A stretch of 64,000 bases of DNA. It comes from an uncultured virus (IMG/VR IMGVR_UViG_3300049259_000212) (Duplodnaviria; Heunggongvirae; Uroviricota; Caudoviricetes). The notes under the pieces were generated by a model. The model ran no database searches, had not been told where the DNA came from, and worked only from the letters and a program-made list of their open reading frames with translations. Location of the stretch: IMG/VR virus record IMGVR_UViG_3300049259_000212; one strand, given 5' to 3'. This document shows positions 1 through 64,000 of the stretch, piece by piece (the first letter of the stretch is position 1; every line of letters begins with the position of its first letter). Made by a program: the position numbers and the translations under genes.

Positions 1-402
1 CGTCTGCGGGCGACCCGTGATCTGCGCCGACTGCGTCGGGAGGATCGGAACGCCCGTCGACATCGGGAGGATGTCGCGGTTCGCCTGCGTCGGCATCGGC
101 GCGTCGACGATCATCGCGCGGGGAGGGAACGGGTGCGGCCACGCCGGACCCTGCGGCGCGAGCTGCGGCGCCGCGAACTGCGGAACCGGGGGCGCCACGT
201 TCACGTTGACGTTCGGCGCCGGAGCGACGATCGGTGCGCCAGTGTTCGGATCCTGGCCGATCACCATGCCGTTGCCGCCGCCGAAGCCGCGCTGCGCGCC
301 CCAGCCACGCTGGAAGCCCTGCGGTGCCTGGACGATGTCGTACCAGCCCGCGAGAAGCGCCTGCACCTGCTGCTGATTGTAGTTCGGGTAACCGTATGCC
401 AT
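1..402 (-). CDS. Partial CDS running off the window edge: Gly/Pro/Gln-rich N-terminus followed by the start of the repeated beta-rich domain; candidate major structural protein
   Basis: Hand-translated from ATG at 402: MAYGYPNYNQQQVQALLAGWYD...ILPMSTGVPILPTQSAQITGRPQT; open to position 1; absent from the ORF track because it has no stop in the window. Confidence 0.75.
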   Translation of the reverse strand, partial: MAYGYPNYNQQQVQALLAGWYDIVQAPQGFQRGWGAQRGFGGGNGMVIGQDPNTGAPIVAPAPNVNVNVAPPVPQFAAPQLAPQGPAWPHPFPPRAMIVDAPMPTQANRDILPMSTGVPILPTQSAQITGRPQT

Positions 403-479
403 ATCGACCTTTCGCGACGAAGCTGTCGCTGGTGCGGACGCTTGTGCGCCGCAGTTAAAGAAACCGGGAGGTGCCTTCG

Positions 480-607
480 AACCTCGCGCTCGAGGTCGGC
501 TGATCGTGAAATCGTCTAACCTCGCGCTTGAGGTGTCGACGGTCTCTCGGTCGAGCCCTCACTCGTCGTCTCATGACGACGAGCCAGGGCCAGATCGTGA
601 GATCTGG
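480..607 (-). promoter_or_regulatory. Structured intergenic leader with two near-identical palindromes and several hairpins
   Basis: aacctcgcgctcgaggt (480-496) and aacctcgcgcttgaggt (518-534); hairpins ctcgtcgtc-tcat-gacgacgag (562-583) and ccagatc-gtga-gatctgg (590-607). Confidence 0.5.
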
Positions 608-617
608 TTGTCAGGTA

Positions 618-1148
618 TCAGTACGTGGGCGCTTGCGCCGCGGCCTGCATGCGCTGAACGATCGCAGCCATCTGCGCCGGATCGAGATCGCCATTGATGG
701 CCGGAGGCGGCGCGGACGGCGCCGGAACAGACCAACCATTGCTGCCGTAGGGCTGCGTCCACGGATGGCCGCCACCGCCGAACAGCTTGCCGGTATCCGC
801 CCAGCGCTTGCCGAACGAGTAGCCGGTGGCAGCAAGGTAGCTGCCCACGAAGCCGTTGCCGATGTTGTTCAGGTGCTCGCTGTATACCGGACCCGCGAGA
901 TCGAGGTGACCCGCGACGAGCAGAAGAGCGCCAATGCCGAGGTTGATCGGCACGGGGCCGAGCGACGCGCCATTGGTCTTGCCTTCGAGAGCGCCGCCGA
1001 TGAACGCACCCGCACCGTGCTCGATCGTGCTGACCGCGCGCTGCGTGATGCTACCGAACTTGTCGCGAAGGCCGTCGAGCTTACGCATCGTCGCGTGATG
1101 CTTGCGCGCCATGTGGTGCAGGTGCTCTTCGGTGATGTTGACGGCCAT
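618..1148 (-). CDS. Gly-rich hydrophobic (membrane-like) protein, paralogue of 1289-1729
   Basis: MAVNITEEHLHHMARKHHATM...; aligns nearly end to end with the next ORF; RBS-like aagga upstream of ATG 1148. Confidence 0.85.
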   Translation of the reverse strand: MAVNITEEHLHHMARKHHATMRKLDGLRDKFGSITQRAVSTIEHGAGAFIGGALEGKTNGASLGPVPINLGIGALLLVAGHLDLAGPVYSEHLNNIGNGFVGSYLAATGYSFGKRWADTGKLFGGGGHPWTQPYGSNGWSVPAPSAPPPAINGDLDPAQMAAIVQRMQAAAQAPTY

Positions 1149-1288
1149 GTGTCTATGTCCTTGCGTAGAGAAAGGGACCTGTGGAAACGGGGCTCCCAAC
1201 CAGGAGCGCTTTCTGATCGCGCAGAGCCCGATCGAGGGCTGCTCGAGACGGGCTACAACGCGGTTGCGTCGCTAGGGTCGATGAACGA

Positions 1289-1729
1289 CTAGGGAGCCGA
1301 CGGGGGCGGCGCGACCGGCCAACCGTTCTCGTACGGCGCCTTCCACGGGTGGCCACCGCCACCGAGGATCTTGCCCGTCTCCTGCCAGCGCTTACCGAAC
1401 GCGTAGCCAGTGGCCGCGAGGTAAGAGCCGATGAAGCCGTTGCCGAGGTTGTTGAGGTGCTCGCTGTACTCGGAACCTGCAAGGTCCAAGTGCGCAGCGG
1501 CGAGCATCAGAGCACCCGCGCCGAGGTTGAGTGGCACGGGGCCGAGGGAGGCGCCGCCCGTGCGACCTTCGATCGCGCCGCCGAGCCAGGCAGCGACGCC
1601 TGTCTCGATCGTGCCGATCGAACGTTGCGTGATGCCAGCGAACTTCGACCGCAGACCGTCGAGCTTCTGCATCGTCGCGTGGTGACGGCGGGCCATGTGA
1701 TGGAGATGTTCTTCGGTGATATGGGCCAT
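1289..1729 (-). CDS. Gly-rich hydrophobic (membrane-like) protein, paralogue of 618-1148
   Basis: MAHITEEHLHHMARRHHATM...GNGFIGSYLAATGYAFGKRW; conserved against its tandem paralogue. Confidence 0.85.
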   Translation of the reverse strand: MAHITEEHLHHMARRHHATMQKLDGLRSKFAGITQRSIGTIETGVAAWLGGAIEGRTGGASLGPVPLNLGAGALMLAAAHLDLAGSEYSEHLNNLGNGFIGSYLAATGYAFGKRWQETGKILGGGGHPWKAPYENGWPVAPPPSAP

Positions 1730-1794
1730 GGTTCTGATCCTCTAAGGCCCGTCCGAGGACTACTCGGTACGGGCCGCGTGCGGGGGTGGAGTAA

Positions 1795-2082
1795 CTAACC
1801 GTTGCGGTTATCGACTTCGACTTTAGGTTGGACAGCCATCGCTTCGAGCTGTGCAAGCACGATGCGACCTTCGTCCGTCAGGCGGACGCGCTGATGCTCG
1901 CCGGGACGTTGGATGATCTGGACGAGGTTCTTCGCGGCAGTTGCCTTCACGTTGGCAATGCCTTCAGGGGTCTCGGGCATCGCGTACTCGCCGGCTGTTT
2001 TCATGAGCAGCGACAGCAACTGGATGTCGAACTTGGTGAGTCCGACCTTCTTGAGGTGAAGGCGATCAATCTTGCTGTTCAT
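1795..2082 (-). CDS. Hypothetical protein (possible winged helix)
   Basis: MNSKIDRL...VRLTDEGR ending typical of wHTH; overlaps the stop of the upstream ORF. Confidence 0.6.
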   Translation of the reverse strand: MNSKIDRLHLKKVGLTKFDIQLLSLLMKTAGEYAMPETPEGIANVKATAAKNLVQIIQRPGEHQRVRLTDEGRIVLAQLEAMAVQPKVEVDNRNG

Positions 2083-2450
2083 GGCGCCTTCTCCAGTGCA
2101 CGGAGGATCTCGACTGCGAATTCGCGGGTGGCACATTCGGTGCGGGCCACGCGACCATCAGTCACGACGTAGAGCGTCTTGCCGGACGCCGGGTCGACCG
2201 ACTCCATGATGTAGAAGTGCGGCTTCTTGGCGAGGCCAGTGCTCGTGGAGGTGGCAGCCTTGGGTGCCTTGGCCTGCGGCTCAGCAGCCGGGGCGGGATC
2301 TGTATCGATGATCTCCCGGCGCTTGCTGCGACGGGTCTTGTGATCGGCTTCGAGACGCTGCTTTCGGTTTAGGACCTGGTCAACCGTGTCGACGGAATTG
2401 TCGAGCCAGTCAAACAGGCGGTTGATACCGCGCATCGTGTCGTCACCCAC
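2079..2450 (-). CDS. Hypothetical protein
   Basis: 123-aa ORF in the same minus-strand run; start uncertain. Confidence 0.6.
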   Translation of the reverse strand: MGDDTMRGINRLFDWLDNSVDTVDQVLNRKQRLEADHKTRRSKRREIIDTDPAPAAEPQAKAPKAATSTSTGLAKKPHFYIMESVDPASGKTLYVVTDGRVARTECATREFAVEILRALEKAP

Positions 2451-3144
2451 GGCAACGGATGTATCCGATTCGAAAAGTTTTTTAGAGAACTGGTCTACGC
2501 TTCACTATTTGGATAAGCTTGCGACAGTGTCACGAGCAGCATCTCCAGGTATTGCAAAACAAGGATTTACGGTTGGAAAGCCGGTACAAAACTCAGGGCT
2601 TCGCGACCCCAAAAAATCGACAGTGCCTCCCTTTACAGCCGACGAACCTATAGCGCTTAAGGTCGATACGACCGGATGGATTACTCGAAACGCGGCTGCT
2701 GATCTAATGCGTGTGTCTGTTACGACCATCGCAAACTACGAAAGGCGCGGGAAACTACACCCGCAAATGGCGTGGCGCGCGGATGCCCGAGGGATCCAGC
2801 ATCACGTTGCGGTCTACAGCACGGACGAACTCTTCAAAGAGTTACCGCGAGGTGCGGATCGCCCTGTCCAACAAGACCCAGGTGAACTCGCTGCTCGGGC
2901 GTTCGAACATTTCGACAACGGTTTGAGCATGCGCGAAGTTGTGATCAAGCTGCGAGCAACTCCAGGAGCTGTTCAAGAGCTGCGAGAGAGCTGGCTCGAG
3001 ACAGGGGGCCACACGTTGACAATCACGCCAGAGGCCCAAAAGAAGTTTGCGGCGCTTGTGGGAGAGTTTTCAGGCGTGACCGAGCTCTTGGAAAAAGTCG
3101 AAGCACGCCTGAGTGTCAGTGCGTGCTCAAACAACCATGGCTAA
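2386..3144 (+). CDS. HTH DNA-binding protein (MerR/excisionase-like HTH plus second HTH)
   Basis: ITRNAAADLMRVSVTTIANYERRGKL and GLSMREVVIKLRATPGAV; start uncertain. Confidence 0.6.
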   Translation: MSTELSSQSNRRLIPRIVSSPTATDVSDSKSFLENWSTLHYLDKLATVSRAASPGIAKQGFTVGKPVQNSGLRDPKKSTVPPFTADEPIALKVDTTGWITRNAAADLMRVSVTTIANYERRGKLHPQMAWRADARGIQHHVAVYSTDELFKELPRGADRPVQQDPGELAARAFEHFDNGLSMREVVIKLRATPGAVQELRESWLETGGHTLTITPEAQKKFAALVGEFSGVTELLEKVEARLSVSACSNNHG

Positions 3145-3949
3145 GAAACGCTTTTCCAAAACGGCAGCGCTGATCGCTGAGCAGCGCGCCTGTGCGCGGG
3201 GAGCCAATCTCGAAGGCCATCTTCGCCAATCGGAAAGACCGTGCTGGAACTGTCTTCCCTGCGCTTGGTCGTATACAGCTGACGAACTTGTCTCGATGAT
3301 TGCGCAGTCTAGGCAAGTCGAACGCGATAAATACCTGCGGTCGAAGTATGGCGTATCGCAAGACACGTTCGACAGGCTGCTTGCAGCGCAAGGAAACGGC
3401 TGCGCTTGTTGTTATACGAAAACGCCCGGGACTCATGGCTGGCATGTCGATCACGACCATCGTACAAACCTCATCCGAGGAATTCTTTGCGGCAACTGCA
3501 ACACCGGCATCGGAATGTTGGGTGACGATCTCGTGGGTGTCGAAAGGGCTGTAGCGTATCTACAGAGGCATCACGAACGAGGTGGTCTGAAACGTGATAT
3601 GCGAAGTCCACTTCGCACGTTCGATCCAAAGATCAGCGCTGTGATGAAAACGGGGTTTTCGCTTTTAGATAAACAGCTCCCTGCATCAAGGCTCGTGTCC
3701 ATTTTGAGGATCGAGCCTCACCACGCTGCCGATCTAGTGGAGACGTGGAAGAAGCGTCGTAGTGTTCACGAAGCTCCTCCCGAGCACAGCCTGATTCTTT
3801 TGAAGGATCGCCCATACATATTCGGTTGCGGCTGCGTGTGCGGTGAAGTGTCGAGGTATTGCAGTCAAGACGACCCGGATACCGCGAAAATGCATCTGAA
3901 CGAAGTGAACGAGCACGTTGCAACGATGGGTACTCAAGCACCCATGTGA
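3137..3949 (+). CDS. Endonuclease VII-domain protein (His-Me finger, homing-endonuclease-like)
   Basis: YLRSKYGV...AQGNGCACC...HVDHDH...IRGILCGNCNTGIGMLGDD. Confidence 0.85.
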   Translation: MAKKRFSKTAALIAEQRACARGANLEGHLRQSERPCWNCLPCAWSYTADELVSMIAQSRQVERDKYLRSKYGVSQDTFDRLLAAQGNGCACCYTKTPGTHGWHVDHDHRTNLIRGILCGNCNTGIGMLGDDLVGVERAVAYLQRHHERGGLKRDMRSPLRTFDPKISAVMKTGFSLLDKQLPASRLVSILRIEPHHAADLVETWKKRRSVHEAPPEHSLILLKDRPYIFGCGCVCGEVSRYCSQDDPDTAKMHLNEVNEHVATMGTQAPM

Positions 3950-4059
3950 TTTCAGAACAAGCTGAGTAAAACGGAGCCGGGTACTTCGCTACTCAGCCAT
4001 GAATCATCAAGAGTTTACGGCAACGCGAACTCGGCATGCGGGGTGCTCTATCCCTCGTC

Positions 4060-4707
4060 ATGTTCAAGCGCCGCTCCACCCGCCGCACCGCCACTGCCGA
4101 CAAGTCCGCCACCACGGACATCGTCACCCAGCTCCAAGTCGCGTTCCGCCGCCCGGAAGCAACGCTCATCGGCGCGCTCGTGGGCGGGCTCGTCCCGTGG
4201 TTCGCGCGTACGCTCGCGCACGATCAGCTCCCCGCGGCGTGGTCGCGCGGAAACTCGACCCTCGCGGGCGTGATGCTTGCCGTCGTGCTCGGTTGCGCGC
4301 TCTTCTCGGCGATCACAGTCTACAAGTTCGGCCGCGCAACGTTCAACGACACGCGCAAGGCGCTCGGCTTCGTGCTCGCGATCGAAGGCGTCATGCTCGT
4401 GTCAAACGGTGCGACCAGCAACGTAGCGCTGTTCGTCCTCATCCTCATCAACGCGCTCGCGAACGGTTCGTCCATTGCTCTCGCGCGTGACGCGACGTGC
4501 AAGCGCCAGGAAGCGGATGCTCGCCGCGCGGCCACGCGCGCGAAGCGCTCGGCGCCCAAGGCTCCGGCCATTCCGTTCGAGGATAAGACCGCTCGCGCTC
4601 CCCGCGCGCCGAAGGCACCGGCCCACAAGGCTCCGGTGGTTCCGGTGTGGACGGATCTCGACATCGACGACGCGGAGATCATCTCCGAGCAGAAGTACCT
4701 GGCGTAA
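4060..4707 (+). CDS. Multi-pass membrane protein
   Basis: Several hydrophobic segments followed by a basic Ala/Pro-rich tail. Confidence 0.75.
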   Translation: MFKRRSTRRTATADKSATTDIVTQLQVAFRRPEATLIGALVGGLVPWFARTLAHDQLPAAWSRGNSTLAGVMLAVVLGCALFSAITVYKFGRATFNDTRKALGFVLAIEGVMLVSNGATSNVALFVLILINALANGSSIALARDATCKRQEADARRAATRAKRSAPKAPAIPFEDKTARAPRAPKAPAHKAPVVPVWTDLDIDDAEIISEQKYLA

Positions 4708-4717
4708 GGTAAGCGAC

Positions 4718-5083
4718 ATGTCGAAGTGGCATCTCCAGATCGAACCGGGAACGTGGGTGCTTTGGGGGTACGGCCCGGCAAGCAAAGTCGTTCACGTCGA
4801 TCGCGACAAGATCGAACTCGGCTACGGAATAAAGGTTCCGTTCACGCTTCCCGAGCCGAGTGGCCGCTTGGTCCCGCAAGAGTACGAGCGCCGGAAGGGT
4901 TTCGGCTGGAGGTTCAACACAGCGAATGAATCCGCAGGTCACAGCTGGCACTTCGCCGAAACCATCGAAGAGGCTGTCCAGGCGGCGACCGAGAATGTTG
5001 AGGCCCAGCAGTTCGATACCCAAGAGCTGTTCCGTCCTGCACTAAAGGACGTCCGAATCGGTCCGAAACGCGCCAGGAAGTGA
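4718..5083 (+). CDS. Hypothetical protein
   Basis: MSKWHLQIEPG...; operon-like spacing. Confidence 0.6.
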   Translation: MSKWHLQIEPGTWVLWGYGPASKVVHVDRDKIELGYGIKVPFTLPEPSGRLVPQEYERRKGFGWRFNTANESAGHSWHFAETIEEAVQAATENVEAQQFDTQELFRPALKDVRIGPKRARK

Positions 5084-5087
5084 ATCC

Positions 5088-5345
5088 ATGGAGACCACGC
5101 TAAGGCTCTCGTCCGAACAGATCGAAACGTTCCTTCGTCACCTGCATCACAGAGCAATGATTCGCGCGGAGAACACACTCAAGACATCCATCGTGATGGC
5201 GTGGGAGCACTTCGCGCCGGACGAGCAAGCAGCGCGAGAACGGACGATTCTGCGTGACCGCCAGGCCTATGACACCACGATCAAGAAAGCAGATGGCAAC
5301 CTTCAACAACGTCTTGCAGACCACGCGGCACGGATGGGACGGTAG
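5088..5345 (+). CDS. Hypothetical protein
   Basis: 85-aa ORF with operon-like spacing. Confidence 0.55.
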   Translation: METTLRLSSEQIETFLRHLHHRAMIRAENTLKTSIVMAWEHFAPDEQAARERTILRDRQAYDTTIKKADGNLQQRLADHAARMGR

Positions 5346-5349
5346 CGCC

Positions 5350-5859
5350 ATGGCCACGAAGCTGACAAAGAACCAAGAGGCTTTCCTTCGCGATCTTGGT
5401 GTCGGGCGCGAAGTCTCGTTGACGTTCGCTCAACGGGCCATGGTCGGCGTGCTTCGTCGCAAGGGTCTAATCCACACGCGGTCACTTGTTGGAAAGACGA
5501 ACGTGTGGGCACAGCCGACAGATGAAGGGCACATCCTCCTTCGTTTGACGGCTGCGAACCGCGCACGAAGCCACGCTACGGTGAAGACACCGGCTCAGCT
5601 CGATCGAGAGATCGCGGAATCCCTTTGCAAAGAGGGACGTCTCACAGCGGATACGATAACGGACGAGCAGATTCGCGAGCTGCGAGCCTATGAGCATAAG
5701 CTCGCCAGCACATCCACGGGTGTCGCGCGCGTCATCGCGCAAACCGCCGTCGCGGACGCCGACCTGGCGCTTTCTGGCCGCGGCGTCGCGAATGCGCGTA
5801 AGCGGAAAGCCCGCGCCCGCTGCGCCCAGATCCTCAATGCGCGCTCGAAAAGCGTTTGA
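5350..5859 (+). CDS. AQLDREI-motif protein
   Basis: Internal SHATVKTPAQLDREIAESL. Confidence 0.75.
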   Translation: MATKLTKNQEAFLRDLGVGREVSLTFAQRAMVGVLRRKGLIHTRSLVGKTNVWAQPTDEGHILLRLTAANRARSHATVKTPAQLDREIAESLCKEGRLTADTITDEQIRELRAYEHKLASTSTGVARVIAQTAVADADLALSGRGVANARKRKARARCAQILNARSKSV

Positions 5860-5871
5860 AAGACCAAGACC

Positions 5872-6423
5872 ATGACTAAGATCTCCGCACAGCTTGATCG
5901 CGAAATCGCCGAAGCCCTCGCGAACTACTCCAGCGACAAGCGTCCGCTCTACGGACACACGAGCGAAGCCACGGCGTACCTCGTGGACGACTACCCGTAC
6001 GGATACAACGTGCGCACGTCGATCCGGTACTGGCTGGAGCACAAGGCGAACAAGGGCTGGCGGTTCGTCTCGCAAACGCTCAACCCCAAGACGGGCCGGT
6101 GGAACAAGCCGAAAGCCTCGACGTACAGCGACTGGGGCGGCGCAATGTACATTGACGGCAAGGGTCACGTGCAGTGGGACGGTATCGGCCCCTACACGGA
6201 CGAGGCGAAGATCCTCGCGTTCGTCGAGACGTTCCCGGGCGCGGACATGCGTGAGTTGAAGAAGGTCGTGCCGGCGAAGAAGAAGCTGCTCAGCAAGCTG
6301 TTGAGCGGCGAGGCGTACTTCACGGTCAACAACCAGCGCCAAGCTCGGTCGGAAGCGGACAACGAGCGCAATAGCCGCGAGATGGATGTGTGGAACACCA
6401 TCGGAGATCGGATCGGCGCGTAG
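5872..6423 (+). CDS. AQLDREI-motif protein
   Basis: N-terminal MTKISAQLDREIAEAL followed by an aromatic-rich domain (DDYPYGY). Confidence 0.8.
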   Translation: MTKISAQLDREIAEALANYSSDKRPLYGHTSEATAYLVDDYPYGYNVRTSIRYWLEHKANKGWRFVSQTLNPKTGRWNKPKASTYSDWGGAMYIDGKGHVQWDGIGPYTDEAKILAFVETFPGADMRELKKVVPAKKKLLSKLLSGEAYFTVNNQRQARSEADNERNSREMDVWNTIGDRIGA

Positions 6424-6461
6424 TTGGCTGCGAGACTGCCTCTCACGTACTGTCGGACATC

Positions 6462-6752
6462 ATGACGAACCCCAAGCAACTCGACGCTGACATCGCACGA
6501 GCGCTTTCGAGTCACCGCGGTCTCAAGCTGTCCAACAACCAAAAGGACATGCTTCGGGCGGCTCTCGACACTGGCAGGATGTCGAGCGGGCGATACGGTT
6601 GGAACGAGATGCACGTGCGTGCGCTCGAAAAGAAGGGGCTCGTCTCACTCGTCTCCTCGGCCACCTGGGACAAGACATGGAAGCTGACGGATCTCGGCAG
6701 TGAGGTAGCGAAGTTATTGCACGCCGAATGGCTCAGCGCACATGGCGACTGA
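6462..6752 (+). CDS. AQLDREI-motif protein with wHTH-like domain
   Basis: MTNPKQLDADIARAL...ALEKKGLV...WKLTDLG. Confidence 0.7.
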   Translation: MTNPKQLDADIARALSSHRGLKLSNNQKDMLRAALDTGRMSSGRYGWNEMHVRALEKKGLVSLVSSATWDKTWKLTDLGSEVAKLLHAEWLSAHGD

Positions 6753-6796
6753 GTAGGAAGTCGCGTTCGGCACGCGACGGCTGTAAGCTCTCCCGC

Positions 6797-7456
6797 ATGA
6801 AACGCGTCTATTCATTCGCGGAAGAGGGTAAGTGGACCTCGGGGGCCGACTCCACGATGCTCATGGGCGAGTGGCAGGCCTGGGTCGACGGCGACGGTCA
6901 TTGGAAGGTCCGCGGTCCCGATCGCGACAACGAAGCACACTACGCGGACTGCGACATCGAGTTGACTGCGGCCGAAGATGAGGAGGCCGGCAATTCGGCA
7001 GCGCGTCGCAAGATCCGCGCGCGACGTGCGAAGGAAACGGCACGGGCGTACATCAAGTCGATGCTGCGATCTGCGCCGTCGAGACATGCGCGCGAGAAAT
7101 CGCCGGCTCAGCTTCAACGAGAGATCGATGAGGTCCTCCGCAAGCCCCGCCGCACGCACTCGACGATTTCAACGTCGTCTGCGTACGAGCAAGCGAAAGC
7201 CGAATCGGAGCGCTTGGACAAGGAAGCATCGGAAGCGGGCGAGGCGTTGCGGGCGTTCCCGCGCGGGCCCACAGGGATCACTCCTGACTCTATTCGCGCG
7301 ACACCCGCGTTCCGCGAAGCAAAGGCCCGCTACGACAAAGCATTCGCAAAGCAGCGTGCTTTCAACGGTCCTTTCGTGAAGCGGTTCGCGAAAGAGCTTC
7401 GCGAAGAGCGTCGTCTCCGCGATCAAGCACGGCAGCGTCGATCACCGGCAACTTGA
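6797..7456 (+). CDS. AQLDREI-motif protein
   Basis: Internal RHAREKSPAQLQREIDEVL. Confidence 0.75.
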   Translation: MKRVYSFAEEGKWTSGADSTMLMGEWQAWVDGDGHWKVRGPDRDNEAHYADCDIELTAAEDEEAGNSAARRKIRARRAKETARAYIKSMLRSAPSRHAREKSPAQLQREIDEVLRKPRRTHSTISTSSAYEQAKAESERLDKEASEAGEALRAFPRGPTGITPDSIRATPAFREAKARYDKAFAKQRAFNGPFVKRFAKELREERRLRDQARQRRSPAT

Positions 7457-7487
7457 CCCCTGCGGTCGGCGGCGCGATGCTCGGCGC

Positions 7488-8081
7488 ATGCCCAAGCGCC
7501 CCGCCTTCCGCAAAAACGATCGCGTGACGCTTTCGTCGATCAGGCGATCGATCCCGAGCTACGAGGGTAAGCCAGCGGTCCTTCGCGACACCGTCCTGAC
7601 GGTCTCGCACATCACGGGCACGGGCACCGCGCGCAATCCGTTTCACGTCTCCGTCACGGACGGCGAATACTTCTGGCATCTTGAACCGGATGACATCGTG
7701 AAGGCAGAACCTTCTGCCCACAGCGTGAAGAAGCAGCTCGACGAGTGGCTCGACACGAACGGCTATCCAACGTCCCACGCGCGAAAGGTTCGCGAAGCCC
7801 CGACCGAGCGACGGGTGTTCGCTGCGCACGAGCGCGATCACCACATCACGACGTCAGGACGACGCGATCTCACGGCGAGCCAATTCGCTTTGCCGCCTGG
7901 ACCCGAAGAGAAGCGCCGTGGGATCAAGGGACGCTTCCCGATCGATACGCTGGCTCGCGCGCGTAACGCACTCGCGCGAGCAGCGCAGCAGCGCAAGAGC
8001 GGACATCTCAGCGCGAGTCAGCTCGCAACCGTGAAGCGCAAGGTTCACGCAGCGTGGCCTTCCGTCGTAGAGAGTCCGTAA
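7488..8081 (+). CDS. Modular basic protein with degenerate motif and DUF6582-like C-terminus
   Basis: AHSVKKQLDEWL, SHARK linker; RRDLTASQFALP...RFPIDTLARARNALARAAQ resembles DUF6582 (recognition from memory). Confidence 0.7.
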   Translation: MPKRPAFRKNDRVTLSSIRRSIPSYEGKPAVLRDTVLTVSHITGTGTARNPFHVSVTDGEYFWHLEPDDIVKAEPSAHSVKKQLDEWLDTNGYPTSHARKVREAPTERRVFAAHERDHHITTSGRRDLTASQFALPPGPEEKRRGIKGRFPIDTLARARNALARAAQQRKSGHLSASQLATVKRKVHAAWPSVVESP

Positions 8082-8171
8082 GGAGCTCTCCGCGTGTAGT
8101 GCTGGAGCTCTCCGCAGTGCAGCACTGACGATAGCTAGCGAACGGTTATACGCTTGTGCGAGCATCCCCCA

Positions 8172-8705
8172 ATGGCTCGCACGCGACTCACGACAGCCGC
8201 TCAAATCGACAACGCGCTGACCCACGCGGACTACGATCGCCGAACAGCGCGCAAGAGGCTCGAAGACGGCGATCACGTTCAGCACGTCGGCGAGTGGCTA
8301 GAGAAGAGGCTGCTCGCAGCGAACGCGGAAGCGAGCTATCCCGCGATCGTTGACTGGGTTGCGAGAGAGCAGCGCGTTGTCGAGTCCGGCGTGAAACGCC
8401 AAACGCACGCGGAGAATCGTCAGGGTGTTCGACGCAAGCTTCCGAAGTACACGTCGTCAGGTAAGTCCTTGGAGGTCAGTCGGCGGATGGTCGCCAAAGG
8501 CGAAAATCACGAAGTCCGGTCCGTGATCCACGACTTGGAGTTCCTCATCAAAAACCTGCGCAGCCAGCTTCCTTACGCAGGACGAGGATCGTCGGCAGAG
8601 GCGCTTGTTGCACGAATCGACAAGCTCACCAAAGAGCTGATGACGTGGCTCGAATTCGTTCCGCTCACGTACGCTCAACGTGTGATCGACGATATCTATC
8701 GCTGA
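8172..8705 (+). CDS. Hypothetical protein with degenerate AQLDREI motif
   Basis: MARTRLTTAAQIDNAL. Confidence 0.65.
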   Translation: MARTRLTTAAQIDNALTHADYDRRTARKRLEDGDHVQHVGEWLEKRLLAANAEASYPAIVDWVAREQRVVESGVKRQTHAENRQGVRRKLPKYTSSGKSLEVSRRMVAKGENHEVRSVIHDLEFLIKNLRSQLPYAGRGSSAEALVARIDKLTKELMTWLEFVPLTYAQRVIDDIYR

Positions 8706-8784
8706 GGGACCGGGATCTGCACACCCAGCGTCGGTAGCGGTTCATCGATTTTCGAGCTTCCAGCGGGTGTTAAAACGGCAGGAC

Positions 8785-9882
8785 ATGCAGACCGCTCACG
8801 CCAGTCACCCGCCCCTCCTCATGACCCTCTCGCTCGGTGCCGATCAGCCCAATCGGATTGCGCCGAAGAAGCCAACGAAGATCGTCGTGCATGCGAACGA
8901 GGCGTTCGACATTCACAGTCTTCGTATCTCAAGCAAGGGAACGCCGGGCGGCGCCGCGGACTGGATCGTCAATGACATCCTTGTCGATGACCAATCCCAG
9001 CTTCGTCACAAGGATCTGCCCGGGTGGTTGTTCGGTATCGGCATGGGCAACGCGCCACGATCCGTGTCGAGCTTCTCATTTGACGGTCTTGACGTGGTCG
9101 AGCAAGGTCACGAGTTCGCTATCGTCGTGACGTACGTCGGTCCCAACCCGGAGGGCGTGCCTTTCTTCGGCGCCGTGCTGGGCTACCGGCCGTACGAGCG
9201 TCCGATGCAGCTGCCGATCATCTCGAAGGAGAAATTCATGGGCGCTGACATGCGCATCATCAGCGCGCGCCTTCACACGGCATTTCGTATGGAGCGCCTC
9301 GAGATCGACCAAGCGACTGATTGGGTTGTCTGCGATCTCAAAATGAATGGACGATCGCAGTTCGCTCAGTCGGGAGACGTGCCCGGCGACGTGTTCGGGA
9401 CCGATGCGATCGACAACTTCGTCTCGTTCGAGACGTGCCTCGCCGGCAATGCGATCGACATCATCGTGATGTACATCGGCAAGAGTCCTGAAGGTGCGAT
9501 CTTCAGTGCACGCTATGAGGGCTCGGTCGTTTCGCTCGACGCGCAGAATCCGCCCGAGCTCAAAGCCATCGTGGAGGGCGAGACGATCGTGGGAACGCAG
9601 TCGCCCCGCCGCCGCTCGCAATCCGAAGGCAACACCGTGAAGGCTTGGCGTCCGACGGATCTCAAGTCCGTCGATCTCGTCGAGCAGTGCTCGACGATGC
9701 TCGTGAGCACCAAGCTCCAGCACCAGCCGGGAACCGTGATCGAGGCCCGCCTCATGAGCCCGCCCGACGCGCGCATGGATCGTGTGGTGGGGTTCTTCGT
9801 GGTCGCCCCCGACGGAAAGCGCGCGGCCATCGCCGCGGAGTCCGTCGAGACGTTGATGCAGTTGGACAAGATCGCTCCCTAG
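8785..9882 (+). CDS. Protein with two copies of the beta-rich repeated domain
   Basis: ADWIVNDILV...DLPG...VTYVGPNPEG and TDWVVCDLKMNGRSQFAQSGDVPG...VMYIGKSPEG. Confidence 0.8.
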   Translation: MQTAHASHPPLLMTLSLGADQPNRIAPKKPTKIVVHANEAFDIHSLRISSKGTPGGAADWIVNDILVDDQSQLRHKDLPGWLFGIGMGNAPRSVSSFSFDGLDVVEQGHEFAIVVTYVGPNPEGVPFFGAVLGYRPYERPMQLPIISKEKFMGADMRIISARLHTAFRMERLEIDQATDWVVCDLKMNGRSQFAQSGDVPGDVFGTDAIDNFVSFETCLAGNAIDIIVMYIGKSPEGAIFSARYEGSVVSLDAQNPPELKAIVEGETIVGTQSPRRRSQSEGNTVKAWRPTDLKSVDLVEQCSTMLVSTKLQHQPGTVIEARLMSPPDARMDRVVGFFVVAPDGKRAAIAAESVETLMQLDKIAP

Positions 9883-9945
9883 TCGAACCATCTCACCTAC
9901 AGCCAGAAGATCGCTTCTCGACGTCGCTTCCATTAGCCTGATCTG

Positions 9946-10212
9946 GTGAGCGACGATGTCAACCCAGACACGCACCGCGATCCTCGTCCGACCGTGCGTC
10001 TTGACGCGGCAGATCTGAAGCCCTCGTGGCCGATCGTCATCGCGTCCATGGAGCAACTCACAAGTTGGTCCGTACTCGCGCTTCGCTTGGGCACGCTCGC
10101 ACTGATTCAAGAGTGCGTTCGTGAGCTAGCGCAGCGCGATGCCAAGCCCGAGGCGATTGTTCGGCTTCGCGATCTCGTGGAAGCGCTCGCGCATATGCCC
10201 CTCTCAGTCTAA
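9946..10212 (+). CDS. Hypothetical protein
   Basis: 88-aa ORF. Confidence 0.5.
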   Translation: MSDDVNPDTHRDPRPTVRLDAADLKPSWPIVIASMEQLTSWSVLALRLGTLALIQECVRELAQRDAKPEAIVRLRDLVEALAHMPLSV

Positions 10213-10394
10213 ACCGTGGGCATCCGACGGACATCTGCGAGTCCGATCTCTGCGCGGTAGATTAGCGCGTCGTGCTCAGCATCTGAGGCCTGAGCGAAGC
10301 TTGTCAGTGACTCAAGCACGATCACAGTGTCGCGCTGGATCAGGCGCCAGAACCAGCCGCGGTCCTCATCCTTGAAGATTTCGAACCGCCACAT
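10209..10394 (-). CDS. YegP/DUF1508-like small protein
   Basis: MWRFEIFKDEDRGWFWRL pattern. Confidence 0.6.
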   Translation of the reverse strand: MWRFEIFKDEDRGWFWRLIQRDTVIVLESLTSFAQASDAEHDALIYRAEIGLADVRRMPTV

Positions 10395-10478
10395 CCACTC
10401 ATAGTCTGTCGGTCCTCGAAAAACGGCGAGTTTTCGACCACTGGTGAAACGTGAGGATCGTCAGCTACGATGCTGACT

Positions 10479-11873
10479 ATGAATCCCCGCATCCTTCGCG
10501 AGTACGACATTCGCGGCAACGCCGAAACTGATCTGACAGATGCGGAGGTGCGGGCCATCGGCAGGGCGATCGCGGAGGCAGCGCAGAGTGGGACCGTTGT
10601 CGTTGGCCGTGATTGCCGACTCAGCTCGCCACGTATCTTCAACGCGCTCACCGCGGGCTTGCGCGCGCTCACCGATGTGATCGATATCGGAATCGTCCCG
10701 TCTCCCGTGGCTTACTTCGCCCAGCAGCACTTCCGGTCCGCTGCCACAGTCATGATCACAGGCAGTCACAATCCGGGCGAGGACAATGGCTTCAAGATCA
10801 TGATCGGTGACGAGACTCTTCACGGCGAGGCGATCAAGCGTCTCGGTCAACGGCCGCAAGAGCTGGTCGTTCACAACGTGGCGCCATGGTGGGGTCAAGC
10901 AGCGCGTAGTGTTAGCGAAGCCTATATCGCTAAGGCCGTATCGTCGCTACAGCTTGGGACGCGGAGGCTCAAGGTGGTTGTCGATGCCGGAAACGGCGCG
11001 GGAGGCCCAACAGCGGTGGCGCTTTACACCGAGCTCGGCTTTGATGTCGTTCCGCTGTACTGCACATTCGACGGCAATTTTCCGAATCACCATCCGGATC
11101 CAACGCAGCCGGAGAACTTGTTCGCGTTGACCAATGCCGTGCTCGAGCTTGGAGCGGACTTGGGAATCGCATTCGACGGCGATGCGGATCGAATCGGCGC
11201 CGTGGATGACACGGGCCGAATCGTTTGGGGGGATCAACTCATGATCCTCTTCGGTAAGGCGATCCTAGAAGAGGTTCCCGACGCGACGTTCGTGGCTGAG
11301 GTGAAGTGCAGCCAGGTCCTGTATGACGCGCTGCCGAGCTGCGAGATGTGGAAGGTTGGCCACTCGCTGATCAAGGAACGCCTGCGTGTCACGGGTGCAC
11401 AGCTCGCGGGCGAGATGTCCGGACACCTGTTCTTTGCTCACCGCTGGATGGGCTTCGATGACGGCATCTACGCAGGCGCGAGGCTTCTTGAGCTACTCTC
11501 TCGGAGCGATCGAGCATTCTCCGATCTGGTCTCGGAAATTCCCGCCGCGATCAACACACCGGAGATTCGTGTTCCCTGCGACGACGACCAAAAGTTCGAG
11601 ATTGTCACCCGCGTGACAGCGAGCCTGCGCGACGATCCGACTGTCGAAGATGTCGTCACGATCGATGGTGCGCGGGCTCGGTTTGCGGATGGCTGGGGGC
11701 TCGTGCGCGCGTCGAACACGCAAGCGGCGCTTGTCGTGCGCTGCGAGGCGAAGGATCGCCTGGCGTTGATGAGGATCCAGAAGACGATCAACACGCACGT
11801 CTCTGTCGCCAGAGGATACCGTCGTATGGATCTGGAAGTCTCTCCGCCGGATCACGCCATCAAGGCGCAGTAA
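10479..11873 (+). CDS. Phosphomannomutase/phosphoglucomutase (alpha-D-phosphohexomutase family)
   Basis: YDIRG, TGSHNP phosphoserine loop, FDGDADR metal loop, GEMSGH, VRASNT. Confidence 0.95.
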   Translation: MNPRILREYDIRGNAETDLTDAEVRAIGRAIAEAAQSGTVVVGRDCRLSSPRIFNALTAGLRALTDVIDIGIVPSPVAYFAQQHFRSAATVMITGSHNPGEDNGFKIMIGDETLHGEAIKRLGQRPQELVVHNVAPWWGQAARSVSEAYIAKAVSSLQLGTRRLKVVVDAGNGAGGPTAVALYTELGFDVVPLYCTFDGNFPNHHPDPTQPENLFALTNAVLELGADLGIAFDGDADRIGAVDDTGRIVWGDQLMILFGKAILEEVPDATFVAEVKCSQVLYDALPSCEMWKVGHSLIKERLRVTGAQLAGEMSGHLFFAHRWMGFDDGIYAGARLLELLSRSDRAFSDLVSEIPAAINTPEIRVPCDDDQKFEIVTRVTASLRDDPTVEDVVTIDGARARFADGWGLVRASNTQAALVVRCEAKDRLALMRIQKTINTHVSVARGYRRMDLEVSPPDHAIKAQ

Positions 11874-12277
11874 CGATGAGTCGAAGCAAACCTTCGCCCA
11901 AAGGACGGCGATGTTCATGCGGTAATCGTGTGCTCAGGCGCGATGCACCGTCGCATGACCTGTGTCACCCGTCGAAGGCGCAGAAGCTCCGTAGTCAGCG
12001 CAAAACGCGGTCAGACGATCGGCCAATCAACACGCGGCCCTGACGTTTCATCGCCTCGATCCGAAGTCGTTTCGCCTCCGCGAGGTGCTCACGAATGCGA
12101 CGGAGAATGTCTTCGTTGTGCTGGCTCAGCGGCATGAGAAACGATTGTAGGCCGTGCGCTAGATCAAGAGCTTCGAGTTCCGCAAGTTTTTGGAGGCGGC
12201 GGAACACTGTGCTTTCGCGACGAAAAACAGAATGCAGAAAATTCGCGATCCTAAAATGCGATCGCTACACTGGTTTC

Positions 12278-12439
12278 ATGTCGTGTAAATGCGCTGGTAA
12301 GGCCTCTGTCAATGTCTCTTGTCGCGCGACGTGCAAGCGTCGTTGCCCCACCATCCGCCGCTGCAAGTTCAAGGCAGCCAAGTGGACCTGCCCGTGGAGC
12401 CCCTGCGCGGGCGCCAACGTCCTCACCTGCTGCCGCTAA
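12278..12439 (+). CDS. Small basic Cys-rich peptide (53 aa, 10 Cys)
   Basis: MSCKCAGKASVNVSCRATCKRRCPTIRRCKFKAAKWTCPWSPCAGANVLTCCR. Confidence 0.6.
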   Translation: MSCKCAGKASVNVSCRATCKRRCPTIRRCKFKAAKWTCPWSPCAGANVLTCCR

Positions 12440-12449
12440 GTCGCTAGTC

Positions 12450-12615
12450 GCCCACGAGGCGACATAGGGCTACCACGCGACAGCGTGCGCATGATGCGCG
12501 TGCTCGGAAGTCCGTGTTGCCCGACGGCGAACAGCTGTCTGGACATTCACATACGCCAAAGCCCGGTCGGTAAGACCGGGCTCTGACGCGGCCACCGTTG
12601 GATGACCTCGTGGGC
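12450..12615. ncRNA. Candidate structured non-coding RNA
   Basis: Closing stem gcccacgagg/cctcgtgggc, second stem cgcgacag/ctgacgcg, internal hairpins including agcccggtc-ggtaa-gaccgggct. Confidence 0.45.
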
Positions 12616-12680
12616 TACGCCCGCTGAGACATTACCACGGAGGTTGTAACGCGGAGGTGCGAACACCTACCGCGGCGTAC

Positions 12681-12800
12681 TCATTTGTCGTTTTCGTTGC
12701 TGCACTTGCGCTGCGCAGCCTCTCTGCGCGCGTAGTGTACGCCGATGAGCGTCATCACGACGCCGACGATCGCCAACAGGATCAGGAACACGTGATTCAT
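12681..12800 (-). CDS. Small single-TM peptide (39 aa)
   Basis: MNHVFLILLAIVGVVMTLIGVHYARRE...; hand-translated. Confidence 0.45.
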   Translation of the reverse strand: MNHVFLILLAIVGVVMTLIGVHYARREAAQRKCSNENDK

Positions 12801-12859
12801 TCGGCAAGCCCCTTCGCGATAAATTCGCGACGCGCGATCGACGGTGTTAGCGTGATCGC

Positions 12860-13015
12860 ATGGCTCAATTCTACTCCGCGTTCTCCTGTAACTCCTGCTG
12901 CGCTGCCGTGAACACGGACCGCGTGAGCGTCACCGTGTGCTGCGAGTCGACGCAGCCGTGCTGCATCAATGGTCGTGCGCGCAAGCGCGGCCGTTGCTGC
13001 AAGGCCAAGAAGTAA
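12860..13015 (+). CDS. Small basic Cys-rich peptide (51 aa, 9 Cys, four CC pairs)
   Basis: Hand-translated MAQFYSAFSCNSCCAAVNTDRVSVTVCCESTQPCCINGRARKRGRCCKAKK. Confidence 0.6.
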   Translation: MAQFYSAFSCNSCCAAVNTDRVSVTVCCESTQPCCINGRARKRGRCCKAKK

Positions 13016-13060
13016 CGCGATGTCGCGCGGGCATCGCCCGCTGAGGTAGTCTGAGCCTTC

Positions 13061-13357
13061 ATGGCGAACGACTGCACTGTCGCGAAGTACCTCGAAGTCC
13101 TCGCGCATGAGTTCGTTCGTGAGGACATGCGGCAAAGCGCGAGAGAGTCCAAGCGCGGACGCCCCACCATTTACCGTATGGGCCTTCTGGTGGAGGCACT
13201 TCATAGGGTGCGCGAGGCCGTTGGCAGCCGCACCTCTGGCGACGAGGCTGACAAGGCTGGCTTTCGCATGGCCATGTACCAGAACTTCGAGAAGGACTTC
13301 ACCCCGGTCAAGAAGGTTGTGAAGCAGCTCGACGCAGGCACTTGCAAAATCAAGTAG
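13061..13357 (+). CDS. Hypothetical protein
   Basis: 98-aa ORF with strongly GC3-biased codons. Confidence 0.65.
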   Translation: MANDCTVAKYLEVLAHEFVREDMRQSARESKRGRPTIYRMGLLVEALHRVREAVGSRTSGDEADKAGFRMAMYQNFEKDFTPVKKVVKQLDAGTCKIK

Positions 13358-13385
13358 TCACACGTTCGCCGTAGTAGGATGCGGC

Positions 13386-14180
13386 ATGGCTTCGGCGCAG
13401 GACATTCGCGAGTTCAAGGGTTTTCTTCGACAGGCTTCCGATCGTCAGGTGCAAGGCATCTACGACAAGGAGAGCCGGGCCGGACGTGACGAGTACGCGG
13501 AGCTTACTGTCGAAGAAGCTGAGCGCCGCGGTATTGATCTCGAGCGACACGGCCATGCGCGCAAGAAAAGTTCCGCGCAGCTTGATCGCGAGATTACTCA
13601 AGCGTTGAGCAAGCCGGGTGGCCGAGTACACGCGGCGAAATCGACTTCGAATGGCTCGATGACGATTGGCAACGGTCAATATCGTGTGCTCGTCGCTAAA
13701 GATCCTCATCGCGGAGGCTATTCGGCGAAGCTGATCAGCTCGGGCATCGGAACGATCATGGAGCCGAATGGCACGTCCGCTGCTAAGGCTCTGTCTCGAC
13801 TCGTCAAAGAATTGACTCAGTCTGGAGGCGACGATCGGAAGCTCGCGAAGGAAATCGTCGCGAAGAGCGGGGGTATTTCTCACGCGACAGCAAAGCGCGC
13901 TGTGCCGGGCATTTCCAAGTGGGACACGTTCGCTGGCGGTACGAGCGCCGCACCGGGAAAGTACAGCTACAGCATCAGCGTTCCTGAAGGGAAATACTAC
14001 ATCTCCCCATTCACGCGAGGAGGTGGTCGTCATGCAGGCTACTACCTCAAGTTCGCGACCAATGGAAACGGGCGTCCGCGCGGCGCTCATTCCGGCCTTT
14101 GGCACGAGCTGGGAATTCAGCGCAGCCCCGCGAACGCTGCGAATGCGGCGGCGAAGCACTACGCGAAGGGCTTCGAGTGA
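13386..14180 (+). CDS. AQLDREI-motif multi-module protein
   Basis: GHARKKSSAQLDREITQAL plus VHAAKS and SHATAK linkers. Confidence 0.8.
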   Translation: MASAQDIREFKGFLRQASDRQVQGIYDKESRAGRDEYAELTVEEAERRGIDLERHGHARKKSSAQLDREITQALSKPGGRVHAAKSTSNGSMTIGNGQYRVLVAKDPHRGGYSAKLISSGIGTIMEPNGTSAAKALSRLVKELTQSGGDDRKLAKEIVAKSGGISHATAKRAVPGISKWDTFAGGTSAAPGKYSYSISVPEGKYYISPFTRGGGRHAGYYLKFATNGNGRPRGAHSGLWHELGIQRSPANAANAAAKHYAKGFE

Positions 14181-14422
14181 GAATCGTCCTCTCCGGCAAC
14201 GCGCCGATCGAAGTCTTTCCTTTCGTCGACGCGCTCCATCGCGAGGTGATCATTCGTCACGAGGACAACACCTCGGAGGACATCGAGATGACGCTCGATG
14301 AAGCCGAGCGCGTCGCACAGACGATTCTGCAAGCGGTCGCTGTGGCACGTACCACCGTCGTGCCGATCGATGACGTGAACGCTGTGGCGGAGCTGATCGA
14401 CGCGGCGACAAAGGACATCTAG
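14177..14422 (+). CDS. Hypothetical protein
   Basis: GTG start overlapping the upstream TGA. Confidence 0.55.
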   Translation: MRIVLSGNAPIEVFPFVDALHREVIIRHEDNTSEDIEMTLDEAERVAQTILQAVAVARTTVVPIDDVNAVAELIDAATKDI

Positions 14423-14424
14423 CC

Positions 14425-15336
14425 GTGCCTGGACCCTACTTCATACCCGACGTGTCCTCATGGCAGGGCAACGCGCCCAACTTCGCAGCCATCGCAGCGG
14501 ATCCGCGAATGGTCGGCTGCATCATCAAGTCGTCGCAGGGCCTCGGACCTGGGGTGTCGCCGCAGAACGGCCACTCGCTGACGTGGTTCAAAGATAACTG
14601 GACCCGTATCCTCGCAGCAGCGGGAGCGCGCTACGGATTGGAGTTTTTCCGCGGCGCGTATCACTTCGGAACGCCCACCGCGACGGGTGCTGCGCAAGCG
14701 GACTACATGTTGTTGACGGTAGAGAGCGCGGGTGGTTGGCGCAATGGCGATCTTCCACCTGCCTGGGACCTCGAAGGCGCAACGTGGAGCTCGGCACAGC
14801 AGATCATCGACGTGTCTTCGCAGTTCGCCGAGCGTATCAAGCAGCAGCTCGGCAAGGCGCCCATCCTCTACACGGGCGCGACCTGGAGAAAGTTCGGGCT
14901 GCGCACGCGGGCGGGTTTCGGCGCACTTTGGACGACGCATCTCGACGTCATGGTTCCGTTCGGATGGCCGAACACAGATGTTGTGCTGCATCAGTACGGC
15001 GACGGTAAGTACTACGATCCGCAGGGTCAGCCCGCGCGGTTGATGTATCCGACGGGTGTTCTCGGGTTCGGGACGAACCTCGACATGAACGTAGTGATGG
15101 ATGGCGGACGGCCAGCGACATCGATCGACCGCGTGCGCACTGTGCTCACGGGGCAGGGCGGATCACTGTTCGAGCCATCGTATGAGCCCGCGCCCGGAGG
15201 ATTCTTCTCAAGGACCGTGAACGAAGTGAAGCGCGACGTGAAGGGGCTCTCGACACCCGTACTCGTCGGAGCAGGACTCGGAGCACTCGCGCTGATCGCG
15301 ATTATTGCGAGTTCGGGACGGGACGACACGTACTAG
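14425..15336 (+). CDS. GH25 muramidase (lysozyme) with C-terminal transmembrane anchor
   Basis: DVSSWQG, IIKSSQG, GAYHF, DLE, PILYT, HQY, LDMN; tail VLVGAGLGALALIAIIA. Confidence 0.85.
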   Translation: MPGPYFIPDVSSWQGNAPNFAAIAADPRMVGCIIKSSQGLGPGVSPQNGHSLTWFKDNWTRILAAAGARYGLEFFRGAYHFGTPTATGAAQADYMLLTVESAGGWRNGDLPPAWDLEGATWSSAQQIIDVSSQFAERIKQQLGKAPILYTGATWRKFGLRTRAGFGALWTTHLDVMVPFGWPNTDVVLHQYGDGKYYDPQGQPARLMYPTGVLGFGTNLDMNVVMDGGRPATSIDRVRTVLTGQGGSLFEPSYEPAPGGFFSRTVNEVKRDVKGLSTPVLVGAGLGALALIAIIASSGRDDTY

Positions 15337-15608
15337 TGGCTGTTCACGACGATAACGATCTGATCGTGCAGGCGCATCGCCGGAGTATTCGCCATCGCGA
15401 CGAGCTTGCACGGAGCACCCTCTGCGGCTGCTTCTACTGCCTGAAGACGTTCCCCTTCATCATCATTCATCAGTGGACCGACAACGACGCCACCGCGATT
15501 TGTCCTCGCTGCGGAATGGACAGCGTGATCGGGGACGCTTCCGCTTCCGGGTTTTCAATCGGCGATGCGTTTCTTGGAGCGATGCGGCCTACTGATTTGA
15601 GCGCTTGA
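15336..15608 (+). CDS. Small zinc-binding protein
   Basis: CGCFYC...AICPRCGMDSVIGD. Confidence 0.7.
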   Translation: MAVHDDNDLIVQAHRRSIRHRDELARSTLCGCFYCLKTFPFIIIHQWTDNDATAICPRCGMDSVIGDASASGFSIGDAFLGAMRPTDLSA

Positions 15609-15615
15609 TCAGCGC

Positions 15616-15990
15616 CTAGCGGCGGAGTGACGCGAGGATCACAGCCGGATCTTCACTGCGCGCCCTCCGCAACTCGGGATGATCACGGAGATCGAGAGCG
15701 TTGTCGTACTGCGCGATCGTCTCCTCGACAGCGTTTCCGCCGCCTTCGATACGGGCATGACTCGCGTACCAGTTGTTCACATCGATCTCATGCGTTTGGT
15801 AGTTGTAAGCGCCCTCGAAACGCGCGCCGCACGAGCAATCGATGATGGAGCTGCGATTTCCGGGACCATCCATGAGCGTCCGCTTGAGACGCGGTGAGTG
15901 GTAAGGCGTCCGCTTGTCCTCGGGCACTGGACCTGAAGGCTGCGCGACGTTGCTGACGCGAATATCGTTGATGACCCAATCGTTGCTCAC
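15616..15990 (-). CDS. Hypothetical protein starting with a fragment of the beta-rich repeat
   Basis: SNDWVINDIRVSNVAQ matches the DW.VNDI.V...Q element of the repeat. Confidence 0.5.
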   Translation of the reverse strand: MSNDWVINDIRVSNVAQPSGPVPEDKRTPYHSPRLKRTLMDGPGNRSSIIDCSCGARFEGAYNYQTHEIDVNNWYASHARIEGGGNAVEETIAQYDNALDLRDHPELRRARSEDPAVILASLRR

Positions 15991-16011
15991 CTGGGGATCC
16001 TAGCAAATTTG

Positions 16012-16086
16012 TACCGACGCTCGGACTCGAACCGAGACTGGATGCGGTCTAAACGCACTGCCACTACCAAATTGGGCTACGTCGGC
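16012..16086 (-). tRNA. tRNA-Leu(TAG), short variable arm
   Basis: Acceptor GCCGACG/CGTCGGT, anticodon loop TTTAGAC, T-loop TTCGAGT. Confidence 0.85.
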
Positions 16087-16095
16087 AAGAACAGA

Positions 16096-16647
16096 TCACT
16101 GCCCGTGATGATCGACAGGCTTGTACTCCTTCTTCGCCATCTTCGCGGCGAGCTCCTCGAACGAAACAGGGGCGTGCTTCCAGCAGTCCACACCGACGTC
16201 TGCTTGGAGCAAGTACGGTTCTTCTTTGAGAGATCCGTGCGAGTGACCGTGCAGCTGCCACGCGCCGCGATGACTCTGGTTCCAGACACGCATCGCGTAG
16301 TGCAAGAGAACGATGCGCTGCGATCCAACGGAGATGCCGGCCATGTCCTTCGCCCAGATCCAGTGCTCAAGGAAGCTCTTGTCCTTGCGCAATGCTTTAT
16401 CGTGGTTTCCAAACACGAGGTACTTCTGTCCCGCGAGGCGCTTCACGATCTTCGTCGCGTGCTCGCTGTCGCAGAGCGCGAAGTCTCCGAGGTGATATAC
16501 GCTGTCGCCTGGCTTCACGCGTTCGTTCCAGCCGCGGACGAGCTTCTCGTTCATCTCGTTCACGTCGGCGAATGGACGATCGCTGTACTTGATGACGTTT
16601 GTATGACCGAAGTGAGTATCGGCCGTGAACCAGACCTGGTGCGCCAT
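16096..16647 (-). CDS. Calcineurin-like metallophosphoesterase
   Basis: FTADTHFGH, LGDF, GNHD, HGHSH. Confidence 0.9.
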   Translation of the reverse strand: MAHQVWFTADTHFGHTNVIKYSDRPFADVNEMNEKLVRGWNERVKPGDSVYHLGDFALCDSEHATKIVKRLAGQKYLVFGNHDKALRKDKSFLEHWIWAKDMAGISVGSQRIVLLHYAMRVWNQSHRGAWQLHGHSHGSLKEEPYLLQADVGVDCWKHAPVSFEELAAKMAKKEYKPVDHHGQ

Positions 16648-16660
16648 GGTGTTCCTTTCG

Positions 16661-16735
16661 TATCGCGAGCGAGGATCGAACTCGCACTGAACGGTCCCTC
16701 AGACCGCCGCCTCTACCAAATTGGGCTATCGCGAC
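16661..16735 (-). tRNA. tRNA-Leu(GAG), short variable arm
   Basis: Acceptor GTCGCGA/TCGCGAT, anticodon loop CTGAGGG, T-loop TTCGATC. Confidence 0.85.
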
Positions 16736-16738
16736 TCA

Positions 16739-16810
16739 TACCGACGACGCGACTTGCACGCGCACTGAACGCTTTTTGAAAGCGCTGCCTCTACATTGGG
16801 CTACGTCGGC
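16739..16810 (-). tRNA. tRNA-Leu(CAA), short variable arm, G55 T-loop
   Basis: Acceptor GCCGACG/CGTCGGT, anticodon loop TTCAAAA, T-loop TGCAAGT. Confidence 0.8.
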
Positions 16811-17149
16811 TCAAAACATGCTGCGAGCTGCACTTGCCTACAGGCACAAGTGCAGCGAGCGAAGTCGAACGAGTAGTCGGAACGAGCGCATCGGTGAGAT
16901 CCACATGTAGCGCGACAGCGAGTGGCAGTCAATAAGGTCGAGATCTGCTCATCTTGCAGCGGCCTGCCGACCACGATATCATCGTTCTCGGTACCTACTC
17001 GGGATGCCAGATTTCCTCTCGACCAACCGCACCTTGGTCGCCTACGGAGACGAAGGGGTTGACCCGCCGAGACAACGCTCTTCATTTCTCTCTGCTCGGA
17101 CGAGCATGTCGGTGCGGGATTGCTCGGACGAGTCATCGAGAGGTTTGTC

Positions 17150-18406
17150 ATGAGCGTCAAGAAACGTGATCGTGCGATGCAGCGCGAGGTGCGCGAGCGT
17201 CAGGGGAAGACGGGCGAGAGTTACCAAGCGGCGTACCAGCAGCTGAATCCTTTGCCCAAACAGACGGAGACACTACTTCCGCACACGTGGCGCGAGACGT
17301 CGCGCCCCCTTCATCGACATCCACTTCCCATGAGCAGTGGCCAAAAGGTCTCGCCAGGACAAATTGCAAGGATCACCGCTCGTGTGCAGAGCTTGTCGTC
17401 ATTCTGGCCTGATCGACTACTGATCCATCATGCGGATCGTTGGGACGTTCGTCGTCTTTCTGTAGGCCACAGCAAGGGCCCCTGGTCATCGCTGATCGAA
17501 GACGAGAATCAACGCCGTGTGGCCTCCGTGTTCTCACTCGATACGTGGCACCCCCTGATTCAGCGCGAAGTTCCCTCGTCGGAATCGATCGTTATGGATG
17601 TTACCTACAAAGGTACAAACGATCAGGGTGAGCGGTTCGAGGCCGTTTTGTTCGGCTGGGACGGTCAGCCTCCACCCAACGAGCCCATGCCCTCCAAACC
17701 GGAATTCGCCAACCGCGTCTCGATGCGGACAGAGTCTAAGCGCGTTGTACGCGGTGACATGATCGTCCTTCCGATAACGATCGAACTCGCGGCTCTCTTC
17801 GTGGATCGATTCGCTATCGCGGAGGCAGAGCTCTGGAAGGTGCACGACATCCGAACGCACGGCAAAACGATTTTTCTCCAAGGCGGTGATTTGCCCGGAG
17901 AGATGTTCACGGACGATGCGTCGATCATCTTGAAGCCCTTGGTGGCTGGTGATCGCGTCGACATCGCTGCGACGTATCTCGGCGAGGAAGACACTGCGAC
18001 GCTGATCGTCGAGCTGTCGGGTGTCACGACACCTCCGAAGGAAGAGCGTGCCATCAGCTACTTCTTGCCAATGACCGCGGATCTGCGGCTGCTTCCATTG
18101 CAGAGCGCTGAGATCAAAGCAGAGTCTTCACGTCCCTTCGTCGTCGAAAGACTCGTGATCAGTCATCCGCACGAGTGGACGATTAACGACCTAAAAATCG
18201 GAAATCGCAGCCAACTTCTCCAGAGCGGTGATATTCCAGCCCTCACGTTTTCAAAGCAGGCCATCGGCTGCGATCTTACGCTCGAGAGCGTTCCATCACG
18301 AGTGAACCTTGTGATCATTGCAACGTACGACGAAGCTGGCGACAAAGAAGGCGCGTCCTTCTGGTGTGGAGCGCAGGGTCGCTGCGCCCCGGAATCCGTT
18401 ACCTGA
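17150..18406 (+). CDS. Protein with three copies of the beta-rich repeated domain
   Basis: LPMSSGQKVSPGQIARITAR..., LWKVHDIR...LQGGDLPGEMF..., LPMTADLRLLPLQSAEI...EWTINDLKIGNRSQLLQSGDIP; N-terminal REVRERQGKTGESYQAA. Confidence 0.8.
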   Translation: MSVKKRDRAMQREVRERQGKTGESYQAAYQQLNPLPKQTETLLPHTWRETSRPLHRHPLPMSSGQKVSPGQIARITARVQSLSSFWPDRLLIHHADRWDVRRLSVGHSKGPWSSLIEDENQRRVASVFSLDTWHPLIQREVPSSESIVMDVTYKGTNDQGERFEAVLFGWDGQPPPNEPMPSKPEFANRVSMRTESKRVVRGDMIVLPITIELAALFVDRFAIAEAELWKVHDIRTHGKTIFLQGGDLPGEMFTDDASIILKPLVAGDRVDIAATYLGEEDTATLIVELSGVTTPPKEERAISYFLPMTADLRLLPLQSAEIKAESSRPFVVERLVISHPHEWTINDLKIGNRSQLLQSGDIPALTFSKQAIGCDLTLESVPSRVNLVIIATYDEAGDKEGASFWCGAQGRCAPESVT

Positions 18407-18458
18407 CCAATCACAACTGCGAAGGATCGAAGGCACTCACGCGAAGCGCGAAGGTACC

Positions 18459-18971
18459 TCAGCTCAGCTCGTCGGCAGTGGCGTCGTACACGATACGCGC
18501 GGGCGTCGGGCGTGCTCGCAACTCCGCGATCTCGGTATCGATCTTCGCGAGACCTGCAAGCAGGTCGTGACGTCGATTTTCTAATACAGCGATCTCGACA
18601 AGCGACGGCAACGGCTGAGAGCGCAGTGCCTTGATCTCGAAATCGAGCTTGATGACAGGCGCGAGTAGCTCTCGACGGTGCTTCTCGAGCATGGCCAGCT
18701 GCGCCTTTCGCTGACGACGGGCGTGCTGCTCATCGAGTCGCTGCTGCGCGCGGGCGGACAGCAGCGCAGCATGTTCGTCAACTCCCGCTACAGCGGGCGC
18801 GGGAGCACGGTTCGTTTGAGCAGGTGTCGACGACGAATTCGAGCAACCGATGCACGTCGTGCTGAATGTTCCGCTGCTGAGATCAAACTCGCGCAGTGGT
18901 CGCGGCTGACGGCAGCCGATACAGAACCTCGTCACAGCCCTGATATTACACTGAAAATCGCGGCTCGTCAT
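18459..18971 (-). CDS. Zinc-finger plus coiled-coil protein
   Basis: CIGC...CIGC; duplicated LE.xRxxLLA....D.EI..LR segment. Confidence 0.65.
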   Translation of the reverse strand: MTSRDFQCNIRAVTRFCIGCRQPRPLREFDLSSGTFSTTCIGCSNSSSTPAQTNRAPAPAVAGVDEHAALLSARAQQRLDEQHARRQRKAQLAMLEKHRRELLAPVIKLDFEIKALRSQPLPSLVEIAVLENRRHDLLAGLAKIDTEIAELRARPTPARIVYDATADELS

Positions 18972-18996
18972 AATTCAACAGCTGCCTCTCGGTTCT

Positions 18997-19566
18997 GATC
19001 TCCCCCTAATTAGGCGATCCTGCCCTTTGTTCCCCCGGGGAGGGATCAGGAAAGTAGATGGATCCATTGTCCTTCCTCTCTGATCCTCCCCTGATCAATA
19101 GGATCTCTATAGAGTATAGGGAGGCCACAATATCCTGCGCCCGCGTGGCAGCCGGGGTATCTCTACAGAGTCCGTGATCGGGGGGAGAACAGACAGCCAC
19201 CAGTCACCTGATCAAGACCAGAAAATCGGTTTTATATCAATGGTTTGAGATATCTTCCGCGTGTTCTGTTCTCCCCCCTCCCGTCTGATTCGACTGAATC
19301 AGTTTCAGTCTTAAATCAAAGCCCCCTAACGGTGTTTTCGGGCATCCGCTTATTTAAATTGAGGAGCCTTCGCACAAACTGCGAAATATGCAGGGCAGGA
19401 TCAGAACACCTCGATTACGTGCAGTGAGCGTACCGAGATCTGATCGAGATCTGATCGAGATCTGATCGAGAAGTGATCCCGTTAGCGATCTGGTCGCGAT
19501 CCCCCTTGCGGCGCTTAGATCGGCTCTGCTAACGAAACGCCCTCGTGGACGAGTTCGGCCCTGATC
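18997..19566. other. GATC-rich, ORF-poor divergent intergenic region; putative replication origin
   Basis: About 20 GATC sites counted by eye in ~570 bp; AT-rich tracts; lies between divergent genes at the start of the replication module. Confidence 0.5.
19434..19471. repeat. Tandem 11-bp repeat (cgagatctgat) x ~3.5
   Basis: Exact copies at 19434, 19445, 19456 and a partial copy at 19467. Confidence 0.9.
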
Positions 19567-19853
19567 CATCAGCTCTCGTGCTGGAGCGCCTCACCAAGGC
19601 CCTGGGCACTGTCTGCGGTAAACTGCGCGCGTCGGACGCGCTCGCGCTCGCAGGCTTCGATCAGCCGACCTATCGCCGTGCGCAGCTAGTGAAGCGCGCG
19701 TTGTTGTCGCTGGGCTGGGAGCGCGGACGCTTTCGCTACAACGGAACGCTGCTCTACGCGTACGCGCGCGGAACGCCTCTTGAGCGTGAAGTGATGTTGG
19801 AGGTCTGTCGCGATGCCGACGACCGTCTTGTCGTGAAGCGGATGCTGCCCTGA
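19545..19853 (+). CDS. Stand-alone paralogue of the primase-helicase C-terminal (wHTH-like) domain
   Basis: ALG...GKLRASDA...RALLSLGWER.R.RYNGTLLYAYARGT vs ALG...GKLRVSDA...RAIRDLGWER.R.RFDGVLEYAYVKGT in 47342-49528. Confidence 0.75.
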   Translation: MDEFGPDPSALVLERLTKALGTVCGKLRASDALALAGFDQPTYRRAQLVKRALLSLGWERGRFRYNGTLLYAYARGTPLEREVMLEVCRDADDRLVVKRMLP

Positions 19854-19858
19854 TCGGA

Positions 19859-20686
19859 ATGGCCATGACCAAGACTTCGAAAAAAACTGTTTCTGCAAAA
19901 CCGCAGGGCCTCGCGATGCACTCCGCTGCTTCACCAGAATGGGGGACGCCCCCACTTCTGCGAAGCTTCGCAGCGACGGTCCTTCGTCCAGCGGCAATGG
20001 GCGCTCGCGCAATCGATCTCGACTATTCGAGCTCGGAGTACTGGAACCAGTGGTGGGAGGAGAACGATCGCCCTCACGCGTTTCTTGATGGAAGCAAAGG
20101 TCGCAACGTGCTCATCGACGCGGATCGCCACAACGCGTGTCCGCGCATCGGTTCGGGATTCGAGAACCCGCCCGGCATTGGCGGTGGGGACATGGTCCAA
20201 GCGTGTTGGACGGTGTTCGAAAAAGATCATCGAGAGCACAAGATGCGCTCGGGCTGTTGGATCGGTTTCTCGGTCGAACAGTTTGGCTCGTTGCAGAACG
20301 TCGCGGAGCGCAATCCGCTTACCTGCGACGCGGAAGATCTCATCACGACGATCGTGCCGAGTCGTCGTGCTCATTACGTGGTTCATCCCCAAGACCTCGT
20401 TGCGATCGTGAAGAAGAAGCAGGCACGCCGCGACAAGACGAGCAAGCAGTGGGCTGCTGAGCAGCGTCTCCTTCAACGGCTTCGTGCTCGGGAAGACGAT
20501 CGTCCTGTGGATGCTGGGGCGCCAAGCCATCTCTCCTACGTAACCCTCTTGTGGAACCGTGATCGTGCGGTTCGCAATACGCAAATGAAGGCTGCATCGA
20601 CGTTTCTCAAGGAGCAGCAAGCGAACTCGAAGTCGTTGCTCTACAAGTTCGAAGCGATCGGTCCGTTGGAGTTGAAGGCTCGCTGA
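19859..20686 (+). CDS. Putative phage-type DNA N6-adenine methyltransferase
   Basis: SPEWGTPP, IDLDYSSS, FENPPG resemble the phage Dam family layout (W.TP / DLD / NPPY); the catalytic motif is atypical (NPPG). Confidence 0.55.
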   Translation: MAMTKTSKKTVSAKPQGLAMHSAASPEWGTPPLLRSFAATVLRPAAMGARAIDLDYSSSEYWNQWWEENDRPHAFLDGSKGRNVLIDADRHNACPRIGSGFENPPGIGGGDMVQACWTVFEKDHREHKMRSGCWIGFSVEQFGSLQNVAERNPLTCDAEDLITTIVPSRRAHYVVHPQDLVAIVKKKQARRDKTSKQWAAEQRLLQRLRAREDDRPVDAGAPSHLSYVTLLWNRDRAVRNTQMKAASTFLKEQQANSKSLLYKFEAIGPLELKAR

Positions 20687-20883
20687 TGCCGGGCAAGGAC
20701 GTTACAGAGACCATCGACTCGATGACTCCTGTTGTCGATAAATGGCGCGCGAAGTATGGCGAAGAGATCGCGCGTGAGTTGATCCGCGCATATCTGACTG
20801 GCGTCGATGATGCTCTCCAGAACGTAATGGCGCTTGGAGCGGGTTCTCAACACGTGCTCTATGAACGTCTGAAGGGAAACTAG
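20686..20883 (+). CDS. Hypothetical protein
   Basis: Overlapping stop/start with upstream gene. Confidence 0.55.
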   Translation: MPGKDVTETIDSMTPVVDKWRAKYGEEIARELIRAYLTGVDDALQNVMALGAGSQHVLYERLKGN

Positions 20884-21207
20884 ATGAAGATCGACCGCGT
20901 CATGCTACGAAAGCAGGCCGAGGCGATTTCCCGCGTGACGGGCGTGTCGCCATGGCAGCTTCAGACCTCCAACTCGTTTCGTCGCATCGGCACGAAGCGT
21001 GGCGGTGATGGTGACGTCCTGTGTGGAGTGAAGCATCCGATTGATGCGCACCCCGATCTTCAAGCGGCGCCAGGCGTGCTCGATTACATCGTCGCAATGC
21101 AGCCGCTGGTCGTGATCGATCTGCTTGATCAGATCGATGAGCTTCGAGCGATTATCGAACAGGTCGCGCCAGGACGTCTTCAACGTGGCGATGGGAGTCC
21201 ACTGTGA
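20884..21207 (+). CDS. Hypothetical protein
   Basis: Adjacent to flanking genes. Confidence 0.6.
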   Translation: MKIDRVMLRKQAEAISRVTGVSPWQLQTSNSFRRIGTKRGGDGDVLCGVKHPIDAHPDLQAAPGVLDYIVAMQPLVVIDLLDQIDELRAIIEQVAPGRLQRGDGSPL

Positions 21208-23138
21208 AGAAAAAAACAAACGGCTCTCTGCACCTGGCTCCTGATTTTTGGCTTGCCGCTGACTACATCGTCGGAACGGCCGGTATCTTCGCGACCAAAG
21301 GAATGGGCAAAACGCATATTGCCCAAGTACTCGCGGAAGAGATGCTCAAACGCGGCCAGCCGATCGTCGTCATCGATCCGACCGACGCGTGGCACGGCCT
21401 CCGTTCGAGCGCCGATGGAAAGAGCGAGGGCTATCCGATCGTCGTGATCGGTGGCGACCATGGGGACCTGCCTCTCGAACCCGGGGCAGCCGTCAAGCTT
21501 GCTGAGGCGGTTGTCGCGGAGCGCTTCTCGTGTGTCATATGCACCGACGGCCTCTCCGACGCAGCAGAAGCTCGCTTCGTCCGCGAGTTTCTCGACACGA
21601 TCTATCGCAAGAACCGCAAACCTCTCCATATCTTCGTGGACGAGGCCGACATCTTCGCGCCGTCGAAGCCGTTTGATCCCGAGGACGCGCGCTGCATCCG
21701 GGCGATGTCTCACATCGTTCGGCGTGGTCGTAAGAAGGGCATCGGCACGACGCTGATCACGCAGCGACCTGCCGAGCTCAACGCGTCCGTGCGCACGATG
21801 ATCGAGATGTTGTTCGTGCTCGGCATGCTCAACAACCTCGATATCGAAGCCGTCGAACGCTGGATGCGTCTTCGCAAGAAGAAGCGCGGCTCTAACGCGT
21901 CGTTCGAGCTGCAAGAGGAGATGATCGAGTCGCTCGACACACTTCAACGCGGCGACGCGTGGGCGTGGGCGCCGCGTCTCGGGATCCACAAACGGTTTCG
22001 TGCTCGAGAGAAGATCACGTTCGATTCGGGCGCGACACCCAAGCCGGGCCAGCGAATCAAGGCACCGAAAAAATTCGCACCGGTGGATCTTCAGCGGCTG
22101 GGCGACGCGATGACCGCGGCTGTCGAGCGTCAGAAGGCCAACGATCCGACGGAGCTTCGAAAGCAAGTGGCTACACTCCGCAAAGAGTTGGAGCGTACCG
22201 GCAAGGGACAGGATCGAGCCGAGTCGAACGAAAAGAGTAGCCACAAAGAAAACTTTCAGCTTCGTACGCATGTCGCAGAGCTGGAAAGACAGCTTTCGAC
22301 GAAGGTCAAAGAACGGACCATCGAGGTCATCAAAGCAGCAGACCTGCGCCGTGTGGAGGCTCTCGTGAAGAAGATCGACAAGCTCATTTTGCGCATCACA
22401 GGCACGAACGCCGATTTGGAGCTGCACCTTAGCGGTCTACGCGCCGAAGGAGCCAAGCTTCAAGAGATCGCGACGCGCGTCACGCAGCTCAAGGGCAAAG
22501 ACTCGGGTGCTCTGGTCGGCGAGGTACTCGCGCTCGTCCCGAAGTCGCCCGTGTTCGCGAAGGTACCCATGTCAGCACTTCTTCCGTCCAAGGCGGTGAA
22601 GACAGCAAAGACGAAATCGTCCGCCGTTGCTGTGGTGGATGGTGAGTTCAAGTTGCTACCCGCGCATTTGCGCATCTTGACGTCGATTGCATGGTGGGAA
22701 AGCGTCGGCATTCCGGCGCCGGATCTCACGGGCGTCGCATTCATTGCCAAGACGACGACGTCCTCGTCCGCATTCAACAACAACCGTTCGCGCCTCAATG
22801 CGGCTGGATACATCCACTATCCGATGCCTGGGCATGCTGCACTATTGGACGCGGGCCGTGCGGTCGCTCCACCGCCTGATCTACCTCCGACAGACGAAGC
22901 TCTTCAAGAAACGATTCTTGCGAAGATGCAGCCCGCGGTCGGCAAGCTGTTGCGTGCCTTGATCGAGACGTATCCGAAGTCGCTTCCCTTGGAAGACTGG
23001 GCGACGGCTGCTGGAACGAGCACCACCTCAAGCGCCTTCAACAACAACCGTTCGTGGCTCAAAGCGCGAGGACTCGCGACGTATCCGCAGGCGGGCTTCG
23101 CTGTAGCGACCAAGCTGCTGTTCCCGGAGGAAGCGTGA
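21204..23138 (+). CDS. HerA/DUF87-type P-loop ATPase with coiled coil and tandem C-terminal wHTH-like repeats
   Basis: ATKGMGKT Walker A, VVIDP, IFVDEAD Walker B, GRKKGIG...ITQRPA; SSAFNNNRS occurs twice. Confidence 0.85.
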   Translation: MKKKTNGSLHLAPDFWLAADYIVGTAGIFATKGMGKTHIAQVLAEEMLKRGQPIVVIDPTDAWHGLRSSADGKSEGYPIVVIGGDHGDLPLEPGAAVKLAEAVVAERFSCVICTDGLSDAAEARFVREFLDTIYRKNRKPLHIFVDEADIFAPSKPFDPEDARCIRAMSHIVRRGRKKGIGTTLITQRPAELNASVRTMIEMLFVLGMLNNLDIEAVERWMRLRKKKRGSNASFELQEEMIESLDTLQRGDAWAWAPRLGIHKRFRAREKITFDSGATPKPGQRIKAPKKFAPVDLQRLGDAMTAAVERQKANDPTELRKQVATLRKELERTGKGQDRAESNEKSSHKENFQLRTHVAELERQLSTKVKERTIEVIKAADLRRVEALVKKIDKLILRITGTNADLELHLSGLRAEGAKLQEIATRVTQLKGKDSGALVGEVLALVPKSPVFAKVPMSALLPSKAVKTAKTKSSAVAVVDGEFKLLPAHLRILTSIAWWESVGIPAPDLTGVAFIAKTTTSSSAFNNNRSRLNAAGYIHYPMPGHAALLDAGRAVAPPPDLPPTDEALQETILAKMQPAVGKLLRALIETYPKSLPLEDWATAAGTSTTSSAFNNNRSWLKARGLATYPQAGFAVATKLLFPEEA

Positions 23139-23185
23139 TTACCGTACAGGACAACCAACGCGCTACTCGCGCAAAGGAACCACGA

Positions 23186-26100
23186 ATGAAGATCCACTCG
23201 ATCGAAGTCATGACCGACGCGGGAAGACGCGTCATCCAGCTCGGCGCTCCCCTTGACGTCGATCCTGAAGGCGAGATGCCTGCGACGTTTCGCGAGCTCA
23301 CCGAGTTGCTGTGGGGTGCAATTCAGCAAGTGGCCATTCACGCCGACGCGCTTTCCGCGTCTGTGCCAAAGGCGGAGGCGTAGATGCAGCCAGGATACAC
23401 GCCAGGTGATGAGCCGATGTGGTGGTGGAAGGTCGCCGCTGCTGTCGACACCGCGCAAATCGCTCTTGCCAACGCGATGGCGCATAACCTCGACGATCAG
23501 CGTCCCTTGTTTGCGCTTCAGGACAAGCTGACTCAAGCACAAGCGATCCTGCTCGATATCTTTCGCGCGAAAGGACTCGCGGGAGCTGGTGCGACGAAGG
23601 CCCCGGACGTGCCGACGACGTCACCGCAACCCTCTGTTGGATCGCCACCTGCGCCGGTGATCTTTTACGGGAAGGCGCCTCTTGTAGATACAAACGGGCT
23701 CAATACGTCGAACGCGCAACCGCCGCCGCCACCGCCGCCAGTGATCTTCTACGGCAAGGTGCCGCCTGCTCCGCGTGTTTCCGTACCTGTGGTTTCGCCG
23801 CCTCTGGCGGCGCCTCCGCCCGATGATGGCCTGGACGCTCCTGTTGTCATTTCCGCGCCCGTTTCGTCAGCAAGCGAAGCGCCGAGCGCCGCGCTGGCAC
23901 CAGGCGGAGAATCCCCGACGTGATCATTGCCGACGCGATACCGACGACGTCGACTCTCGAAGAGATTGAAGAAGTCGTGGATAACGCCCGCGCGTTTCTC
24001 CGCGCATCCACTGGACCGTCTGAAGCTCTTGCGTTCGCCGCGGCCGTCATCGATCTGTCCGATCGTTGCGTGATCGGCGTTCCCTGTAAGCGCCACAGTC
24101 ACGTCGTGCACGGCAACGAAGCGGAAGAGCTTCGCAAAGGCGTCGAGCTAGCGCTCATGAACACCGCAGACGTCGTCGATGACGACGCACCTGACGTTCT
24201 GCGCTCGCTGCGCAAGTCGCTCATCTTCCTTCTCGACCGCATCGACGCACGCGACAGCGTTGCCTTTCTAGAAGCCACGTCCACAACCAATCCGCAGGAG
24301 ACCTGAGATGCCCGAAGCAAACATGACCAATGGAACGAACAACAACGCCGCTGCCAAGACGCGCTCTCCAAAGGGTCCGATGACGGCGATCGAAGCGATC
24401 ACGAAGATCGGAAAGATCTTGGAGCAGCTCTCGCCCGCAGATCGCAAGCGCGTCATCGACTTCGTGAACGTTCCGCTCCCGAGCGCCGAGTAACCAATAC
24501 CGTCGAGGAGTACGTTATGCGGATCGTCAAAGAGAATCTCGTCGGGACGATGATCCGCATAACGTTTCGTCACGACGGCGCGCCATACTGCCGCGCTGTT
24601 GTACGCGGCATCGGTCTTCAAAATTCAGGGTTCCTCTTAGCGGCTCAAATCACGGAGGCCGAGGAAAACTGCGGCATGAACGTTGGTGAGCTCACGCAGT
24701 TTTCAGTCGTTGACGAGTACTGGACTGTCACGCCGGAGACCGAGTCCACATGCTGAACTTCGGTTGGAAGAAGGCCGTCGCTCAGTTGAAAATGGTTATC
24801 TTGTCCGGCGCGCACGCGGTCGCGAAGGAACTCTCTCCGGGACTTGCGCAGATGCTCGTGCTGTATCGCGACGCTGCCGTGACTGGTGACTTGACTGGTC
24901 TTGAGCAGCTCGTCGCGCAAGATCGCGCGATCTTCCAGCCTGAGCCGTTGTGGGAGCCTGCCGATGTCCATGGGTGGACCATCCGAGCAACGCTGTATCG
25001 TCAAGATGGCGACCTTTGGTGGCTCGTGCATGCGATTCGCAAGAATCATCGATCGCCGAGCGACAAGGACATCCTGTTTCTGAACAAAGTCCTTGAGCAT
25101 CTTGGAGCTCAACCTACACGCCACGAAATCATTGGGCCCAATGGTCATGGACAAGCGAACGATGGAGCGATGCCGTTTGGTTGGTGGACGTGGAAAAACC
25201 AGGGACAGCTTTACGACATCCAGGCTCATCGCACTGACAAGAAGAATCCGATCCGTATCGTCCCGCTAGGAACGCGACCGACCGACGGCTACGAATCGCT
25301 CAGGTGGTCCGAAGACGATAAGAAGGAGTCGTGATGGACGCACAAACGCGTTGTATCGACTGCGATCATGCCGAGCATGATCACACGCAGTCACGGCGTC
25401 ATCCGCAGATGCCGCCGACCGCCTGTACGCGGGACACGGGTTACGGCAACGTCTGTGAATGTGAAGCATTTGTGGCTCCTGCGCTGCTTGAGCAAGAGCT
25501 TCCAGCGTCTTCGTGGGGACTGCATTGTCACGAGGAAGGCTGCTCCGAGATGCTCGTGCTCACCCGCACATCTGCCGAACCTTCCATGCACGAATTTGAC
25601 TACCGGGTGTTGAGCGCGGCTCTCGACACTGCCGCCATGTTTATGGGCTGGCGTCTCTGGCACGGCGTCTGGTGGTGTTCTCAACACATCGTGCCGTCTG
25701 CGGAGCTGCCGTATGAGTGAAGATGCGGATCGCATCAACGAGCAAGCTCGGTTCGCAGCGCGCGAATTCGTGGCTCGTTTCGCCCGTGAAATGGGCGCGG
25801 CTTTGCCCGTCGTTCTGGGGGAGCGAATGCTATTCGCATACGAGATGGGCTACCTGCGTGGTGCAGGCGATAGCTCGAAGAGAATCATGCAGATGTTCGA
25901 CAAGGAGACACATGACGGCACCGAATGAAAATCCGCAGAATCTTACGCCCAGCATCCTCGCGAATCAGTTGTTCGACGCGGCTCTCGCGCAGGACATGAG
26001 TAACCCGCGTGGCGCCGCACAGCGCGTGGTCGGTTTTCTCACCGATTCCTTGTTCCATGCTGTCACAGCGACTAAGACGGAAGTCGTCGTGTTCTTGACA

Positions 26101-27176
26101 GAGACGTTGATCCTTGTCGCGTCCGCATCGGTTAAGGGCGATGAGGCTGCCCGCAAGGAGCTGCTCAAGCATATCGGCGACACGATCACCAATGCTCCAG
26201 CGATTCCGACGACGGCTGCGGGCGCAGCGATTCCGCAGCCGGTGCGCTGATCATGACTCCACGCGATTTCTGCTATTGGCTTCAAGGCATGTTTGAGCTT
26301 CAAAAAGTAACGAAGCTCGACAACGAACAGGTGACCACGATCAAGAACCACTTGAACTTGGTGTTCGTGCACGAGATCGACACGCCGGATCCGACGGGCA
26401 AGCTGCAAGCCGCGCACGACGGTAAAGGTAAAGCAAACGGCGGGGTCAAGCGCTGTTAGAGCCTGCTGATGACATTCAAGACGATATCCAACATGACGTG
26501 CGCCGTGAAGGGCTGTACCGCTCAGCTCAGCTTGTCGTGGGATCTCCCCTATGATCCCGGTGTGACGATGGGAAGTCCGGGCACGTCGATTGATATAGGA
26601 CTTCGCGCGGCGGCAGGACTGTTCGGTTGGAACACCGATGATCCTCGTTGTCCTCGCTGCGCCTCTGGATTCACGCCGAAAGAACGTCCATGAACTATCG
26701 CAAGCTCGCCAGCATTGTCGCAACCACGTTGATCCCGTCGAGCACGCCGATGGCTCGTGCCGTCGACGACGTATTGTTTGAAGCCGAACGTGCCAAGACG
26801 CGGTGCCCGTGGTGGTGGCACTGGACGATCTCTCTCGACGCGGCAATCACGATCGCACAAATGACTGGCATCCACCGGGCGATGCAAGAGCACGAAGCAT
26901 CCAAAGGTGCGCAGCATGCCGTCTAAGGAGCCTCGCTCCGAGCCGGATCGTCCTCTTTGCACCTGTGGTGCGCCCGGCATGTTCCAGGTGTTGATTCACG
27001 TGCAAGAACTCGTGCTTGAGCGAGATGCCGGAATCTCGGCACGACCGTATTGGACGTCAGCGTATCGAACGGGAACGCGAGTCGATTCGATTATGTGCGT
27101 AACCTGCGTCCGCGCGAACGTGCAGGTGTCGGTCACTGCTAACGCGACTATCGAGAAAGGTCGTGTGGCGCCTTGA
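23186..27176 (+). other. Run of about 13 short coupled hypothetical ORFs (23186-23383, 23384-23923, 23920-24306, 24308-24493, 24517-24756, 24750-25334, 25331-25720, 25713-25928, 25912-26250, 26253-26459, 26469-26693, 26690-26926, 26916-27176)
   Basis: Abutting or overlapping start/stop codons on one strand; several carry CxxC pairs; 23384 is Pro-rich with PVIFYGK twice. Confidence 0.6.
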
Positions 27177-28891
27177 ACAGACCGACGAAAGAACCGCCGC
27201 CGCTGTTTCGTCATCAGAAGGAGCTGTTCGACAAGACGCGGGATCATGTTGCATGGGCAGTTTTGTTCGAGCAAGGACTCGGCAAGACTGCGCCAACAAT
27301 TCGCACGATCGAACATCTCTACACGTCAGATCGGATTGACGCCGTGGTGATCGTTGCTCCGAACGGCGTCCATCGAAACTGGATTAGCGACGAGCTTCCC
27401 AAGCACGCGGGCATTGCCTGGCGCGGACTCGACTGGCATTCGGATCGCGCCAAGGGTCAGGACAAAGCGTTCGCGCGTCTGCTCGAGCCGACGCCGGACA
27501 AGCGCACAGAGCCGGCCTACTTCGCGATCACGTACGACGCGATCCTTACCCCGCGTGGTCGCGACGCCTTGCTCCGATTCTGCATTGGCGAATTGGATCC
27601 GAAAAAAGGAACCCCCAAACCCGGTGGGTGGAAAGCCCGGTTCCCGCGCTTCCTGCTCGTGATTGATGAAGCAAGCAAAGTTCGAAACCCAGAGGCGCAA
27701 CGGACTAAGAAGGTCGCTGCGTGCAGGAAGTTCTCGTCGCATGTGCGGCTTCTCAATGGCACTCCGATCGGAAACAGCGCTCTCGACGTCTATTCTCAAA
27801 TGAAATTGCTCGACGAGCAATTTTGGATTCGCCATGGGATCGGCTCATTCGTGGCATTCCGATCTCGCTTCGCAATCATGCGCAAGATGCAGGTTGGTGG
27901 CGAGGATGATCGATCGGACCGTGAACAATACCAGTACGAGCCCACCGTCGTGCATGACGCGACGCCTGAAGGTGTCGCAGCGTACGAGCAGCTCGACTTC
28001 GGACTCGACGAGATCTTGACGCCGTCGGAACAGAAGCGAATCACGACACCGACGATGGCGACGGGGTCTGTCAAAAAAACAGTAGGCCGTACGATCGATG
28101 TCATCGTGGGCTTTCGTGAACTCGACAAGCTTAAGGAAATGATCGCGCCCGTATCGACACGACTCACGAAGGACGACGCAGGCGTCGAGCTTCCCCCCAA
28201 GCTTTACAGCCGGTTGCTGTTCGACATGCCGGTCGATCAGCGACGGGCCTACGACCAGCTTCGCAAGGAGTACATGATCGAGCTGGAGTCGGGCACGATA
28301 ATCACTGCGCCGATCGCGATGGTGCGTGTTCTACGGCTCCAGCAGATCGCGTGCGGATACCTTCCGAATCCAGACGATCCTGAGAATCCGAAGTTGTTTT
28401 ACAACGACGACGGCAAGAACGCGCGGCTTCAGCTCTTGCTCGAGAGACTTGAAGATACACCTCACCAAGCGATCATCTGGGCAAGGTTTACGCACGACAT
28501 CGACGCGATCACTCGCGCGCTGGGCCCGGCGAAGTGCATCCGGTATGATGGGCAGGTCAGCCAACGTGATCGTGATCGGGACATCGATCAGTTCAAGCAA
28601 GGCAAGAAGAAGTTCTGCGCCGCGAAGGCCTCGTCGATGGGCATGGGGCATTCGCTGCCGATGGCGAAGTCGGTGTTCTACTACTCGAACGACTTTAGCT
28701 ACATCAACCGACTTCAGAGCGAGGATCGGTCGCACCGCCTGACAGGCGGCGGCATGAATGCGGTCTGCTATTACGATATCGTCGCCTCGCGTACGGTTGA
28801 TGAGAAGATCCTTCATTCGCTCAGATCGTGCGATGACGTCGCTCGGGCCGTAACCGGGGACAGTTATAGGAAGTGGTTGAACGAAGACTGA
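27173..28891 (+). CDS. SNF2-family (SF2) helicase
   Basis: EQGLGKT, VIDEAS, LNGTP, LRLQQIACG, QSEDRSHR. Confidence 0.92.
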   Translation: MNRPTKEPPPLFRHQKELFDKTRDHVAWAVLFEQGLGKTAPTIRTIEHLYTSDRIDAVVIVAPNGVHRNWISDELPKHAGIAWRGLDWHSDRAKGQDKAFARLLEPTPDKRTEPAYFAITYDAILTPRGRDALLRFCIGELDPKKGTPKPGGWKARFPRFLLVIDEASKVRNPEAQRTKKVAACRKFSSHVRLLNGTPIGNSALDVYSQMKLLDEQFWIRHGIGSFVAFRSRFAIMRKMQVGGEDDRSDREQYQYEPTVVHDATPEGVAAYEQLDFGLDEILTPSEQKRITTPTMATGSVKKTVGRTIDVIVGFRELDKLKEMIAPVSTRLTKDDAGVELPPKLYSRLLFDMPVDQRRAYDQLRKEYMIELESGTIITAPIAMVRVLRLQQIACGYLPNPDDPENPKLFYNDDGKNARLQLLLERLEDTPHQAIIWARFTHDIDAITRALGPAKCIRYDGQVSQRDRDRDIDQFKQGKKKFCAAKASSMGMGHSLPMAKSVFYYSNDFSYINRLQSEDRSHRLTGGGMNAVCYYDIVASRTVDEKILHSLRSCDDVARAVTGDSYRKWLNED

Positions 28892-28921
28892 TCTGTCAGA
28901 TGCACTCGTTATAGTGAACCC

Positions 28922-29479
28922 ATGAACGAAGCGAAGTCGGAGATCAAGAAGCCCGTGAAGGACGAGTTCTTTGCTGCTACACCCGCGACGACACTTGTCG
29001 ACGCGAAGAAGTGGCTCCGCCAGCGCTTCGGTCAAGGTGCCGCGTGTCCGTGCTGCGGCCAGTTCGTGAAGCTATATAAGCGGCCATTTTCGAAATCCAT
29101 GGCGTACGTGCTGATGCTGATCGCGTCGCACTTCCTAGGTGATCCGGTCGAGGAATGGCTACACGTGCCCAGCTACATTGCGGAGATGGCGTCCGATAAT
29201 CCTCGTCGCGCGGCGGCTGTTCGTGGCGACTGGGCGAAGCTCAAGTACTGGGGTCTCATTGAAGAGAAGCCTGACACCCGCGAGGATGGCAGCCGTCGCG
29301 TGGGTTATTGGAAGATCACGCAGCTTGGAAAGCAGTTCGTCAAGCGCCAAGCGACCGTCCCGTCACACGTGTACGTCTATAACAGCGAAGTTCTACAACG
29401 CGCTGTCGAAACTCAGATCACGATCGACGACGCGCTTGGTACGGAGTTCAGTTACGACGAGATCATGGCGGCAGCCTAA
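28922..29479 (+). CDS. Phage-type protein with CPCCG and wHTH-like C-terminus
   Basis: CPCCGQFVKLYKR...WAKLKYWGLIE...GYWKITQLG. Confidence 0.7.
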   Translation: MNEAKSEIKKPVKDEFFAATPATTLVDAKKWLRQRFGQGAACPCCGQFVKLYKRPFSKSMAYVLMLIASHFLGDPVEEWLHVPSYIAEMASDNPRRAAAVRGDWAKLKYWGLIEEKPDTREDGSRRVGYWKITQLGKQFVKRQATVPSHVYVYNSEVLQRAVETQITIDDALGTEFSYDEIMAAA

Positions 29480-29709
29480 TGCGCGCGCACGCGAATGAAT
29501 TGATCCTCGTTGCGGCTGCCGAGATTGCAGCGGGCGATCTCACCCCGACGCAGATCTACGACAAGCTCTACACGCTGGTGTTGGAGTGCTCGCAGCCACC
29601 TCCTCGGGAAGTACCTACGGATCTTCGTCACGCCCCTCTCGCGAATGAGGTGTTGCCCCGTCACCAGCGCGCGACCTGGGCGCGCGGGAAGACCCTTTAC
29701 GACACGTGA
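29479..29709 (+). CDS. Hypothetical protein
   Basis: Coupled ORF. Confidence 0.5.
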   Translation: MRAHANELILVAAAEIAAGDLTPTQIYDKLYTLVLECSQPPPREVPTDLRHAPLANEVLPRHQRATWARGKTLYDT

Positions 29710-29963
29710 AACTGACGATCCTATTCGATGACGAAACTGCGACGCAGGGCACGCTGATCCAAGAACCTTCATGGATTGAACGTCTCTTCGGGCGCCGCCC
29801 TCGACGTGCGCAGGTTTACTTTTCATCGAGCGGGAACGGCTGGTATTTTGCAGATCGTACGTGGGTCGGGGAGAAACTCGAACTCGCGATCAAAGATGAA
29901 AAACGGTGGCGCACCGTGCTGGAGTTGCCAGAGGCGATCATCCGGGACGCAGGAGATAAGTGA
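29706..29963 (+). CDS. Hypothetical protein
   Basis: Coupled ORF. Confidence 0.5.
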   Translation: MKLTILFDDETATQGTLIQEPSWIERLFGRRPRRAQVYFSSSGNGWYFADRTWVGEKLELAIKDEKRWRTVLELPEAIIRDAGDK

Positions 29964-30160
29964 GCAATAAGACGAACCAGCGTCGCACAGGCGCGACGAA
30001 CATGGACCTTGCTGGGAGAGCAAGAATCCTGGGGATGGATGCAACGCCACGCACGTCGCTCGCTCTCGCGCCAAGTGGAAGCGTCGCGCAGCCCGTTCTG
30101 TTCGACGCACGGGCAAGCACAGCCCCAAGCTCGCGCGAATGTCTCGCGTACGACCGGTGA

Positions 30161-30484
30161 GTGCTGTCGATGAATGAGCTAATCGATCCGGCCGCGCTGC
30201 GAAATGATTTTTATCTATCCCAGGCAAAAGCGTCGGAACGAGCCGAATGGTCCGTGAAAGACTGCCCGGCGAACAAGTGCCGCTACTGCGGCAAGCCCTG
30301 GCGAGTTTGGGCGGGAAGTAAGCTCGACGGTCATGCCAAATGCATTGTGACGGAGGACTACAAGCAGACGCTTCGCGTGCTTCTGAGCTCGCCGAAGGTC
30401 ACCTATCAGGAGGTCGCCGACGTGATCGGCGTGAGCAGCTCGGTACTGCGATCGTGGGCTTCGCCGATGAGACAATCTCGATGA
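30161..30484 (+). CDS. Zn-binding plus HTH protein
   Basis: CRYCG; TYQEVADVIGVSSSVLRSW. Confidence 0.6.
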   Translation: MLSMNELIDPAALRNDFYLSQAKASERAEWSVKDCPANKCRYCGKPWRVWAGSKLDGHAKCIVTEDYKQTLRVLLSSPKVTYQEVADVIGVSSSVLRSWASPMRQSR

Positions 30485-30816
30485 TTCCGTATGCCGCACG
30501 CGAATGCTTCAACGTCACGCACTGCACGGCGTGGACGCTTGCGCAACAGCTGGTGAGCCGCGTGTCCAACACATGGCTCAACGAGCTTCGCTGCCACGAG
30601 CTTGCGCGTGCGGTGCAGCAGCAGATGCCGCCGTACGACCTTGCTATCCTCGATGGGCACTGTGGACCCATTGAGCACAGTTGGTTGTGCTTTTCCGACG
30701 GCGTCATCATTGATCCGTACGTGCCGGGCCGTATGCCAGCCGTACAGCTGATCGATCCTATCGCTGCGACACGTCTCTACCGAATAGGCGTCTATCGCAC
30801 CGACATCAACGCTTAG
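30481..30816 (+). CDS. Hypothetical protein (C...H.W...DP transglutaminase-like pattern)
   Basis: RCHELARA...EHSWL...IIDPY. Confidence 0.55.
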   Translation: MIPYAARECFNVTHCTAWTLAQQLVSRVSNTWLNELRCHELARAVQQQMPPYDLAILDGHCGPIEHSWLCFSDGVIIDPYVPGRMPAVQLIDPIAATRLYRIGVYRTDINA

Positions 30817-30896
30817 GATTGTTGACCGCCTGACCCGAGAAATGCAGGATTCGTAACTTTTTCGGAGCTTTCCACGGAATGTGAGATCGTGGAGCG

Positions 30897-31259
30897 ATGA
30901 CCGAAAAGACCGTCGATCGCCTCATCAGTGCCGTACAGGCAATCGTCATCGCTGCCATTGCCGCTCTCGCGAGCTACTATTCCGCGACCAGTGAGGCCCG
31001 TGAAGGCAGCAGTGCCTCGAACAAGCGAGCAGACATCGGCTACGAAACGCTCGTCAAGAACATTGAAGAGTTGCAGAAGGAAGTGAGCGAGCTCCGTGCT
31101 CTTCGCTGGATCGACGACACGGCGAAGAGTCCCATGACGCTGCCCACCGCGCTCAACGACACGGCATGGATGAATCCTCCCTTGCCGCTTGATCAGCCTC
31201 CACCGACGCTAAAAGAAGCTGTCGATGCAGTGGGCGAGACGGCTCCTGCTGCGCAGTAG
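30897..31259 (+). CDS. N-terminal TM plus coiled-coil protein
   Basis: LISAVQAIVIAAIAALASYY then LVKNIEELQKEVSEL. Confidence 0.6.
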   Translation: MTEKTVDRLISAVQAIVIAAIAALASYYSATSEAREGSSASNKRADIGYETLVKNIEELQKEVSELRALRWIDDTAKSPMTLPTALNDTAWMNPPLPLDQPPPTLKEAVDAVGETAPAAQ

Positions 31260-31265
31260 CGGCGT

Positions 31266-32171
31266 CTACAAGAGACAGCGCTTGACGAGATCAAGGGTCA
31301 GATCGTGATTGATACAGTGCCCCGCGTGGTTTCCCGCTGCTGCTGCCGCTAGCGCCCCATGGTAGTGGGCAGCGAGGTCGCCGGCAGCATAGACGTCCTT
31401 CATCGACGTCTGGAAGTTCTCGTTGATGCGCACGTAGCCCTCCGTCGTCATCTCGAGGCCAAGCGATTCGACGACGGGGACTTGTCGCTTCTCTGTTCGG
31501 CAGAACAGCGCCTTCACCCACGACACTGATCCGTCCATGAATTGGACAGTCTCTAAACACTCGCCATCGTGTTCTAGACCGAGGATCTGTCGTTCCTCGA
31601 TGTGGATACAAGCATCAGTGAGTCGTGATCGTTGCTCCTCCGATAGAGTATACGCGCCGTTTGTGAATACGATGACAGATCGAGTCCACGCGCGAAGTAG
31701 GATTGCCCATTCACAATCCTGCGCGGAAGGGGATAGAAAGCCGAACGTCTTGCCGCGATGCTCGAACGCATGGCAGTAGGGGCACTGGAACAACGATCGT
31801 CCCCACAGCGCCTGTGCACCGTACAGCGGCACGGGCTCGTCGACGAGTCCCGTGGCTAAGAGAACCGACCGCGCGACATGGATCTGGCTATCAACATGGA
31901 GGACGAGTGCATTGTCCGCATGATCGATCCGCATCGCGACAGCGTCGGAGTGAATTTCGACGGTGCGATATGCGCGCAGATCATCGTGAGCCGCGGCACG
32001 AAATGCCATCGGGGTGACACGGTCCTGCGTGATGAAATTGCCAATGTACTGCGCTCGTTCGTTTCGAGGCGTGCCGCCATCTACGAGCAGCACATTTTTA
32101 CAGCTGCGCGCGAGTGAAAGAGCGCCCGCAAGTCCAGCGGGACCGCCTCCGATGATCGCCACGTCATACAC
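31266..32171 (-). CDS. NAD(P)/FAD-dependent oxidoreductase, thioredoxin-reductase-like
   Basis: VAIIGGGPAG, LLATG, CPYC, TSMKDVYAAGD; start placed at GTG 32171. Confidence 0.9.
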   Translation of the reverse strand: MYDVAIIGGGPAGLAGALSLARSCKNVLLVDGGTPRNERAQYIGNFITQDRVTPMAFRAAAHDDLRAYRTVEIHSDAVAMRIDHADNALVLHVDSQIHVARSVLLATGLVDEPVPLYGAQALWGRSLFQCPYCHAFEHRGKTFGFLSPSAQDCEWAILLRAWTRSVIVFTNGAYTLSEEQRSRLTDACIHIEERQILGLEHDGECLETVQFMDGSVSWVKALFCRTEKRQVPVVESLGLEMTTEGYVRINENFQTSMKDVYAAGDLAAHYHGALAAAAAGNHAGHCINHDLTLDLVKRCLL

Positions 32172-32477
32172 GTGTCGATCTTCGCTTGAACGGATCGTAG
32201 GCGGCACCACATTCGGGCGAAAACGCCCGAAAGTTTTTCGTCGAGATCTCGTCGTGGTTGTCCACAACGCCGCGACGAGGCGCTCCCGCTGAAGAATGCT
32301 GTAGTTGCGAGTGCACTCTCCACAGTCTTTCCACAGTGAGCATTGTTGAGCGATCTCGCTCACCGTGGCAGATGAGCCCACTCCCGCTTGACGTGTCGAT
32401 GGCCGATTCGTTACACGACCTATCCGTGCTTCTCCAACCCGGGTCCATTGTCACCCCTGCATGCGAGGGTATGTTTC

Positions 32478-33116
32478 ATGGTTGACACCGCAGCGCTCGC
32501 TGATGTCGCGATCCCGAATTCACCTGCCGTAGCTGCTCCGACAGCGAGTGGTGACGACTTCGACTACGGGGCTGACGCGGACCCCGATCAAGAGGCCGCG
32601 GCTCGCGTGTTTGCCGAGGTAGATCTCCTGACCCTTCGTGCCGAGCGCGTGATCGAGCGCCGCAAGAAGATCGAAGAGGAGCTTCAGAAGGTCAAAGCCG
32701 AAGAGGATCAGCTCCTCAACAAGGACATTCCTGAACTGCTTGGAAAGATGCGGCTCGACGACTTCACGACGTCTTCTGGCATTCACGTCAAAGTGAAGCG
32801 CGAGATCAAGGCGTCCCTGCCCGGTCACGATCGCGTTGAAGCCCGCATGGGCGCGCTGCGCTGGCTCATCGATCAGGGCCACGGCGGCGTCATCAAGAAC
32901 CAAGTCTCCGTCGCGCTGGAGCGTGGTGAAGACACCCGCGCTGATGAGCTCGTCGTAGATTTGCTCGCGAAGGGCTTCGACGTCGAAGCAAAGAAGGATG
33001 TCCACCCGTCGACGTTGGGCGCACTCATGCGTGAACTGATCGCAGATGGAAAGATCGTACCTCGGGAGAACTTCAACCTCTTTGACATGAAGATCGCGCG
33101 ACTCACGCGAAAGTAG
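32478..33116 (+). CDS. Conserved phage replication-region protein
   Basis: DIPELL...ALRWL..QGHGGVIKNQV...VHPSTL; usually found upstream of phage SSB-like genes. Confidence 0.65.
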   Translation: MVDTAALADVAIPNSPAVAAPTASGDDFDYGADADPDQEAAARVFAEVDLLTLRAERVIERRKKIEEELQKVKAEEDQLLNKDIPELLGKMRLDDFTTSSGIHVKVKREIKASLPGHDRVEARMGALRWLIDQGHGGVIKNQVSVALERGEDTRADELVVDLLAKGFDVEAKKDVHPSTLGALMRELIADGKIVPRENFNLFDMKIARLTRK

Positions 33117-33179
33117 CTTCCCTTAGGTGTCGCCTCGGCGCCGCCTCCAACAACGAACAGACGAAAGACAGAACGACCA

Positions 33180-34079
33180 ATGACGACCACGCAAAAAGAG
33201 ACTGCCAAGAATGGCGCCGACAAGGCCGCGGTAACGGCGATGACGACTCCGCCCGCCAGCGGTACCGCCATCGAGGTGTTCGAAGACTACGGCGACGACG
33301 CCGGCCAGGGTTTCGAGAACCAGGACATGTCGGATCGGAAGCTCCCGATCATCGAGCTTCTTCAGTCGAACTCGCCGGAGGTCGCGGAGAGCAAGGGCAA
33401 GGTCTACGCCGGTCAGTTCCGCAATACGGTGACCGGCGAGATCTACGACGAAGTGCTCTTCGTCCCAGCGATCACGGATCACTGCTGGACCGAGTGGCGT
33501 GGCCGTGATGATGGCGGCGGCTACCGGGGTCGTCACCCCAAGAACGCCAAGATCGTTGGCGACGCCGTCGCACGCAACGGCGGCAAAGCAATCGGCAAGC
33601 TCAAGGTGCCGCAGGGCAAGGATTCCAAGGGCAAGGATCTGCCTGATCACGAGCTCGTCGAGGGCTTCGAGATCTACGCGATTCTCTATTCACCCGAAGG
33701 TGAGGTCCTCGGGTTTGGGATGATCCCGTTCACGTCGACCAAGATCACGATCTACAAGGCATGGAACTCGTCGATCGGCAACTTCGCACCGACCATCAAC
33801 GGCAAGAAGCTCAGCGCGGGTCAGGTTCCGATCTTCGCGCACCGTGTCCGCATGTCCTCGGTCTCCGAGACGCGTGGCCAATACACGTTCCAGATCCCGG
33901 TCCTCTCACCGGCTGAGGGTGGAGACGATCTGAAGAAGTCGATCTTGCCCAAGTCCGATCCTTGCTACATTGCTGCCAAGAAGCTCCACGACGACGTGCT
34001 CGCCGGCCTCGCCAAGGCGGCCTACGACACGACGAAGCAAGAGGTCGGGCCGGATTCCGAGGCTGGCGTCCCCTTCTGA
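33180..34079 (+). CDS. Putative single-stranded DNA-binding protein
   Basis: GQGFEN...LP.I.LLQSNSPEV; acidic tail ending DSEAGVPF; position beside helicase and polymerase. Confidence 0.6.
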   Translation: MTTTQKETAKNGADKAAVTAMTTPPASGTAIEVFEDYGDDAGQGFENQDMSDRKLPIIELLQSNSPEVAESKGKVYAGQFRNTVTGEIYDEVLFVPAITDHCWTEWRGRDDGGGYRGRHPKNAKIVGDAVARNGGKAIGKLKVPQGKDSKGKDLPDHELVEGFEIYAILYSPEGEVLGFGMIPFTSTKITIYKAWNSSIGNFAPTINGKKLSAGQVPIFAHRVRMSSVSETRGQYTFQIPVLSPAEGGDDLKKSILPKSDPCYIAAKKLHDDVLAGLAKAAYDTTKQEVGPDSEAGVPF

Positions 34080-34162
34080 TCGGCAAGCTGTCAAAAAGTT
34101 GCCCGCTGCGCGTGCACGGATGATCGTGCATGCGCCCTCATCGCTCTGACTAAGGAACGGAT

Positions 34163-34375
34163 ATGAACACGTCCAAGTACGACTCCGCTGCTCGCAAAGA
34201 CATCAAACGCTTCCAACGTTCGGCTGCATACGCGGCGATGAAGAAGGAGCATGTCGCCGTACGCGACGCGCTCGAGACCAAGCTCAAGGATCGCGTGGTG
34301 GTCATCGAGCGCCTGACCAAGAAGCTCGTCGAGGCGGGTGTGGCTGCCGACGAAGTCGCGCGGCTCGCCGCCTGA
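34163..34375 (+). CDS. Small coiled-coil hypothetical protein
   Basis: aagga RBS; 70 aa. Confidence 0.6.
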   Translation: MNTSKYDSAARKDIKRFQRSAAYAAMKKEHVAVRDALETKLKDRVVVIERLTKKLVEAGVAADEVARLAA

Positions 34376-34747
34376 TTGACATCTTGACGAAGTAGATCGT
34401 CGACATCACGGCATCGTCCGTCCTCCCTCGGACATGTCGTGTACCCCTGTTGAAGATCGACTCGTCTGGGCCTCGCCGGTGCGTACAGGGCACCGGCGAG
34501 GCTGTTTCCGTGCCCTGTGCCCTCATCCTGTCCCTGAGGTGATCGTGTCTTCTTCTCTCGATTCTCGCGCGCTCGATCGCGTGTTTCGTTCTCATCCTGC
34601 TGTGGCGTCGGTATGCCCGCGCTGTGGTGCCCGTGTCAGCAAGCCCTGCGTGGCAACTGTTCGCGCGTTCGGCGTTGGATCGATTGGAACTCCGATCGAA
34701 GGTGTCCACGTTGAACGTGTCGCGCGCGCTCGCGAGCAAGGTCTCGC

Positions 34748-35995
34748 GTGAAGTGGTCTCCTTCACAAGAGAAGGCGATCAACGCCATTGCGGCGTGGCT
34801 TCGCGATCCGCATCGCAAACCGACATTCTATCTCGCGGGTCTTGCGGGGTCGGGTAAGTCAACGTGCCTTAAGCACGTCCTCGGGGACTTCCGAGGCAAG
34901 ATCAGCTACGCGGCCCCGACCGGAAAAGCTGCGTTGGTCATGCGTCGTAAGGGCCTGCCCACGGCGACGACGATCCACTCACTGATCTACACCGTGTCGG
35001 GTGGCGATCCGCTCTCGCCAGAAGCGCTCGTGAAGCTTCGCGAGGAGATGAAGCGTTTACGCGCCGTGAACGACAAGGGCGCGCAGATGTCCGCCGACAA
35101 GATCGAAGCGCAGCTCGCGAGCGCAGAGCAGGATCAAGACAGCGGGGGCCCACGCTTCAAGCTCAACCAGCAGGGACACTTCGGGACGTCAGCGCTGGGT
35201 GTGATCGATGAATGTTCGATGATCGATGGTCGCATCGGAAAGGATCTCGAATCATTCAACGTGCCGCTATTGGTCGTGGGTGATCCGGCGCAGCTTCCGC
35301 CTGTATACGGCGCGGGATACTTTACGGAACGAGAACCCGACGCGTTTCTCGACGAGATCCATCGACAGGCTCTCGACAGCCCGATCCTCCGCCTCGCGGA
35401 TCTTGCTCGTCAGGGCAAACCGCTACCTCGCGGTCAGATTGGTGAAGGCGTCGAAGTCCTGCGCTATGGCGATGCGTCGCTCGAGCAGCGCGCATTGACA
35501 GCGGGCATGATTCTCGTTGGCCGCAACAAGACCAGGCACGCAAGCAACGCGAAGATCCGGCGCCTGCTGAATCGCGCTGATGAGCCCGCCCCGGTGAAGG
35601 GTGATCGGGTCGTAGCGCTGCGCAACAACCACGATGCCGGCCTCTTGAATGGGTCGACGTGGACCGTCGAACACTGCACGCCGGACCTTGAAAAGATGAC
35701 TGCCAAGATCGAACTCATCTCAACCGATGAGATCGACGGGAAGCGGGACTCGATCGAGACCTCGGTGTGGCTGCACCCGTTCATGGCGCGGGATGAGGAG
35801 TTGACAGGCCGTTCGGACCGTCGCGGTTACGATGAACTTGGCTATGGCTACGCGATCACGGTGCACAAGAGCCAAGGCAGCTCCTATGCGGACGCTCTCG
35901 TATTCGATGAGTCGCGACAGTTCGGAAAAGATGCCGCGAAGCACTTGTATACGGCTGTCACGCGCGCTGAAAAGACGCTGACGGTGGTGCAGTGA
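34748..35995 (+). CDS. SF1B RecD/Dda-like DNA helicase
   Basis: GLAGSGKS, APTGKAA, IDECSM, VGDPAQLPPV, TVHKSQGS, YTAVTRA. Confidence 0.93.
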   Translation: MKWSPSQEKAINAIAAWLRDPHRKPTFYLAGLAGSGKSTCLKHVLGDFRGKISYAAPTGKAALVMRRKGLPTATTIHSLIYTVSGGDPLSPEALVKLREEMKRLRAVNDKGAQMSADKIEAQLASAEQDQDSGGPRFKLNQQGHFGTSALGVIDECSMIDGRIGKDLESFNVPLLVVGDPAQLPPVYGAGYFTEREPDAFLDEIHRQALDSPILRLADLARQGKPLPRGQIGEGVEVLRYGDASLEQRALTAGMILVGRNKTRHASNAKIRRLLNRADEPAPVKGDRVVALRNNHDAGLLNGSTWTVEHCTPDLEKMTAKIELISTDEIDGKRDSIETSVWLHPFMARDEELTGRSDRRGYDELGYGYAITVHKSQGSSYADALVFDESRQFGKDAAKHLYTAVTRAEKTLTVVQ

Positions 35996-36480
35996 TGGAA
36001 GCGCCGCGCGTTTTGTTGGTGGGGGAATCTAATCCGTACGGATCAAATCCTGAGTTCGCGTTGTATTGCCATCCATCGACGAGCGCAGGTGGGCGTCTCC
36101 AACGCATCCTGGGGCTTGATGAGGATCTGTATCTCGCGCTGCATCGCCAGAATCTCTGCGACGGCGACTGGTCCAAACAAAGGGCTGTTGAGCGCGCCTG
36201 GACCATTCTTTCTCCAACAGCGCCATGGAACGTCGTCGTGTTGCTGGGCCGCAAAGTTGCTTCTGTGTTCGAGACTGTTGCTCTCGGCGGGGATCCGATC
36301 GTTCCCTTCTCCTCGAAGGTTTGCTGCCCTGGCATGACACTTGTTTCGCTGCCTCATCCATCCGGCCGCAACGCTGCGCAGTGGAGCGATCAAGCTCGTC
36401 GACGCACGCGTGAGATCCTCCAGGGACTCGTCCCAGAAATTGCCTGGGGATCCTTCGACGCGAAGGGCATCGCCGCGTGA
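35995..36480 (+). CDS. Uracil-DNA-glycosylase-like protein
   Basis: LLVGESNP, VVLLGRKV, LPHPSGRN. Confidence 0.7.
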   Translation: MEAPRVLLVGESNPYGSNPEFALYCHPSTSAGGRLQRILGLDEDLYLALHRQNLCDGDWSKQRAVERAWTILSPTAPWNVVVLLGRKVASVFETVALGGDPIVPFSSKVCCPGMTLVSLPHPSGRNAAQWSDQARRRTREILQGLVPEIAWGSFDAKGIAA

Positions 36481-36716
36481 TTTCTTGTCCACTCTGCGGC
36501 GGTGAAACGCGTGTCATGGAGACACGCGGGGCCGCGAAGAGCGTACGTCGTCGCCGGGCATGTACGATTCTTACGTGCAGTGGCAAGGTGACGACTGTCG
36601 AAGTGATCGTTCCTGATCGCAAGGCAACGTCGCTCGCGTCTGGCAGTGTGGTCGTGTCCGCGAAGCTGATCCAAAAGCTTCAACAGATCGTCGCCGCGAT
36701 CGACGGAGACACCTAG
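36477..36716 (+). CDS. NrdR N-terminal-like zinc-ribbon protein
   Basis: CPLCGGETRVMETR...VRRRRAC...C...TTVE. Confidence 0.7.
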   Translation: MISCPLCGGETRVMETRGAAKSVRRRRACTILTCSGKVTTVEVIVPDRKATSLASGSVVVSAKLIQKLQQIVAAIDGDT

Positions 36717-39700
36717 GTGGGGGCCTCAAAAGCAGAGAAGGCTGCCGGCTGGCTTCAAGCACCGTTGTTCGCGCCCGCGATTACGTGGAAGGCGACGCCG
36801 GTGTCGCAGATGCCTTCATGGACGGACGCGAAGCGTGTCTGCGTTGACGTTGAATGTCGTGACGACAACCTCTACAAGCTAGGACCAGGTGTCCGTCGCG
36901 GCGGCTACGTCTGCGGCATTTCCTTCGCAATCGAGGACGGACCCTCCCACTACCTTCCGATCCGTCATGAAGGTGGAGGAAACTTACCGGAGGAAGCTGT
37001 TTGGTCGTATCTGCACGATCAGGGCAAGGCCTTCACCGGCGAAGTGGTGTTCAACTCTGCACCGTATGACCTCGACTATTTTTGGGAGAACAAGGTCGAG
37101 TTTACAGCGGCGAAGTTCCATCGGGACGTCCAGGTTGCCGAGCCACTACTCGACGAGCTCCAGAAGAAATACGGCCTAGACGCTATTTGTGCTCGTCGCG
37201 GCCTCGAAGGCAAGGACGAGAACAAGCTTCGCGAGCACGCGAAGGCGTGGGGGATCGATCCAAAAACGGGTCTCTGGCGTCTCCATGCAGGAGCTGTTGG
37301 CGCATATGCGATTGGTGACGTGCGTGCGCCGCTGCGTCTGTTGCGCGTGCAGGAAAAGGAACTCGAAGAGCAGAACCTTCGTGAGACGTACGACCTCGAA
37401 TCGAAGGTGACGTTGGCGCTCGTGCGTATGACGCGTCGAGGAATTCGCATCGATCTGGACGAGTTGGATCGTGTGGAAGCCTGGGCGAAGGGAGAGTTGA
37501 ACCAATACATCGATCGGATTCACCAGCTCACCGGCCTTCGCATCGGATCGCTGAGCAACGCTGAAGAAGTCGGCCGTGCTCTCAAGAAATACGGCGTAGA
37601 TGCGCCGGTGAAGATGCACGGTGGCACGGGCAAGCAGATGTTCTCGATCCAGAAGCTGTGGCTTCAGCAGCAGACGGATGATGTGTCGAAGGCGGTGATC
37701 GCAGGACGCGAGTTCGTGAAGCTCCTCGGCACGTACGTCGGAGGCTATCGCAAGCATCTCGTAAAGGACCGCCTGCACCCGACGTTCAAACAGCTCGTGG
37801 GCGCGTCCGATGAGGACGAAGACGAGGGAGACGACGGCGACTCAAGTGGCGCACGTTTCGGGCGCTGTGCTGCGAAACACCCGAACGTTCAGGCGCAGAT
37901 GAAACGCTCGAAGGTGATCCAAAAGAAGTGGCGAAAGGTCATGGTACCTGACCACGGCAAGCGCTGGTTCAAGGCCGATCTCGGTCAACAGGAGCCGCGC
38001 ATTACCGTTCACTTCGCTGAGATTTGCCGTTTGCCGGGTGCCACCCAGGCGGGCAACGAATTCCGCAATGATGCGTGCTTCGATCCATATCAGCTCATGG
38101 TCGAACTGTGCAAAACGCCTGCTGACCTCGATCTCAAGCAGCTGCGCGATGATCTAAAGGAAGTGTACCTCGGCCGTTGTTACGGCATGGGCGGCGGCAA
38201 ACTGGCTGAGAAACTCAAGTTGCCGACGGTGTGGAAGACACGCACGGACAATGGCGTGACGTACAAGGCGGCCGGTCCCGAGGCACAAAGCAAGATCGAT
38301 CGTTTCGACAAAGCGGTTCCGTATGTCCGAGCGCTCGCCAGGATGTGCACGAAGAGCGCACAGCAAAAGCACTACATTATCGCGCTCGGTAACCGCCGCG
38401 TCCGCTTCGAGCTCGACGAGAACGGTAACATCAAGGACGAACATAAAGCGCTCAACAAACTGATTCAAGGGTGTCTCCCGGCATCTACGCGCGTGCTCAC
38501 GCGACAAGGACTTCGCAAAATTGGAGATGTCGAGCAGGGGGACGTTTGGATTGGATCCTCGTGGGAGCGCTTTATTCGTGTAGATCGTGGTCCGTGCGAA
38601 CTTGCGGAAATCCAACTGTCTGACGGCAAACTGCTGCGCTGCGACACTCGCCATCAAGTTCTTGTGGACACGAACGAAGGTTACGTTTTCAAAACATATG
38701 CAGATCTCCGTAAAGGAGACCTTGTATGCCAGTCGTTGGCAGAAAAACTCGACTTTGGATCTGAGCGGCTGCGGCCGGTCGATCACTACTGGATGGGATT
38801 CTGCCTAGGCAACGCGCACGCGTCGTCCGATCGGAACTCTCTGACAATCACGATCTCGGATCGCAAGGCTCGATACATCGAGGCCGACAAGGTTAGTGAA
38901 GCGCAAACCTACTACCGAGAACTTGGATTTGCGCCGACAGCTCCAAAGCGATCCGCGCTTGCAGGCAAGGATCGCGACAAGCGTTGCGTTACGCTTACTA
39001 TCGAGAGTCGGGATTTACGTGCACTGTATGTGTCGTGGGGATATCCGTGGGGCGTAACCGCGCACGACAAACGTGTTCCTGACGCGGTTTGGACAGCAAC
39101 GCTTGAGTGTCGTCAGGCTTTTTTGCTTGGACTTCTCGATGCTGATCGAACGGTAGGAGCCACGACGAAACATCCAGACGCGCCACCGTACTTGCACATG
39201 TGCCAGCGCCCGCTTCTTGAAGAAGTTCAAACGCTTCTTCGCTCGGTCGGCGTTGAAAGTGTGCTTCGCCAGTTTCCGAGTGAACCTGGCGCTTACCGTT
39301 TGGACATGAACGCTGGTATGGCCGCCGCCGCTCTTGGATATGGCCGTGCTCGCACGCTGAAAATTCATAATGCTGAAGTTCCGAGACATGTCGGCGATGA
39401 ATTCAACAAGCTGAAGATTCGAGAGCCTTGGCGTCTGACTGCTTCTCAGCAGGTCATCGTGTCCCGACTTCGACACGGTCGAACCACGAGCGTCTATACG
39501 CTTCGCGAGATCTGTGAAGCGTCTCGAACTCCAGTACCGCTGATGTACGTGAGCCGTGCTCTCGTGAGTAAGCGCGCGTTGGGAGTGACTGAAACTACGT
39601 ACACCCTGTCAGTTGATCATCCATTGCATCGTTTTGACAGTGAAGGCGTGATCTCAAAGAACAGTGGAGCTCATCAGACGAAGAAAGCGCTCGTCGATCT

Positions 39701-39947
39701 CGACGAGGCTGGATTCCCTCTCCAGCTGACCGTACACGACGAGTTTGGCTACTCAGGTGACAGCGAAGAGGAAGCGCGTCAGATGGCGCAGATCACGTGT
39801 GATGCAGTCGTGATTCGTGTTCCGTTCCGTTGCGACATCGAAGCCGGCGATAACTACGGCGATCTGAAGAAGCTGTTCACCGTGTCGAGCAAACACACCA
39901 CATTGTCTCTGGCCGCTGCGGCGGAACGAAAGGAAGTCCCATGCTGA
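36717..39947 (+). CDS. Family A DNA polymerase (3'-5' exonuclease plus polymerase) containing an intein
   Basis: DVE exo I, YD exo II, YAIGD exo III, KADLGQQEPR motif A, K...LG..YGMG motif B, TVHDE motif C. Confidence 0.93.
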   Translation: MGASKAEKAAGWLQAPLFAPAITWKATPVSQMPSWTDAKRVCVDVECRDDNLYKLGPGVRRGGYVCGISFAIEDGPSHYLPIRHEGGGNLPEEAVWSYLHDQGKAFTGEVVFNSAPYDLDYFWENKVEFTAAKFHRDVQVAEPLLDELQKKYGLDAICARRGLEGKDENKLREHAKAWGIDPKTGLWRLHAGAVGAYAIGDVRAPLRLLRVQEKELEEQNLRETYDLESKVTLALVRMTRRGIRIDLDELDRVEAWAKGELNQYIDRIHQLTGLRIGSLSNAEEVGRALKKYGVDAPVKMHGGTGKQMFSIQKLWLQQQTDDVSKAVIAGREFVKLLGTYVGGYRKHLVKDRLHPTFKQLVGASDEDEDEGDDGDSSGARFGRCAAKHPNVQAQMKRSKVIQKKWRKVMVPDHGKRWFKADLGQQEPRITVHFAEICRLPGATQAGNEFRNDACFDPYQLMVELCKTPADLDLKQLRDDLKEVYLGRCYGMGGGKLAEKLKLPTVWKTRTDNGVTYKAAGPEAQSKIDRFDKAVPYVRALARMCTKSAQQKHYIIALGNRRVRFELDENGNIKDEHKALNKLIQGCLPASTRVLTRQGLRKIGDVEQGDVWIGSSWERFIRVDRGPCELAEIQLSDGKLLRCDTRHQVLVDTNEGYVFKTYADLRKGDLVCQSLAEKLDFGSERLRPVDHYWMGFCLGNAHASSDRNSLTITISDRKARYIEADKVSEAQTYYRELGFAPTAPKRSALAGKDRDKRCVTLTIESRDLRALYVSWGYPWGVTAHDKRVPDAVWTATLECRQAFLLGLLDADRTVGATTKHPDAPPYLHMCQRPLLEEVQTLLRSVGVESVLRQFPSEPGAYRLDMNAGMAAAALGYGRARTLKIHNAEVPRHVGDEFNKLKIREPWRLTASQQVIVSRLRHGRTTSVYTLREICEASRTPVPLMYVSRALVSKRALGVTETTYTLSVDHPLHRFDSEGVISKNSGAHQTKKALVDLDEAGFPLQLTVHDEFGYSGDSEEEARQMAQITCDAVVIRVPFRCDIEAGDNYGDLKKLFTVSSKHTTLSLAAAAERKEVPC
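38472..39662 (+). mobile_element. Intein (397 aa) with LAGLIDADG homing endonuclease
   Basis: IQG|CLPASTRV N-terminal junction; TRHQV block B; MGFCLGNA and LLGLLDAD motifs; GVISKN|S C-terminal junction; removal restores NKLIQGSGA. Confidence 0.9.
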
Positions 39948-40219
39948 AGCGCGACGAACTAGAACATCCCGAATCTTGTTTGAATAAGGCCTCGGCTCAC
40001 GAGCGCCTCTTCGTGCTGCTCGCTCGAGACGTCGCCGCTCCCGTTGCCATTCGCGCGTGGGTCGCCGAGCGCCTTCGCTTGAACAAGAATGTGGAAACGG
40101 ATCCGCAGATCGTTGAAGCGCTGGAGTGTGCGTCGCTCATGGAGGCGGAGCGTTCCGAGATCGAAGATACGCGCCGTCAGGAAACAATCCGCTGGTCGGA
40201 AGGGAACGTGTCCGCATGA
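39941..40219 (+). CDS. Conserved phage hypothetical protein
   Basis: CLNKA...LFVLLARDVAAPVAIRAW. Confidence 0.65.
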   Translation: MLKRDELEHPESCLNKASAHERLFVLLARDVAAPVAIRAWVAERLRLNKNVETDPQIVEALECASLMEAERSEIEDTRRQETIRWSEGNVSA

Positions 40220-40833
40220 TCATCTCGCACTTCACGTCGCGAGTAGCCTCTCCCATGCAGCAAGGCCTTACCTGGGAAGAGTTGACGAACTTGTTCATGG
40301 ATTCGTCAAAAACAGTTTGCACAGAGCGTGATTGCCAGCGCGCCGCATGTCCGTACAAAGAGCGAAGCTGCTGGTCGCCAGCGCGCTTCACGGGTGATCG
40401 TCGCCGCTCAGACGCGGTTGTTGAGATCTCGTCTCTCGTGCTCGACTTCGACCACGAGTCGGAAGAGATGCTGGACGCTCTCCGAGAGAAGCTCTCAAAC
40501 TACGCGTATATTCTTCACACGACGCACTCGGATCGTGATGACGATCGTTGTGTGCGGATCGTCGTACAGCTCTCGCGTCCCATTGCGCTTAGGGAGTGGT
40601 CGGTATTTTGGAGTGTCGTCAGCTTCCATTTTGGGCACTGCCACGCCGACGCCGCTCGTTGCTACTACATGCCGAGTCGTCCTTCGGATGCTGGCTACGT
40701 GGTCGCGACGAATTCTGGATTGCCTCTCGACGTGAACGCTATCCTTACGTCGAAGCAACCAGTCGTCGCTGTTGTCGCCGAAGGATCGGCTGACAACAGT
40801 ACTGACGACTCTGAGGGAGGTCTTCATCCGTGA
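40216..40833 (+). CDS. Stand-alone paralogue of the primase N-terminal domain
   Basis: WSPA...LDFDH...HTTHSDR...DRCVRI...LSRP...R.YYMPSRP matches the N-terminus of 47342-49528. Confidence 0.8.
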   Translation: MIISHFTSRVASPMQQGLTWEELTNLFMDSSKTVCTERDCQRAACPYKERSCWSPARFTGDRRRSDAVVEISSLVLDFDHESEEMLDALREKLSNYAYILHTTHSDRDDDRCVRIVVQLSRPIALREWSVFWSVVSFHFGHCHADAARCYYMPSRPSDAGYVVATNSGLPLDVNAILTSKQPVVAVVAEGSADNSTDDSEGGLHP

Positions 40834-41252
40834 AGTTGCCGTCGTTCTTTTTGATGCACCCGGTGGGGATTGGAGCGACGCGCGCCATGAACATTCTATC
40901 CGCCAAGCTGTGGCTACGCGCTCTCGTGGATCTGTTGCCGAACGTCGTGATCCAAGCGGGATGGCTGCCGTATGCCGAAGCGATGGTCCAACGTGAACGG
41001 GGCATTCGAGACGCACTGACGTTCGCCGAAGACTGTTATGGCGGTGTCGCATGCGGAGGCGAATTCTCCGACGGTATGAACGGACAATGGGACCTATTCG
41101 GTATGTTGGGACGGCCGCGAATCGATCTGACGCGATCGCCGCTGCCGGGGATCTTGACCTACGAAACGTTCGCTGAAACGCGGACTAGCTGGTTTCGTGA
41201 AGGTGTTACGCAGCAGTTTGCGTCTGTGATCAAAGGAACAGTGGCTGCGTGA
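40830..41252 (+). CDS. Hypothetical protein
   Basis: Coupled ORF. Confidence 0.55.
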   Translation: MKLPSFFLMHPVGIGATRAMNILSAKLWLRALVDLLPNVVIQAGWLPYAEAMVQRERGIRDALTFAEDCYGGVACGGEFSDGMNGQWDLFGMLGRPRIDLTRSPLPGILTYETFAETRTSWFREGVTQQFASVIKGTVAA

Positions 41253-41863
41253 TGAAGCGCCTCAAAATCAATCTGGATTGTGACGGGCTTCTATCGAACT
41301 TTGTTGCCGGGGCTCTCGTTGTCGTAGCAGAGGTCACAGGCAAGCAGTTTTCGTCAACGGACGTGACGGCCTTCGATTTTACCAAGTCGTTAGGCCTTAG
41401 CGCGGAGGAAGGTCGGGCCGTCAAGAGCATGATTGGCTCGCGCCAAGGGTTCGCTCGCTCGCTGCCGCCCTATCGGGGCATTCGGCAAGGTGTCAATCGC
41501 TTGCGCGAGCTGGGGGACGTCTCCTGTGTGACGAGCCCTTGGGATTCGAACCCGTGGTGGCGCCAGGAGCGCGAAGCGTGGCTCGCGCTTCATGTCGGAA
41601 TCGACGTCGTGCATCACGCTGTTGACAAGCGCACCTACGACGCTGACCTGTTCGTGGACGATATGGCCAGTCATGTTCGTGACTGGATGGCTCATGCGCC
41701 TGGACGAACCGGCGTGTTATGGCGCACTCCGCACAACACGTCTGAGCCTGTTCCCGTCGCAGCGCATTCAACGAGTTCGTGGGACAGGCTCTACGAGATC
41801 GCGCGAGAGGTCGCTCTGGGTCCTGCGCAAGGTGCATTACCGCTGACAGGTATCTCATCATGA
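41249..41863 (+). CDS. HAD-family 5'(3')-deoxyribonucleotidase-like protein
   Basis: LDCDGLLSNF, VTSP, LFVDD, PHN. Confidence 0.8.
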   Translation: MMKRLKINLDCDGLLSNFVAGALVVVAEVTGKQFSSTDVTAFDFTKSLGLSAEEGRAVKSMIGSRQGFARSLPPYRGIRQGVNRLRELGDVSCVTSPWDSNPWWRQEREAWLALHVGIDVVHHAVDKRTYDADLFVDDMASHVRDWMAHAPGRTGVLWRTPHNTSEPVPVAAHSTSSWDRLYEIAREVALGPAQGALPLTGISS

Positions 41864-42069
41864 CCAAGACCACCGTGCCGTCGATGATCGTCGCGGATAT
41901 CGAGCCGCGTGTCCGTCCTGCGTCCCCGTTCGTCATGTTCAAGAACGATCCGATGGCATGTGAGCACGTGTTCGAGCCGAATCTGTGGGAGCACGGAGGC
42001 GCCTATTGCGCCCTCTGCGGTTCACTCGCACGCTGGGTCAACGATCCGCGCGTAAAGGAGTCGCGATGA
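41860..42069 (+). CDS. Small zinc-finger protein
   Basis: CEH...CALCG. Confidence 0.5.
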   Translation: MTKTTVPSMIVADIEPRVRPASPFVMFKNDPMACEHVFEPNLWEHGGAYCALCGSLARWVNDPRVKESR

Positions 42070-42944
42070 CCAAGATCGTTGTATTGGACGTCGAGACGAC
42101 GGGCAAAGAGCGCGCGACAGATCAGATCATCGAGATCTGTGTTCAATTCGGCCTAGAAGCCGATGCGATTGCGCGTACGTGGCGCATCCTCCCACAGGTC
42201 CCGATTCATCCTGAAGCCTCGACGGTGCATGGCATCACCATCGAGATGCTGGCTGGATGCTTACCGTTTGCGGACGTGTCGAAGGAGTTCCTTCCACTCA
42301 TCCTGGAAGCGGATGTGCTCATCGGCTACAACGTGGCTTTCGATCTGGACATGATCCAATCGGAATGCTCTCGAGTGGGCATTCCTCCGTTGCGCTTCGA
42401 TAACAAGCAGATCGTCGATGCGCTTCGCCTCTGGCAGCATGCAGAGCCGCGGACGCTCGTTGCAGCGCACGCGAAGTTTTGCGGGTCTGAGCTCGTCAAC
42501 GCCCATCAAGCAGAAGCTGATGTTGCGGCGACGGGACGTGTTCTGACGTCGATGCTCGCTGCTTTCGGCATGTCGGATAAATCGTGGGTAGAGCTTGCGG
42601 CCATCGCGAACCCCTTCGATCGTCGAAGTGCCTGGATCGGTCCGTCGATGCATATTCAATGGGACGCCAGCGGTGGTGTGGTGTTCGGCTTCGGTAAATA
42701 CAAGGATCAGCAAGTCGCGAACGCCGACAGAGGATTCCTCCGTTGGATCCTCTCGAAGGATTTTCCGCCGCACGTGAACAAGATTTGCACGGTCGCTCTG
42801 GAGCGTCCCATGCAGTTTCTGACGTGGATCCAGGCCTATTATCCGCGCCCAGTCTCGAAGGAGCCCATCGACGATTTCGATTCGAGCACTCCTTTCGAGG
42901 AGTTCGAGGCTGGCAGTCCCGCACAACAGGAGATCGCACTGTGA
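42066..42944 (+). CDS. DEDDh 3'-5' exonuclease (DnaQ-like)
   Basis: LDVETTG, GYNVAFD, AHQAEADV; C-terminal FGFGKYK...FLRWILSKDF. Confidence 0.9.
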   Translation: MTKIVVLDVETTGKERATDQIIEICVQFGLEADAIARTWRILPQVPIHPEASTVHGITIEMLAGCLPFADVSKEFLPLILEADVLIGYNVAFDLDMIQSECSRVGIPPLRFDNKQIVDALRLWQHAEPRTLVAAHAKFCGSELVNAHQAEADVAATGRVLTSMLAAFGMSDKSWVELAAIANPFDRRSAWIGPSMHIQWDASGGVVFGFGKYKDQQVANADRGFLRWILSKDFPPHVNKICTVALERPMQFLTWIQAYYPRPVSKEPIDDFDSSTPFEEFEAGSPAQQEIAL

Positions 42945-43080
42945 CTGATCCGTCGAGTGACAACGATGTCCGTATTTACCCATGCGACGTGTGTGACGAC
43001 TGTTGGGGCAAGCACTATCCACTCAAGATTGCGTCTACGCGGGGTTCGCGCGTTCTTGAGCCTTCTTCGGAGCAGACAAC

Positions 43081-44572
43081 ATGATTCAGTCGTGGATCGT
43101 CTGGTCACCGATGCCGCCTGAATGCCGAGAAAAAGTGTCGTGCTCGTCCATGTTCGACGCTGCTCGAGCGTGGGCGGATCGGCAATTCAAGCGCGGCATG
43201 CTGATTCGCAACGGTACGAACGTACTCGTTCGCTGCGAGGACGATCCGGCACTGCTGCGTCCCAAAGCGCCGGGCGACACACGAACGGCGAAACAGGCTG
43301 GCGGTGTCACCGCTACGACATATCAAGTGAGACTCACGATCGCGAACGCTCCGGCCTTTCGTACAAACCTCATTGGAGTGGTGTACGACGGAGCTGTGGA
43401 TCAGCCGGAGGATTCACGTGGGTAGTCGCAGCACGCCTCGGCCGTGCGTGTGCGGCTGTACCTACGAGGACTTTCGTCTCGGAATGACCTTTGGCGACGT
43501 CGTCAAGATGATGTGGGATCAGGAAGATCCGAATCGTCCTGGCTGGTGGCGGCAGAAGCGTAAGAAGAGCGTGCTGGGCTACATGCGGGAATTGAAACTG
43601 CACGCCTGGGACGTCACGCACGGCTATTGTTTGCAAGCGACGGAGGCTGCGTGAGCTGTCAAGAATCACACTACGCTGCCGTGTCCGAAGCGTTGAAAAA
43701 CACCGAGGTGTACCAGCTCGGCGAGGAAGAATGCGTCGAATGCATGCGCCGCATGGTGGAGCGGCATGTCGATCTGGTCGCACTGTTTCAGGCAAAGCTC
43801 GCGGCCATCGGCGCACACGCTCCTGAACAGGCGCTGTGTCATGAATGCTCTGAAGTCGTCGACATCGTCAACGGGACCTTGAATCCTCACCATGGAATGT
43901 CAGGCGACGGCTGTTTGGAGAACAGCACCCCGGCGCAGATCTATTTGCATCCGCGCGTTGTTGCGCGGATTGCTGACCTTGAAACAGCGCTCGTTTTCGG
44001 GACGCTGCAAAAGTGAAAGTTGTACGGCCCAAGACGCGACGAACTCTCCGCGCGCTCGCTGGCCGTCGAATCATTGTGGAGAGTTTCGGCGCCCGTGCTC
44101 CAACGTTCGTCGCGATCGCTGGTGGCACGGATACTCCCGCGAGCGCGTGGATCACACACTCCGAGCTTCGGAAACTTGTGGAGCTTGGAAAGAAGATCTT
44201 GAAATGAAGCTGTTCCCTCCTGAGCTGTTGAAGACACCGTCAGCGCATGTGACTTCTCCAGCCACAAAGCGTCCTCGCATTCAGACGGGCGCTCCACGCT
44301 TGATGGAGTCATCGTCGGAGCGTCAAGAGCGGCGCGAGGTCGAGGCATGGACCGCTCTTCTGGAGTCGATTCGACGATCTGCCGAGGCGCGTGTGGCGCT
44401 CATCGCGAGCCGCGGTAAAACGGCGAGCCTGCCTTGTCCCTGGGAACGGCTGACAGGCTGTGATGTTTCTTGTCGCTGCTCCGGTACCGGTAATGTCACC
44501 GGCGTATTTTTGCGCAAGCACTATGAAGGCCTCGCGGATGCGATCGCTTCCTTTGTCCAGGCGGCCTCATGA
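43081..44572 (+). other. Five short coupled hypothetical ORFs (43081-43425, 43418-43654, 43651-44016, 44013-44207, 44204-44572)
   Basis: Overlapping stop/start codons on one strand. Confidence 0.55.
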
Positions 44573-45513
44573 CCTCGCTAGCGCAAGTCACAGCGCTGGT
44601 CGACGCACATGTTCGTCGAGATCACGCACGATTTCGCGCAGTGGCGCTTCAGATTGCCGCGCATGTCTCGGGACGTTCAGAACAGGGCGCGGAAAAGCTA
44701 CGTAAGCTGGTCGACACCTCACAGGCGATACCGTTCCTTCCGATCGCGGGCATGCAGGGTTTGTTGGCGGCAATACCGATCGTCGCGTCCTTGGACGATA
44801 TGATCCTTGCCCCTGTCGTACGTGAACGCCTCGATCGCGTTGTGCGTGAGCAGGTGCAGCGCGACGAGTTGCTGAGTCAAGATCTTCAACCTGCGCGCAA
44901 GCTTCTTTTTACGGGATCGCCGGGTGTGGGGAAGACGATGGCTGCCGGCGCGATCGCTTCGGTGCTTGGCATGCCACTACTTAGAGTCGAGCTCCACGGA
45001 GTGATCTCGTCTTATCTCGGCGAGACTGCCGCAAAGCTTGCCAAGGTCTTCGAGCATGTGCGATCGATGCCAGCCGTGTATTTGTTCGATGAGGTGGACG
45101 CGCTCGGTGCAGAACGGTCGGAGCAGACGCAAGGCGCGTCCTCCGCAGAAATGCGGCGTGTCGTCAACTCGCTTCTTCAGTTTGTGGAAGACGATCGGTC
45201 CGCGAGCCTGATCATCGCAGCGACGAACCACGATCAAATGCTCGACAACGCGCTGTTTCGGCGGTTCGATGAGGTGATCGAATTCCGTGCGCCTCGCGCA
45301 ACGGAGGTGCTCGCCCTTGTCCAGCGCAAGCTCGGCACAGTGGAAGGCCTCGACACCCGCGCGATTTGCGCAGCTGTCGAAAAGCAGGGCTTAGGGCATG
45401 CAGATATTTGCGTGGCGCTGGATCGCGTGCGTAAGGATCATGTGATCGAAAAGACCGTGATCGACACCTTTACGGTCATTGCTTCTCTTCAACAGCGAGG
45501 CCGCTCGTCGTGA
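44569..45513 (+). CDS. AAA+ ATPase (IetA-like)
   Basis: GSPGVGKT, YLGETAAKL, LFDEVD, AATN, RRFD; N-terminal RFRAVALQIAAH. Confidence 0.85.
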   Translation: MTSLAQVTALVDAHVRRDHARFRAVALQIAAHVSGRSEQGAEKLRKLVDTSQAIPFLPIAGMQGLLAAIPIVASLDDMILAPVVRERLDRVVREQVQRDELLSQDLQPARKLLFTGSPGVGKTMAAGAIASVLGMPLLRVELHGVISSYLGETAAKLAKVFEHVRSMPAVYLFDEVDALGAERSEQTQGASSAEMRRVVNSLLQFVEDDRSASLIIAATNHDQMLDNALFRRFDEVIEFRAPRATEVLALVQRKLGTVEGLDTRAICAAVEKQGLGHADICVALDRVRKDHVIEKTVIDTFTVIASLQQRGRSS

Positions 45514-46808
45514 GCACGCTCGACGTTGTTGCTGACGTTCTCCGACAAGTTGCTCCGCGCGCTCTTAAAGCGCGCGAGATTGCCGCGTGGGCGGGTGGTC
45601 GTCTTCCGACGACGTCGCGCACACCGCAGACAGTTGTGTCACGTGACTTGGCGATTGATGTTCGTGATCACGGAGCAGCGTCGCGGTTTCTTCGCGTCGA
45701 TCGTGGCGCGTTCGTGCTTAAAGAAGCACTGCCGGCCGCGCTCTACAATGACACGGAAGCCTACGCCGCGGCGTGGACCCGTAACCTGATCGCCGCGGGG
45801 GAAGTCGCGGCTGGAGTTGTCGATGAGCGTTCGATCCGAGACCTCAAGCCTGCCGACGTCGCAAGCTTTCGCCAGTTCCACGCGTTCAGCGGCATTGCAG
45901 TCTGGAGCCGAGCACTGCGCGATGCCGGCATTCCCGACGACGCGCCGGTCTGGTCGGGCTCGGCGCCCTGTCAAGGAATGTCTCAAGCTGGAAAGCGCCG
46001 GGGATTTGCCGACGAACGTCACCTCTGGCCCGACTGGTTCCGTCTCATCCGCGCCTGTCGACCTGCTCTCCTCTTTTGTGAGCAGGTATCGAGCAAAGAC
46101 GGACTTGCTTGGCTCGACCTTGTTCTCGCTGACCTGGAAGGAGAGGACTACTCCATCCGGACGATCGATACCTGCGCTGCGGGCGTCGGCGCTCCGCACA
46201 TCCGGCAGCGATCCTACATCGTGGCCATCGCCCGTGAAAGAGGACGCGAGATCCTCAGCGCGTCATGGCTACATGATTACGGGCAACGCCGGGACGACGC
46301 TGCTCGATGCAGCTCGGCTGTCGGCGGAGTTGCCCCGAATTCAAGTCGCGGATCTTCCGCAAGCCTGGGCGACGCCTGTGTCGACAGAGTTGGGGAACAC
46401 GCTCGAGAACTACGTCGCGATGAAGCGCAACATGAAGAGCGGCCCGCGCACGGCGATCACGCATCCGTCGTTGCAGGCCAAGCTTACAAGGCCGGCGATC
46501 GCATCCGACTCGACGAGCCCACCTGGGGAGGAGCTGTCGGTGGACATTGGGCGAACGGTGTTGAATGGATCTACTGCCGGCCGGCGCCGGGGCACAAAAA
46601 CGGGTGCTGGCGGCCTGTTGAACCCTGCACACAGCCGTTGGTTGATGAGTCTACCGAAGGTATGGGAGGACCACGCACCAAACGACTGAGAGGCTATGGT
46701 AACGCGATCGTTCGTTCGCAGGCGCAAGTTTTTATCGAAGCGGCCCTCGATTCATTGCTCGATGATGCTGTGAGGCTCGGTATACGCGCGGAGAAGCGTG
46801 CTGCGTGA
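45510..46808 (+). CDS. DNA cytosine-C5 methyltransferase (alpha-type chain) with N-terminal HTH
   Basis: FSGI motif I, SAPCQ catalytic motif IV, EQV motif VI, GAPHIRQR motif VIII, GYGNAI motif X. Confidence 0.88.
   Translation: MSTLDVVADVLRQVAPRALKAREIAAWAGGRLPTTSRTPQTVVSRDLAIDVRDHGAASRFLRVDRGAFVLKEALPAALYNDTEAYAAAWTRNLIAAGEVAAGVVDERSIRDLKPADVASFRQFHAFSGIAVWSRALRDAGIPDDAPVWSGSAPCQGMSQAGKRRGFADERHLWPDWFRLIRACRPALLFCEQVSSKDGLAWLDLVLADLEGEDYSIRTIDTCAAGVGAPHIRQRSYIVAIARERGREILSASWLHDYGQRRDDAARCSSAVGGVAPNSSRGSSASLGDACVDRVGEHARELRRDEAQHEERPAHGDHASVVAGQAYKAGDRIRLDEPTWGGAVGGHWANGVEWIYCRPAPGHKNGCWRPVEPCTQPLVDESTEGMGGPRTKRLRGYGNAIVRSQAQVFIEAALDSLLDDAVRLGIRAEKRAA
45817..46689 (+). CDS. Nested alternative-frame ORF, putative MTase beta chain (motif IX); start uncertain
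   Basis: 290-aa open frame inside the MTase with WPSP/WATP repeats and LNPAHSRWLMSLP. Confidence 0.65.
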   Translation: MSMSVRSETSSLPTSQAFASSTRSAALQSGAEHCAMPAFPTTRRSGRARRPVKECLKLESAGDLPTNVTSGPTGSVSSAPVDLLSSFVSRYRAKTDLLGSTLFSLTWKERTTPSGRSIPALRASALRTSGSDPTSWPSPVKEDARSSARHGYMITGNAGTTLLDAARLSAELPRIQVADLPQAWATPVSTELGNTLENYVAMKRNMKSGPRTAITHPSLQAKLTRPAIASDSTSPPGEELSVDIGRTVLNGSTAGRRRGTKTGAGGLLNPAHSRWLMSLPKVWEDHAPND

Positions 46809-46892
46809 AGGACGCCGCTCGCATCTACCGCGTGATCGTCACTGACGACCACGGCAGCCTTCTTCACCGTGCATTCGGCGGGTATGGCAAGG

Positions 46893-47345
46893 ATGGCGCC
46901 GTTGCGCGCTGAATCGAGCATGTGGAAAAAGCTTCGTCCGCACCTACTGGTGGCGAAACTGGATCCTGTGCGCGTCGAGAATCCGATCCATCCGGGGACG
47001 CCAGACGTGAACTTGTGTGATGGACGCTGGATCGAGTTGAAGTGTATTCCCGCGTGGCCGAAGCGTGAAACGACCGTCGTGCGGATCGATCACTTTACGC
47101 CGCAACAACGCGTGTGGCTGTATCGACGGTGGCGCTACGCGCCCGGTTCGACACTGTTGCTGCTGGAAGTGATTTCGGTGAAGCAGTGGCTGCTGTTCGA
47201 TGGTGACGAGGCTGCCAAGATTGTGGGGCGTGTTCCGGCAGTGAAGCATCGCCTGCACGCACGCGCGGTGCTGGGTGAGCATGAGCTCGATGAGCTGCCG
47301 AGGGTGCTGGCCGAGACGACTCAGAAGAGAGTTGGCACGCTGTGA
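46893..47345 (+). CDS. PD-(D/E)xK nuclease (VRR-NUC/Holliday junction resolvase-like)
   Basis: RVEN...PGTPDVN...WIELK...PQQRVW; start uncertain. Confidence 0.75.
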   Translation: MAPLRAESSMWKKLRPHLLVAKLDPVRVENPIHPGTPDVNLCDGRWIELKCIPAWPKRETTVVRIDHFTPQQRVWLYRRWRYAPGSTLLLLEVISVKQWLLFDGDEAAKIVGRVPAVKHRLHARAVLGEHELDELPRVLAETTQKRVGTL

Positions 47346-49528
47346 CGATCGATCGTGTTGAAATCTCGTCTCTTCGAGACAAGCACGACTCGTCGCCTCG
47401 TCGCTCCATTGTCGCATGGGCCAAGTTTATTGAGGCCTTCGCGAAGCCTCGTCTGACGGCCTGTTTAGTCGCGAACTGCAAGCACAACGAGTGCGTGCAC
47501 AAAAACGGTAAGGCCTGGTCACCGGCGGTGTATCCGGCCGGATTACCGCGCCAAAAGCAGCACGTCGAAGCCATTGGTCTGTTGCCGATCGATCTTGACC
47601 ACATGTCAGAGGAGCAACTTGTCGCTTCTCTAGGAGGGATCTCCGCTTATCAGCGCGTCATTCACTCCAGTCATAGTGATCGTCCCTCAGGGAGCAAGAT
47701 CTGTACATGTGGAAGTGAGCTGGGGGCGATGCACGGGCAGCACTGCCCGTCGCGTGTTGATCGTTGCGTACGCGTGATCTTGACGTTGTCGCGTCCCGTG
47801 ACTGGTGCGGAGTGGCCGCGGTTCTGGCCAACCGCGATGGCGTTTCTAAAACAGCCCGCCGACCCGTCAACGTGCGACGCCAACAGATTGTATTACATGC
47901 CCAGTCGGCCAAAGGACGCCGACTCGTATCTCTACGAGACGCATGACGGCATCTCGCTCGACGTCGAAGCGATCATGGCGATGGCTCCGCCGGAAGCGGA
48001 GTCCGTTGCTGAACAGCTTCAGGTCGATGCCGCCGGCATCGTCGAGCCGGGTCAGCGCCATGCGATGCTCAAGTCGATCGCGGGCGCACTGCGCTTCCGC
48101 GGCGCGGGATTCGAAGAAATTGAAGCCGCCCTTCAAGGCGCGAACAAGGCTCGCTGCAATCCACCCAAGTCGGAAGCCGAAGTTCGCGCCATCGCGCGTT
48201 GGGCTTCCGAGCAGCCGATGGCAACACGCGCTCGCGCTGGTGGTGGTGGCGGCGGCGGCGCTGATGGCGACGAAGAGCCCGATTTCATCCGTGAGCCCAA
48301 GGGCAACATCATCAACTCGCAACACAACATTGAAGTCGCGATTCGCAAGCTTCGCGTGTTGCTGCGCTACGACGAATTTTCCGGCGATGAAATCGTTGAA
48401 GGCCTTACGGGATACGGGCCTCGGTTTGACGATCCGGCGACGAACCATCTGCGCCTAAAGATTGATTCGACGTTTCGCTTTCTTCCAGGACGTGAACTAT
48501 TTCGGGATGTCACGTCGAACATGGCTCGCAGTAACCGTTTCCATCCGGTCCGTGATTATTTGGGAGCGCTTGCGTGGGATCAGCAGCCGCGTATTGAGCG
48601 TTGGTTGATCGACTACGCGGGTGCGCCGGACACGCCGTACGTGCGTGCGGTGTCACGCATTGTTCTCGTCGCGGCGTGTCGTCGCATCCGAAAGCCCGGC
48701 GCAAAATATGACGAAATGCTGATTCTTGAATCGCAGCAAGGTACCGATAAGTCGACGGCGCTACGTACGCTGGCTGCGGATGACGAATGGTTCACTGATG
48801 ATCTTCCGCTTGGCGGAGACGCTCGTCGATTCATGGAATCGACAGCGGGTAAATGGATTGTCGAGGCTGGCGAACTCAAAGGCATGGGCAAGTCAGACAT
48901 CAACTCGCTCAAGGCCTGTTTATCTCGCCAGCGCGATGAAGCGCGTATGGCGTACGGACATAAGAACTCTCGAGTGCCACGACAGTTCGTGATCATTGGA
49001 ACCACGAACGAGAAGGACAGTTACTTGCGCGACGGCACGGGCAATCGTCGCTTCTGGCCTGTGCGTATCCAGCGTTTCGATCTCGCGAGACTGCGCGCCG
49101 ATCGTGATCAGCTGTGGGCAGAAGCGTCCGAAGCCGAGGCGCTTGGAGAGTCCATTCGACTGGATCCAACTCTTTACAGCCAGGCCGCTGTCGAACAAGA
49201 AGCGCGTATGCGAGGCGACGATCCACTCGTCGACGTTCTCCAACGAGCTCTCGGCAATCGAACGGGAAAGTTGCGTGTGTCCGATGCGTACCTCATCTGC
49301 GGACTGGAGGCCGGCAAGGTCAACCAGGATCAAATGGATCGCTTCGGCCGCGCCATCCGTGACTTGGGATGGGAACGTCTACGCCGACGCTTTGACGGCG
49401 TGCTCGAGTACGCCTACGTGAAGGGCACCGAAGAGGAGCAGAAGATCGAGCTGGTCGTCGAGTACGACTTGACTCAGCGCAGTGTGCGCATCGACGTCGA
49501 GAAACCCGGAACAACCGCAGCGAACTAG
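47342..49528 (+). CDS. Primase-helicase: primase domain, PriCT-like domain, VirE/VapE helicase, C-terminal wHTH
   Basis: IDLD and HSSHS primase motifs; GQRH...NPP.S..EV..I PriCT; HPVRDYL, QGTDKST, IGTTN, TGNRRFWPV, DQLWAEA. Confidence 0.88.
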   Translation: MTIDRVEISSLRDKHDSSPRRSIVAWAKFIEAFAKPRLTACLVANCKHNECVHKNGKAWSPAVYPAGLPRQKQHVEAIGLLPIDLDHMSEEQLVASLGGISAYQRVIHSSHSDRPSGSKICTCGSELGAMHGQHCPSRVDRCVRVILTLSRPVTGAEWPRFWPTAMAFLKQPADPSTCDANRLYYMPSRPKDADSYLYETHDGISLDVEAIMAMAPPEAESVAEQLQVDAAGIVEPGQRHAMLKSIAGALRFRGAGFEEIEAALQGANKARCNPPKSEAEVRAIARWASEQPMATRARAGGGGGGGADGDEEPDFIREPKGNIINSQHNIEVAIRKLRVLLRYDEFSGDEIVEGLTGYGPRFDDPATNHLRLKIDSTFRFLPGRELFRDVTSNMARSNRFHPVRDYLGALAWDQQPRIERWLIDYAGAPDTPYVRAVSRIVLVAACRRIRKPGAKYDEMLILESQQGTDKSTALRTLAADDEWFTDDLPLGGDARRFMESTAGKWIVEAGELKGMGKSDINSLKACLSRQRDEARMAYGHKNSRVPRQFVIIGTTNEKDSYLRDGTGNRRFWPVRIQRFDLARLRADRDQLWAEASEAEALGESIRLDPTLYSQAAVEQEARMRGDDPLVDVLQRALGNRTGKLRVSDAYLICGLEAGKVNQDQMDRFGRAIRDLGWERLRRRFDGVLEYAYVKGTEEEQKIELVVEYDLTQRSVRIDVEKPGTTAAN

Positions 49529-49541
49529 AAAGGATCGACAG

Positions 49542-50216
49542 ATGGAAACTCGTGAGATGAAGATTCAGTCGGAACAAAACCCCGTAACTAACTACCTCGC
49601 GTCCCTTGTGTGGGACGAGGTGCCTCGGCTTGATCGCTGGCTCATCGATCTCGCGGGTGCCGAGGACACAGCCGCCGTGCGAAAGGCTTCGCGTCTGATC
49701 CTCATTGCGGCTGTTCGCCGTGCTCGCTCGCCAGGCTGTCACTTTGATCAGATGCCTATCCTGGTCGGCCCGCAGGGTTGCGGAAAAAGTCGCGCCCTCC
49801 AGCTGCTTGCTGTGGATGATCGTTGGTTCACCGATCAACCGCTTTCATCGGTTGCGCGGAGCCTCATCGAAACGACGCAGGGAAAATGGATCGTGGAAGC
49901 CTCCGAGATTGGGAAAGCCTCCGAGATTGGGGCTGATCTGAAGGGCGTGCTTTCCCGCTCCGTGAGCGAGGCACGCATGCCTTATCAGACGGAGCGTTTG
50001 CGCGTCCCGCACGCGTTTGTCGTCGTTGGAACGACAGAGGACAGTGACTTCCTGACGGAGCCAACCTCCGCACGACGCTTCCGTCCAATCGTGCGTGTCA
50101 AGCGCTTCGATCTGGCGAGACTCGCCGAACTCCGCGATCAGTTGTGGGCAGAAGCGGCAGTCGCAGAGATCTCGGGGGAGTCAATCGCTCTTGAAGCGAC
50201 CGACGCTCCCGCGTAA
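49542..50216 (+). CDS. Stand-alone VirE/VapE helicase-domain paralogue
   Basis: NPVTNYL, RLDRWLID.AGAEDT, GPQGCGKS, VGTT, RRF, DQLWAEA. Confidence 0.85.
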   Translation: METREMKIQSEQNPVTNYLASLVWDEVPRLDRWLIDLAGAEDTAAVRKASRLILIAAVRRARSPGCHFDQMPILVGPQGCGKSRALQLLAVDDRWFTDQPLSSVARSLIETTQGKWIVEASEIGKASEIGADLKGVLSRSVSEARMPYQTERLRVPHAFVVVGTTEDSDFLTEPTSARRFRPIVRVKRFDLARLAELRDQLWAEAAVAEISGESIALEATDAPA

Positions 50217-50231
50217 AGAGAGAGCGCATTC

Positions 50232-51791
50232 ATGACTGCCACCGCGAAAAAGAGAGCACGCCGTTCCGTTAGCATCTCTGGCAAAACGTATGGCCGTTTG
50301 CGGCACACGGTTCAAGGAAGCATACCGGCGTTCGTCGATGGCATTGTGCTGACGATGCTCGAGGATGAAACCATCTTGTCGCGGGTGACCGCGCGCTGTC
50401 TGGCCCGTCAGGGCCTAACACCGTAATGACGGTTCTGGTGATCGCGCTCATGGGCGCAGCCGTTATTGGAATCGAAGCTCTTCGATGGACGATGCGCCCA
50501 GAGCAACGTCGTCTACGGATGCTCAAGAAGATTGGAGGCCGTCCGTGAAGGTCTGTGGAACGACAGGATCTCGTGACTACTTGAAGTTGCACGGCAATGA
50601 CTGGAAGCGATACTGGCGACCGCGGCTTCCGCCGATAGGGTGGGAACGCTCCAGAGGTCCACGTCCGACAGCACAGGACATTGACGATCTGATCGGACAC
50701 GTGGAGTAGCATGTCGTTCATGATGCGAATCGAAGCGGCACAACGTTCGCCGTTGGATCAGCTCGCACTGGACTACGCCTGTTCAGGGGAGCCGTCTCAG
50801 CCGTCGCTGGATTTTTGTCAGCACACGATCGGAGTCCCCCAAGACGATGACACGGTAGCGAAGCGCTTAGGCGTTGCCGTCTCGACAGTGCGCGCATGGC
50901 GCGAGCTCGGCCGACGAGCCCGTTGGAGTTGCGATGAGCGCTGAAAAAGCACTGCGCGACGCTGCTGCTAAGTTTCACGAGATTCTGTCCGCGATCGCCG
51001 CGGATCGATTTCTAGTCAACTTCACCGGCCCCGCCCAGATGCTCAAGGCGCTTCGTGCAAATCATCGATCGCCTGATCAGCTGGACGAGATCGCCGCATC
51101 TGGATTCGAGCTGTGCGTAGAAGCGTTGGCTGCCATGGGAGCTTCCGACGTTTCGATTCACAACTGCGGAACCAACGCTCTCGGCGAGAACCATGACTAG
51201 CTTTCGTGGCGGCGGGCTCCATCCCCTCTATCTCCGCGCACCGGGCAGTGTTTCACGCGCTGTCACGATTCCGTGTCCGGCGTGTCGTGCAGAAATCGGA
51301 AAGCCGTGCCGCTTCGACGACGGATCGCCTGTCGTGCACGACGCTCGTGAATCGGTCGCATTCAACGGAAAGCGCATTTGGCTATGAGTGACGATCTTGA
51401 TGTTACTCGGATCGAGTTTCGTATGATCGTCAACGGTCGGTTGAAGACGGCGATCTTCGTGCGCCCCGAAAAGATCGAAGATCTGTTGCACGCCGAGAAA
51501 TGTACTCTTGGAGAGTGGCTGCGCGCTCTACGTGACACCCCTGACATCCCTGAAGTACTTACCTAGGAGAGATCGATGGCAAAGAAAGCCGCATTGAAAA
51601 TCGCTGGTTCGATTGGTCCGCGTGAGGCACTGCTCGCTACCGTAGCTGGCACGATCGCGGCTGGAATGGTCCAAGCGCCAAGCCCCTCCATATCGACCCC
51701 ATCGACGCTGGCGAATGCGGCGATCGACATCGCCGAGCTGATCCTCTTGCAAGCGGGAATCGTCCCGGACGACTCGCCGAACGCCGCATAG
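50232..51791 (+). other. Run of short hypothetical ORFs (50232-50426, 50711-50944, 50934-51200, 51193-51387, 51384-51566, 51576-51791)
   Basis: Coupled ORFs; 50711 has an HTH (VAKRLGVAVSTVRAW); 51193 has a CPAC..C..H zinc finger. Confidence 0.55.
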
Positions 51792-51867
51792 CGCAGATCT
51801 CGGCTGTGCAGATCCCGACCGCCGCCGCGCTTGATCTTCGCTAAGATCCACCCGACGTTAGCGTCAG

Positions 51868-52626
51868 GTGAAAGACGTGCCAGCTGATTCGCTGCCTCCC
51901 TTGTCGGAGAACGATAAGAGAGAGGTGTGTGATCTGCATGGTTGGGTCGGTCGACGCGTGTACCAGCGTGATCGTCACGACTTGTGCGAAGCACCTCGCG
52001 ATGAGTATTCCGACGAGGACCTCGAAGAAGAGCCTGAAGAACTCCACGATGTGGAACCTTCTGTTGAAGTAGAGCCTATCGAAGATCCACCACGGTGGAG
52101 TCGCGCGGAAGCGAAACGACAGGGCATTCCCGCGAAGAAGACCATCGCGGTTCGTCGCATCACGCAAGCGGAGCTCGCTGTTGGGCGTCTTGAGCTGCAA
52201 GCTCTCGGTGCTGACGAGCCCTACGATCGTCCCAAGACGCGCGGTGACTGCGCGCGCGTGCCGCGGCCTTGCCCGTACGTCGCATGCAAGCATTCGCTCT
52301 ATCTTGACGTGAGCGAGACTGGATCGATCATCCTCAACTTCCCGCACCTGGATCCTGGCGAGATGCCAGCGAATCAGAGCTGCGCGTTGGATCTTGCTGA
52401 CCAGGGAACGATGACGTTGGAAGAGATCGCTGTCGTCACGAACCTGACGCGTGAGCGCATTCGTCAGGTGGAGCTCAAGGCGCTGAATCGACGTGCACGC
52501 GAAACAGCGGTAAAGATGGGACTCGGACCGGATGACGCCGTTGCAGCAGGCACGCGTCGCCGTGTGGGACCTGGCGAGCCCGACTCCGAGGGCGCTGTGC
52601 CGAACGATGAGAGCGGCGAAGATTAG
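51868..52626 (+). CDS. Sigma70 region-4 HTH DNA-binding protein with Cys-rich domain
   Basis: RPKTRGDC...PRPCPYVACKHSLYLDV...SCALD...MTLEEIAVVTNLTRERIRQVELKAL; start uncertain. Confidence 0.8.
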   Translation: MKDVPADSLPPLSENDKREVCDLHGWVGRRVYQRDRHDLCEAPRDEYSDEDLEEEPEELHDVEPSVEVEPIEDPPRWSRAEAKRQGIPAKKTIAVRRITQAELAVGRLELQALGADEPYDRPKTRGDCARVPRPCPYVACKHSLYLDVSETGSIILNFPHLDPGEMPANQSCALDLADQGTMTLEEIAVVTNLTRERIRQVELKALNRRARETAVKMGLGPDDAVAAGTRRRVGPGEPDSEGAVPNDESGED

Positions 52627-52856
52627 CTAGGCATCAACTACGGAACAGACACGTAAAGAGTTTCCATCGTCACAGGCGTCTGATAAGGGCGCACCCGCTT
52701 TTCAACCTCGTCCCTTAGCCTCTTCTGAAAGCAGTCTCGCAAGTTCCGTCAGGTCGGATGATACAAGATCAGCGAAAGAGGTTACTCCAGCTGAGGATCC
52801 AGCCGAGGAAGTGTTCCACACTGTCTGGCCGTTCTCTTAGAGCTGCTCATCTTGTA

Positions 52857-53405
52857 CTAATTCAGTCGGACGGCTTCGAGTCCGCGTTCAAGCTGCATGA
52901 GCTTCTCTCGGTGCTCGCGATCTTGGCGCTCTTTCACTTCACCGCGAAGCGCAGGCCTGACCAGATCGTTCACCTGGGGGATATACCTACGTTCTCTTGC
53001 GAGGTTTTCCTCGATCTCGCCCGCGACGAGCTCGCGCCCGGTCGCGGTGAGACGGAGCATTGTGCCGGCTGGTTCGACTAGTCCTAGCGCGAGGGTTCGC
53101 TTGATGTGTGGAGCATCCACCGCGTCGAACCTGTTCGGAAACTCGGGGCCGTACTTCAGGACGAGCTGCGTGAGAGCGAACAGGTTCGTGCCCGTCAGCG
53201 CCATCTTTTTTGGCGGGGCCTTCTTCGGGTAGCGGAACCCGAGAGCGTGTGCGACCTCGAAGCGCTCTGCCGGAAGGCCGGCTGCGAGCACCGCATCGAT
53301 CTCGGCGTCGAGCTGCTCGCGGGTCTTGAGATCGGGTTTCTTCGAGAGACGCGAGAGAGCTTGGCGGATTTCTTGGTCGAGCTGAGCGTCGCGTTTCTTC
53401 GGCAT
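52857..53405 (-). CDS. AQLDREI-motif protein (two copies of the motif)
   Basis: MPKKRDAQLDQEIRQAL...KTREQLDAEIDAVL. Confidence 0.8.
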   Translation of the reverse strand: MPKKRDAQLDQEIRQALSRLSKKPDLKTREQLDAEIDAVLAAGLPAERFEVAHALGFRYPKKAPPKKMALTGTNLFALTQLVLKYGPEFPNRFDAVDAPHIKRTLALGLVEPAGTMLRLTATGRELVAGEIEENLARERRYIPQVNDLVRPALRGEVKERQDREHREKLMQLERGLEAVRLN

Positions 53406-53412
53406 GGCGTTC

Positions 53413-54027
53413 CTATTGGGCGAGCTGACTGGTCTCGTTCAGATACTTCTGAAGGCTGGCGAGTTCATGGAACTGCACGCCCGTCGGTGCGTAGGTGTCG
53501 CTGCCTCTACCGTTGTTACGACCGCGCCCCATCTGTTGCATGACCCGATATCGGCCACGTCCGTTCGAGCCGCGCAGCTCGTCCCACACGGCCAGACCCG
53601 GATGTGAAAGACGAGGAAGTACCCAGACGCGAAGCGTTGCTTTGCCGTTGCGGTCTGCTTCCAGCGTGGCCCAGTGGGGCTTGAGCGGAGCCGCCTTGTG
53701 GAGTTCCTTGCGCACGTCGCCGGGGAGGCCGCCTTTGCGCGCGACCTTACGCGCGGCTGCAATGAGACGAGAAACATCGTCGGCGTTGACGATCGAGACT
53801 TCGCCTAACACGAGCCAGCCCGCCGCACGCGCTTCCTCGATCGCGGCGGCGGTACGTGCGTTCGGCGATCCTTTAATCGCATTGCCGAGCGCCCAGGTGA
53901 GCGTCCCGTCGGAGTGGAGCAGGACCACCTTGTCGTCATACGTCTTGGCGCGGCCGATGACGCCGTGCTTGGCGCCGTTGAGCGCTGCTTTGATCTCCGC
54001 GTCGAGCTGCGCGGCAGTCTTCGCCAT
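53413..54027 (-). CDS. AQLDREI-motif protein
   Basis: MAKTAAQLDAEIKAAL. Confidence 0.8.
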   Translation of the reverse strand: MAKTAAQLDAEIKAALNGAKHGVIGRAKTYDDKVVLLHSDGTLTWALGNAIKGSPNARTAAAIEEARAAGWLVLGEVSIVNADDVSRLIAAARKVARKGGLPGDVRKELHKAAPLKPHWATLEADRNGKATLRVWVLPRLSHPGLAVWDELRGSNGRGRYRVMQQMGRGRNNGRGSDTYAPTGVQFHELASLQKYLNETSQLAQ

Positions 54028-54030
54028 GAC

Positions 54031-54672
54031 CTACTGCTTCCCAGGAATGCGGCTCGGCTTCCCCGGCTTCTTGCCGCGATCGATCGCTTCCGAGCTGTAC
54101 GGCTTGAGGGCTGCCGTCACGAGCTTCAAGTCCGTCGTCGTCGGTTTCTTGCGCGCGAGCTCCTTGCGGAACTCGATCTCGCGCTTGCACGCAATGTCGT
54201 GCGCCTTGTCGTAGCTCATGCCGCCGTACATCACGAGGTTGCGCTCGACGATCTCGTGAAAGATCGTCGCGATGCGATCGAGCGAGTGCATCGCATCGTC
54301 GATCCAGATCTCCTTCGCTGGCACGTAGCTCGGGTAGGCCGCTTCGTTGCCGCCCTGCGTGAAGTCGATGTCGATGTCGTTGCGGACCTTCTCGCCGGAG
54401 ACGAGATAGACGGGCAGACCTGTCACGTAGCCCATCTTCTTGATGCGCGGCGACTTCAACGTCATGGAGGAAGCGATCTCGCGATCGAGCTGGGAAGGAG
54501 AGCGTTTCGTCGCGTGCGACGGCTTACGCGGCTTGGTGTCCCACGACGCGATGTTGTACGGATCGGCGCGGCGTGTCTCATACGTCGATGCAAGCGAGGC
54601 GTCGAGGCGTCTTCCGAGGGCGCGATCGCGCTCCCGTTTGAGTTGAGCGGCAGTCTTAGGCTTGGTCGGCAT
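54031..54672 (-). CDS. AQLDREI-motif protein with metallopeptidase-like HExxE domain
   Basis: KTAAQLKRE...SHATKRSPSQLDREIASSM...EIWID...IFHEIVER...AH. Confidence 0.8.
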   Translation of the reverse strand: MPTKPKTAAQLKRERDRALGRRLDASLASTYETRRADPYNIASWDTKPRKPSHATKRSPSQLDREIASSMTLKSPRIKKMGYVTGLPVYLVSGEKVRNDIDIDFTQGGNEAAYPSYVPAKEIWIDDAMHSLDRIATIFHEIVERNLVMYGGMSYDKAHDIACKREIEFRKELARKKPTTTDLKLVTAALKPYSSEAIDRGKKPGKPSRIPGKQ

Positions 54673-54686
54673 GGTTGAAACCTACC

Positions 54687-55394
54687 TCAGTCTTCCAGGT
54701 TGAAGAGGTAGGGCCGACGAGCGACCTTCCGAGGCTTGATGAGGTACTTGAAGTCGGGGCGCTTGAGATCCCGGTACTCCTTCGCGGCCTCGTTCGCATC
54801 TTTCTTGTTCGAGAAGTGCTCGTGGAGCGTGCGCTCGCGTTTGGTGATCGTGTTCAGCTCATAGAGGTCGTAGACCGTGTGCTTGTCGTTCGAGCGCTTC
54901 GTCGCGTGAACACTGCGGCCTCCGCCGAGACGGCTCAGATACTGAAAGTACATGCGCGCCGTCGATCCCGGAGCGCCCTTACTCTTGCGATAGCCTGCCT
55001 GCTTCGCGACCTCGGCGATGCGATTGCCTTGGCTCATCGAGACCGACGCGTGGTAGTCGCGCGAGAAGTCGATGCCCTCGGATTCGAGGAGACGCTTCGC
55101 CTCTTGCGGCGTCATCTTCTTCTTGCGGGCATGCGCTGCCGGCGTCGCGATCTTCTCGCGCTTCTTCCTCCAACGAAACGAACCGCCGGGTTCGTTCTCT
55201 CGGTACTCGCGCAAGCGTTTGACGATATCTGTCCGCGTTTCCTCTGCGGTGAGATCTTCCCACCCATGGCCGTAGCCGTAGTTCCCCTGCACGACGTAGA
55301 GGTCTTTCGTCTTCCGCGCGCGGACAGCATGCGAATGCCGCGAGGCGAGTGCCGCTTTGATTTCACGGTCCAATTGTGCTGGGGACTTGGGCAT
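54687..55394 (-). CDS. AQLDREI-motif multi-module protein
   Basis: MPKSPAQLDREIKAAL; SHAVRARK, AHARKKK and VHATKRS linkers. Confidence 0.8.
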   Translation of the reverse strand: MPKSPAQLDREIKAALASRHSHAVRARKTKDLYVVQGNYGYGHGWEDLTAEETRTDIVKRLREYRENEPGGSFRWRKKREKIATPAAHARKKKMTPQEAKRLLESEGIDFSRDYHASVSMSQGNRIAEVAKQAGYRKSKGAPGSTARMYFQYLSRLGGGRSVHATKRSNDKHTVYDLYELNTITKRERTLHEHFSNKKDANEAAKEYRDLKRPDFKYLIKPRKVARRPYLFNLED

Positions 55395-55543
55395 AACGTC
55401 CCCCGAGACTACTTCGAGAGCGCGAGCGGATGCCAGAAACCACACGAACTGCGGGATCTTTGGCTCCGTCCCAGAAAAGCGGAGGACTGCTGTCAGAAGT
55501 GACCCCTTCGCGGCGTCTAGCTACTCGAAAGGGACACAAGACA

Positions 55544-56137
55544 ATGAAGATACGATGCAATGGCTTCGTGCTGCGCCAGACGCGCACGAGCGGGTTCTCT
55601 CACTGGGAGGGAGCCCCAACAATGGAAACGGGCGTCGACGCTCTTGAGATGCTCGTCGAGCAGAACTGGGACCGAAAGATCGCTGGCTACAAGGACGGCA
55701 TCTGGCTCGTTCCCGTGCCCACGACAGGCTTCTACAGCGCCGTGTGCAAGATGGACGATCACCCTGAGCGCCAGTACGTGATCGACATGACATCACGCCG
55801 TGAGGGCGAAGAGGCCTTTGCGCAGATCCGCTACGGAGCTCGCAAGATCGCCGCGGCTCAAGTACAGATTGTTGTGTACAGCCGCGAAGTGCTCGGCACG
55901 GAGGTGACCTCTGCCGATGGCGACTTCGAGATCATCTCCATCAACGCGCTGCCGTTCGAAGGGCCCGAGATCCAGTCGCCGGTCTCGATGATGCGCAACC
56001 AGCTCGGGCTCAAAGGTGGGACGAAGACAGTGTACACGGCCCAGCAGTTCGCGGAGTCGATCCGCTTCTGGTCGCAGCACGCGATGGTCGTCGGTGGGGA
56101 GTGGCACAACGATCTCGGCTACGTCTTCGAGCCGTAG
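55544..56137 (+). CDS. DUF3228-like protein
   Basis: PVSMMRNQLG.KGG...SIRFWSQHA resembles the DUF3228 C-terminus (from memory). Confidence 0.55.
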   Translation: MKIRCNGFVLRQTRTSGFSHWEGAPTMETGVDALEMLVEQNWDRKIAGYKDGIWLVPVPTTGFYSAVCKMDDHPERQYVIDMTSRREGEEAFAQIRYGARKIAAAQVQIVVYSREVLGTEVTSADGDFEIISINALPFEGPEIQSPVSMMRNQLGLKGGTKTVYTAQQFAESIRFWSQHAMVVGGEWHNDLGYVFEP

Positions 56138-56217
56138 AGGCATGAAACCCCCATAGATCTGATCGCAGATCTGCGAAAACCGCGAGATGTCACGCTTTCG
56201 TGGTAAAAATCGAGGCA

Positions 56218-56652
56218 ATGGCGCTCAGCCCCCGCGTCACTGTGAGCCCGAACGATTCCCAGGCGGCGGGTCGTGGACGCCAGCGGCTCAAGCTTGCAGC
56301 GATCGGCTACGTGCATGCGAGGCATGGCGTCGATACGGATGCTGATGTGTGTCGCGGGGCTCGCAAATTCCTCCGCCAAATGGCATTCGAATTTGTCGGA
56401 ACCCTTCCTGGCGCTTTGCTGAAAAGTCGTCGCTTCGATCCCTCGGCTGGGAACGATGAAATGCTTACGCTCGCAGCGATTGCTTACGCGAGCTCACGCC
56501 ATGGTGTCGACGCTGATGTCGGAATGATCCGCGAGGGTCTTGCTTTGCTATGTCAGTCGTCGATCGACTTTGTAGAGTCGCTTCCGAAAGAGGACAATGC
56601 GCCGAAGCGCTCACCGGATCTTCACCAGATCACGAACGGCGCACACCCGTAA
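56218..56652 (+). CDS. Internally duplicated hypothetical protein
   Basis: LAAI.Y...RHGVD.D occurs twice. Confidence 0.65.
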   Translation: MALSPRVTVSPNDSQAAGRGRQRLKLAAIGYVHARHGVDTDADVCRGARKFLRQMAFEFVGTLPGALLKSRRFDPSAGNDEMLTLAAIAYASSRHGVDADVGMIREGLALLCQSSIDFVESLPKEDNAPKRSPDLHQITNGAHP

Positions 56653-56804
56653 CGAGAGGATGACCGAATGACACCCCTGCAACAGGAAGTACTGACGCCG
56701 CGTCCCGCACCCTGCGCTGACTATCGTGTGGATTCCACGACAGCGCACATGATCTGGGCGCTCCTCGTGCTCGCGGTCCTTCGGATCGTTGCGGAGATGT
56801 GCCT

Positions 56805-57257
56805 GTGAGTGGCTATGGTCGCGGCTTCTACGGAGAAGCGCAGCTGTCCCGCCCACCACGTAAGCGGAATTGGTTCGCCATCGCGGCGTTCCTGGGCATC
56901 GGTGTCACGGCGGCGTGGCTCTTGTGGCCGCGTAAGTCGTCTCTCGCATATGGCGGCACTGGCGGCGGCGGTCCCTTCGCAGGCACGCAACCGACCTCTC
57001 CGACAACATCGCCACACGCGCATGCCCACTCGACGATGTTGAACGTGCCGGCTGAAGGCATGGCGATCGTGCCGCTCGCGAGCGCGACGGGCGCCTTCCT
57101 CGCGCAGGTAGAGCAAGATGCCCGTGTGCGTGGCTTCATGTCTGTCAAAGACTACGAGGACGCACTCATCGCGACGTCGAAAGAGTTGCAAGCCTCTGGC
57201 GCGAAGATCACGCTGGCGCCCCATCTTCAGCATCTCGCTCCGCAGCTCGGGCCCTAG
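56805..57257 (+). CDS. Single-TM membrane protein
   Basis: WFAIAAFLGIGVTAAWLLW. Confidence 0.65.
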   Translation: MSGYGRGFYGEAQLSRPPRKRNWFAIAAFLGIGVTAAWLLWPRKSSLAYGGTGGGGPFAGTQPTSPTTSPHAHAHSTMLNVPAEGMAIVPLASATGAFLAQVEQDARVRGFMSVKDYEDALIATSKELQASGAKITLAPHLQHLAPQLGP

Positions 57258-57260
57258 CGT

Positions 57261-58241
57261 ATGCCCGCTGCTCCGCGTGTTCATCGTTTCGTGTGCAATT
57301 CCTGCGGGCACGTTCACCCTGCATGGCAGGTGTGTTGCGCGAAGTGCAAACAGCGTAGCGGAATGCACTCGGAAAAGGGACCTCCTGCACCGCCTCCAGC
57401 GCTTGAATCATTTTCGCCAGAAGTGACGACGCAAGCTCCGATCCGACATCAGGAAATCCCTGCGCGATCGCGTCTACGCCTGGTGCGCGCTCCATCGCCC
57501 GATCTCTCCATCGAGGAGCTAAATGAAGAACTAGACATCGACGATGACGACGGACCAATGGCGATCACCGATATTGAAGAGAAGACCTTTGATCGGACAT
57601 CGACTGGCATTCCACCGCTCGATGATGTTCTTGGAGGTGGACTCGTCGAAGGATCCGTCATCCTGCTCGCGTCCCCACCAGGGATTGGCAAAAGCACACT
57701 AGCGCTTCAAATGCTCGCAGGTCTCGGTCACCGATGCCTGTATGTCACGGGCGAAGAAACACGTGAGCAGATTGCAGGCACCGCCCGTCGCATTGGCGCC
57801 GTCACGCCGCGATTGTTCGTCATGCGCGAGCACAATATCGAAACGATCTGTGCTCGTGCTCGCAAGCTGCGCGCGCAGACGATCGTCATCGATTCAATCC
57901 AGAAGATGGAGTGCCCCGACGTTACGGGCCGTGCAAATACGCCGGGACAGCTGAAAGAGTGCACAGCTCGTCTGGTCACGTTCGCGAAGGACAACGGTAC
58001 GATGGTCTGGATCATCGGCCACATCACGGGTGACGGCGACATTGCTGGCCCCAAGACAGTCGAGCATGATGTCGATGTCGTGCTCGAGATGTCGCAAGGC
58101 GCAGCGTTCGATGGAAATGAGCGTATCTTGCGCTGTCCAGGCAAGAATCGCTTTGGAGCTACCGGCAAAACGGGTCGTTTGGAATTGACCGAAAAGGGTC
58201 TTGTCCCGATCGACGGCGATGGCTGGAATGAACCGTTGTAG
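57261..58241 (+). CDS. radA: RadA/Sms-like recombination ATPase lacking the C-terminal Lon-like domain
   Basis: CxxC...CxxC N-terminus, PGIGKSTL, YVTGEE, VIDSIQ, AGPKTVEHDVD, KNRFG. Confidence 0.85.
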   Translation: MPAAPRVHRFVCNSCGHVHPAWQVCCAKCKQRSGMHSEKGPPAPPPALESFSPEVTTQAPIRHQEIPARSRLRLVRAPSPDLSIEELNEELDIDDDDGPMAITDIEEKTFDRTSTGIPPLDDVLGGGLVEGSVILLASPPGIGKSTLALQMLAGLGHRCLYVTGEETREQIAGTARRIGAVTPRLFVMREHNIETICARARKLRAQTIVIDSIQKMECPDVTGRANTPGQLKECTARLVTFAKDNGTMVWIIGHITGDGDIAGPKTVEHDVDVVLEMSQGAAFDGNERILRCPGKNRFGATGKTGRLELTEKGLVPIDGDGWNEPL

Positions 58242-58247
58242 AGATGG

Positions 58248-58685
58248 CTACTGATCGTCGGACGGCTTTGGGATCGGCACTTCCACCGGGGTGGTCTCGT
58301 CGTCCTCGAGCACCACGGTGTCCGCTTCGGCATCAACGCGCACGACGTCTCGCGTACTCGTTCGTGGAAGAGGCATTTCCGCCAGAGGGATCCGAATCAG
58401 CGGCGCCATTTCGCCGGTCGGTGTTCGCAGCGGCGTTACGTCGTCGTCGTCCATGAACGGCGGCATGACGAGGTGAAGTACGCGCTTGGGATGATTCGGC
58501 ACATCAACAACGATGTGAAGATCACGCCCTGCGCCCGGGACGAGGCCTGGCAGTTTGCCGAACCGTCGAAGCTCGTCGACGCGTTCCCAGATCTCGACGA
58601 GCTCGTCGAGATCGAGCACCGCCTCGACACTCGTGAGGAACTTCCCTGTCGGGCGAAAGTAGTGAAGCTGCACGGTGCTCAACAT
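58248..58685 (-). CDS. Hypothetical protein
   Basis: YFRPTGKF...GKLPGL; divergent from the tRNA array. Confidence 0.6.
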   Translation of the reverse strand: MLSTVQLHYFRPTGKFLTSVEAVLDLDELVEIWERVDELRRFGKLPGLVPGAGRDLHIVVDVPNHPKRVLHLVMPPFMDDDDVTPLRTPTGEMAPLIRIPLAEMPLPRTSTRDVVRVDAEADTVVLEDDETTPVEVPIPKPSDDQ

Positions 58686-58745
58686 CGGATCGCACAGTAG
58701 TCCGCATCGAGATCGCACGCGAATCTTCGGCCGTCGCGCGAAACA

Positions 58746-58775
58746 TTGACTTCGTGAAGAAAACCACGCTAGCCT
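58746..58775 (+). promoter_or_regulatory. Sigma70-like promoter for the tRNA array
   Basis: TTGACT-18 nt-TAGCCT. Confidence 0.5.
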
Positions 58776-58786
58776 TTGCGAGTCAG

Positions 58787-58957
58787 ATGTCTGCCGCGAT
58801 CACATCCATGAGAGTCACCGGGCGTAAACGCACGCCGTGGCACACGTGCGTCGTGCGTTATGGACAGCCCAATACCTGCATTGGCGGTCAAGGCTTCGTA
58901 GGCACCAAGCGTCAGCCGCAGCCCATGATCCACGAAGGGAAGGCTCCAGACTCGTAA
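58787..58957 (+). CDS. Putative leader peptide (uORF) of the tRNA array
   Basis: 56-aa ORF between the promoter and the terminator hairpin. Confidence 0.4.
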   Translation: MSAAITSMRVTGRKRTPWHTCVVRYGQPNTCIGGQGFVGTKRQPQPMIHEGKAPDS

Positions 58958-58982
58958 CCATCGGTACACACCGAGACGATCT

Positions 58983-59024
58983 GGAGCCGCCCAAGGAAAA
59001 CCCCTCGGGCGGCTTCTTCGTTTC
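58983..59024 (+). terminator. Intrinsic terminator/attenuator hairpin immediately before the first tRNA
   Basis: ggagccgccc...gggcggcttc followed by ttcgtttc. Confidence 0.6.
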
Positions 59025-59108
59025 GGGCGCGCAGACCGGCGTGGCTCCGGGCGTGGTTGTAACCCACGCGTGCTCTGCACCAATCCAGTTCGATTCTGGA
59101 CGCGCCCA
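59025..59108 (+). tRNA. tRNA-Tyr(GTA), atypical D-arm
   Basis: GGGCGCG/CGCGCCC, loop TTGTAAC, long variable arm, TTCGATT. Confidence 0.75.
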
Positions 59109-59164
59109 CGAAAGGAATCCATGAAGACGTTCGAACGAAAACCCGCGGCTGCAACCTCCATTCT

Positions 59165-59235
59165 GGGGTCGTAGCTCAACGGTAGAGCACTTGCCTTTTA
59201 AGCTCGTGACGAGGGTCCGACTCCCTCCGGCCCTA
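59165..59235 (+). tRNA. tRNA-Lys(TTT), degenerate
   Basis: Loop CTTTTAA; two anticodon-stem mismatches; T-loop TCCGACT. Confidence 0.6.
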
Positions 59236-59243
59236 CTACTTGA

Positions 59244-59315
59244 TCGGGGATCGTCCAATCGGCAGGACGCCAGGCTCTGACCCTGGAAATGAAAGTTCGA
59301 CCCTTTCTTCCCGAA
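59244..59315 (+). tRNA. tRNA-Gln(CTG)
   Basis: CCAGG-CTCTGAC-CCTGG; TTCGACC. Confidence 0.85.
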
Positions 59316-59464
59316 CCGCTGCTGACTGCATCGTACGTGAATTGACGGTCCCCCGAGCACAGCGCTCACAGTGGGACGACAGCAACACGGCGAGGACGGG
59401 GCAAAGTGAAAACCGAATAGTCGATGATGAAGAAGCGAGCGCGGCATGTTGCGCGCTCGTACAC

Positions 59465-59537
59465 GCCACTCTTGCGTAGTTGGTCTGCGCGCTCGTCTGA
59501 AACGCGAGAGGTTCTGGTTCGATCCCAGAGGGTGGCG
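59465..59537 (+). tRNA. tRNA-Phe(GAA)
   Basis: CTCGT-CTGAAAC-GCGAG; TTCGATC. Confidence 0.85.
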
Positions 59538-59543
59538 CGTTAT

Positions 59544-59630
59544 GCGGGCAGTCGCTGGCCACCTCTTCGTTTGCGGTCGTACGCGAGCTGACGGTCGAGC
59601 GTTATCAAAGTTCAAACCTCTGTGTCCGCT
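59544..59630 (+). ncRNA. tRNA-like element with acceptor stem and T-arm but no canonical anticodon arm
   Basis: GCGGGCA/TGTCCGC; CAAAG-TTCAAAC-CTCTG. Confidence 0.45.
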
Positions 59631-59632
59631 CT

Positions 59633-59703
59633 GAGTCGCAAGCATTACGGTGATGCACTTGGCTCTTAACCAGGTGATCAGGGTTCGATTCCCTGGCGAC
59701 TCA
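59633..59703 (+). tRNA. tRNA-Lys(CTT)
   Basis: CTTGG-CTCTTAA-CCAGG; TTCGATT. Confidence 0.88.
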
Positions 59704-59715
59704 CAAAACGATCAG

Positions 59716-59788
59716 CGGGATGTAGCTCAGGTAGTAGAGCGCACGGTTTGGGACCGTGAAGTCGCTAGTGCAACTCTAGTCATCCCGA
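59716..59788 (+). tRNA. tRNA-Pro(TGG)
   Basis: CACGG-TTTGGGA-CCGTG; T-loop TGCAACT. Confidence 0.85.
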
Positions 59789-59805
59789 CGAAGAATGGAT
59801 GGGCG

Positions 59806-59887
59806 CCCGAGACGCCCTGTTGTGATCGCAAGGTTGCAGCAACGATGAGATCGAGCGGTCCCCTGCTCGATCGAAACGCGACTCGGG
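59806..59887 (+). ncRNA. Hammerhead-shaped three-way-junction RNA
   Basis: cccgag/ctcggg; hairpin with GCAA loop; GATGA-stem-GAAA. Confidence 0.4.
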
Positions 59888-59894
59888 TTATTTT

Positions 59895-59967
59895 GCAGGC
59901 GTAGCTCAGTGGTAGAGTTCTTCGTTGCCAACGAAGAGGTCGTCGGGTTCAAGTCCCGCCGTCTGCT
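59895..59967 (+). tRNA. tRNA-Gly(GCC)
   Basis: CTTCG-TTGCCAA-CGAAG; TTCAAGT. Confidence 0.88.
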
Positions 59968-59976
59968 CGAATGTTT

Positions 59977-60049
59977 GCCCGCATAGCTCAGTCAGAAGAG
60001 CGCATTACTTGTAATAATGAAGTCGCGGGTGCAATTCCTGCTGCGGGCT
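59977..60049 (+). tRNA. tRNA-Thr(TGT)
   Basis: CATTA-CTTGTAA-TAATG; T-loop TGCAATT. Confidence 0.85.
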
Positions 60050-60061
60050 CAAAGTGATCAT

Positions 60062-60135
60062 TCCTCGATAGCTCAGTTGGAAGTAGCGGACCGCTGTTAA
60101 CGGTCAGGTCGCAGGTTCGATCCCTGCTCGAGGAG
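60062..60135 (+). tRNA. tRNA-Asn(GTT)
   Basis: GACCG-CTGTTAA-CGGTC; TTCGATC. Confidence 0.9.
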
Positions 60136-60140
60136 CGAAT

Positions 60141-60213
60141 GCGGGTGAGGCCGACTGGTGAGGCAGGTGCCTTCCAAGCATCTCAAGGCTGGGTTCGATT
60201 CCCGCCATCCGCT
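60141..60213 (+). tRNA. tRNA-Gly(TCC)
   Basis: GGTGC-CTTCCAA-GCATC; TTCGATT. Confidence 0.85.
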
Positions 60214-60236
60214 CAACAAGGGTCTATAGTCTAAAA

Positions 60237-60884
60237 ATGTGGGATCCGAAAATTCGCGAGAGTGCTCGTCGATTGCGGCGCGCGGGGAAGGCACTGGATG
60301 AAATTTCGATGCGGCTCGACGTTAGCCGCTCCACTGTTTTTGTTTGGGTCAAAGACATTCCGTCTAGCATTGATCCAAAACTAACGTGGCTTGCAGGGGC
60401 TCAGAAACTTGGCTCGCAACGCATGAAAGAAAAGCACGCCAGGCTCCGTAAAGAAGTGTACGAAACAACGGATCTTCGCAGACTGCGCGATTCAATCATT
60501 CGAGACTTCGTCGTGATGTACCTCGGTGAAGGCTATCGCAGGAACAGAAACGTTGTGCACATCTGCAACACGAACCCGACGATCATGCTGCTTGCCGTCA
60601 AGGCACTGCGTAAATTAGATGTCGACCTAGGCGCCAAAAACGTGCGCTTCAAACTCCTGCTGTACCCGGATCATAAGGATCGGGCTTTGAAAGGTTTTTG
60701 GGCGAAGCGCCTCGAAATATCGTCGAAGCAGATCAACGTGTGGAGGCCTGCCAAGAAACAACGGTCCTCTGAGTATCGACGCTCTGTCCACGGGCTGCTG
60801 TACTTGTCGATCAACGACACATACTTGCGCGCACGCATGCAGGCGTTCATGGACGCCGTGGAAACTGATTGGAAAACCAAATGA
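60237..60884 (+). CDS. HTH plus LAGLIDADG-like free-standing endonuclease within the tRNA array
   Basis: GKALDEISMRLDVSRSTVFVW HTH; VMYLGEG...NTNP. Confidence 0.7.
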   Translation: MWDPKIRESARRLRRAGKALDEISMRLDVSRSTVFVWVKDIPSSIDPKLTWLAGAQKLGSQRMKEKHARLRKEVYETTDLRRLRDSIIRDFVVMYLGEGYRRNRNVVHICNTNPTIMLLAVKALRKLDVDLGAKNVRFKLLLYPDHKDRALKGFWAKRLEISSKQINVWRPAKKQRSSEYRRSVHGLLYLSINDTYLRARMQAFMDAVETDWKTK

Positions 60885-60955
60885 CTCCGTCGTCTAACAG
60901 ATAGGACGCAAAGCTACGGACTTTGCAAATAGAGGTGCAAATCCTCTCGGAGTCG
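60883..60955 (+). tRNA. tRNA-Arg(ACG)
   Basis: CAAAG-CTACGGA-CTTTG; T-loop TGCAAAT. Confidence 0.82.
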
Positions 60956-61029
60956 CTAGCGCTAGCGCTCGCGCACACGTGGATGGCTCGCAACGGTGTT
61001 CCACCACCGATGCGATGACCCGTGTGCGC

Positions 61030-61109
61030 GGGCCATGTTTCTAGGTCGGGGTCTGGGATCAAAGTGCTCTCCAAAAGCGCTCAGCCGAGTTCGATTCTCG
61101 GACGGCCTG
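61030..61109 (+). tRNA. tRNA-Trp(CCA), extended atypical D-arm
   Basis: GTGCT-CTCCAAA-AGCGC; CCGAG-TTCGATT-CTCGG. Confidence 0.65.
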
Positions 61110-61120
61110 CTTATACCCTT

Positions 61121-61191
61121 CGCAGCGGCCAGGGGATCTGGACGACGGTTTCATAAGCCGTGCGGAGTCGGTTCAAACCCGACCGTTGCGA
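61121..61191 (+). tRNA. tRNA-Met/Ile2(CAT)
   Basis: ACGGT-TTCATAA-GCCGT; TTCAAAC. Confidence 0.72.
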
Positions 61192-61222
61192 CGAAAATTC
61201 GGGTCCGCTGTATGATCAACAC

Positions 61223-61579
61223 GTGCCGTTCGCGAACTTGCAAGAAAAGCAGCGCTATCAACGCAAGCATTATGCTGAAAATCGACTCAGATATCTCCAG
61301 CGAAAGAAAAACTGCCGCTCTGTAAATTACCAGCGCCTAAAATCGATCGCGATCGACGCCAAGAAAGCTGGTTGTGTCGACTGCAAAAATGAATTCAGGC
61401 ACTGGGTGCTACAGTTTGATCATGTACGTGGCGTAAAATGAATAATGCAGCCTCGATGCTCGGAGATACCTTCAGAGGTCCGGCTTAGGGCAGAAATCGC
61501 GAAATGTGAAGTGGTCTGTGCGAATTGTCATGCAGATGCAGATCGAACGTTTAATCGAGGTGTGGCTCAATCTGGCTAG
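61223..61579 (+). pseudogene. HNH endonuclease interrupted by an in-frame TGA (61439-61441)
   Basis: GCVDC...LQFDHVRGVK*IMQ...RAEIAKCEVVCANCH in one frame. Confidence 0.75.
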
Positions 61580-61630
61580 AGCGCTGCGTTCGGGACGCAG
61601 AGATTGGTGGTTCAAATCCACTCACCTCGA
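61556..61630 (+). tRNA. tRNA-Pro(CGG)
   Basis: CTGCG-TTCGGGA-CGCAG; TTCAAAT. Confidence 0.9.
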
Positions 61631-61636
61631 CGATAC

Positions 61637-61709
61637 GGAGGACAGTTCACCTAGGGGTGAAGATGCTCCTACAAAGCATTTGTGGTCGGTGCAATCCCGA
61701 CGTCCTCTA
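61637..61709 (+). tRNA. tRNA-Val(TAC)
   Basis: ATGCT-CCTACAA-AGCAT (C33); T-loop TGCAATC. Confidence 0.75.
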
Positions 61710-61715
61710 CAACAT

Positions 61716-61787
61716 CCGCTTGTAGCTCAGCAGCAGAGCATTCGCTTGATAAGCGAAGGGCCATTGGTGCGACTCCAATCAGGCGGA
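61716..61787 (+). tRNA. tRNA-Ile(GAT)
   Basis: TTCGC-TTGATAA-GCGAA; T-loop TGCGACT. Confidence 0.83.
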
Positions 61788-61794
61788 CGATCAT

Positions 61795-61868
61795 GGTGCA
61801 CGTAGTCATCTAGTGATGACGTCAGTTTGTGGCACTGATTCAGGCGGGTGCGATCCCCGTCGTGTACC
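61795..61868 (+). tRNA. tRNA-His(GTG) with G-1
   Basis: TCAGT-TTGTGGC-ACTGA; G-1:C73; T-loop TGCGATC. Confidence 0.85.
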
Positions 61869-61873
61869 CGATA

Positions 61874-61948
61874 CGAGCAGTAGCTTAGCCTGGCTAAAGC
61901 GTCGGTCTGGGGGACCGAAGATCGCTGGTTAAAATCCAGTCTGCTCGA
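61874..61948 (+). tRNA. tRNA-Pro(GGG)
   Basis: TCGGT-CTGGGGG-ACCGA; T-loop TTAAAAT. Confidence 0.82.
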
Positions 61949-62014
61949 CGAAAGGAGGTCCGGTGTCAGATCAGCACCGGACAAGCGTCATACGATCAAC
62001 CCAAGGAGATTGCG

Positions 62015-62548
62015 ATGGAGCCGGCACACCAGACCCTCGTCCTCAGTCAGAGCTTCGAGCCGATCAAGATCGTTTCGTGGCGTCGCGCCATCACGATGCT
62101 CTTCCTCGGCAAGGCTGAGGTAATCGAAGAGCATGATCGCAACATCAAGACGACCTCCATTTTGATCAAGGTGCCCGCGGTCGTACGTCTCCTGGGAGCA
62201 TTCCGTCGCCACCGCAAGCCGGTGAAGTTCTCGCGCGTGAACATCTATGGCCGCGACAAGTATTGCTGCCAGTACTGCGCTGTGCAGAAATCTGTACACG
62301 AACTCACGTACGATCACGTGGTACCGCGCTCGCGTGGCGGCCTTACGACATGGACGAACATCGTGACGGCGTGCGAGGCTTGCAACCGTCAGAAGGCGAA
62401 CCGCACTCCCGAGCAGGCGGGTATGCGACTGCTCAAGGCGCCCGTGCAGCCGAGCGCGATCCCGACGCTCATCCTCACGGTAAGCCGTGAGTCGGTCCCC
62501 GATGCGTGGCGAGACTATCTATACTGGACGCAGGAGCTGACCCCATGA
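62015..62548 (+). CDS. HNH endonuclease
   Basis: RDKYCCQYC...LTYDHVVPRSRGG.TTWTNIVTACEACNRQK; aaggag RBS. Confidence 0.92.
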   Translation: MEPAHQTLVLSQSFEPIKIVSWRRAITMLFLGKAEVIEEHDRNIKTTSILIKVPAVVRLLGAFRRHRKPVKFSRVNIYGRDKYCCQYCAVQKSVHELTYDHVVPRSRGGLTTWTNIVTACEACNRQKANRTPEQAGMRLLKAPVQPSAIPTLILTVSRESVPDAWRDYLYWTQELTP

Positions 62549-62643
62549 TCGACATCAAGTGCACTCGCGCCTCGTGCGCTCACTGCGCGCGGATGATCAA
62601 CAAGGCGACCCCGGATCATCCGGGCAAGCTCGTGCAACCTCCG

Positions 62644-62886
62644 TCAGTGTCCGCGACAGCTGCCTGAACAGATCTCGCAGAAGTCGCCTCCGAAGCTGTC
62701 ATCGAATTCTGGGTCTGACGCAGGGTAGACGACCTCTTCTTCCAGGACATCGCTCGCAGGTTCCTCGAGCGAGCAACTCGGGCACTGAAGAGTCCCGTCG
62801 GAGCGCTTCCACGCTTCCGGCAACTCACCAAGGCCTTCAATCTCGACAGTCTTTCCACAGCCGGTACAAACGACGAACGTGGCCAT
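62644..62886 (-). CDS. Small acidic zinc-finger protein
   Basis: CTGC...CPSC...CEICSGSC. Confidence 0.5.
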   Translation of the reverse strand: MATFVVCTGCGKTVEIEGLGELPEAWKRSDGTLQCPSCSLEEPASDVLEEEVVYPASDPEFDDSFGGDFCEICSGSCRGH

Positions 62887-62928
62887 GCTGTAACGCTACG
62901 GTACCGGTGCATCGAGTGACAGTTTTTG

Positions 62929-63000
62929 GCCGCTGTCGTCCAATGGGTAGGACGCCGCTTTGGTAAGGCGGAACTCCGAGTTCGATTCTCGGCCGCGGCT
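62929..63000 (+). tRNA. tRNA-Thr(GGT)
   Basis: CCGCT-TTGGTAA-GGCGG; TTCGATT. Confidence 0.85.
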
Positions 63001-63006
63001 CAATAC

Positions 63007-63077
63007 TCAGGGTTCGTCTAACGGTAGGACCGATGCCTTTGGAGCATCTGATCTGGGTTCGAATCCCCGACCCTGAA
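63007..63077 (+). tRNA. tRNA-Gln(TTG)
   Basis: GATGC-CTTTGGA-GCATC; TTCGAAT. Confidence 0.87.
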
Positions 63078-63081
63078 CTTT

Positions 63082-63152
63082 GCGTGTGTAGCCAAGCGGT
63101 AAGGCAGTTCTCTGCAAAAGAACCATCGCGAGTTCGATCCTCGCCTCACGCT
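63082..63152 (+). tRNA. tRNA-Cys(GCA)
   Basis: GTTCT-CTGCAAA-AGAAC; U73. Confidence 0.88.
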
Positions 63153-63156
63153 CGAT

Positions 63157-63230
63157 GCTTCCGTAGCTCAGAGGATCAGAGCAGTTGATTTCTAATCATC
63201 TGGTCGGAGGTTCGAGTCCTCCCGGAAGCA
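63157..63230 (+). tRNA. tRNA-Arg(TCT)
   Basis: GTTGA-TTTCTAA-TCATC; TTCGAGT. Confidence 0.88.
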
Positions 63231-63247
63231 CTTCATCATCGGCTTTG

Positions 63248-63319
63248 GTCGACGTCGTCCAATGGCAGGACAGCGGTTTTTCAAGCCGTCAAATGCCGGT
63301 TCAACCCCGGTCGTCGACA
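63248..63319 (+). tRNA. tRNA-Glu(TTC)
   Basis: GCGGT-TTTTCAA-GCCGT; TTCAACC. Confidence 0.85.
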
Positions 63320-63388
63320 CGATCTCGCGTGTTGCAAGCGGCATCACTTTGATGTCACAACACACTCTCTCAACCCAAGGAGACGGAC

Positions 63389-64000
63389 ATGTCTGGAACT
63401 GGTTTCAACTATCTGAAGACGGCGTATGGCCCAGCGACGCAGCGCGAGAAGACGGATGCGCGCCAGGTCGAGAACAACGCCGGAGGTTTCACTTTCGTTG
63501 TGGACGACTGGTCGCGCCTCCAGCGCTTCCTCGTGCTCGGAGCCGAGGGCGGCACGTACTACGCGTCGGAGCGCACGCTCGTGCGTGAGAACGCTGCCGT
63601 GGTCGAGCGGTTGATTCAGTTGGACGGTCCGCGACTCGTGCGCGAGGTGACCGAGCTGTCGGTGAGTGGTCGTGCTCCCAAGAATGATCCGGCGATCCTC
63701 GCGCTTGCCATGGCCGCGAAGCTCGGCAACGAGCCGACGCGGATCGCGGCGTACGCGGCATTGCCGAAGGTCTGCCGTATCGGCACGCACCTGTACCACT
63801 TCGCGACGTTCACGAGTTCGATCGGAAACGGTGGCTGGGGACGTGGCATGCGCAACGCGATCGCGCGCTGGTTCAATGCGCGATCGGTCGATGATGCTGC
63901 TCATCAGCTCTTGAAGTACCAGTCGCGTGATGGATGGTCCGCGCGCGATCTGCTCAACCTGACGCACCCGAACCCGAAGAAGGCGACGGGCGAGGGCTCG
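63389..64000 (+). CDS. rsr: Ro60/TROVE-domain RNA-binding protein (partial, runs off the window)
   Basis: Hand-translated: QVENNAGGFTF.VDDWSRLQRFLVLGAEGGTYY...GRAPKNDP...VCRIGTHLYHF...GWGRGMR...KYQSRDGWS.RDLL...HP; aaggag RBS. Confidence 0.92.
   Translation, partial: MSGTGFNYLKTAYGPATQREKTDARQVENNAGGFTFVVDDWSRLQRFLVLGAEGGTYYASERTLVRENAAVVERLIQLDGPRLVREVTELSVSGRAPKNDPAILALAMAAKLGNEPTRIAAYAALPKVCRIGTHLYHFATFTSSIGNGGWGRGMRNAIARWFNARSVDDAAHQLLKYQSRDGWSARDLLNLTHPNPKKATGEGS

Follow-up and report, generated by a model that had tools for sequence, protein, structure and literature searches.

The window analysed here covers 64 kb of a contig that is at least 160 kb long. It holds three genes, designated A, B and D, whose products carry one, two and three copies, respectively, of a jelly-roll domain of about 115 amino acids. 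The positions of these genes and of the associated features are given in Table 1.

Table 1. Coordinates of features in the window
Feature	Position	Strand	Description and basis
A, first 134 residues	1-402	-	Cut by window edge; Pro/Ala/Gly/Gln-rich arm, then jelly roll from nt 93 to nt 1
Gly-rich paralogue	618-1199	-	Directly upstream of A, same strand
Gly-rich paralogue	1289-1729	-	Directly upstream of A, same strand
Multi-pass membrane protein	4036-4707	+	Basic Pro/Ala/Lys tail; hydropathy windows >1.6 between residues 72 and 132
B	8767-9882	+	371 aa; jelly rolls at about nt 8845-9189 and 9208-9531; C-terminal extension of about 100 aa
Jelly-roll-like piece (DWVINDIRV...)	15937-15987	-	17 residues at start of ORF 15616-15990; HMM i-E 0.011, model positions 47-63 only
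Structured RNA leader	16984-17149	+	Conserved; ends at D start codon; nhmmer, covariation
D	17150-18406	+	418 aa; basic helical hairpin and three jelly rolls; HMM, AlphaFold2
D, basic helical hairpin	17150-17248	+	AlphaFold2 model
D, JR1	17306-17662	+	HMM, AlphaFold2 model
D, JR2	17714-18025	+	HMM, AlphaFold2 model
D, JR3	18044-18388	+	HMM, AlphaFold2 model
HerA-like ATPase (HerA/FtsK superfamily)	21204-23138		644 aa; 3 kb downstream of D; DUF87 E 3.5e-6, HerA E 3.9e-11, phrog_2666 E 4.5e-15
RadA/Sms-like ATPase	57261-58241	+	CxxC...CxxC zinc ribbon; RecA-like core with GKNRFG; TIGR00416, PF06745

A, B and D do not form part of a morphogenesis operon; they lie dispersed between genes for lysis, tRNAs, repair and metabolism. 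Endonuclease VII and helicases are among the neighbours, 23 tRNA genes were counted, and a GH25 lysozyme with a C-terminal membrane anchor is encoded. The polymerase shares 44% identity with that of Pseudomonas siphophages, and the replication genes (helicases, primase, Pam3 gp33/34-like genes) are of tailed-phage type. HK97 capsid, portal, sheath and tail families were not found among the window proteins scanned (64 with Pfam, 70 with PHROGs) or among the neighbours of relatives (77 with Pfam, 55 with PHROGs), apart from two matches, a weak 'tail protein' match (E 2.4e-5) and phrog_2666.

The two Gly-rich paralogues are 73% identical over 139 aa and matched no family. They had been proposed as membrane proteins, a description for which their best 19-residue hydropathy values (1.3 and 1.7) are only borderline. 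Homologues of the multi-pass membrane protein (53-63% identity) lie 1-5 kb from the helix-jelly-roll gene in loci L009, L010, L012 and L014, and this synteny suggests that the protein may be part of the jelly-roll system. The HerA-like ATPase resembles HerA helicases rather than the short A32-type ATPases.

The jelly-roll family and its distribution

A domain profile HMM built from 387 domain instances was run against the six-frame translation of the whole window. Three copies were detected in D (i-E 1.2e-26, 4.3e-13 for a partial match, and 1.6e-36), two in B (6.1e-27 and 3.5e-32), and the first 30 or so residues of one copy in A (2.2e-10, model positions 4-35). Direct BLASTP comparison of B with D gave E 1.8e-13 and 5.1e-10. 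Because of these HMM and BLASTP scores, the repeat is real, lies at the coordinates first given for it and stands far beyond chance in three of the four genes in which the original prediction had placed it. The fourth, ORF 15616-15990, is marginal; its short piece matches D by BLASTP at E 0.003 over 23 residues and may be a relic or a chance resemblance. Nothing in the other frames of the window scored better than E 0.99. The consensus string first reported is in essence that of the A-type domain, and the same searches bear out the view of B and D as concatenated, diverged copies of the domain of A.

No Pfam, NCBIfam or PHROG model matches the family, and for B nothing relevant appeared among Pfam and NCBIfam even at E 10. 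The family was not found in GenBank phages or in the copy of IMG/VR searched, and no cellular relative was present among 185,579 species genomes. Its relatives come from metagenomic contigs as long as 360-500 kb, and for B alone phmmer recovered 430 cluster representatives at E<=1e-3. The window holds three members of a previously undescribed, phage-restricted jelly-roll family.

The arm of A bears the motif QALLAGWYDIVQ, and its longer relatives (109 proteins of 236-420 aa) each end in a complete domain of about 125 aa. Across 61 A-type proteins the median pairwise identity of the domain is 0.95, compared with a mean of 0.57 in the D family. The arms, 117-208 aa long, are variable and of low complexity (17% Pro, 13% Gly, 10% Gln), and 50 of the 61 carry a W-x-D-h-h-[GQS] motif. 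This joining of a near-invariant domain to variable low-complexity arms in A-type proteins is new. A had also been credited with a structured leader. This description is not supported, as the first 110 or so residues of its closest full-length relative are Pro/Gly/Ala/Gln-rich, with no predicted secondary structure and pLDDT below 50 at residues 1-54. The A-type model as such is of low confidence (pLDDT 58.5). Several A-type paralogues occur per contig; lengths of the longest contig common to them include 338,818, 342,163, 427,943 and 443,266, and some of these lengths (338,818, 342,163, 461,400) are common to A-type and D-type or B-type genes.

Predicted fold of D and its RNA leader

The AlphaFold2 model of D (36-row alignment) reached pLDDT 91 and pTM 0.82. 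The repeat unit is predicted to be a jelly-roll sandwich, in agreement with the original prediction, and structure comparison of the model goes further: JR2 and JR3 are predicted to pack as a double jelly roll, the arrangement of the coat proteins of the tailless viruses STIV, PRD1 and PM2. As a pair, the two rolls superpose on these coat proteins and on cellular double-jelly-roll enzymes at Z 8-10.3 over about 205 residues, although Z 8-10 lies only slightly above the scores of 7-8 that many unrelated models obtain with this aligner, and the double-jelly-roll call depends on the predicted domain arrangement. When 48,161 chains were scanned independently of Foldseek, the STIV coat protein ranked first (2bbd_A, VIA-align Z 9.3, rmsd 4.2 Å, 209 residues, model 187-418). 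Among the matches listed that align at least 180 residues, 20 of 21 were viral double-jelly-roll coat or scaffold proteins or proteins of PHM/DBH, PNGase F or DUF2961 type, the lone exception being BcsB (rmsd 15.6). PMC8812541 gives these four classes as those of the double jelly roll. Roll 1 is not placed against roll 2 in this manner, since alignments over 52-295 have an rmsd of 12-14 Å.

In a repeat comparison, PHM scored Z 10.3, STIV 9.3, PRD1 8.0 and PM2 8.0. D is thus predicted to share the mutual orientation of its two rolls with the Bamfordvirae coat proteins STIV B345 (2bbd), PRD1 P3 (1w8x; 5.0 Å over 210 residues) and PM2 P2 (2vvf; 5.0 Å over 202 residues), with no sequence similarity between them. 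Such coat proteins are accompanied by a single-jelly-roll penton protein and an FtsK/HerA (A32-type) packaging ATPase; the single-roll paralogue and the FtsK/HerA-class ATPase encoded nearby may or may not be their counterparts, and the ATPase here is long and helicase-like. Unlike in those coat proteins, the rolls of this family are still similar in sequence and number one, two, three or five per chain, D carries a further roll at the front as well as a basic hairpin, and there are many paralogues, with relatives fused to a RadA-like ATPase. The genomes also differ, as those considered here are of 160-500 kb and have replication genes of tailed-phage type. The STIV turret protein (4ind) resembles D in having three jelly rolls per polypeptide, but the superposition is limited to one roll (Z 6.1-6.2, about 100 residues) and the three are arranged differently.

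A structured RNA leader is conserved in front of every helix-jelly-roll gene, which is a new observation. By nhmmer it was found once in the window and, in the loci, once ahead of each such gene (E 1e-15 to 1e-52). Of its 37 base pairs, 7 are compensatory, compared with 2.6 in shuffles, and some bases of the GAGAGG ribosome-binding site are paired in the closing helix. The region 16850-17200 had no Rfam match to the leader at E<=1, and over the window only tRNAs reached the Rfam gathering score. Neither the leader nor an N-terminal basic helical hairpin was found for B by nhmmer and the domain HMM. Some unrelated proteins (L001, L020-L023) also start with the basic hairpin but lack the leader, and autoregulation is therefore a guess.

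Fusion with a RadA/Sms-like ATPase

The protein encoded at 57261-58241 matches TIGR00416 at E 2.1e-64 (218 bits against a cut-off of 403) and PF06745 at E 5.7e-15. It should be called RadA-like rather than RadA, because the TIGR00416 match is partial (positions 62-279 of 454) and below the cut-off, and because the protein stops after the RecA-like core, the Lon-like C-terminal domain being absent. In relatives, an ATPase of this kind (RadA/Sms match E 4.8e-39) is inserted into the jelly-roll chain; PF06745 was found in 5 of 64 D relatives, plus P0077. One case is L016, a single chain of 981 aa with helix, ATPase and five jelly rolls, to which the window protein is 55% identical over 214 aa. 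The window gene encodes, as a separate protein, the ATPase which in relatives is placed between helix and jelly rolls.

The fusion architectures comprise helix-ATPase-three rolls, helix-five rolls (L003, L004) and helix-ATPase-five rolls, and in L002 a B-type gene lies immediately upstream of a D-type gene. The joining of D, B and the RadA/Sms-like ATPase in one chain is a new finding. Compared with RadA/Sms, the fused relatives keep the RecA-like core with GKNRFG, but they have a jelly-roll array in place of the Lon-protease-like domain and a basic hairpin in place of the zinc ribbon, which is retained in the stand-alone gene of the window.

Possible roles of the jelly-roll proteins

The original prediction pointed to a large tailless, membrane-containing virus in which A could be the single-jelly-roll major coat protein. 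Taken further, this reading of a very large virus would have D and B as double-jelly-roll capsomer or vertex proteins and the RadA-like or the HerA-like ATPase as the packaging motor at a special vertex. The predicted packing of JR2 and JR3, with best solved matches among the STIV, PRD1 and PM2 coat proteins, speaks for this reading, as do the near-invariant family of single-roll paralogues, the HerA/FtsK-superfamily ATPase close to D, the syntenic membrane protein with its basic tail and the membrane-anchored lysozyme. The lack of HK97 capsid, portal, sheath and tail families in the proteins scanned and of any relative in the IMG/VR copy searched also agrees with it. However, 64 of at least 160 kb were seen, so that a tailed-phage structural block could sit outside the window, and contigs of 160-500 kb with many tRNA genes fit known tailed huge phages. 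To our knowledge, all described phages above 200 kb are tailed. The polymerase and the other replication genes are likewise of tailed-phage type, the HerA-like protein is nearer to helicases than to A32-type ATPases, and several A-type paralogues per contig together with fusion of D and B to a RadA-like ATPase would be unusual for a plain coat protein. The same fold is also found in cellular enzymes (PMC8812541). A tailless virus is considered unlikely.

An ordinary tailed huge phage, with the jelly-roll proteins as accessory virion parts such as cement, turret or hair-like fibres, would agree with the tailed-phage type of the replication genes. Like BclA of the Bacillus exosporium and the C1q/TNF heads, A-type proteins would then have an N-terminal docking motif (W-x-D-h-h-[GQS]), a flexible low-complexity spacer and a conserved C-terminal jelly-roll head. 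Foldseek ranks a single-chain C1q head first for D (E 1.3e-6), BFVD matches include phage 'C1q domain-containing protein', minor tail proteins and a 'BclA C-terminal domain' protein, and single domains match the HFTV1 turret, the KHP40 cement protein and a phage tail fibre (Z 5.6-6.1). Despite the Foldseek score, a C1q-like trimer was rejected for D, as its rolls do not superpose on 5hkj/5hzf (TM 0.21-0.23, rmsd 15 Å). Unlike in BclA and C1q, no collagen-like stalk was found in the 61 A-type arms (longest G-x-y run 7, median 3). Moreover, receptor-binding heads usually diversify, whereas the A-type domain is 95% conserved, and a RadA-like fusion is ill-suited to a fibre or cement protein; this reading is improbable as well. 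Non-structural roles are very unlikely, either as carbohydrate-binding or catalytic double jelly rolls or as accessory subunits of a recombination helicase on replicating intracellular DNA. PHM does give the highest Z (6ala_A, rmsd 4.4 Å, 203 residues), GH172/DUF2961 and PNGase F entries reach Z 6.4-8.1 over both rolls (4kq7 at 7.6-7.9, 1pgs at 6.6), RadA/Sms is a recombination helicase family, and endonuclease VII and helicases are neighbours. PHM binds copper through His and Met ligands, but in the alignment of 36 D sequences none of the 32 invariant columns, and no column close to invariance, is His, Cys or Met, which leaves D without a conserved residue of these kinds that could bind copper. 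Unlike PHM, PNGase F and DUF2961 (GH172), which PMC8812541 groups under the same two-roll fold, A, B and D match no enzyme family in Pfam or NCBIfam, and their family occurs on phage-like contigs and in none of the cellular genomes searched. No signal peptide-like N-terminus was seen in the jelly-roll sequences, and a near-invariant domain with hypervariable arms is not the pattern of an enzyme.

The best explanation as a whole, to which we give an even chance, is that a huge phage-like element from soil uses these proteins as structural components that self-assemble, have no enzymatic activity and are linked to a RadA-like motor. A, with one roll behind a disordered arm, would represent abundant lattice subunits whose paralogues differ only in the flexible arm. 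B, with two rolls, and D, with a hairpin and three, would be two pieces of one unit that includes the ATPase of 57261-58241, and their jelly-roll array, replacing the Lon-like ring of RadA, may hold a hexameric DNA motor in place or promote its oligomerisation. The basic hairpin of D may contact nucleic acid, and the folded leader may hide the ribosome-binding site and hold D translation in check; a place in the virion would be conceivable for any of these proteins. The RadA-like partner could also mean recombination instead of a structural role, and this, together with the position of A, B and D outside any morphogenesis operon, counts against the structural explanation.

There is, finally, a small chance that these proteins form the shell of a 160-500 kb tailless membrane virus of soil bacteria, with a near-invariant, variable-armed A coat, young double-jelly-roll capsomer or vertex parts whose two rolls still resemble each other in sequence, and a tethered RadA-like hexameric packaging motor. 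If true, this would extend the genome size range of prokaryotic jelly-roll viruses about tenfold and capture the transition from a single to a double jelly roll while it is under way.

The repeated domain and its predicted fold

The original prediction described a domain of about 105 aa, thought to adopt a jelly-roll fold, in four genes of the window. A profile built from 387 domain instances and run over all six frames identified three copies in the three-roll protein D (i-E 1.2e-26, 4.3e-13 and 1.6e-36), two in the two-roll protein B (6.1e-27 and 3.5e-32), and the first ~30 residues of one copy at the cut end of A (2.2e-10), a single-roll protein truncated by the window edge. B and D (17120-18406) were also matched by BLASTP (E 1.8e-13 and 5.1e-10). 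Besides these, the profile found a 17-residue piece in ORF 15616-15990 (E 0.011), and nothing else in the six-frame scan scored better than E 0.99. The repeat is thus real and shared by A, B and D, and the fourth gene is marginal. The fold was also borne out, as the AF2 model of D displays three beta sandwiches and its leading matches are jelly-roll coat proteins, C1q and PHM.

The D model, computed from an alignment of 36 relatives, reached pLDDT 91.0 and pTM 0.82. It starts with two helices (residues 2-32), continues through a disordered linker, and carries the sandwiches at ~56-170, 189-292 and 303-412. Foldseek against PDB returned 35 matches at E<=1e-3, in the order single-chain C1q head, then iridovirus, PBCV-1 and PRD1 coat proteins and PHM, with all listed leaders at a low whole-chain TM of 0.14-0.35. 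In a Foldseek-independent scan of 48,161 chains, the STIV coat protein came top (Z 9.3, rmsd 4.2 A, 209 residues, D model 187-418), and a second structural comparison gave PHM at Z 10.3, STIV at 9.3 and 9.1, and PRD1 and PM2 both at 8.0, values that only modestly exceed the aligner background of 7-8; the roll arrangement is a prediction. Among the 21 listed rows aligning at least 180 residues, 20 belong to viral coat or scaffold proteins with a double jelly roll or to enzymes of the PHM/DBH, PNGase F or DUF2961 types, counting 8ic8, dopamine beta-hydroxylase and the Orf virus scaffold protein, which we take to belong to these classes; the exception is BcsB, at rmsd 15.6 A. The viral coat, PHM/DBH, PNGase F and DUF2961 types are the four classes of double-jelly-roll protein named in PMC8812541. 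From the two-roll matches to STIV, PRD1, PM2 and PHM, a double jelly roll is predicted for rolls 2 and 3 of D. Rolls 1 and 2 are not in this relation, the rows spanning 52-295 having rmsd 12-14 A.

A full-length relative of A was modelled at low confidence (pLDDT 58.5), and a fold search with this model returned generic jelly-roll sandwiches alone (Z 5.5-7.8). The C-terminal domain of A-type proteins has a median pairwise identity of 0.95 across 61 aligned proteins, and the D family averages 0.57. Their arms, of 117-208 residues, are composed of 17% Pro, 13% Gly, 11% Ala and 10% Gln, align poorly (0.41) and hold no collagen-like runs; one or more W-x-D-h-h-[GQS] motifs are present in 50 of the 61, the window's A having GWYDIVQ. 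Several A-type proteins have the same "longest contig" value and were taken for paralogues from a single contig; D-type genes have some of these values too. An almost invariant fold with hypervariable, flexible arms and several copies per genome would fit interchangeable subunits of one assembly. A complex prediction of D (52-418), B (26-272) and the A-type domain scored 0.00 for the last as partner, which carries no weight either way on binding.

Fusions, leader RNA and distribution

A basic hairpin, KKRDRALQRRVRERQAKTGESYQAAW, heads proteins with differing numbers of rolls (Table). It is conserved at the protein level: third codon positions are more variable (0.75) than first (0.93) and second (0.91) positions. 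The hairpin, as RERQxKTGESYxxAR, also starts unrelated proteins without the leader RNA in an IMG/VR contig, soil contigs and a Myxococcota MAG, and is a mobile N-terminal module. At locus L002, a D-type gene lies directly downstream of a B-type gene. Two irregular loci were also seen. In L007 (9698-10813), a D-type frame breaks off behind roll 2 and terminates in a DAEIVSEQKFLS tail typical of the membrane-protein family, suggesting that a deletion joined two genes; in L003 (8826-9361), jelly-roll fragments occupy three overlapping frames between two intact genes.

The strongest functional clue available is the fusion to an ATPase. When all window and locus frames were compared with one another, frame 57258-58238 shared 55% identity across 214 residues with the ATPase portion of the L016 fusion protein. 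The best match of the window ATPase is RadA/Sms (TIGR00416, E 2.1e-64, model positions 62-279 of 454, under the family cut-off), and it has no Lon-like domain; the ATPase within the fusion P0026 matches TIGR00416 too (E 4.8e-39). Given this kinship between the window ATPase and that inside jelly-roll fusion proteins, D, B and this ATPase form a single polypeptide in some relatives. This suggests that the jelly-roll array occupies the position of the Lon-like ring of RadA. A search with roll 3 of D for longer fusion partners scored none, which is weak evidence because the 981-aa fusion protein of L016 exists.

The 170 bases before the start codon are conserved for every helix-jelly-roll gene (one encoding the basic hairpin with jelly rolls), even across lineages whose jelly rolls are ~30% identical. 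By nhmmer, the leader is present once in the window (E 7e-45) and precedes each helix-jelly-roll gene of the related loci (20 copies in 18 loci). Its consensus fold has 37 pairs, with 98.2% of cells paired compared to 34-48% when partners were slid, and compensatory change occurs in seven pairs compared to 2.6 +/- 1.0 in shuffles, of which 0 of 500 reached seven. In the outer helix, the 5' end pairs with CGAGA of the GAGAGG ribosome-binding site. Rfam gave no match at E<=1. The leader probably exerts translational control, and might conceivably be bound by the arginine-rich hairpin of its own protein.

No model in Pfam, NCBIfam or PHROGs matched A, B or D. At 90% clustering, 64 relatives of D were recovered, from contigs no longer than 359,440 bp. 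For B, 430 cluster representatives passed E<=1e-3. The 134 residues of A matched 109 longer proteins, whose lengths are 236-420 aa and whose contigs reach 501,972 bp. A Pfam scan of 73 B relatives left 72 without a family and one with a KaiC-type ATPase. In the ESM Atlas, the A-type domain and a Gly-rich paralogue fell in unnamed viral clusters only. GenBank phages yielded no relative of D, the A-type domain or the window DNA, and the IMG/VR copy yielded no jelly-roll relative, its single match being the helix-only L001. Among 185,579 species genomes, the A-type domain had no relative and D had a helix-only match in one Myxococcota MAG, where the query used found no jelly-roll relative. A narrow look at the literature found no paper combining the double jelly-roll with huge, jumbo or mega-phage.

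The surrounding element

Related loci were retrieved from JGI metagenomes on contigs up to 461,400 bp. Their neighbouring genes have a Pfam family in 15 of 77 cases, none a particle family, and no PHROG in 53 of 55; those named include RF-1, peptidyl-tRNA hydrolase, RNA ligase and HNH genes. Homologues of the multi-pass membrane protein 4036-4707, which has a basic tail, are found a few kb from the helix-jelly-roll gene in L009, L010, L012 and L014 (53-63% identical), and a homologue of frame 54034-54681 (-) adjoins that gene in L010, L012 and L013. The motif (S/T)xxQLD(R/A)EIxxxL was seen near one end of eight otherwise dissimilar window ORFs, and at the opposite end in these three homologues of 54034-54681; these ORFs may thereby have a docking or sorting tag in common. 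A copy of the TROVE gene, 76% identical, lies 6 kb from the helix-jelly-roll gene in L010. The Gly-rich proteins upstream of A, described originally as membrane paralogues, are indeed paralogous (73% identical), and their membrane nature is borderline by hydropathy.

D is placed on a 160,197-bp contig in the protein collection, and the G+C content of the window is ~60%. Of the sequencing runs, one soil metagenome contains the stretch and may be where it came from; no RNA run is listed as containing it. Window genes encode SNF2, Dda-like and VapE-type helicase/primase proteins, Pam3 gp33/34-like proteins, endonuclease VII, HNH nucleases and a phosphoglucomutase. The polymerase part of the intein-containing gene is 44% identical to that of Pseudomonas siphophages, e.g. 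ZC01 and PaMx11, and no close relatives of it were found in the IMG/VR copy. The GH25 lysozyme is membrane-anchored, since its C-terminal segment is strongly hydrophobic. The sole "head and packaging" PHROG match among window proteins is the HerA-like ATPase (phrog_2666, E 4.5e-15), whose PDB and NCBIfam matches are HerA helicases, CedD and TraD. The scanned proteins of the 64-kb window matched no capsid, portal or tail family. From this absence and the gene content, the element is a large phage-like genome.

The two VapE-like genes are adjacent, and the second repeats the first gene's VapE domain in shorter form. Three tRNA-Leu genes flank a phosphoesterase gene just upstream of D, and the other 20 of the 23 tRNA genes are clustered near the window end. 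The T-loop consensus GGTTCRANYCC has 12 matches in the window, in tRNA genes or at 41542 and 61170, and none beside A, B or D. The exact matches at 41542-41552 (-) and 61170-61180 (+) lie outside ARAGORN-called tRNA genes; the latter falls within a gap in the tRNA cluster and may represent a degenerated tRNA.

Table. Features of the window and of related loci and proteins
Feature	Position or source	Strand	Remark
A	1-402	-	one roll behind Pro/Gly/Ala/Gln-rich arm; cut
B	8767-9882	+	two rolls
D	17150-18406	+	hairpin + three rolls
ORFs with (S/T)xxQLD(R/A)EIxxxL	5197-5856, 5860-6420, 6375-6749, 6704-7453, 13323-14177	+
ORFs with (S/T)xxQLD(R/A)EIxxxL	53416-54030, 54034-54681, 54690-55520	-
GH25 lysozyme	14425-15336	+	hydrophobic segment ~274-298, hydropathy 2.3
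tRNA genes	16011-16810	-
tRNA genes	59027-63320	+
Leader RNA	16984-17155
HerA/FtsK-superfamily ATPase	21204-23138	+	644 aa; P-loop domain N-terminal
Family A DNA polymerase	36717-39947	+	intein carrying LAGLIDADG domain
VapE-like primase/helicase genes	47342-49528, 49482-50216	+
RadA/Sms-like ATPase	57261-58241		CxxC...CxxC ribbon; RecA-like core with GKNRFG
TROVE (Ro60-like)	63389-64000	+	cut by window end
Hairpin + two B-type rolls	L010, L012, L013, L014, L017, L019
Hairpin + three rolls	D type
Hairpin + five rolls	L003, L004, P0035		D then B
Hairpin + ATPase + three or five rolls	P0018, P0022, P0026, P0029, P0055, L016		L016, 981 aa
Hairpin-headed unrelated proteins	L001 9821-10969; L020 1657-2895; L021 2-910; L022 303-1586; L023 9980-10507

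Possible roles of the jelly-roll proteins

There is about an even chance that these proteins are a new family of non-enzymatic jelly-roll proteins that would assemble with one another and with a hexameric, RadA-like ATPase. His, Cys and Met are absent from the conserved columns of the D alignment. The original prediction, that they form the shell of a tailless, membrane-containing virus, draws on candidates for each ingredient of such a virus; it is unlikely, however, in view of the 100 kb or more of contig beyond the window, the genome size, the tRNA array, replication genes of tailed-phage type, the paralogy and the ATPase fusion. It is equally unlikely that the proteins are accessory particle proteins of a tailed huge phage, and a non-structural role is improbable.

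One of the two great DNA virus lineages has double jelly-roll proteins as its hallmark, and their origin from single rolls is debated (PMC8812541). Within a chain of the present family, the rolls retain sequence similarity to each other; their number per chain is one, two, three or five, and in D two are already predicted to pack as a double jelly roll. This would provide a living series for studying the origin of the double jelly roll. The family occurs in huge soil phage-like elements that are almost wholly unannotated, and is tied by gene fusion to a RadA-like DNA motor as well as being linked to a structured RNA leader not described before. Should the proteins turn out to form the particle shell, no other jelly-roll viruses of prokaryotes would come near these in size; otherwise, the family would represent accessory lattice or anchor proteins of a new class, occurring in huge phages.

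Follow-up and report, generated by a model that had tools for sequence, protein, structure and literature searches.

A near-invariant peptide tag on small basic proteins of large uncultivated phages, a putative docking peptide

Introduction

The internal proteins of bacteriophage T4 are diverse and highly basic and, in the portions of the two reports cited here, have only the ~10-residue peptide MKTYQEFIAE in common, next to which they are cut once; this capsid-targeting sequence (CTS) loads non-essential internal proteins, or any fusion, into the head (PMC3012670; bioRxiv 10.1101/2021.01.19.427310). The tag described here is also a short peptide and the sole feature common to diverse small, highly basic phage proteins. 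It differs in that the T4 peptide is strictly N-terminal, whereas the tag is N-terminal in 63 of 253 copies and otherwise internal, C-terminal or repeated, and in that the ~10 residues and single cut of T4 stand against 15-20 residues known from sequence alone; the likeness in sequence is a gapped K-T..Q..I-A-E at most.

Microcompartment encapsulation peptides bind the shell and, in the part of the source cited, 'lack sequence conservation' while keeping a hydrophobic pattern (PMC4594438). They have in common with the phage tag the anatomy of a helix with a flexible linker, as seen here in AlphaFold2 models, and the poorly conserved linker that separates tag from domain (flanks with pLDDT below 50). 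Unlike those peptides, which vary in sequence, the phage tag is almost invariant (93-99%), and it occurs in a phage setting, also between domains; no shell or encapsulin family was found by Pfam among 72 ORFs of the window, i.e. the whole stretch of 64,000 nucleotides analysed (IMG/VR IMGVR_UViG_3300049259_000212; 64 of ~160 kb).

Polyvalent proteins, reportedly described by Iyer and colleagues in 2017 as very large, multi-domain and encoded by phages and conjugative elements, where they would act early in infection, are not known to have a connector peptide in common. They are likewise combinatorial mosaics of small domains in mobile elements, but the carriers here have 48-398 aa and the connector is their conserved part. 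The bacterial sliding-clamp-binding motif, in which hydrophobic residues are required at the fourth and fifth positions, is similarly short, lies in the disordered parts of many proteins that are otherwise unrelated, at their ends or internally, and links them to one hub. The tag differs from that consensus in having R (83%) or A (11%) and E (98%) at the corresponding positions, and its hub is only proposed.

Results

The initial annotation, made from the sequence, had described a shared tag on about 11 proteins. Ten strong copies of K-x-x-A-Q-L-D-x-E-I-x-x-A-L are present across nine window ORFs. A six-frame scan with the regular expression QL[DQ]x[ED]I matched ten times, each time in the frame of an ORF named in that annotation, as compared to a mean of 0.025 and a maximum of 1 when residues were permuted within the 102 window ORFs (19,971 aa, 1000 shuffles); the 14-residue form was observed nine times against 0.001 expected from within-ORF shuffles. 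An HMM made from the ten copies and scanned over all 1295 stop-to-stop frames gave these copies 28.8-43.2 bits, the next-best score being 9.3 bits, from a weak additional copy at the N-terminal end of ORF 54031-54672, followed by 6.8 bits at 51063-51101 and at most 3.2 bits in the remaining frames. Since ten copies stand against 0.025 expected and a clean score gap separates them from noise, the copies are not due to chance. The shared tag is thus real, and all ten strong copies lie in ORFs already named, but the number of tagged ORFs comes down to nine. The features are:

5350..5859, + strand: tagged ORF, 169 aa, pI 10.9 (HMM 43.2 bits; equals P0002), with, in order, a winged-helix-like stretch (by eye), an H-A-T box (5572-5580), the internal tag core KTPAQLDREIAESL (5584-5625) and a C-terminal part
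5872..6423, + strand: tagged ORF, 183 aa (33.4 bits), with the N-terminal tag core KISAQLDREIAEAL (5878-5919) on a conserved globular body
6462..6752, + strand: tagged ORF, 96 aa (28.8 bits), with the N-terminal variant tag TNPKQLDADIARAL (6465-6506) and a small body that is winged-helix-like by eye
6797..7456, + strand: tagged ORF (39.7 bits), its length of 219 aa taken from the P0003 gene call, with an N-domain, an H-A-R box (7085-7093), the internal tag KSPAQLQREIDEVL (7097-7138), an H-S-T box (7157-7165) and a C-domain
7713..7754, + strand: decayed tag SAHSVKKQLDEWLD inside ORF 7488-8081, below noise in the HMM scan
13386..14180, + strand: tagged ORF, 264 aa (42.7 bits), with, in order, a three-helix N-domain, an H-A-R box (13554-13562), the tag KSSAQLDREITQAL (13566-13607), an H-A-A box (13629-13637), a middle domain, an H-A-T box (13881-13889) and a beta-rich C-domain
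52857..53405, - strand: tagged ORF, 182 aa, whose N-terminus carries a pair of tags in tandem (53355-53396 and 53286-53327; 30.3 and 32.2 bits)
53413..54027, - strand: tagged ORF, 204 aa (29.8 bits), with the N-terminal tag KTAAQLDAEIKAAL (53980-54021)
54031..54672, - strand: tagged ORF, 213 aa (37.4 bits for the strong copy), with the strong internal tag RSPSQLDREIASSM (54463-54504), an H-A-T box (54508-54516) and a weak N-terminal copy (54613-54660, 9.3 bits)
54687..55394, - strand: tagged ORF (40.4 bits), its length of 235 aa taken from the P0014 gene call, with the N-terminal tag KSPAQLDREIKAAL (55347-55388) and further H-A-R and H-A-T boxes (55125-55133 and 54900-54908)
5596, 5890, 6477, 7109 and 13578, + strand: QL[DQ]x[ED]I matches of the six-frame scan
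53298, 53367, 53992, 54475 and 55359, - strand: QL[DQ]x[ED]I matches of the same scan

Two weaker copies had been proposed as well. ORF 7488 reads as a decayed copy because a canonical tag is present at the matching position of its orthologue in locus L022; the decayed tag stands at a joint, the N-domain being common to L022 and L068 and the C-domain to L076. The copy at ORF 8154/8172 was without support. Tag and body of ORF 5872 are kept together in three orthologues (L010, L022 and L046, 63-70% identity), ORF 53413 has an orthologue in L008 (63% identity), and orthologues of ORF 52857 also carry two tags. The conserved globular body of ORF 5872 is without family assignment.

Synonymous codon differences between copies had been taken as a sign of conservation at the peptide level. 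At the six conserved residues the pairwise identity of the window copies is 0.87 for the first codon position, 1.00 for the second and 0.50 for the third, and the mean nucleotide identity across 42 nt is 0.59. Given the low value at the third position compared with the other two, selection acts on the tag peptide, not on the DNA. The further statement that the proteins are otherwise unrelated needs a small correction: in an all-against-all blastp of the tagged ORFs, similarity was confined to 14-44 residues around the tag, except that ORF 5353 (5350..5859) matched ORF 6462 (32% over 74 residues, E 0.003), where the shared region may be a winged-helix-like stretch, judged by eye.

The full consensus is R-H-H-A-T-K-K-S-P-A-Q-L-D-R-E-I-A-E-A-L-A, often with a second H-A/S-T box after it, and across 253 copies Q is kept in 98%, L in 99%, E in 98%, I in 98% and the last L in 93%. 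L, I and L follow the spacing i, i+4, i+8, and in the columns on either side G, S, P, R and K alternate without consensus. In agreement with the amphipathic helix that had been suggested, AlphaFold2 models the tag as an isolated helix of middling confidence, with disordered stretches on either side as flexible linkers and confident domains adjacent. The tag helix of ORF 13386 comprises residues 63-75, between segments with pLDDT below 50; those of ORF 52857 comprise residues 2-18 and 29-41 in a block with pLDDT 56-74, and are followed by a winged-helix-like body (pLDDT 83-94) and then a long C-terminal helix. N-terminal and internal positions are both seen in the window, as had been noted (five and four of the nine proteins), and in related phages the tag can also be C-terminal, the 253 copies being distributed as 63 N-terminal, 9 C-terminal and the others internal. 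Proteins with two to four tags exist, P0005 having up to four matched stretches.

The carriers are basic: in the window their pI spans 9.1-10.9 with a median of 10.0, whereas that of 55 other ORFs is 7.1 (Mann-Whitney p = 0.0007), and in the wider set 85% of 237 carriers have a pI above 9. Several carrier bodies look, from sequence and predicted fold, like nucleic-acid binders: P0202 has a tagged sigma-70 region 4 domain, there is one ParB-like match, ORF 13386 has a weak PUR-repeat-like match, and the best fold matches of ORF 52857 are of MarR type, at E 0.08 or weaker, with ORFs 5353 and 6462 similar by eye. The tag is located at joints where domains are shuffled. In a set of 155 proteins in which 40 residues or more flank it on either side, 378 of 496 related pairs have only one side in common (222 the N side, 156 the C side), while 113 share both and 5 are related crosswise. 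Identical domains are fused in one phage and found in other combinations elsewhere; the N-domain of ORF 6797 stands alone in P0022 and P0136 and its C-domain, which matches phrog_7560, in P0036 and P0215, and the body of ORF 6462 reappears at the C-terminus of P0064 (69% over 77 aa).

When the HMM scan, proposed in the initial annotation, was extended beyond the genome, a set of 1.84 billion cluster representatives (50% identity) yielded 320 clusters with the tag at E <= 0.001, and 728 clusters reached E <= 10 among the 8000 candidates scored. Metagenome loci that carry the tag number 77, and up to 8 copies occur within 9.5 kb; their 137 tagged ORFs fall into 69 families after tag masking, and 64 of 73 members of tagged families with at least three members keep the tag. 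The frequency in host proteomes had been raised together with that in shuffles (0.025). Of 185,579 prokaryotic species genomes, 0 contained the strict motif, and nothing thus indicates that the tag copies a host docking motif; it was not found in cultured phages either. It had not been recognised as a described motif, and none of the model collections searched (Pfam, NCBIfam, PHROGs) matched it: no Pfam model lies over the tag on the nine window carriers, 92 matches or 118 representatives, the few Pfam matches falling on domains of the bodies, DUF6496 for instance; for NCBIfam the count was 0 of 18; and PHROG matches were on carrier bodies only. A profile search of the PDB gave no chain covering the tag (best E 0.46), nor was it found in full-text literature searches. 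The tag is therefore widespread in large uncultivated phages yet undescribed.

Discussion

We propose, with a probability of about 0.5, that the tag is a position-independent docking peptide for one conserved, putative partner, and we infer both the binding itself and which partner it would be. The portable module of 15-20 residues would run from a basic lead-in (R-H-H-A-T-K-K) through an S/T-P helix cap into a charged, amphipathic helix of 12 residues (A-Q-L-D-R-E-I-A-E-A-L), placed in flexible linkers rich in Gly, Ser, Pro, Arg and Lys, one to four times per protein, and the carriers would be small, highly basic, interchangeable-domain proteins of large uncultivated phages. The helix would tether any attached domain to the partner, and domains could thus be swapped at the tag with the connection kept. 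About half of this probability would go to the assembling phage head, with internal or ejected proteins loaded as by the T4 CTS, nearly as much to an intracellular DNA- or transcription-linked hub, and the rest to other partners. Against docking, a helix of 12 residues with only three hydrophobic positions offers a small interface, a simple docking helix leaves the flanking H-A-T boxes unexplained, a tolerated linker would give the same shuffling pattern, and no untagged family accompanies the tags on more than 9 of the 71 contigs (neighbourhoods up to 20 kb).

The initial annotation had likened the tag to the T4 sequence, with a capsid, scaffold or injection apparatus as the possible partner. 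It is tempting to speculate that the mechanism is that of T4, a special case of docking in which the tag would bind the scaffold or core of the assembling head, and the basic proteins would enter the head along with the DNA and be injected; a head protease may also cut at the tag. This reading, which we regard as tentative, is consistent with carriers that are small, diverse and basic, as T4 internal proteins are, with their location in plastic clusters, with the end of one tagged cluster 245 bases upstream of a GH25 lysin gene, and with N-terminal forms reading M-x-K-T/S-P-A-Q-L-D-R-E-I-A-E, which when gapped resemble the K-T..Q..I-A-E of T4. Among all distinct copies from metagenome loci, 68 of 125 have E after I-A/x. 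However, this likeness depends on the gaps and could be due to chance, I-x-E is present in just three of the ten window copies, N-terminal copies are a minority (63/253) and some proteins have two to four tags. The PHROG matches of 149 neighbouring ORFs comprise nine for nucleic-acid metabolism, two sigma factors and two lysins against two of structural type, both of the tail-fibre kind, and the DNA polymerase found in the window by Pfam scan belongs to family A, whereas that of T4 belongs to family B.

An inherited connector without any partner, i.e. a stable helical spacer with basic flanks that is tolerated as a joint where recombination reshuffles domains, and that possibly helps the adjacent domains to bind nucleic acid, is unlikely. 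Such a spacer would account for the mosaic pattern (378/496 pairs alike on one side only), the basic carriers and the bodies resembling nucleic-acid binders (the MarR-type, sigma-70, ParB-like and PUR-repeat-like matches), but linkers rarely hold five positions at 93-99% over 253 copies while both flanks change completely, and at N-termini (63/253) and C-termini (9/253) the tag persists although there is nothing to connect. The identity of 0.50 at codon position 3 also gives no hint of a recombination signal in the DNA beyond the identity imposed by the peptide.

The H-A-T boxes bring in another reading, which we consider improbable, namely that tag and boxes mark cuts in small polyproteins, so that fused and split genes give the same products. 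Outside the core these boxes are ~12-fold enriched (164 observed against 13.1 +/- 3.7 in shuffles), the next H-A/S-T box lies 5-14 residues past the helix in 70 of 97 cases, and lone boxes stand at domain starts. The commonest N-terminal form (22/63) begins six residues before Q, at the T of the H-A-T of internal copies, C-terminal forms stop 3-11 residues past the helix (for 4 of the 9 the end falls within an Arg pair or directly behind it), and domains fused in one phage are otherwise combined elsewhere. Nevertheless, no protease was found among the 72 window ORFs (Pfam) or the 149 neighbouring ORFs, some N-terminal forms retain the complete H-H-A-T-K-K lead-in, which a cleavage remnant would not need, and a cleavage site leaves the conserved 12-residue helix unexplained, unless the helix is the docking site of the protease. 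Least probable is a self-associating tag that gathers basic proteins into an assembly or condensate, in spite of the multi-tag proteins (two tags in ORF 52857 and orthologues, up to four stretches in P0005), the location in disordered linkers, a likeness of E-I-A-x-A-L to designed coiled-coil heptads (at E 0.46-10 only) and the condensation that microcompartment encapsulation peptides are reported to drive in the part of the source cited (PMC12339742), since one and a half heptads are too short for a stable coiled coil and the invariant polar Q, D and E speak for a specific surface on a partner.

For the docking peptide, a candidate partner by association only is a family of untagged beta-rich repeat proteins, represented in the window by:

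8767..9882, + strand: untagged beta-rich internal-repeat protein, with paralogues at 17120-18406 and 1-402

This family, with 15 members on 9 contigs, none of them tagged, is the untagged family found near tags on the largest number of contigs (9/71). The nine contigs include several relatives of the window phage, the loci richest in tags lack the family, and it gave no Pfam match, its only look-alikes being viral hypothetical proteins. The window itself represents the replication region of its phage contig (64 of ~160 kb). For one of the two tail-fibre-type neighbours, the longest member of its family is full of collagen-like Gly-X-Y repeats.

A conserved peptide on nine window proteins

A six-frame regular-expression scan of the window returned 10 copies of the K-x-x-A-Q-L-D-x-E-I-x-x-A-L peptide (the tag), every one in the frame of a plausible gene, against 0.025 copies expected from residue shuffles of 102 window ORFs. 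With a tag HMM run over 1295 open frames the true copies scored 28.8-43.2 bits, followed by scores of 9.3 and 6.8 bits and by noise of at most 3.2 bits. The excess over shuffles and the gap in score show that the motif is real. Nine ORFs, named by window coordinate, carry the 10 tags (no strand is implied):

ORF 5350 (also numbered 5353), internal tag
ORF 5872, N-terminal tag
ORF 6462, N-terminal tag
ORF 6797, internal tag
ORF 13386, internal tag
ORF 52857, N-terminal tag in two copies
ORF 53413, N-terminal tag
ORF 54031, internal tag
ORF 54687, N-terminal tag

The initial annotation had counted about 11 tagged proteins. Nine of these hold, ORF 7488 has only a decayed tag (its orthologue in L022, a tag-bearing metagenome locus, has a canonical tag at the aligned place), and the copy claimed in ORF 8154 (8172) found no support. 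The tag is N-terminal in five ORFs and internal in four, in agreement with the same annotation. The carriers had been called otherwise unrelated, which is largely upheld, as blastp found no likeness among the nine beyond the tag except a weak one between ORFs 5350 and 6462; the region common to these two looks winged-helix-like when judged by eye. Between copies, the codons of conserved residues are identical at 50% of third positions and at 87% and 100% of the first two, and conservation therefore acts on the peptide through synonymous codons, as had been proposed. A DNA-level repeat was rejected because the third positions vary.

Anatomy of the tag and its carriers

The consensus from 253 copies in 237 proteins, a set biased to the best matches, is R-H-H-A-T-K-K-S-P-A-Q-L-D-R-E-I-A-E-A-L-A, with Q, L, E, I and L each at 93-99% and with a mixture of G, S, P, R and K in the columns that follow. 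Outside the tag core another element, H-A/S-T within G-R-R-S/A-H-A-T-K/R (the H-A-T box), is enriched 12-fold (164 occurrences against 13.1 +/- 3.7 in 200 shuffles). Such a box stands 5-14 residues past the helix in 70 of 97 cases, and solitary boxes are also found at domain starts. The H-A-T lead-in is dispensable, since the shortest N-terminal form of the tag is M-x-K-S/T-P-A-Q-L.

In the AlphaFold2 model of ORF 52857 (mean pLDDT 81, 7-row alignment) the two tags are separate helices at residues 2-18 and 29-41 (block pLDDT 56-74), on a disordered arm preceding a confident winged-helix-like body. The model of ORF 13386 (mean pLDDT 71.5, 12 rows) resembles beads on a string, in the order three-helix N-domain (pLDDT 90-95), tag helix at residues 63-75 with flanking segments below 50, poorly modelled middle domain, disordered stretch with an H-A-T box and confident beta-rich C-domain.

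The carriers are small proteins and markedly basic, the pI in the window being 9.1-10.9 (median 10.0) versus 7.1 for 55 other ORFs (p = 0.0007), and above 9 in 85% of the 237 carriers of the wider set. The bodies, that is the remainders of the carriers, are recognisable in few cases, and these lean to nucleic-acid binding: ORF 52857 (winged-helix-like), ORFs 5350 and 6462 (by eye), sigma-70 region 4 in the database protein P0202, a ParB-like match and a weak PUR-repeat-like match.

Two further architectures were observed. Ten tag-matching database proteins (P0011, P0013, P0016, P0018, P0020, P0065, P0071, P0082, P0093 and P0185) consist of an N-terminal DUF6496, a winged-helix-like stretch (by eye), the tag and, at the C-terminus, a conserved domain that closes with Y-A-E-I-F-E. 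The body of ORF 54031-54672 (-), residues about 75-210, is 70-78% conserved in the metagenome loci L021 and L081; its F-H-E-I-V-E is faintly like a metallopeptidase motif, with the second His missing, and it has no Pfam, NCBIfam or PDB match.

Domain shuffling at the tag

Once the tag was masked, 137 tagged ORFs from the metagenome loci fell into 69 families. Related pairs were compared in a set of 155 proteins whose tag has 40 or more residues on either side; the N side alone was shared in 222 cases, the C side alone in 156, both sides in 113, and in 5 the sides matched crosswise. In the database protein P0136, for example, the N-domain of ORF 6797 (74% identity) is followed by the C-domain of ORF 13386, and in P0215 the C-domain of ORF 6797 is preceded by the N-part of ORF 54031. 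P0022 and P0036 retain one half of ORF 6797 apiece, and ORF 7488 is a mosaic of the same type. Orthologues keep the tag in 64 of 73 cases. Judged from these sequence comparisons, the tag marks joints of domain shuffling.

Database searches and distribution

No Pfam, NCBIfam or PHROG model lies over the tag. The Pfam scan took in the nine window carriers, 92 of the best 120 database matches (without 9 from the window itself, 12 labelled DUF6496 beforehand, 4 closely related to ORF 52857 and 3 others) and 118 representatives. Its matches on bodies were DUF6496 in five proteins, sigma-70 region 4, GNAT and DUF1651 once each, and weak single matches to SPOR (E 1.6e-4) and a ferric-reductase NAD-binding domain (E 4e-4). 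NCBIfam gave no match for 18 carriers, and the PHROG matches, to 3 of 66 family representatives, all fell on bodies. Nothing significant was found in a PDB profile search with the tag (best E 0.46), nothing at E < 0.6 in PDB sequence searches with four carrier bodies, nothing at E <= 0.001 by Foldseek with the models of ORFs 52857 and 13386, and nothing usable for the tag region in the ESM Atlas. Literature full-text searches with tag peptide strings gave no description, and DUF6496 had no full-text match. Targeting or docking peptides common to several phage proteins are already known as a kind of element; the present tag is undescribed in the literature searched, and its position independence and place at domain-shuffling joints are unusual. 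A clamp-binding motif was dropped because the hydrophobic positions hold the wrong residues. A Pup-like helix, a mere resemblance, was also dropped; no such Pfam family was reported for any carrier scanned.

A profile of the window copies, searched against 5.8 billion clusters, gave 728 proteins at E <= 10 among 8000 candidates scored. The window's proteins belong in that database to a contig of 160,197 bases, and among the best 120 matches (E <= 1.6e-4) the proteins from this contig were exactly the nine tagged ORFs, with none from its other ~96 kb. An exhaustive HMMER search of 1.84 billion representatives found 320 clusters at E <= 0.001, the 150 listed of these being 48-398 aa in size. One match of the representative search, P0186, is a false positive with a repeat of L-L-Q-C-G-P-A-Q-L-G-R-E-I, excluded from the pI count and retained in the logo.

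At the DNA level, the pattern K-S/T-P-A-Q-L-D-R-E-I matched 77 stretches, which lie on 71 metagenome contigs; the large contigs behind L006, L029, L034 and L035 measure 202-461 kb. In these 77 loci the HMM found 173 copies scoring at least 14 bits, the range of 12-14 bits being empty, and 8 of the copies stand on one 9.5-kb contig. Such a scan had been proposed earlier; the copies stand clear of noise and spread further than was then seen. Many further genes are common to the window and loci L022, L045, L046, L076 and L081. Strict and looser patterns had no match in 185,579 prokaryotic species (one genome each). Neither these genomes nor the shuffles show the motif at similar frequency. In IMG/VR only four loci matched A-Q-L-D-R-E-I-x-x-A-L and were taken as chance (single copies, 9.8-14.2 bits); each has A-Q-L-D-S-E-I, since the Arg codon in its degenerate form also includes Ser. 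From these searches the tag is a feature of a set of uncultivated phages and not of cells or known prophages.

A probable docking motif and its alternatives

A near-invariant helix that works at any position, on flexible linkers, and is kept while its flanks are exchanged has the signature of a docking motif. We infer, with a probability of about 0.5, that the tag is a short linear motif that docks its carriers on one conserved reader. The interpretation in the initial annotation has partial support. Microcompartment encapsulation peptides match the tag in helix and linker anatomy, as described in a published account (PMC4594438), which also gives their sequences as not conserved, unlike the tag; a Pfam scan of 72 window ORFs revealed no shell genes.

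The best-defined special case of docking is capsid targeting as in T4, proposed in the initial annotation. Passages in two sources (PMC3012670; bioRxiv 10.1101/2021.01.19.427310) describe the T4 internal proteins as diverse and highly basic, with nothing in common but a short peptide whose I-A-E end adjoins the cleavage site. The carriers resemble them in being diverse and basic with a short peptide in common, and I-A/x-E is present in about half of the tag copies; however, the majority of copies are not N-terminal and the Glu is mostly absent from the window's own. By this analogy capsid targeting is possible, though we would not expect it. An inherited connector at the shuffling joints, with no partner at all, seems to us unlikely, and a processing module acting through the H-A-T boxes improbable. 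A self-associating sticker is more improbable still; the tag-tag complex prediction (four copies of a 32-residue region, 82-row alignment, run without controls) scored 0.05 against a mark of 0.42, which speaks neither for nor against binding.

Within the docking interpretation, we tentatively suggest that in a clade of large soil and sediment phages any small domain joined to the K-K-S-P-A-Q-L-D-R-E-I-A-E-A-L helix might be plugged into a single conserved receptor, which would be the head interior or, within the infected cell, a compartment or a DNA-bound hub. A plug that does not vary from protein to protein could double as a joint for recombining domains into new proteins. Such a tag-and-socket system would drive combinatorial evolution of take-over or injected proteins, possibly with regulation at the flanking H-A-T boxes. 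Should the tag prove to be a docking signal, a whole functional class would be defined by a single 15-residue peptide, spanning at least 320 clusters of "dark matter" proteins from uncultivated large phages with no other annotation, and the identity of the partner would show the site of action of all carriers at once. If the partner is the head, the tag would be a portable handle with which foreign proteins could be loaded into these phages, as with the T4 targeting sequence. The conserved connector with its shuffled domains is in addition a testable example of phages building small proteins from interchangeable parts.

Neighbouring genes and candidate partners

From the untagged ORFs of 150 aa or more that lie within 7 kb of a tag, one was taken per family. 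Of the resulting 149 neighbours, 32 had a PHROG match: 9 to nucleic-acid metabolism, 2 to sigma factors, 2 to endolysins, 2 to integration/excision, 2 auxiliary, 3 other, 10 of unknown class and 2 structural-type, both of the tail-fibre kind. PHROGs gave no capsid, terminase or tail-tube protein among the 149, and the sole portal-family match is a secondary one on a NUDIX ORF. The following untagged window genes lie near tags:

4036-4707 (+), predicted multi-pass membrane protein, next to the first tag cluster on its upstream side
8767-9882, 17120-18406 and 1-402 (-), three paralogues of a beta-rich internal-repeat protein
51868-52626 (+), sigma-70 region 4 protein (E 2.9e-6), divergent beside the second tag cluster

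The membrane protein has no family match and is conserved beside tagged genes on 6 contigs, with 59-69% identity in the 4 loci matched by tblastn. The beta-rich family has 15 members on 9 tag-bearing contigs, none tagged; it belongs to no Pfam or PHROG family and matches only viral hypotheticals in the ESM Atlas. Sigma-like genes also adjoin tagged genes at L006:10973-12043 and L007:6336-7418, and P0202, from another contig, ends in two tags. A conserved kinase-like family of ~230 aa, which lacks both a Pfam match and a window homologue, is encoded near tags on 7 contigs:

L005:8512-9234
L006:12673-13368
L012:9081-9704
L023:13476-14150
L031:288-1727
L036:6124-6846
L076:5624-6274

From its motifs (Y-L-F-K-K-Y, V-L-V-V-E-R, G-L-D-S-x-x-x-N-V and I-A-F-I-D-T-E-R-W), judged by eye alone, it may be a minimal protein kinase, and it could be relevant to the H-A-T boxes. 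The beta-rich, kinase-like and sigma-70 region 4 families are candidate readers by association only, and none is near universal beside tags.

The window as a phage region

The GC content across the window is 0.53-0.65. Pfam and PHROG scans identified a family A DNA polymerase interrupted by an intein, an exonuclease, VapE-like primase-helicases, SNF2-type and Dda-like helicases, a DnaB/KaiC-like ATPase, a C5 cytosine methylase, endonuclease VII, Pam3 gp33- and gp34-like proteins, a GH25 lysin and a phosphomannomutase; this gene content marks the window as the part of a large tailed phage that holds replication and accessory genes. Nothing similar to the window was found in 50,697 deposited phage records, where a HerA-like ATPase matched one uncultured record (38% identity). 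Against cultured phages, neither megablast with window 4000-15000 nor tblastn with the 36-residue tag region (E <= 10) gave a match. Three further loci were observed:

36717-39947 (+), family A DNA polymerase (DNA_pol_A at residues 249-585) with an intein bearing a LAGLIDADG homing-endonuclease domain (Intein_splicing and LAGLIDADG_3 at residues 618-853; Pfam)
10470-11873 (+), complete four-domain phosphoglucomutase/phosphomannomutase amid tagged genes
47342-49528 and 49482-50216 (+), overlapping ORFs with a VapE-like primase-helicase domain

Another LAGLIDADG/intein ORF is present at L019:5866-7374. The shorter VapE-like ORF is a copy of the core of the longer one, and the pair could be a duplication or a frameshifted gene. 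The phosphoglucomutase/phosphomannomutase, which recurs in L028 at 70% identity, probably serves sugar metabolism as an auxiliary gene.
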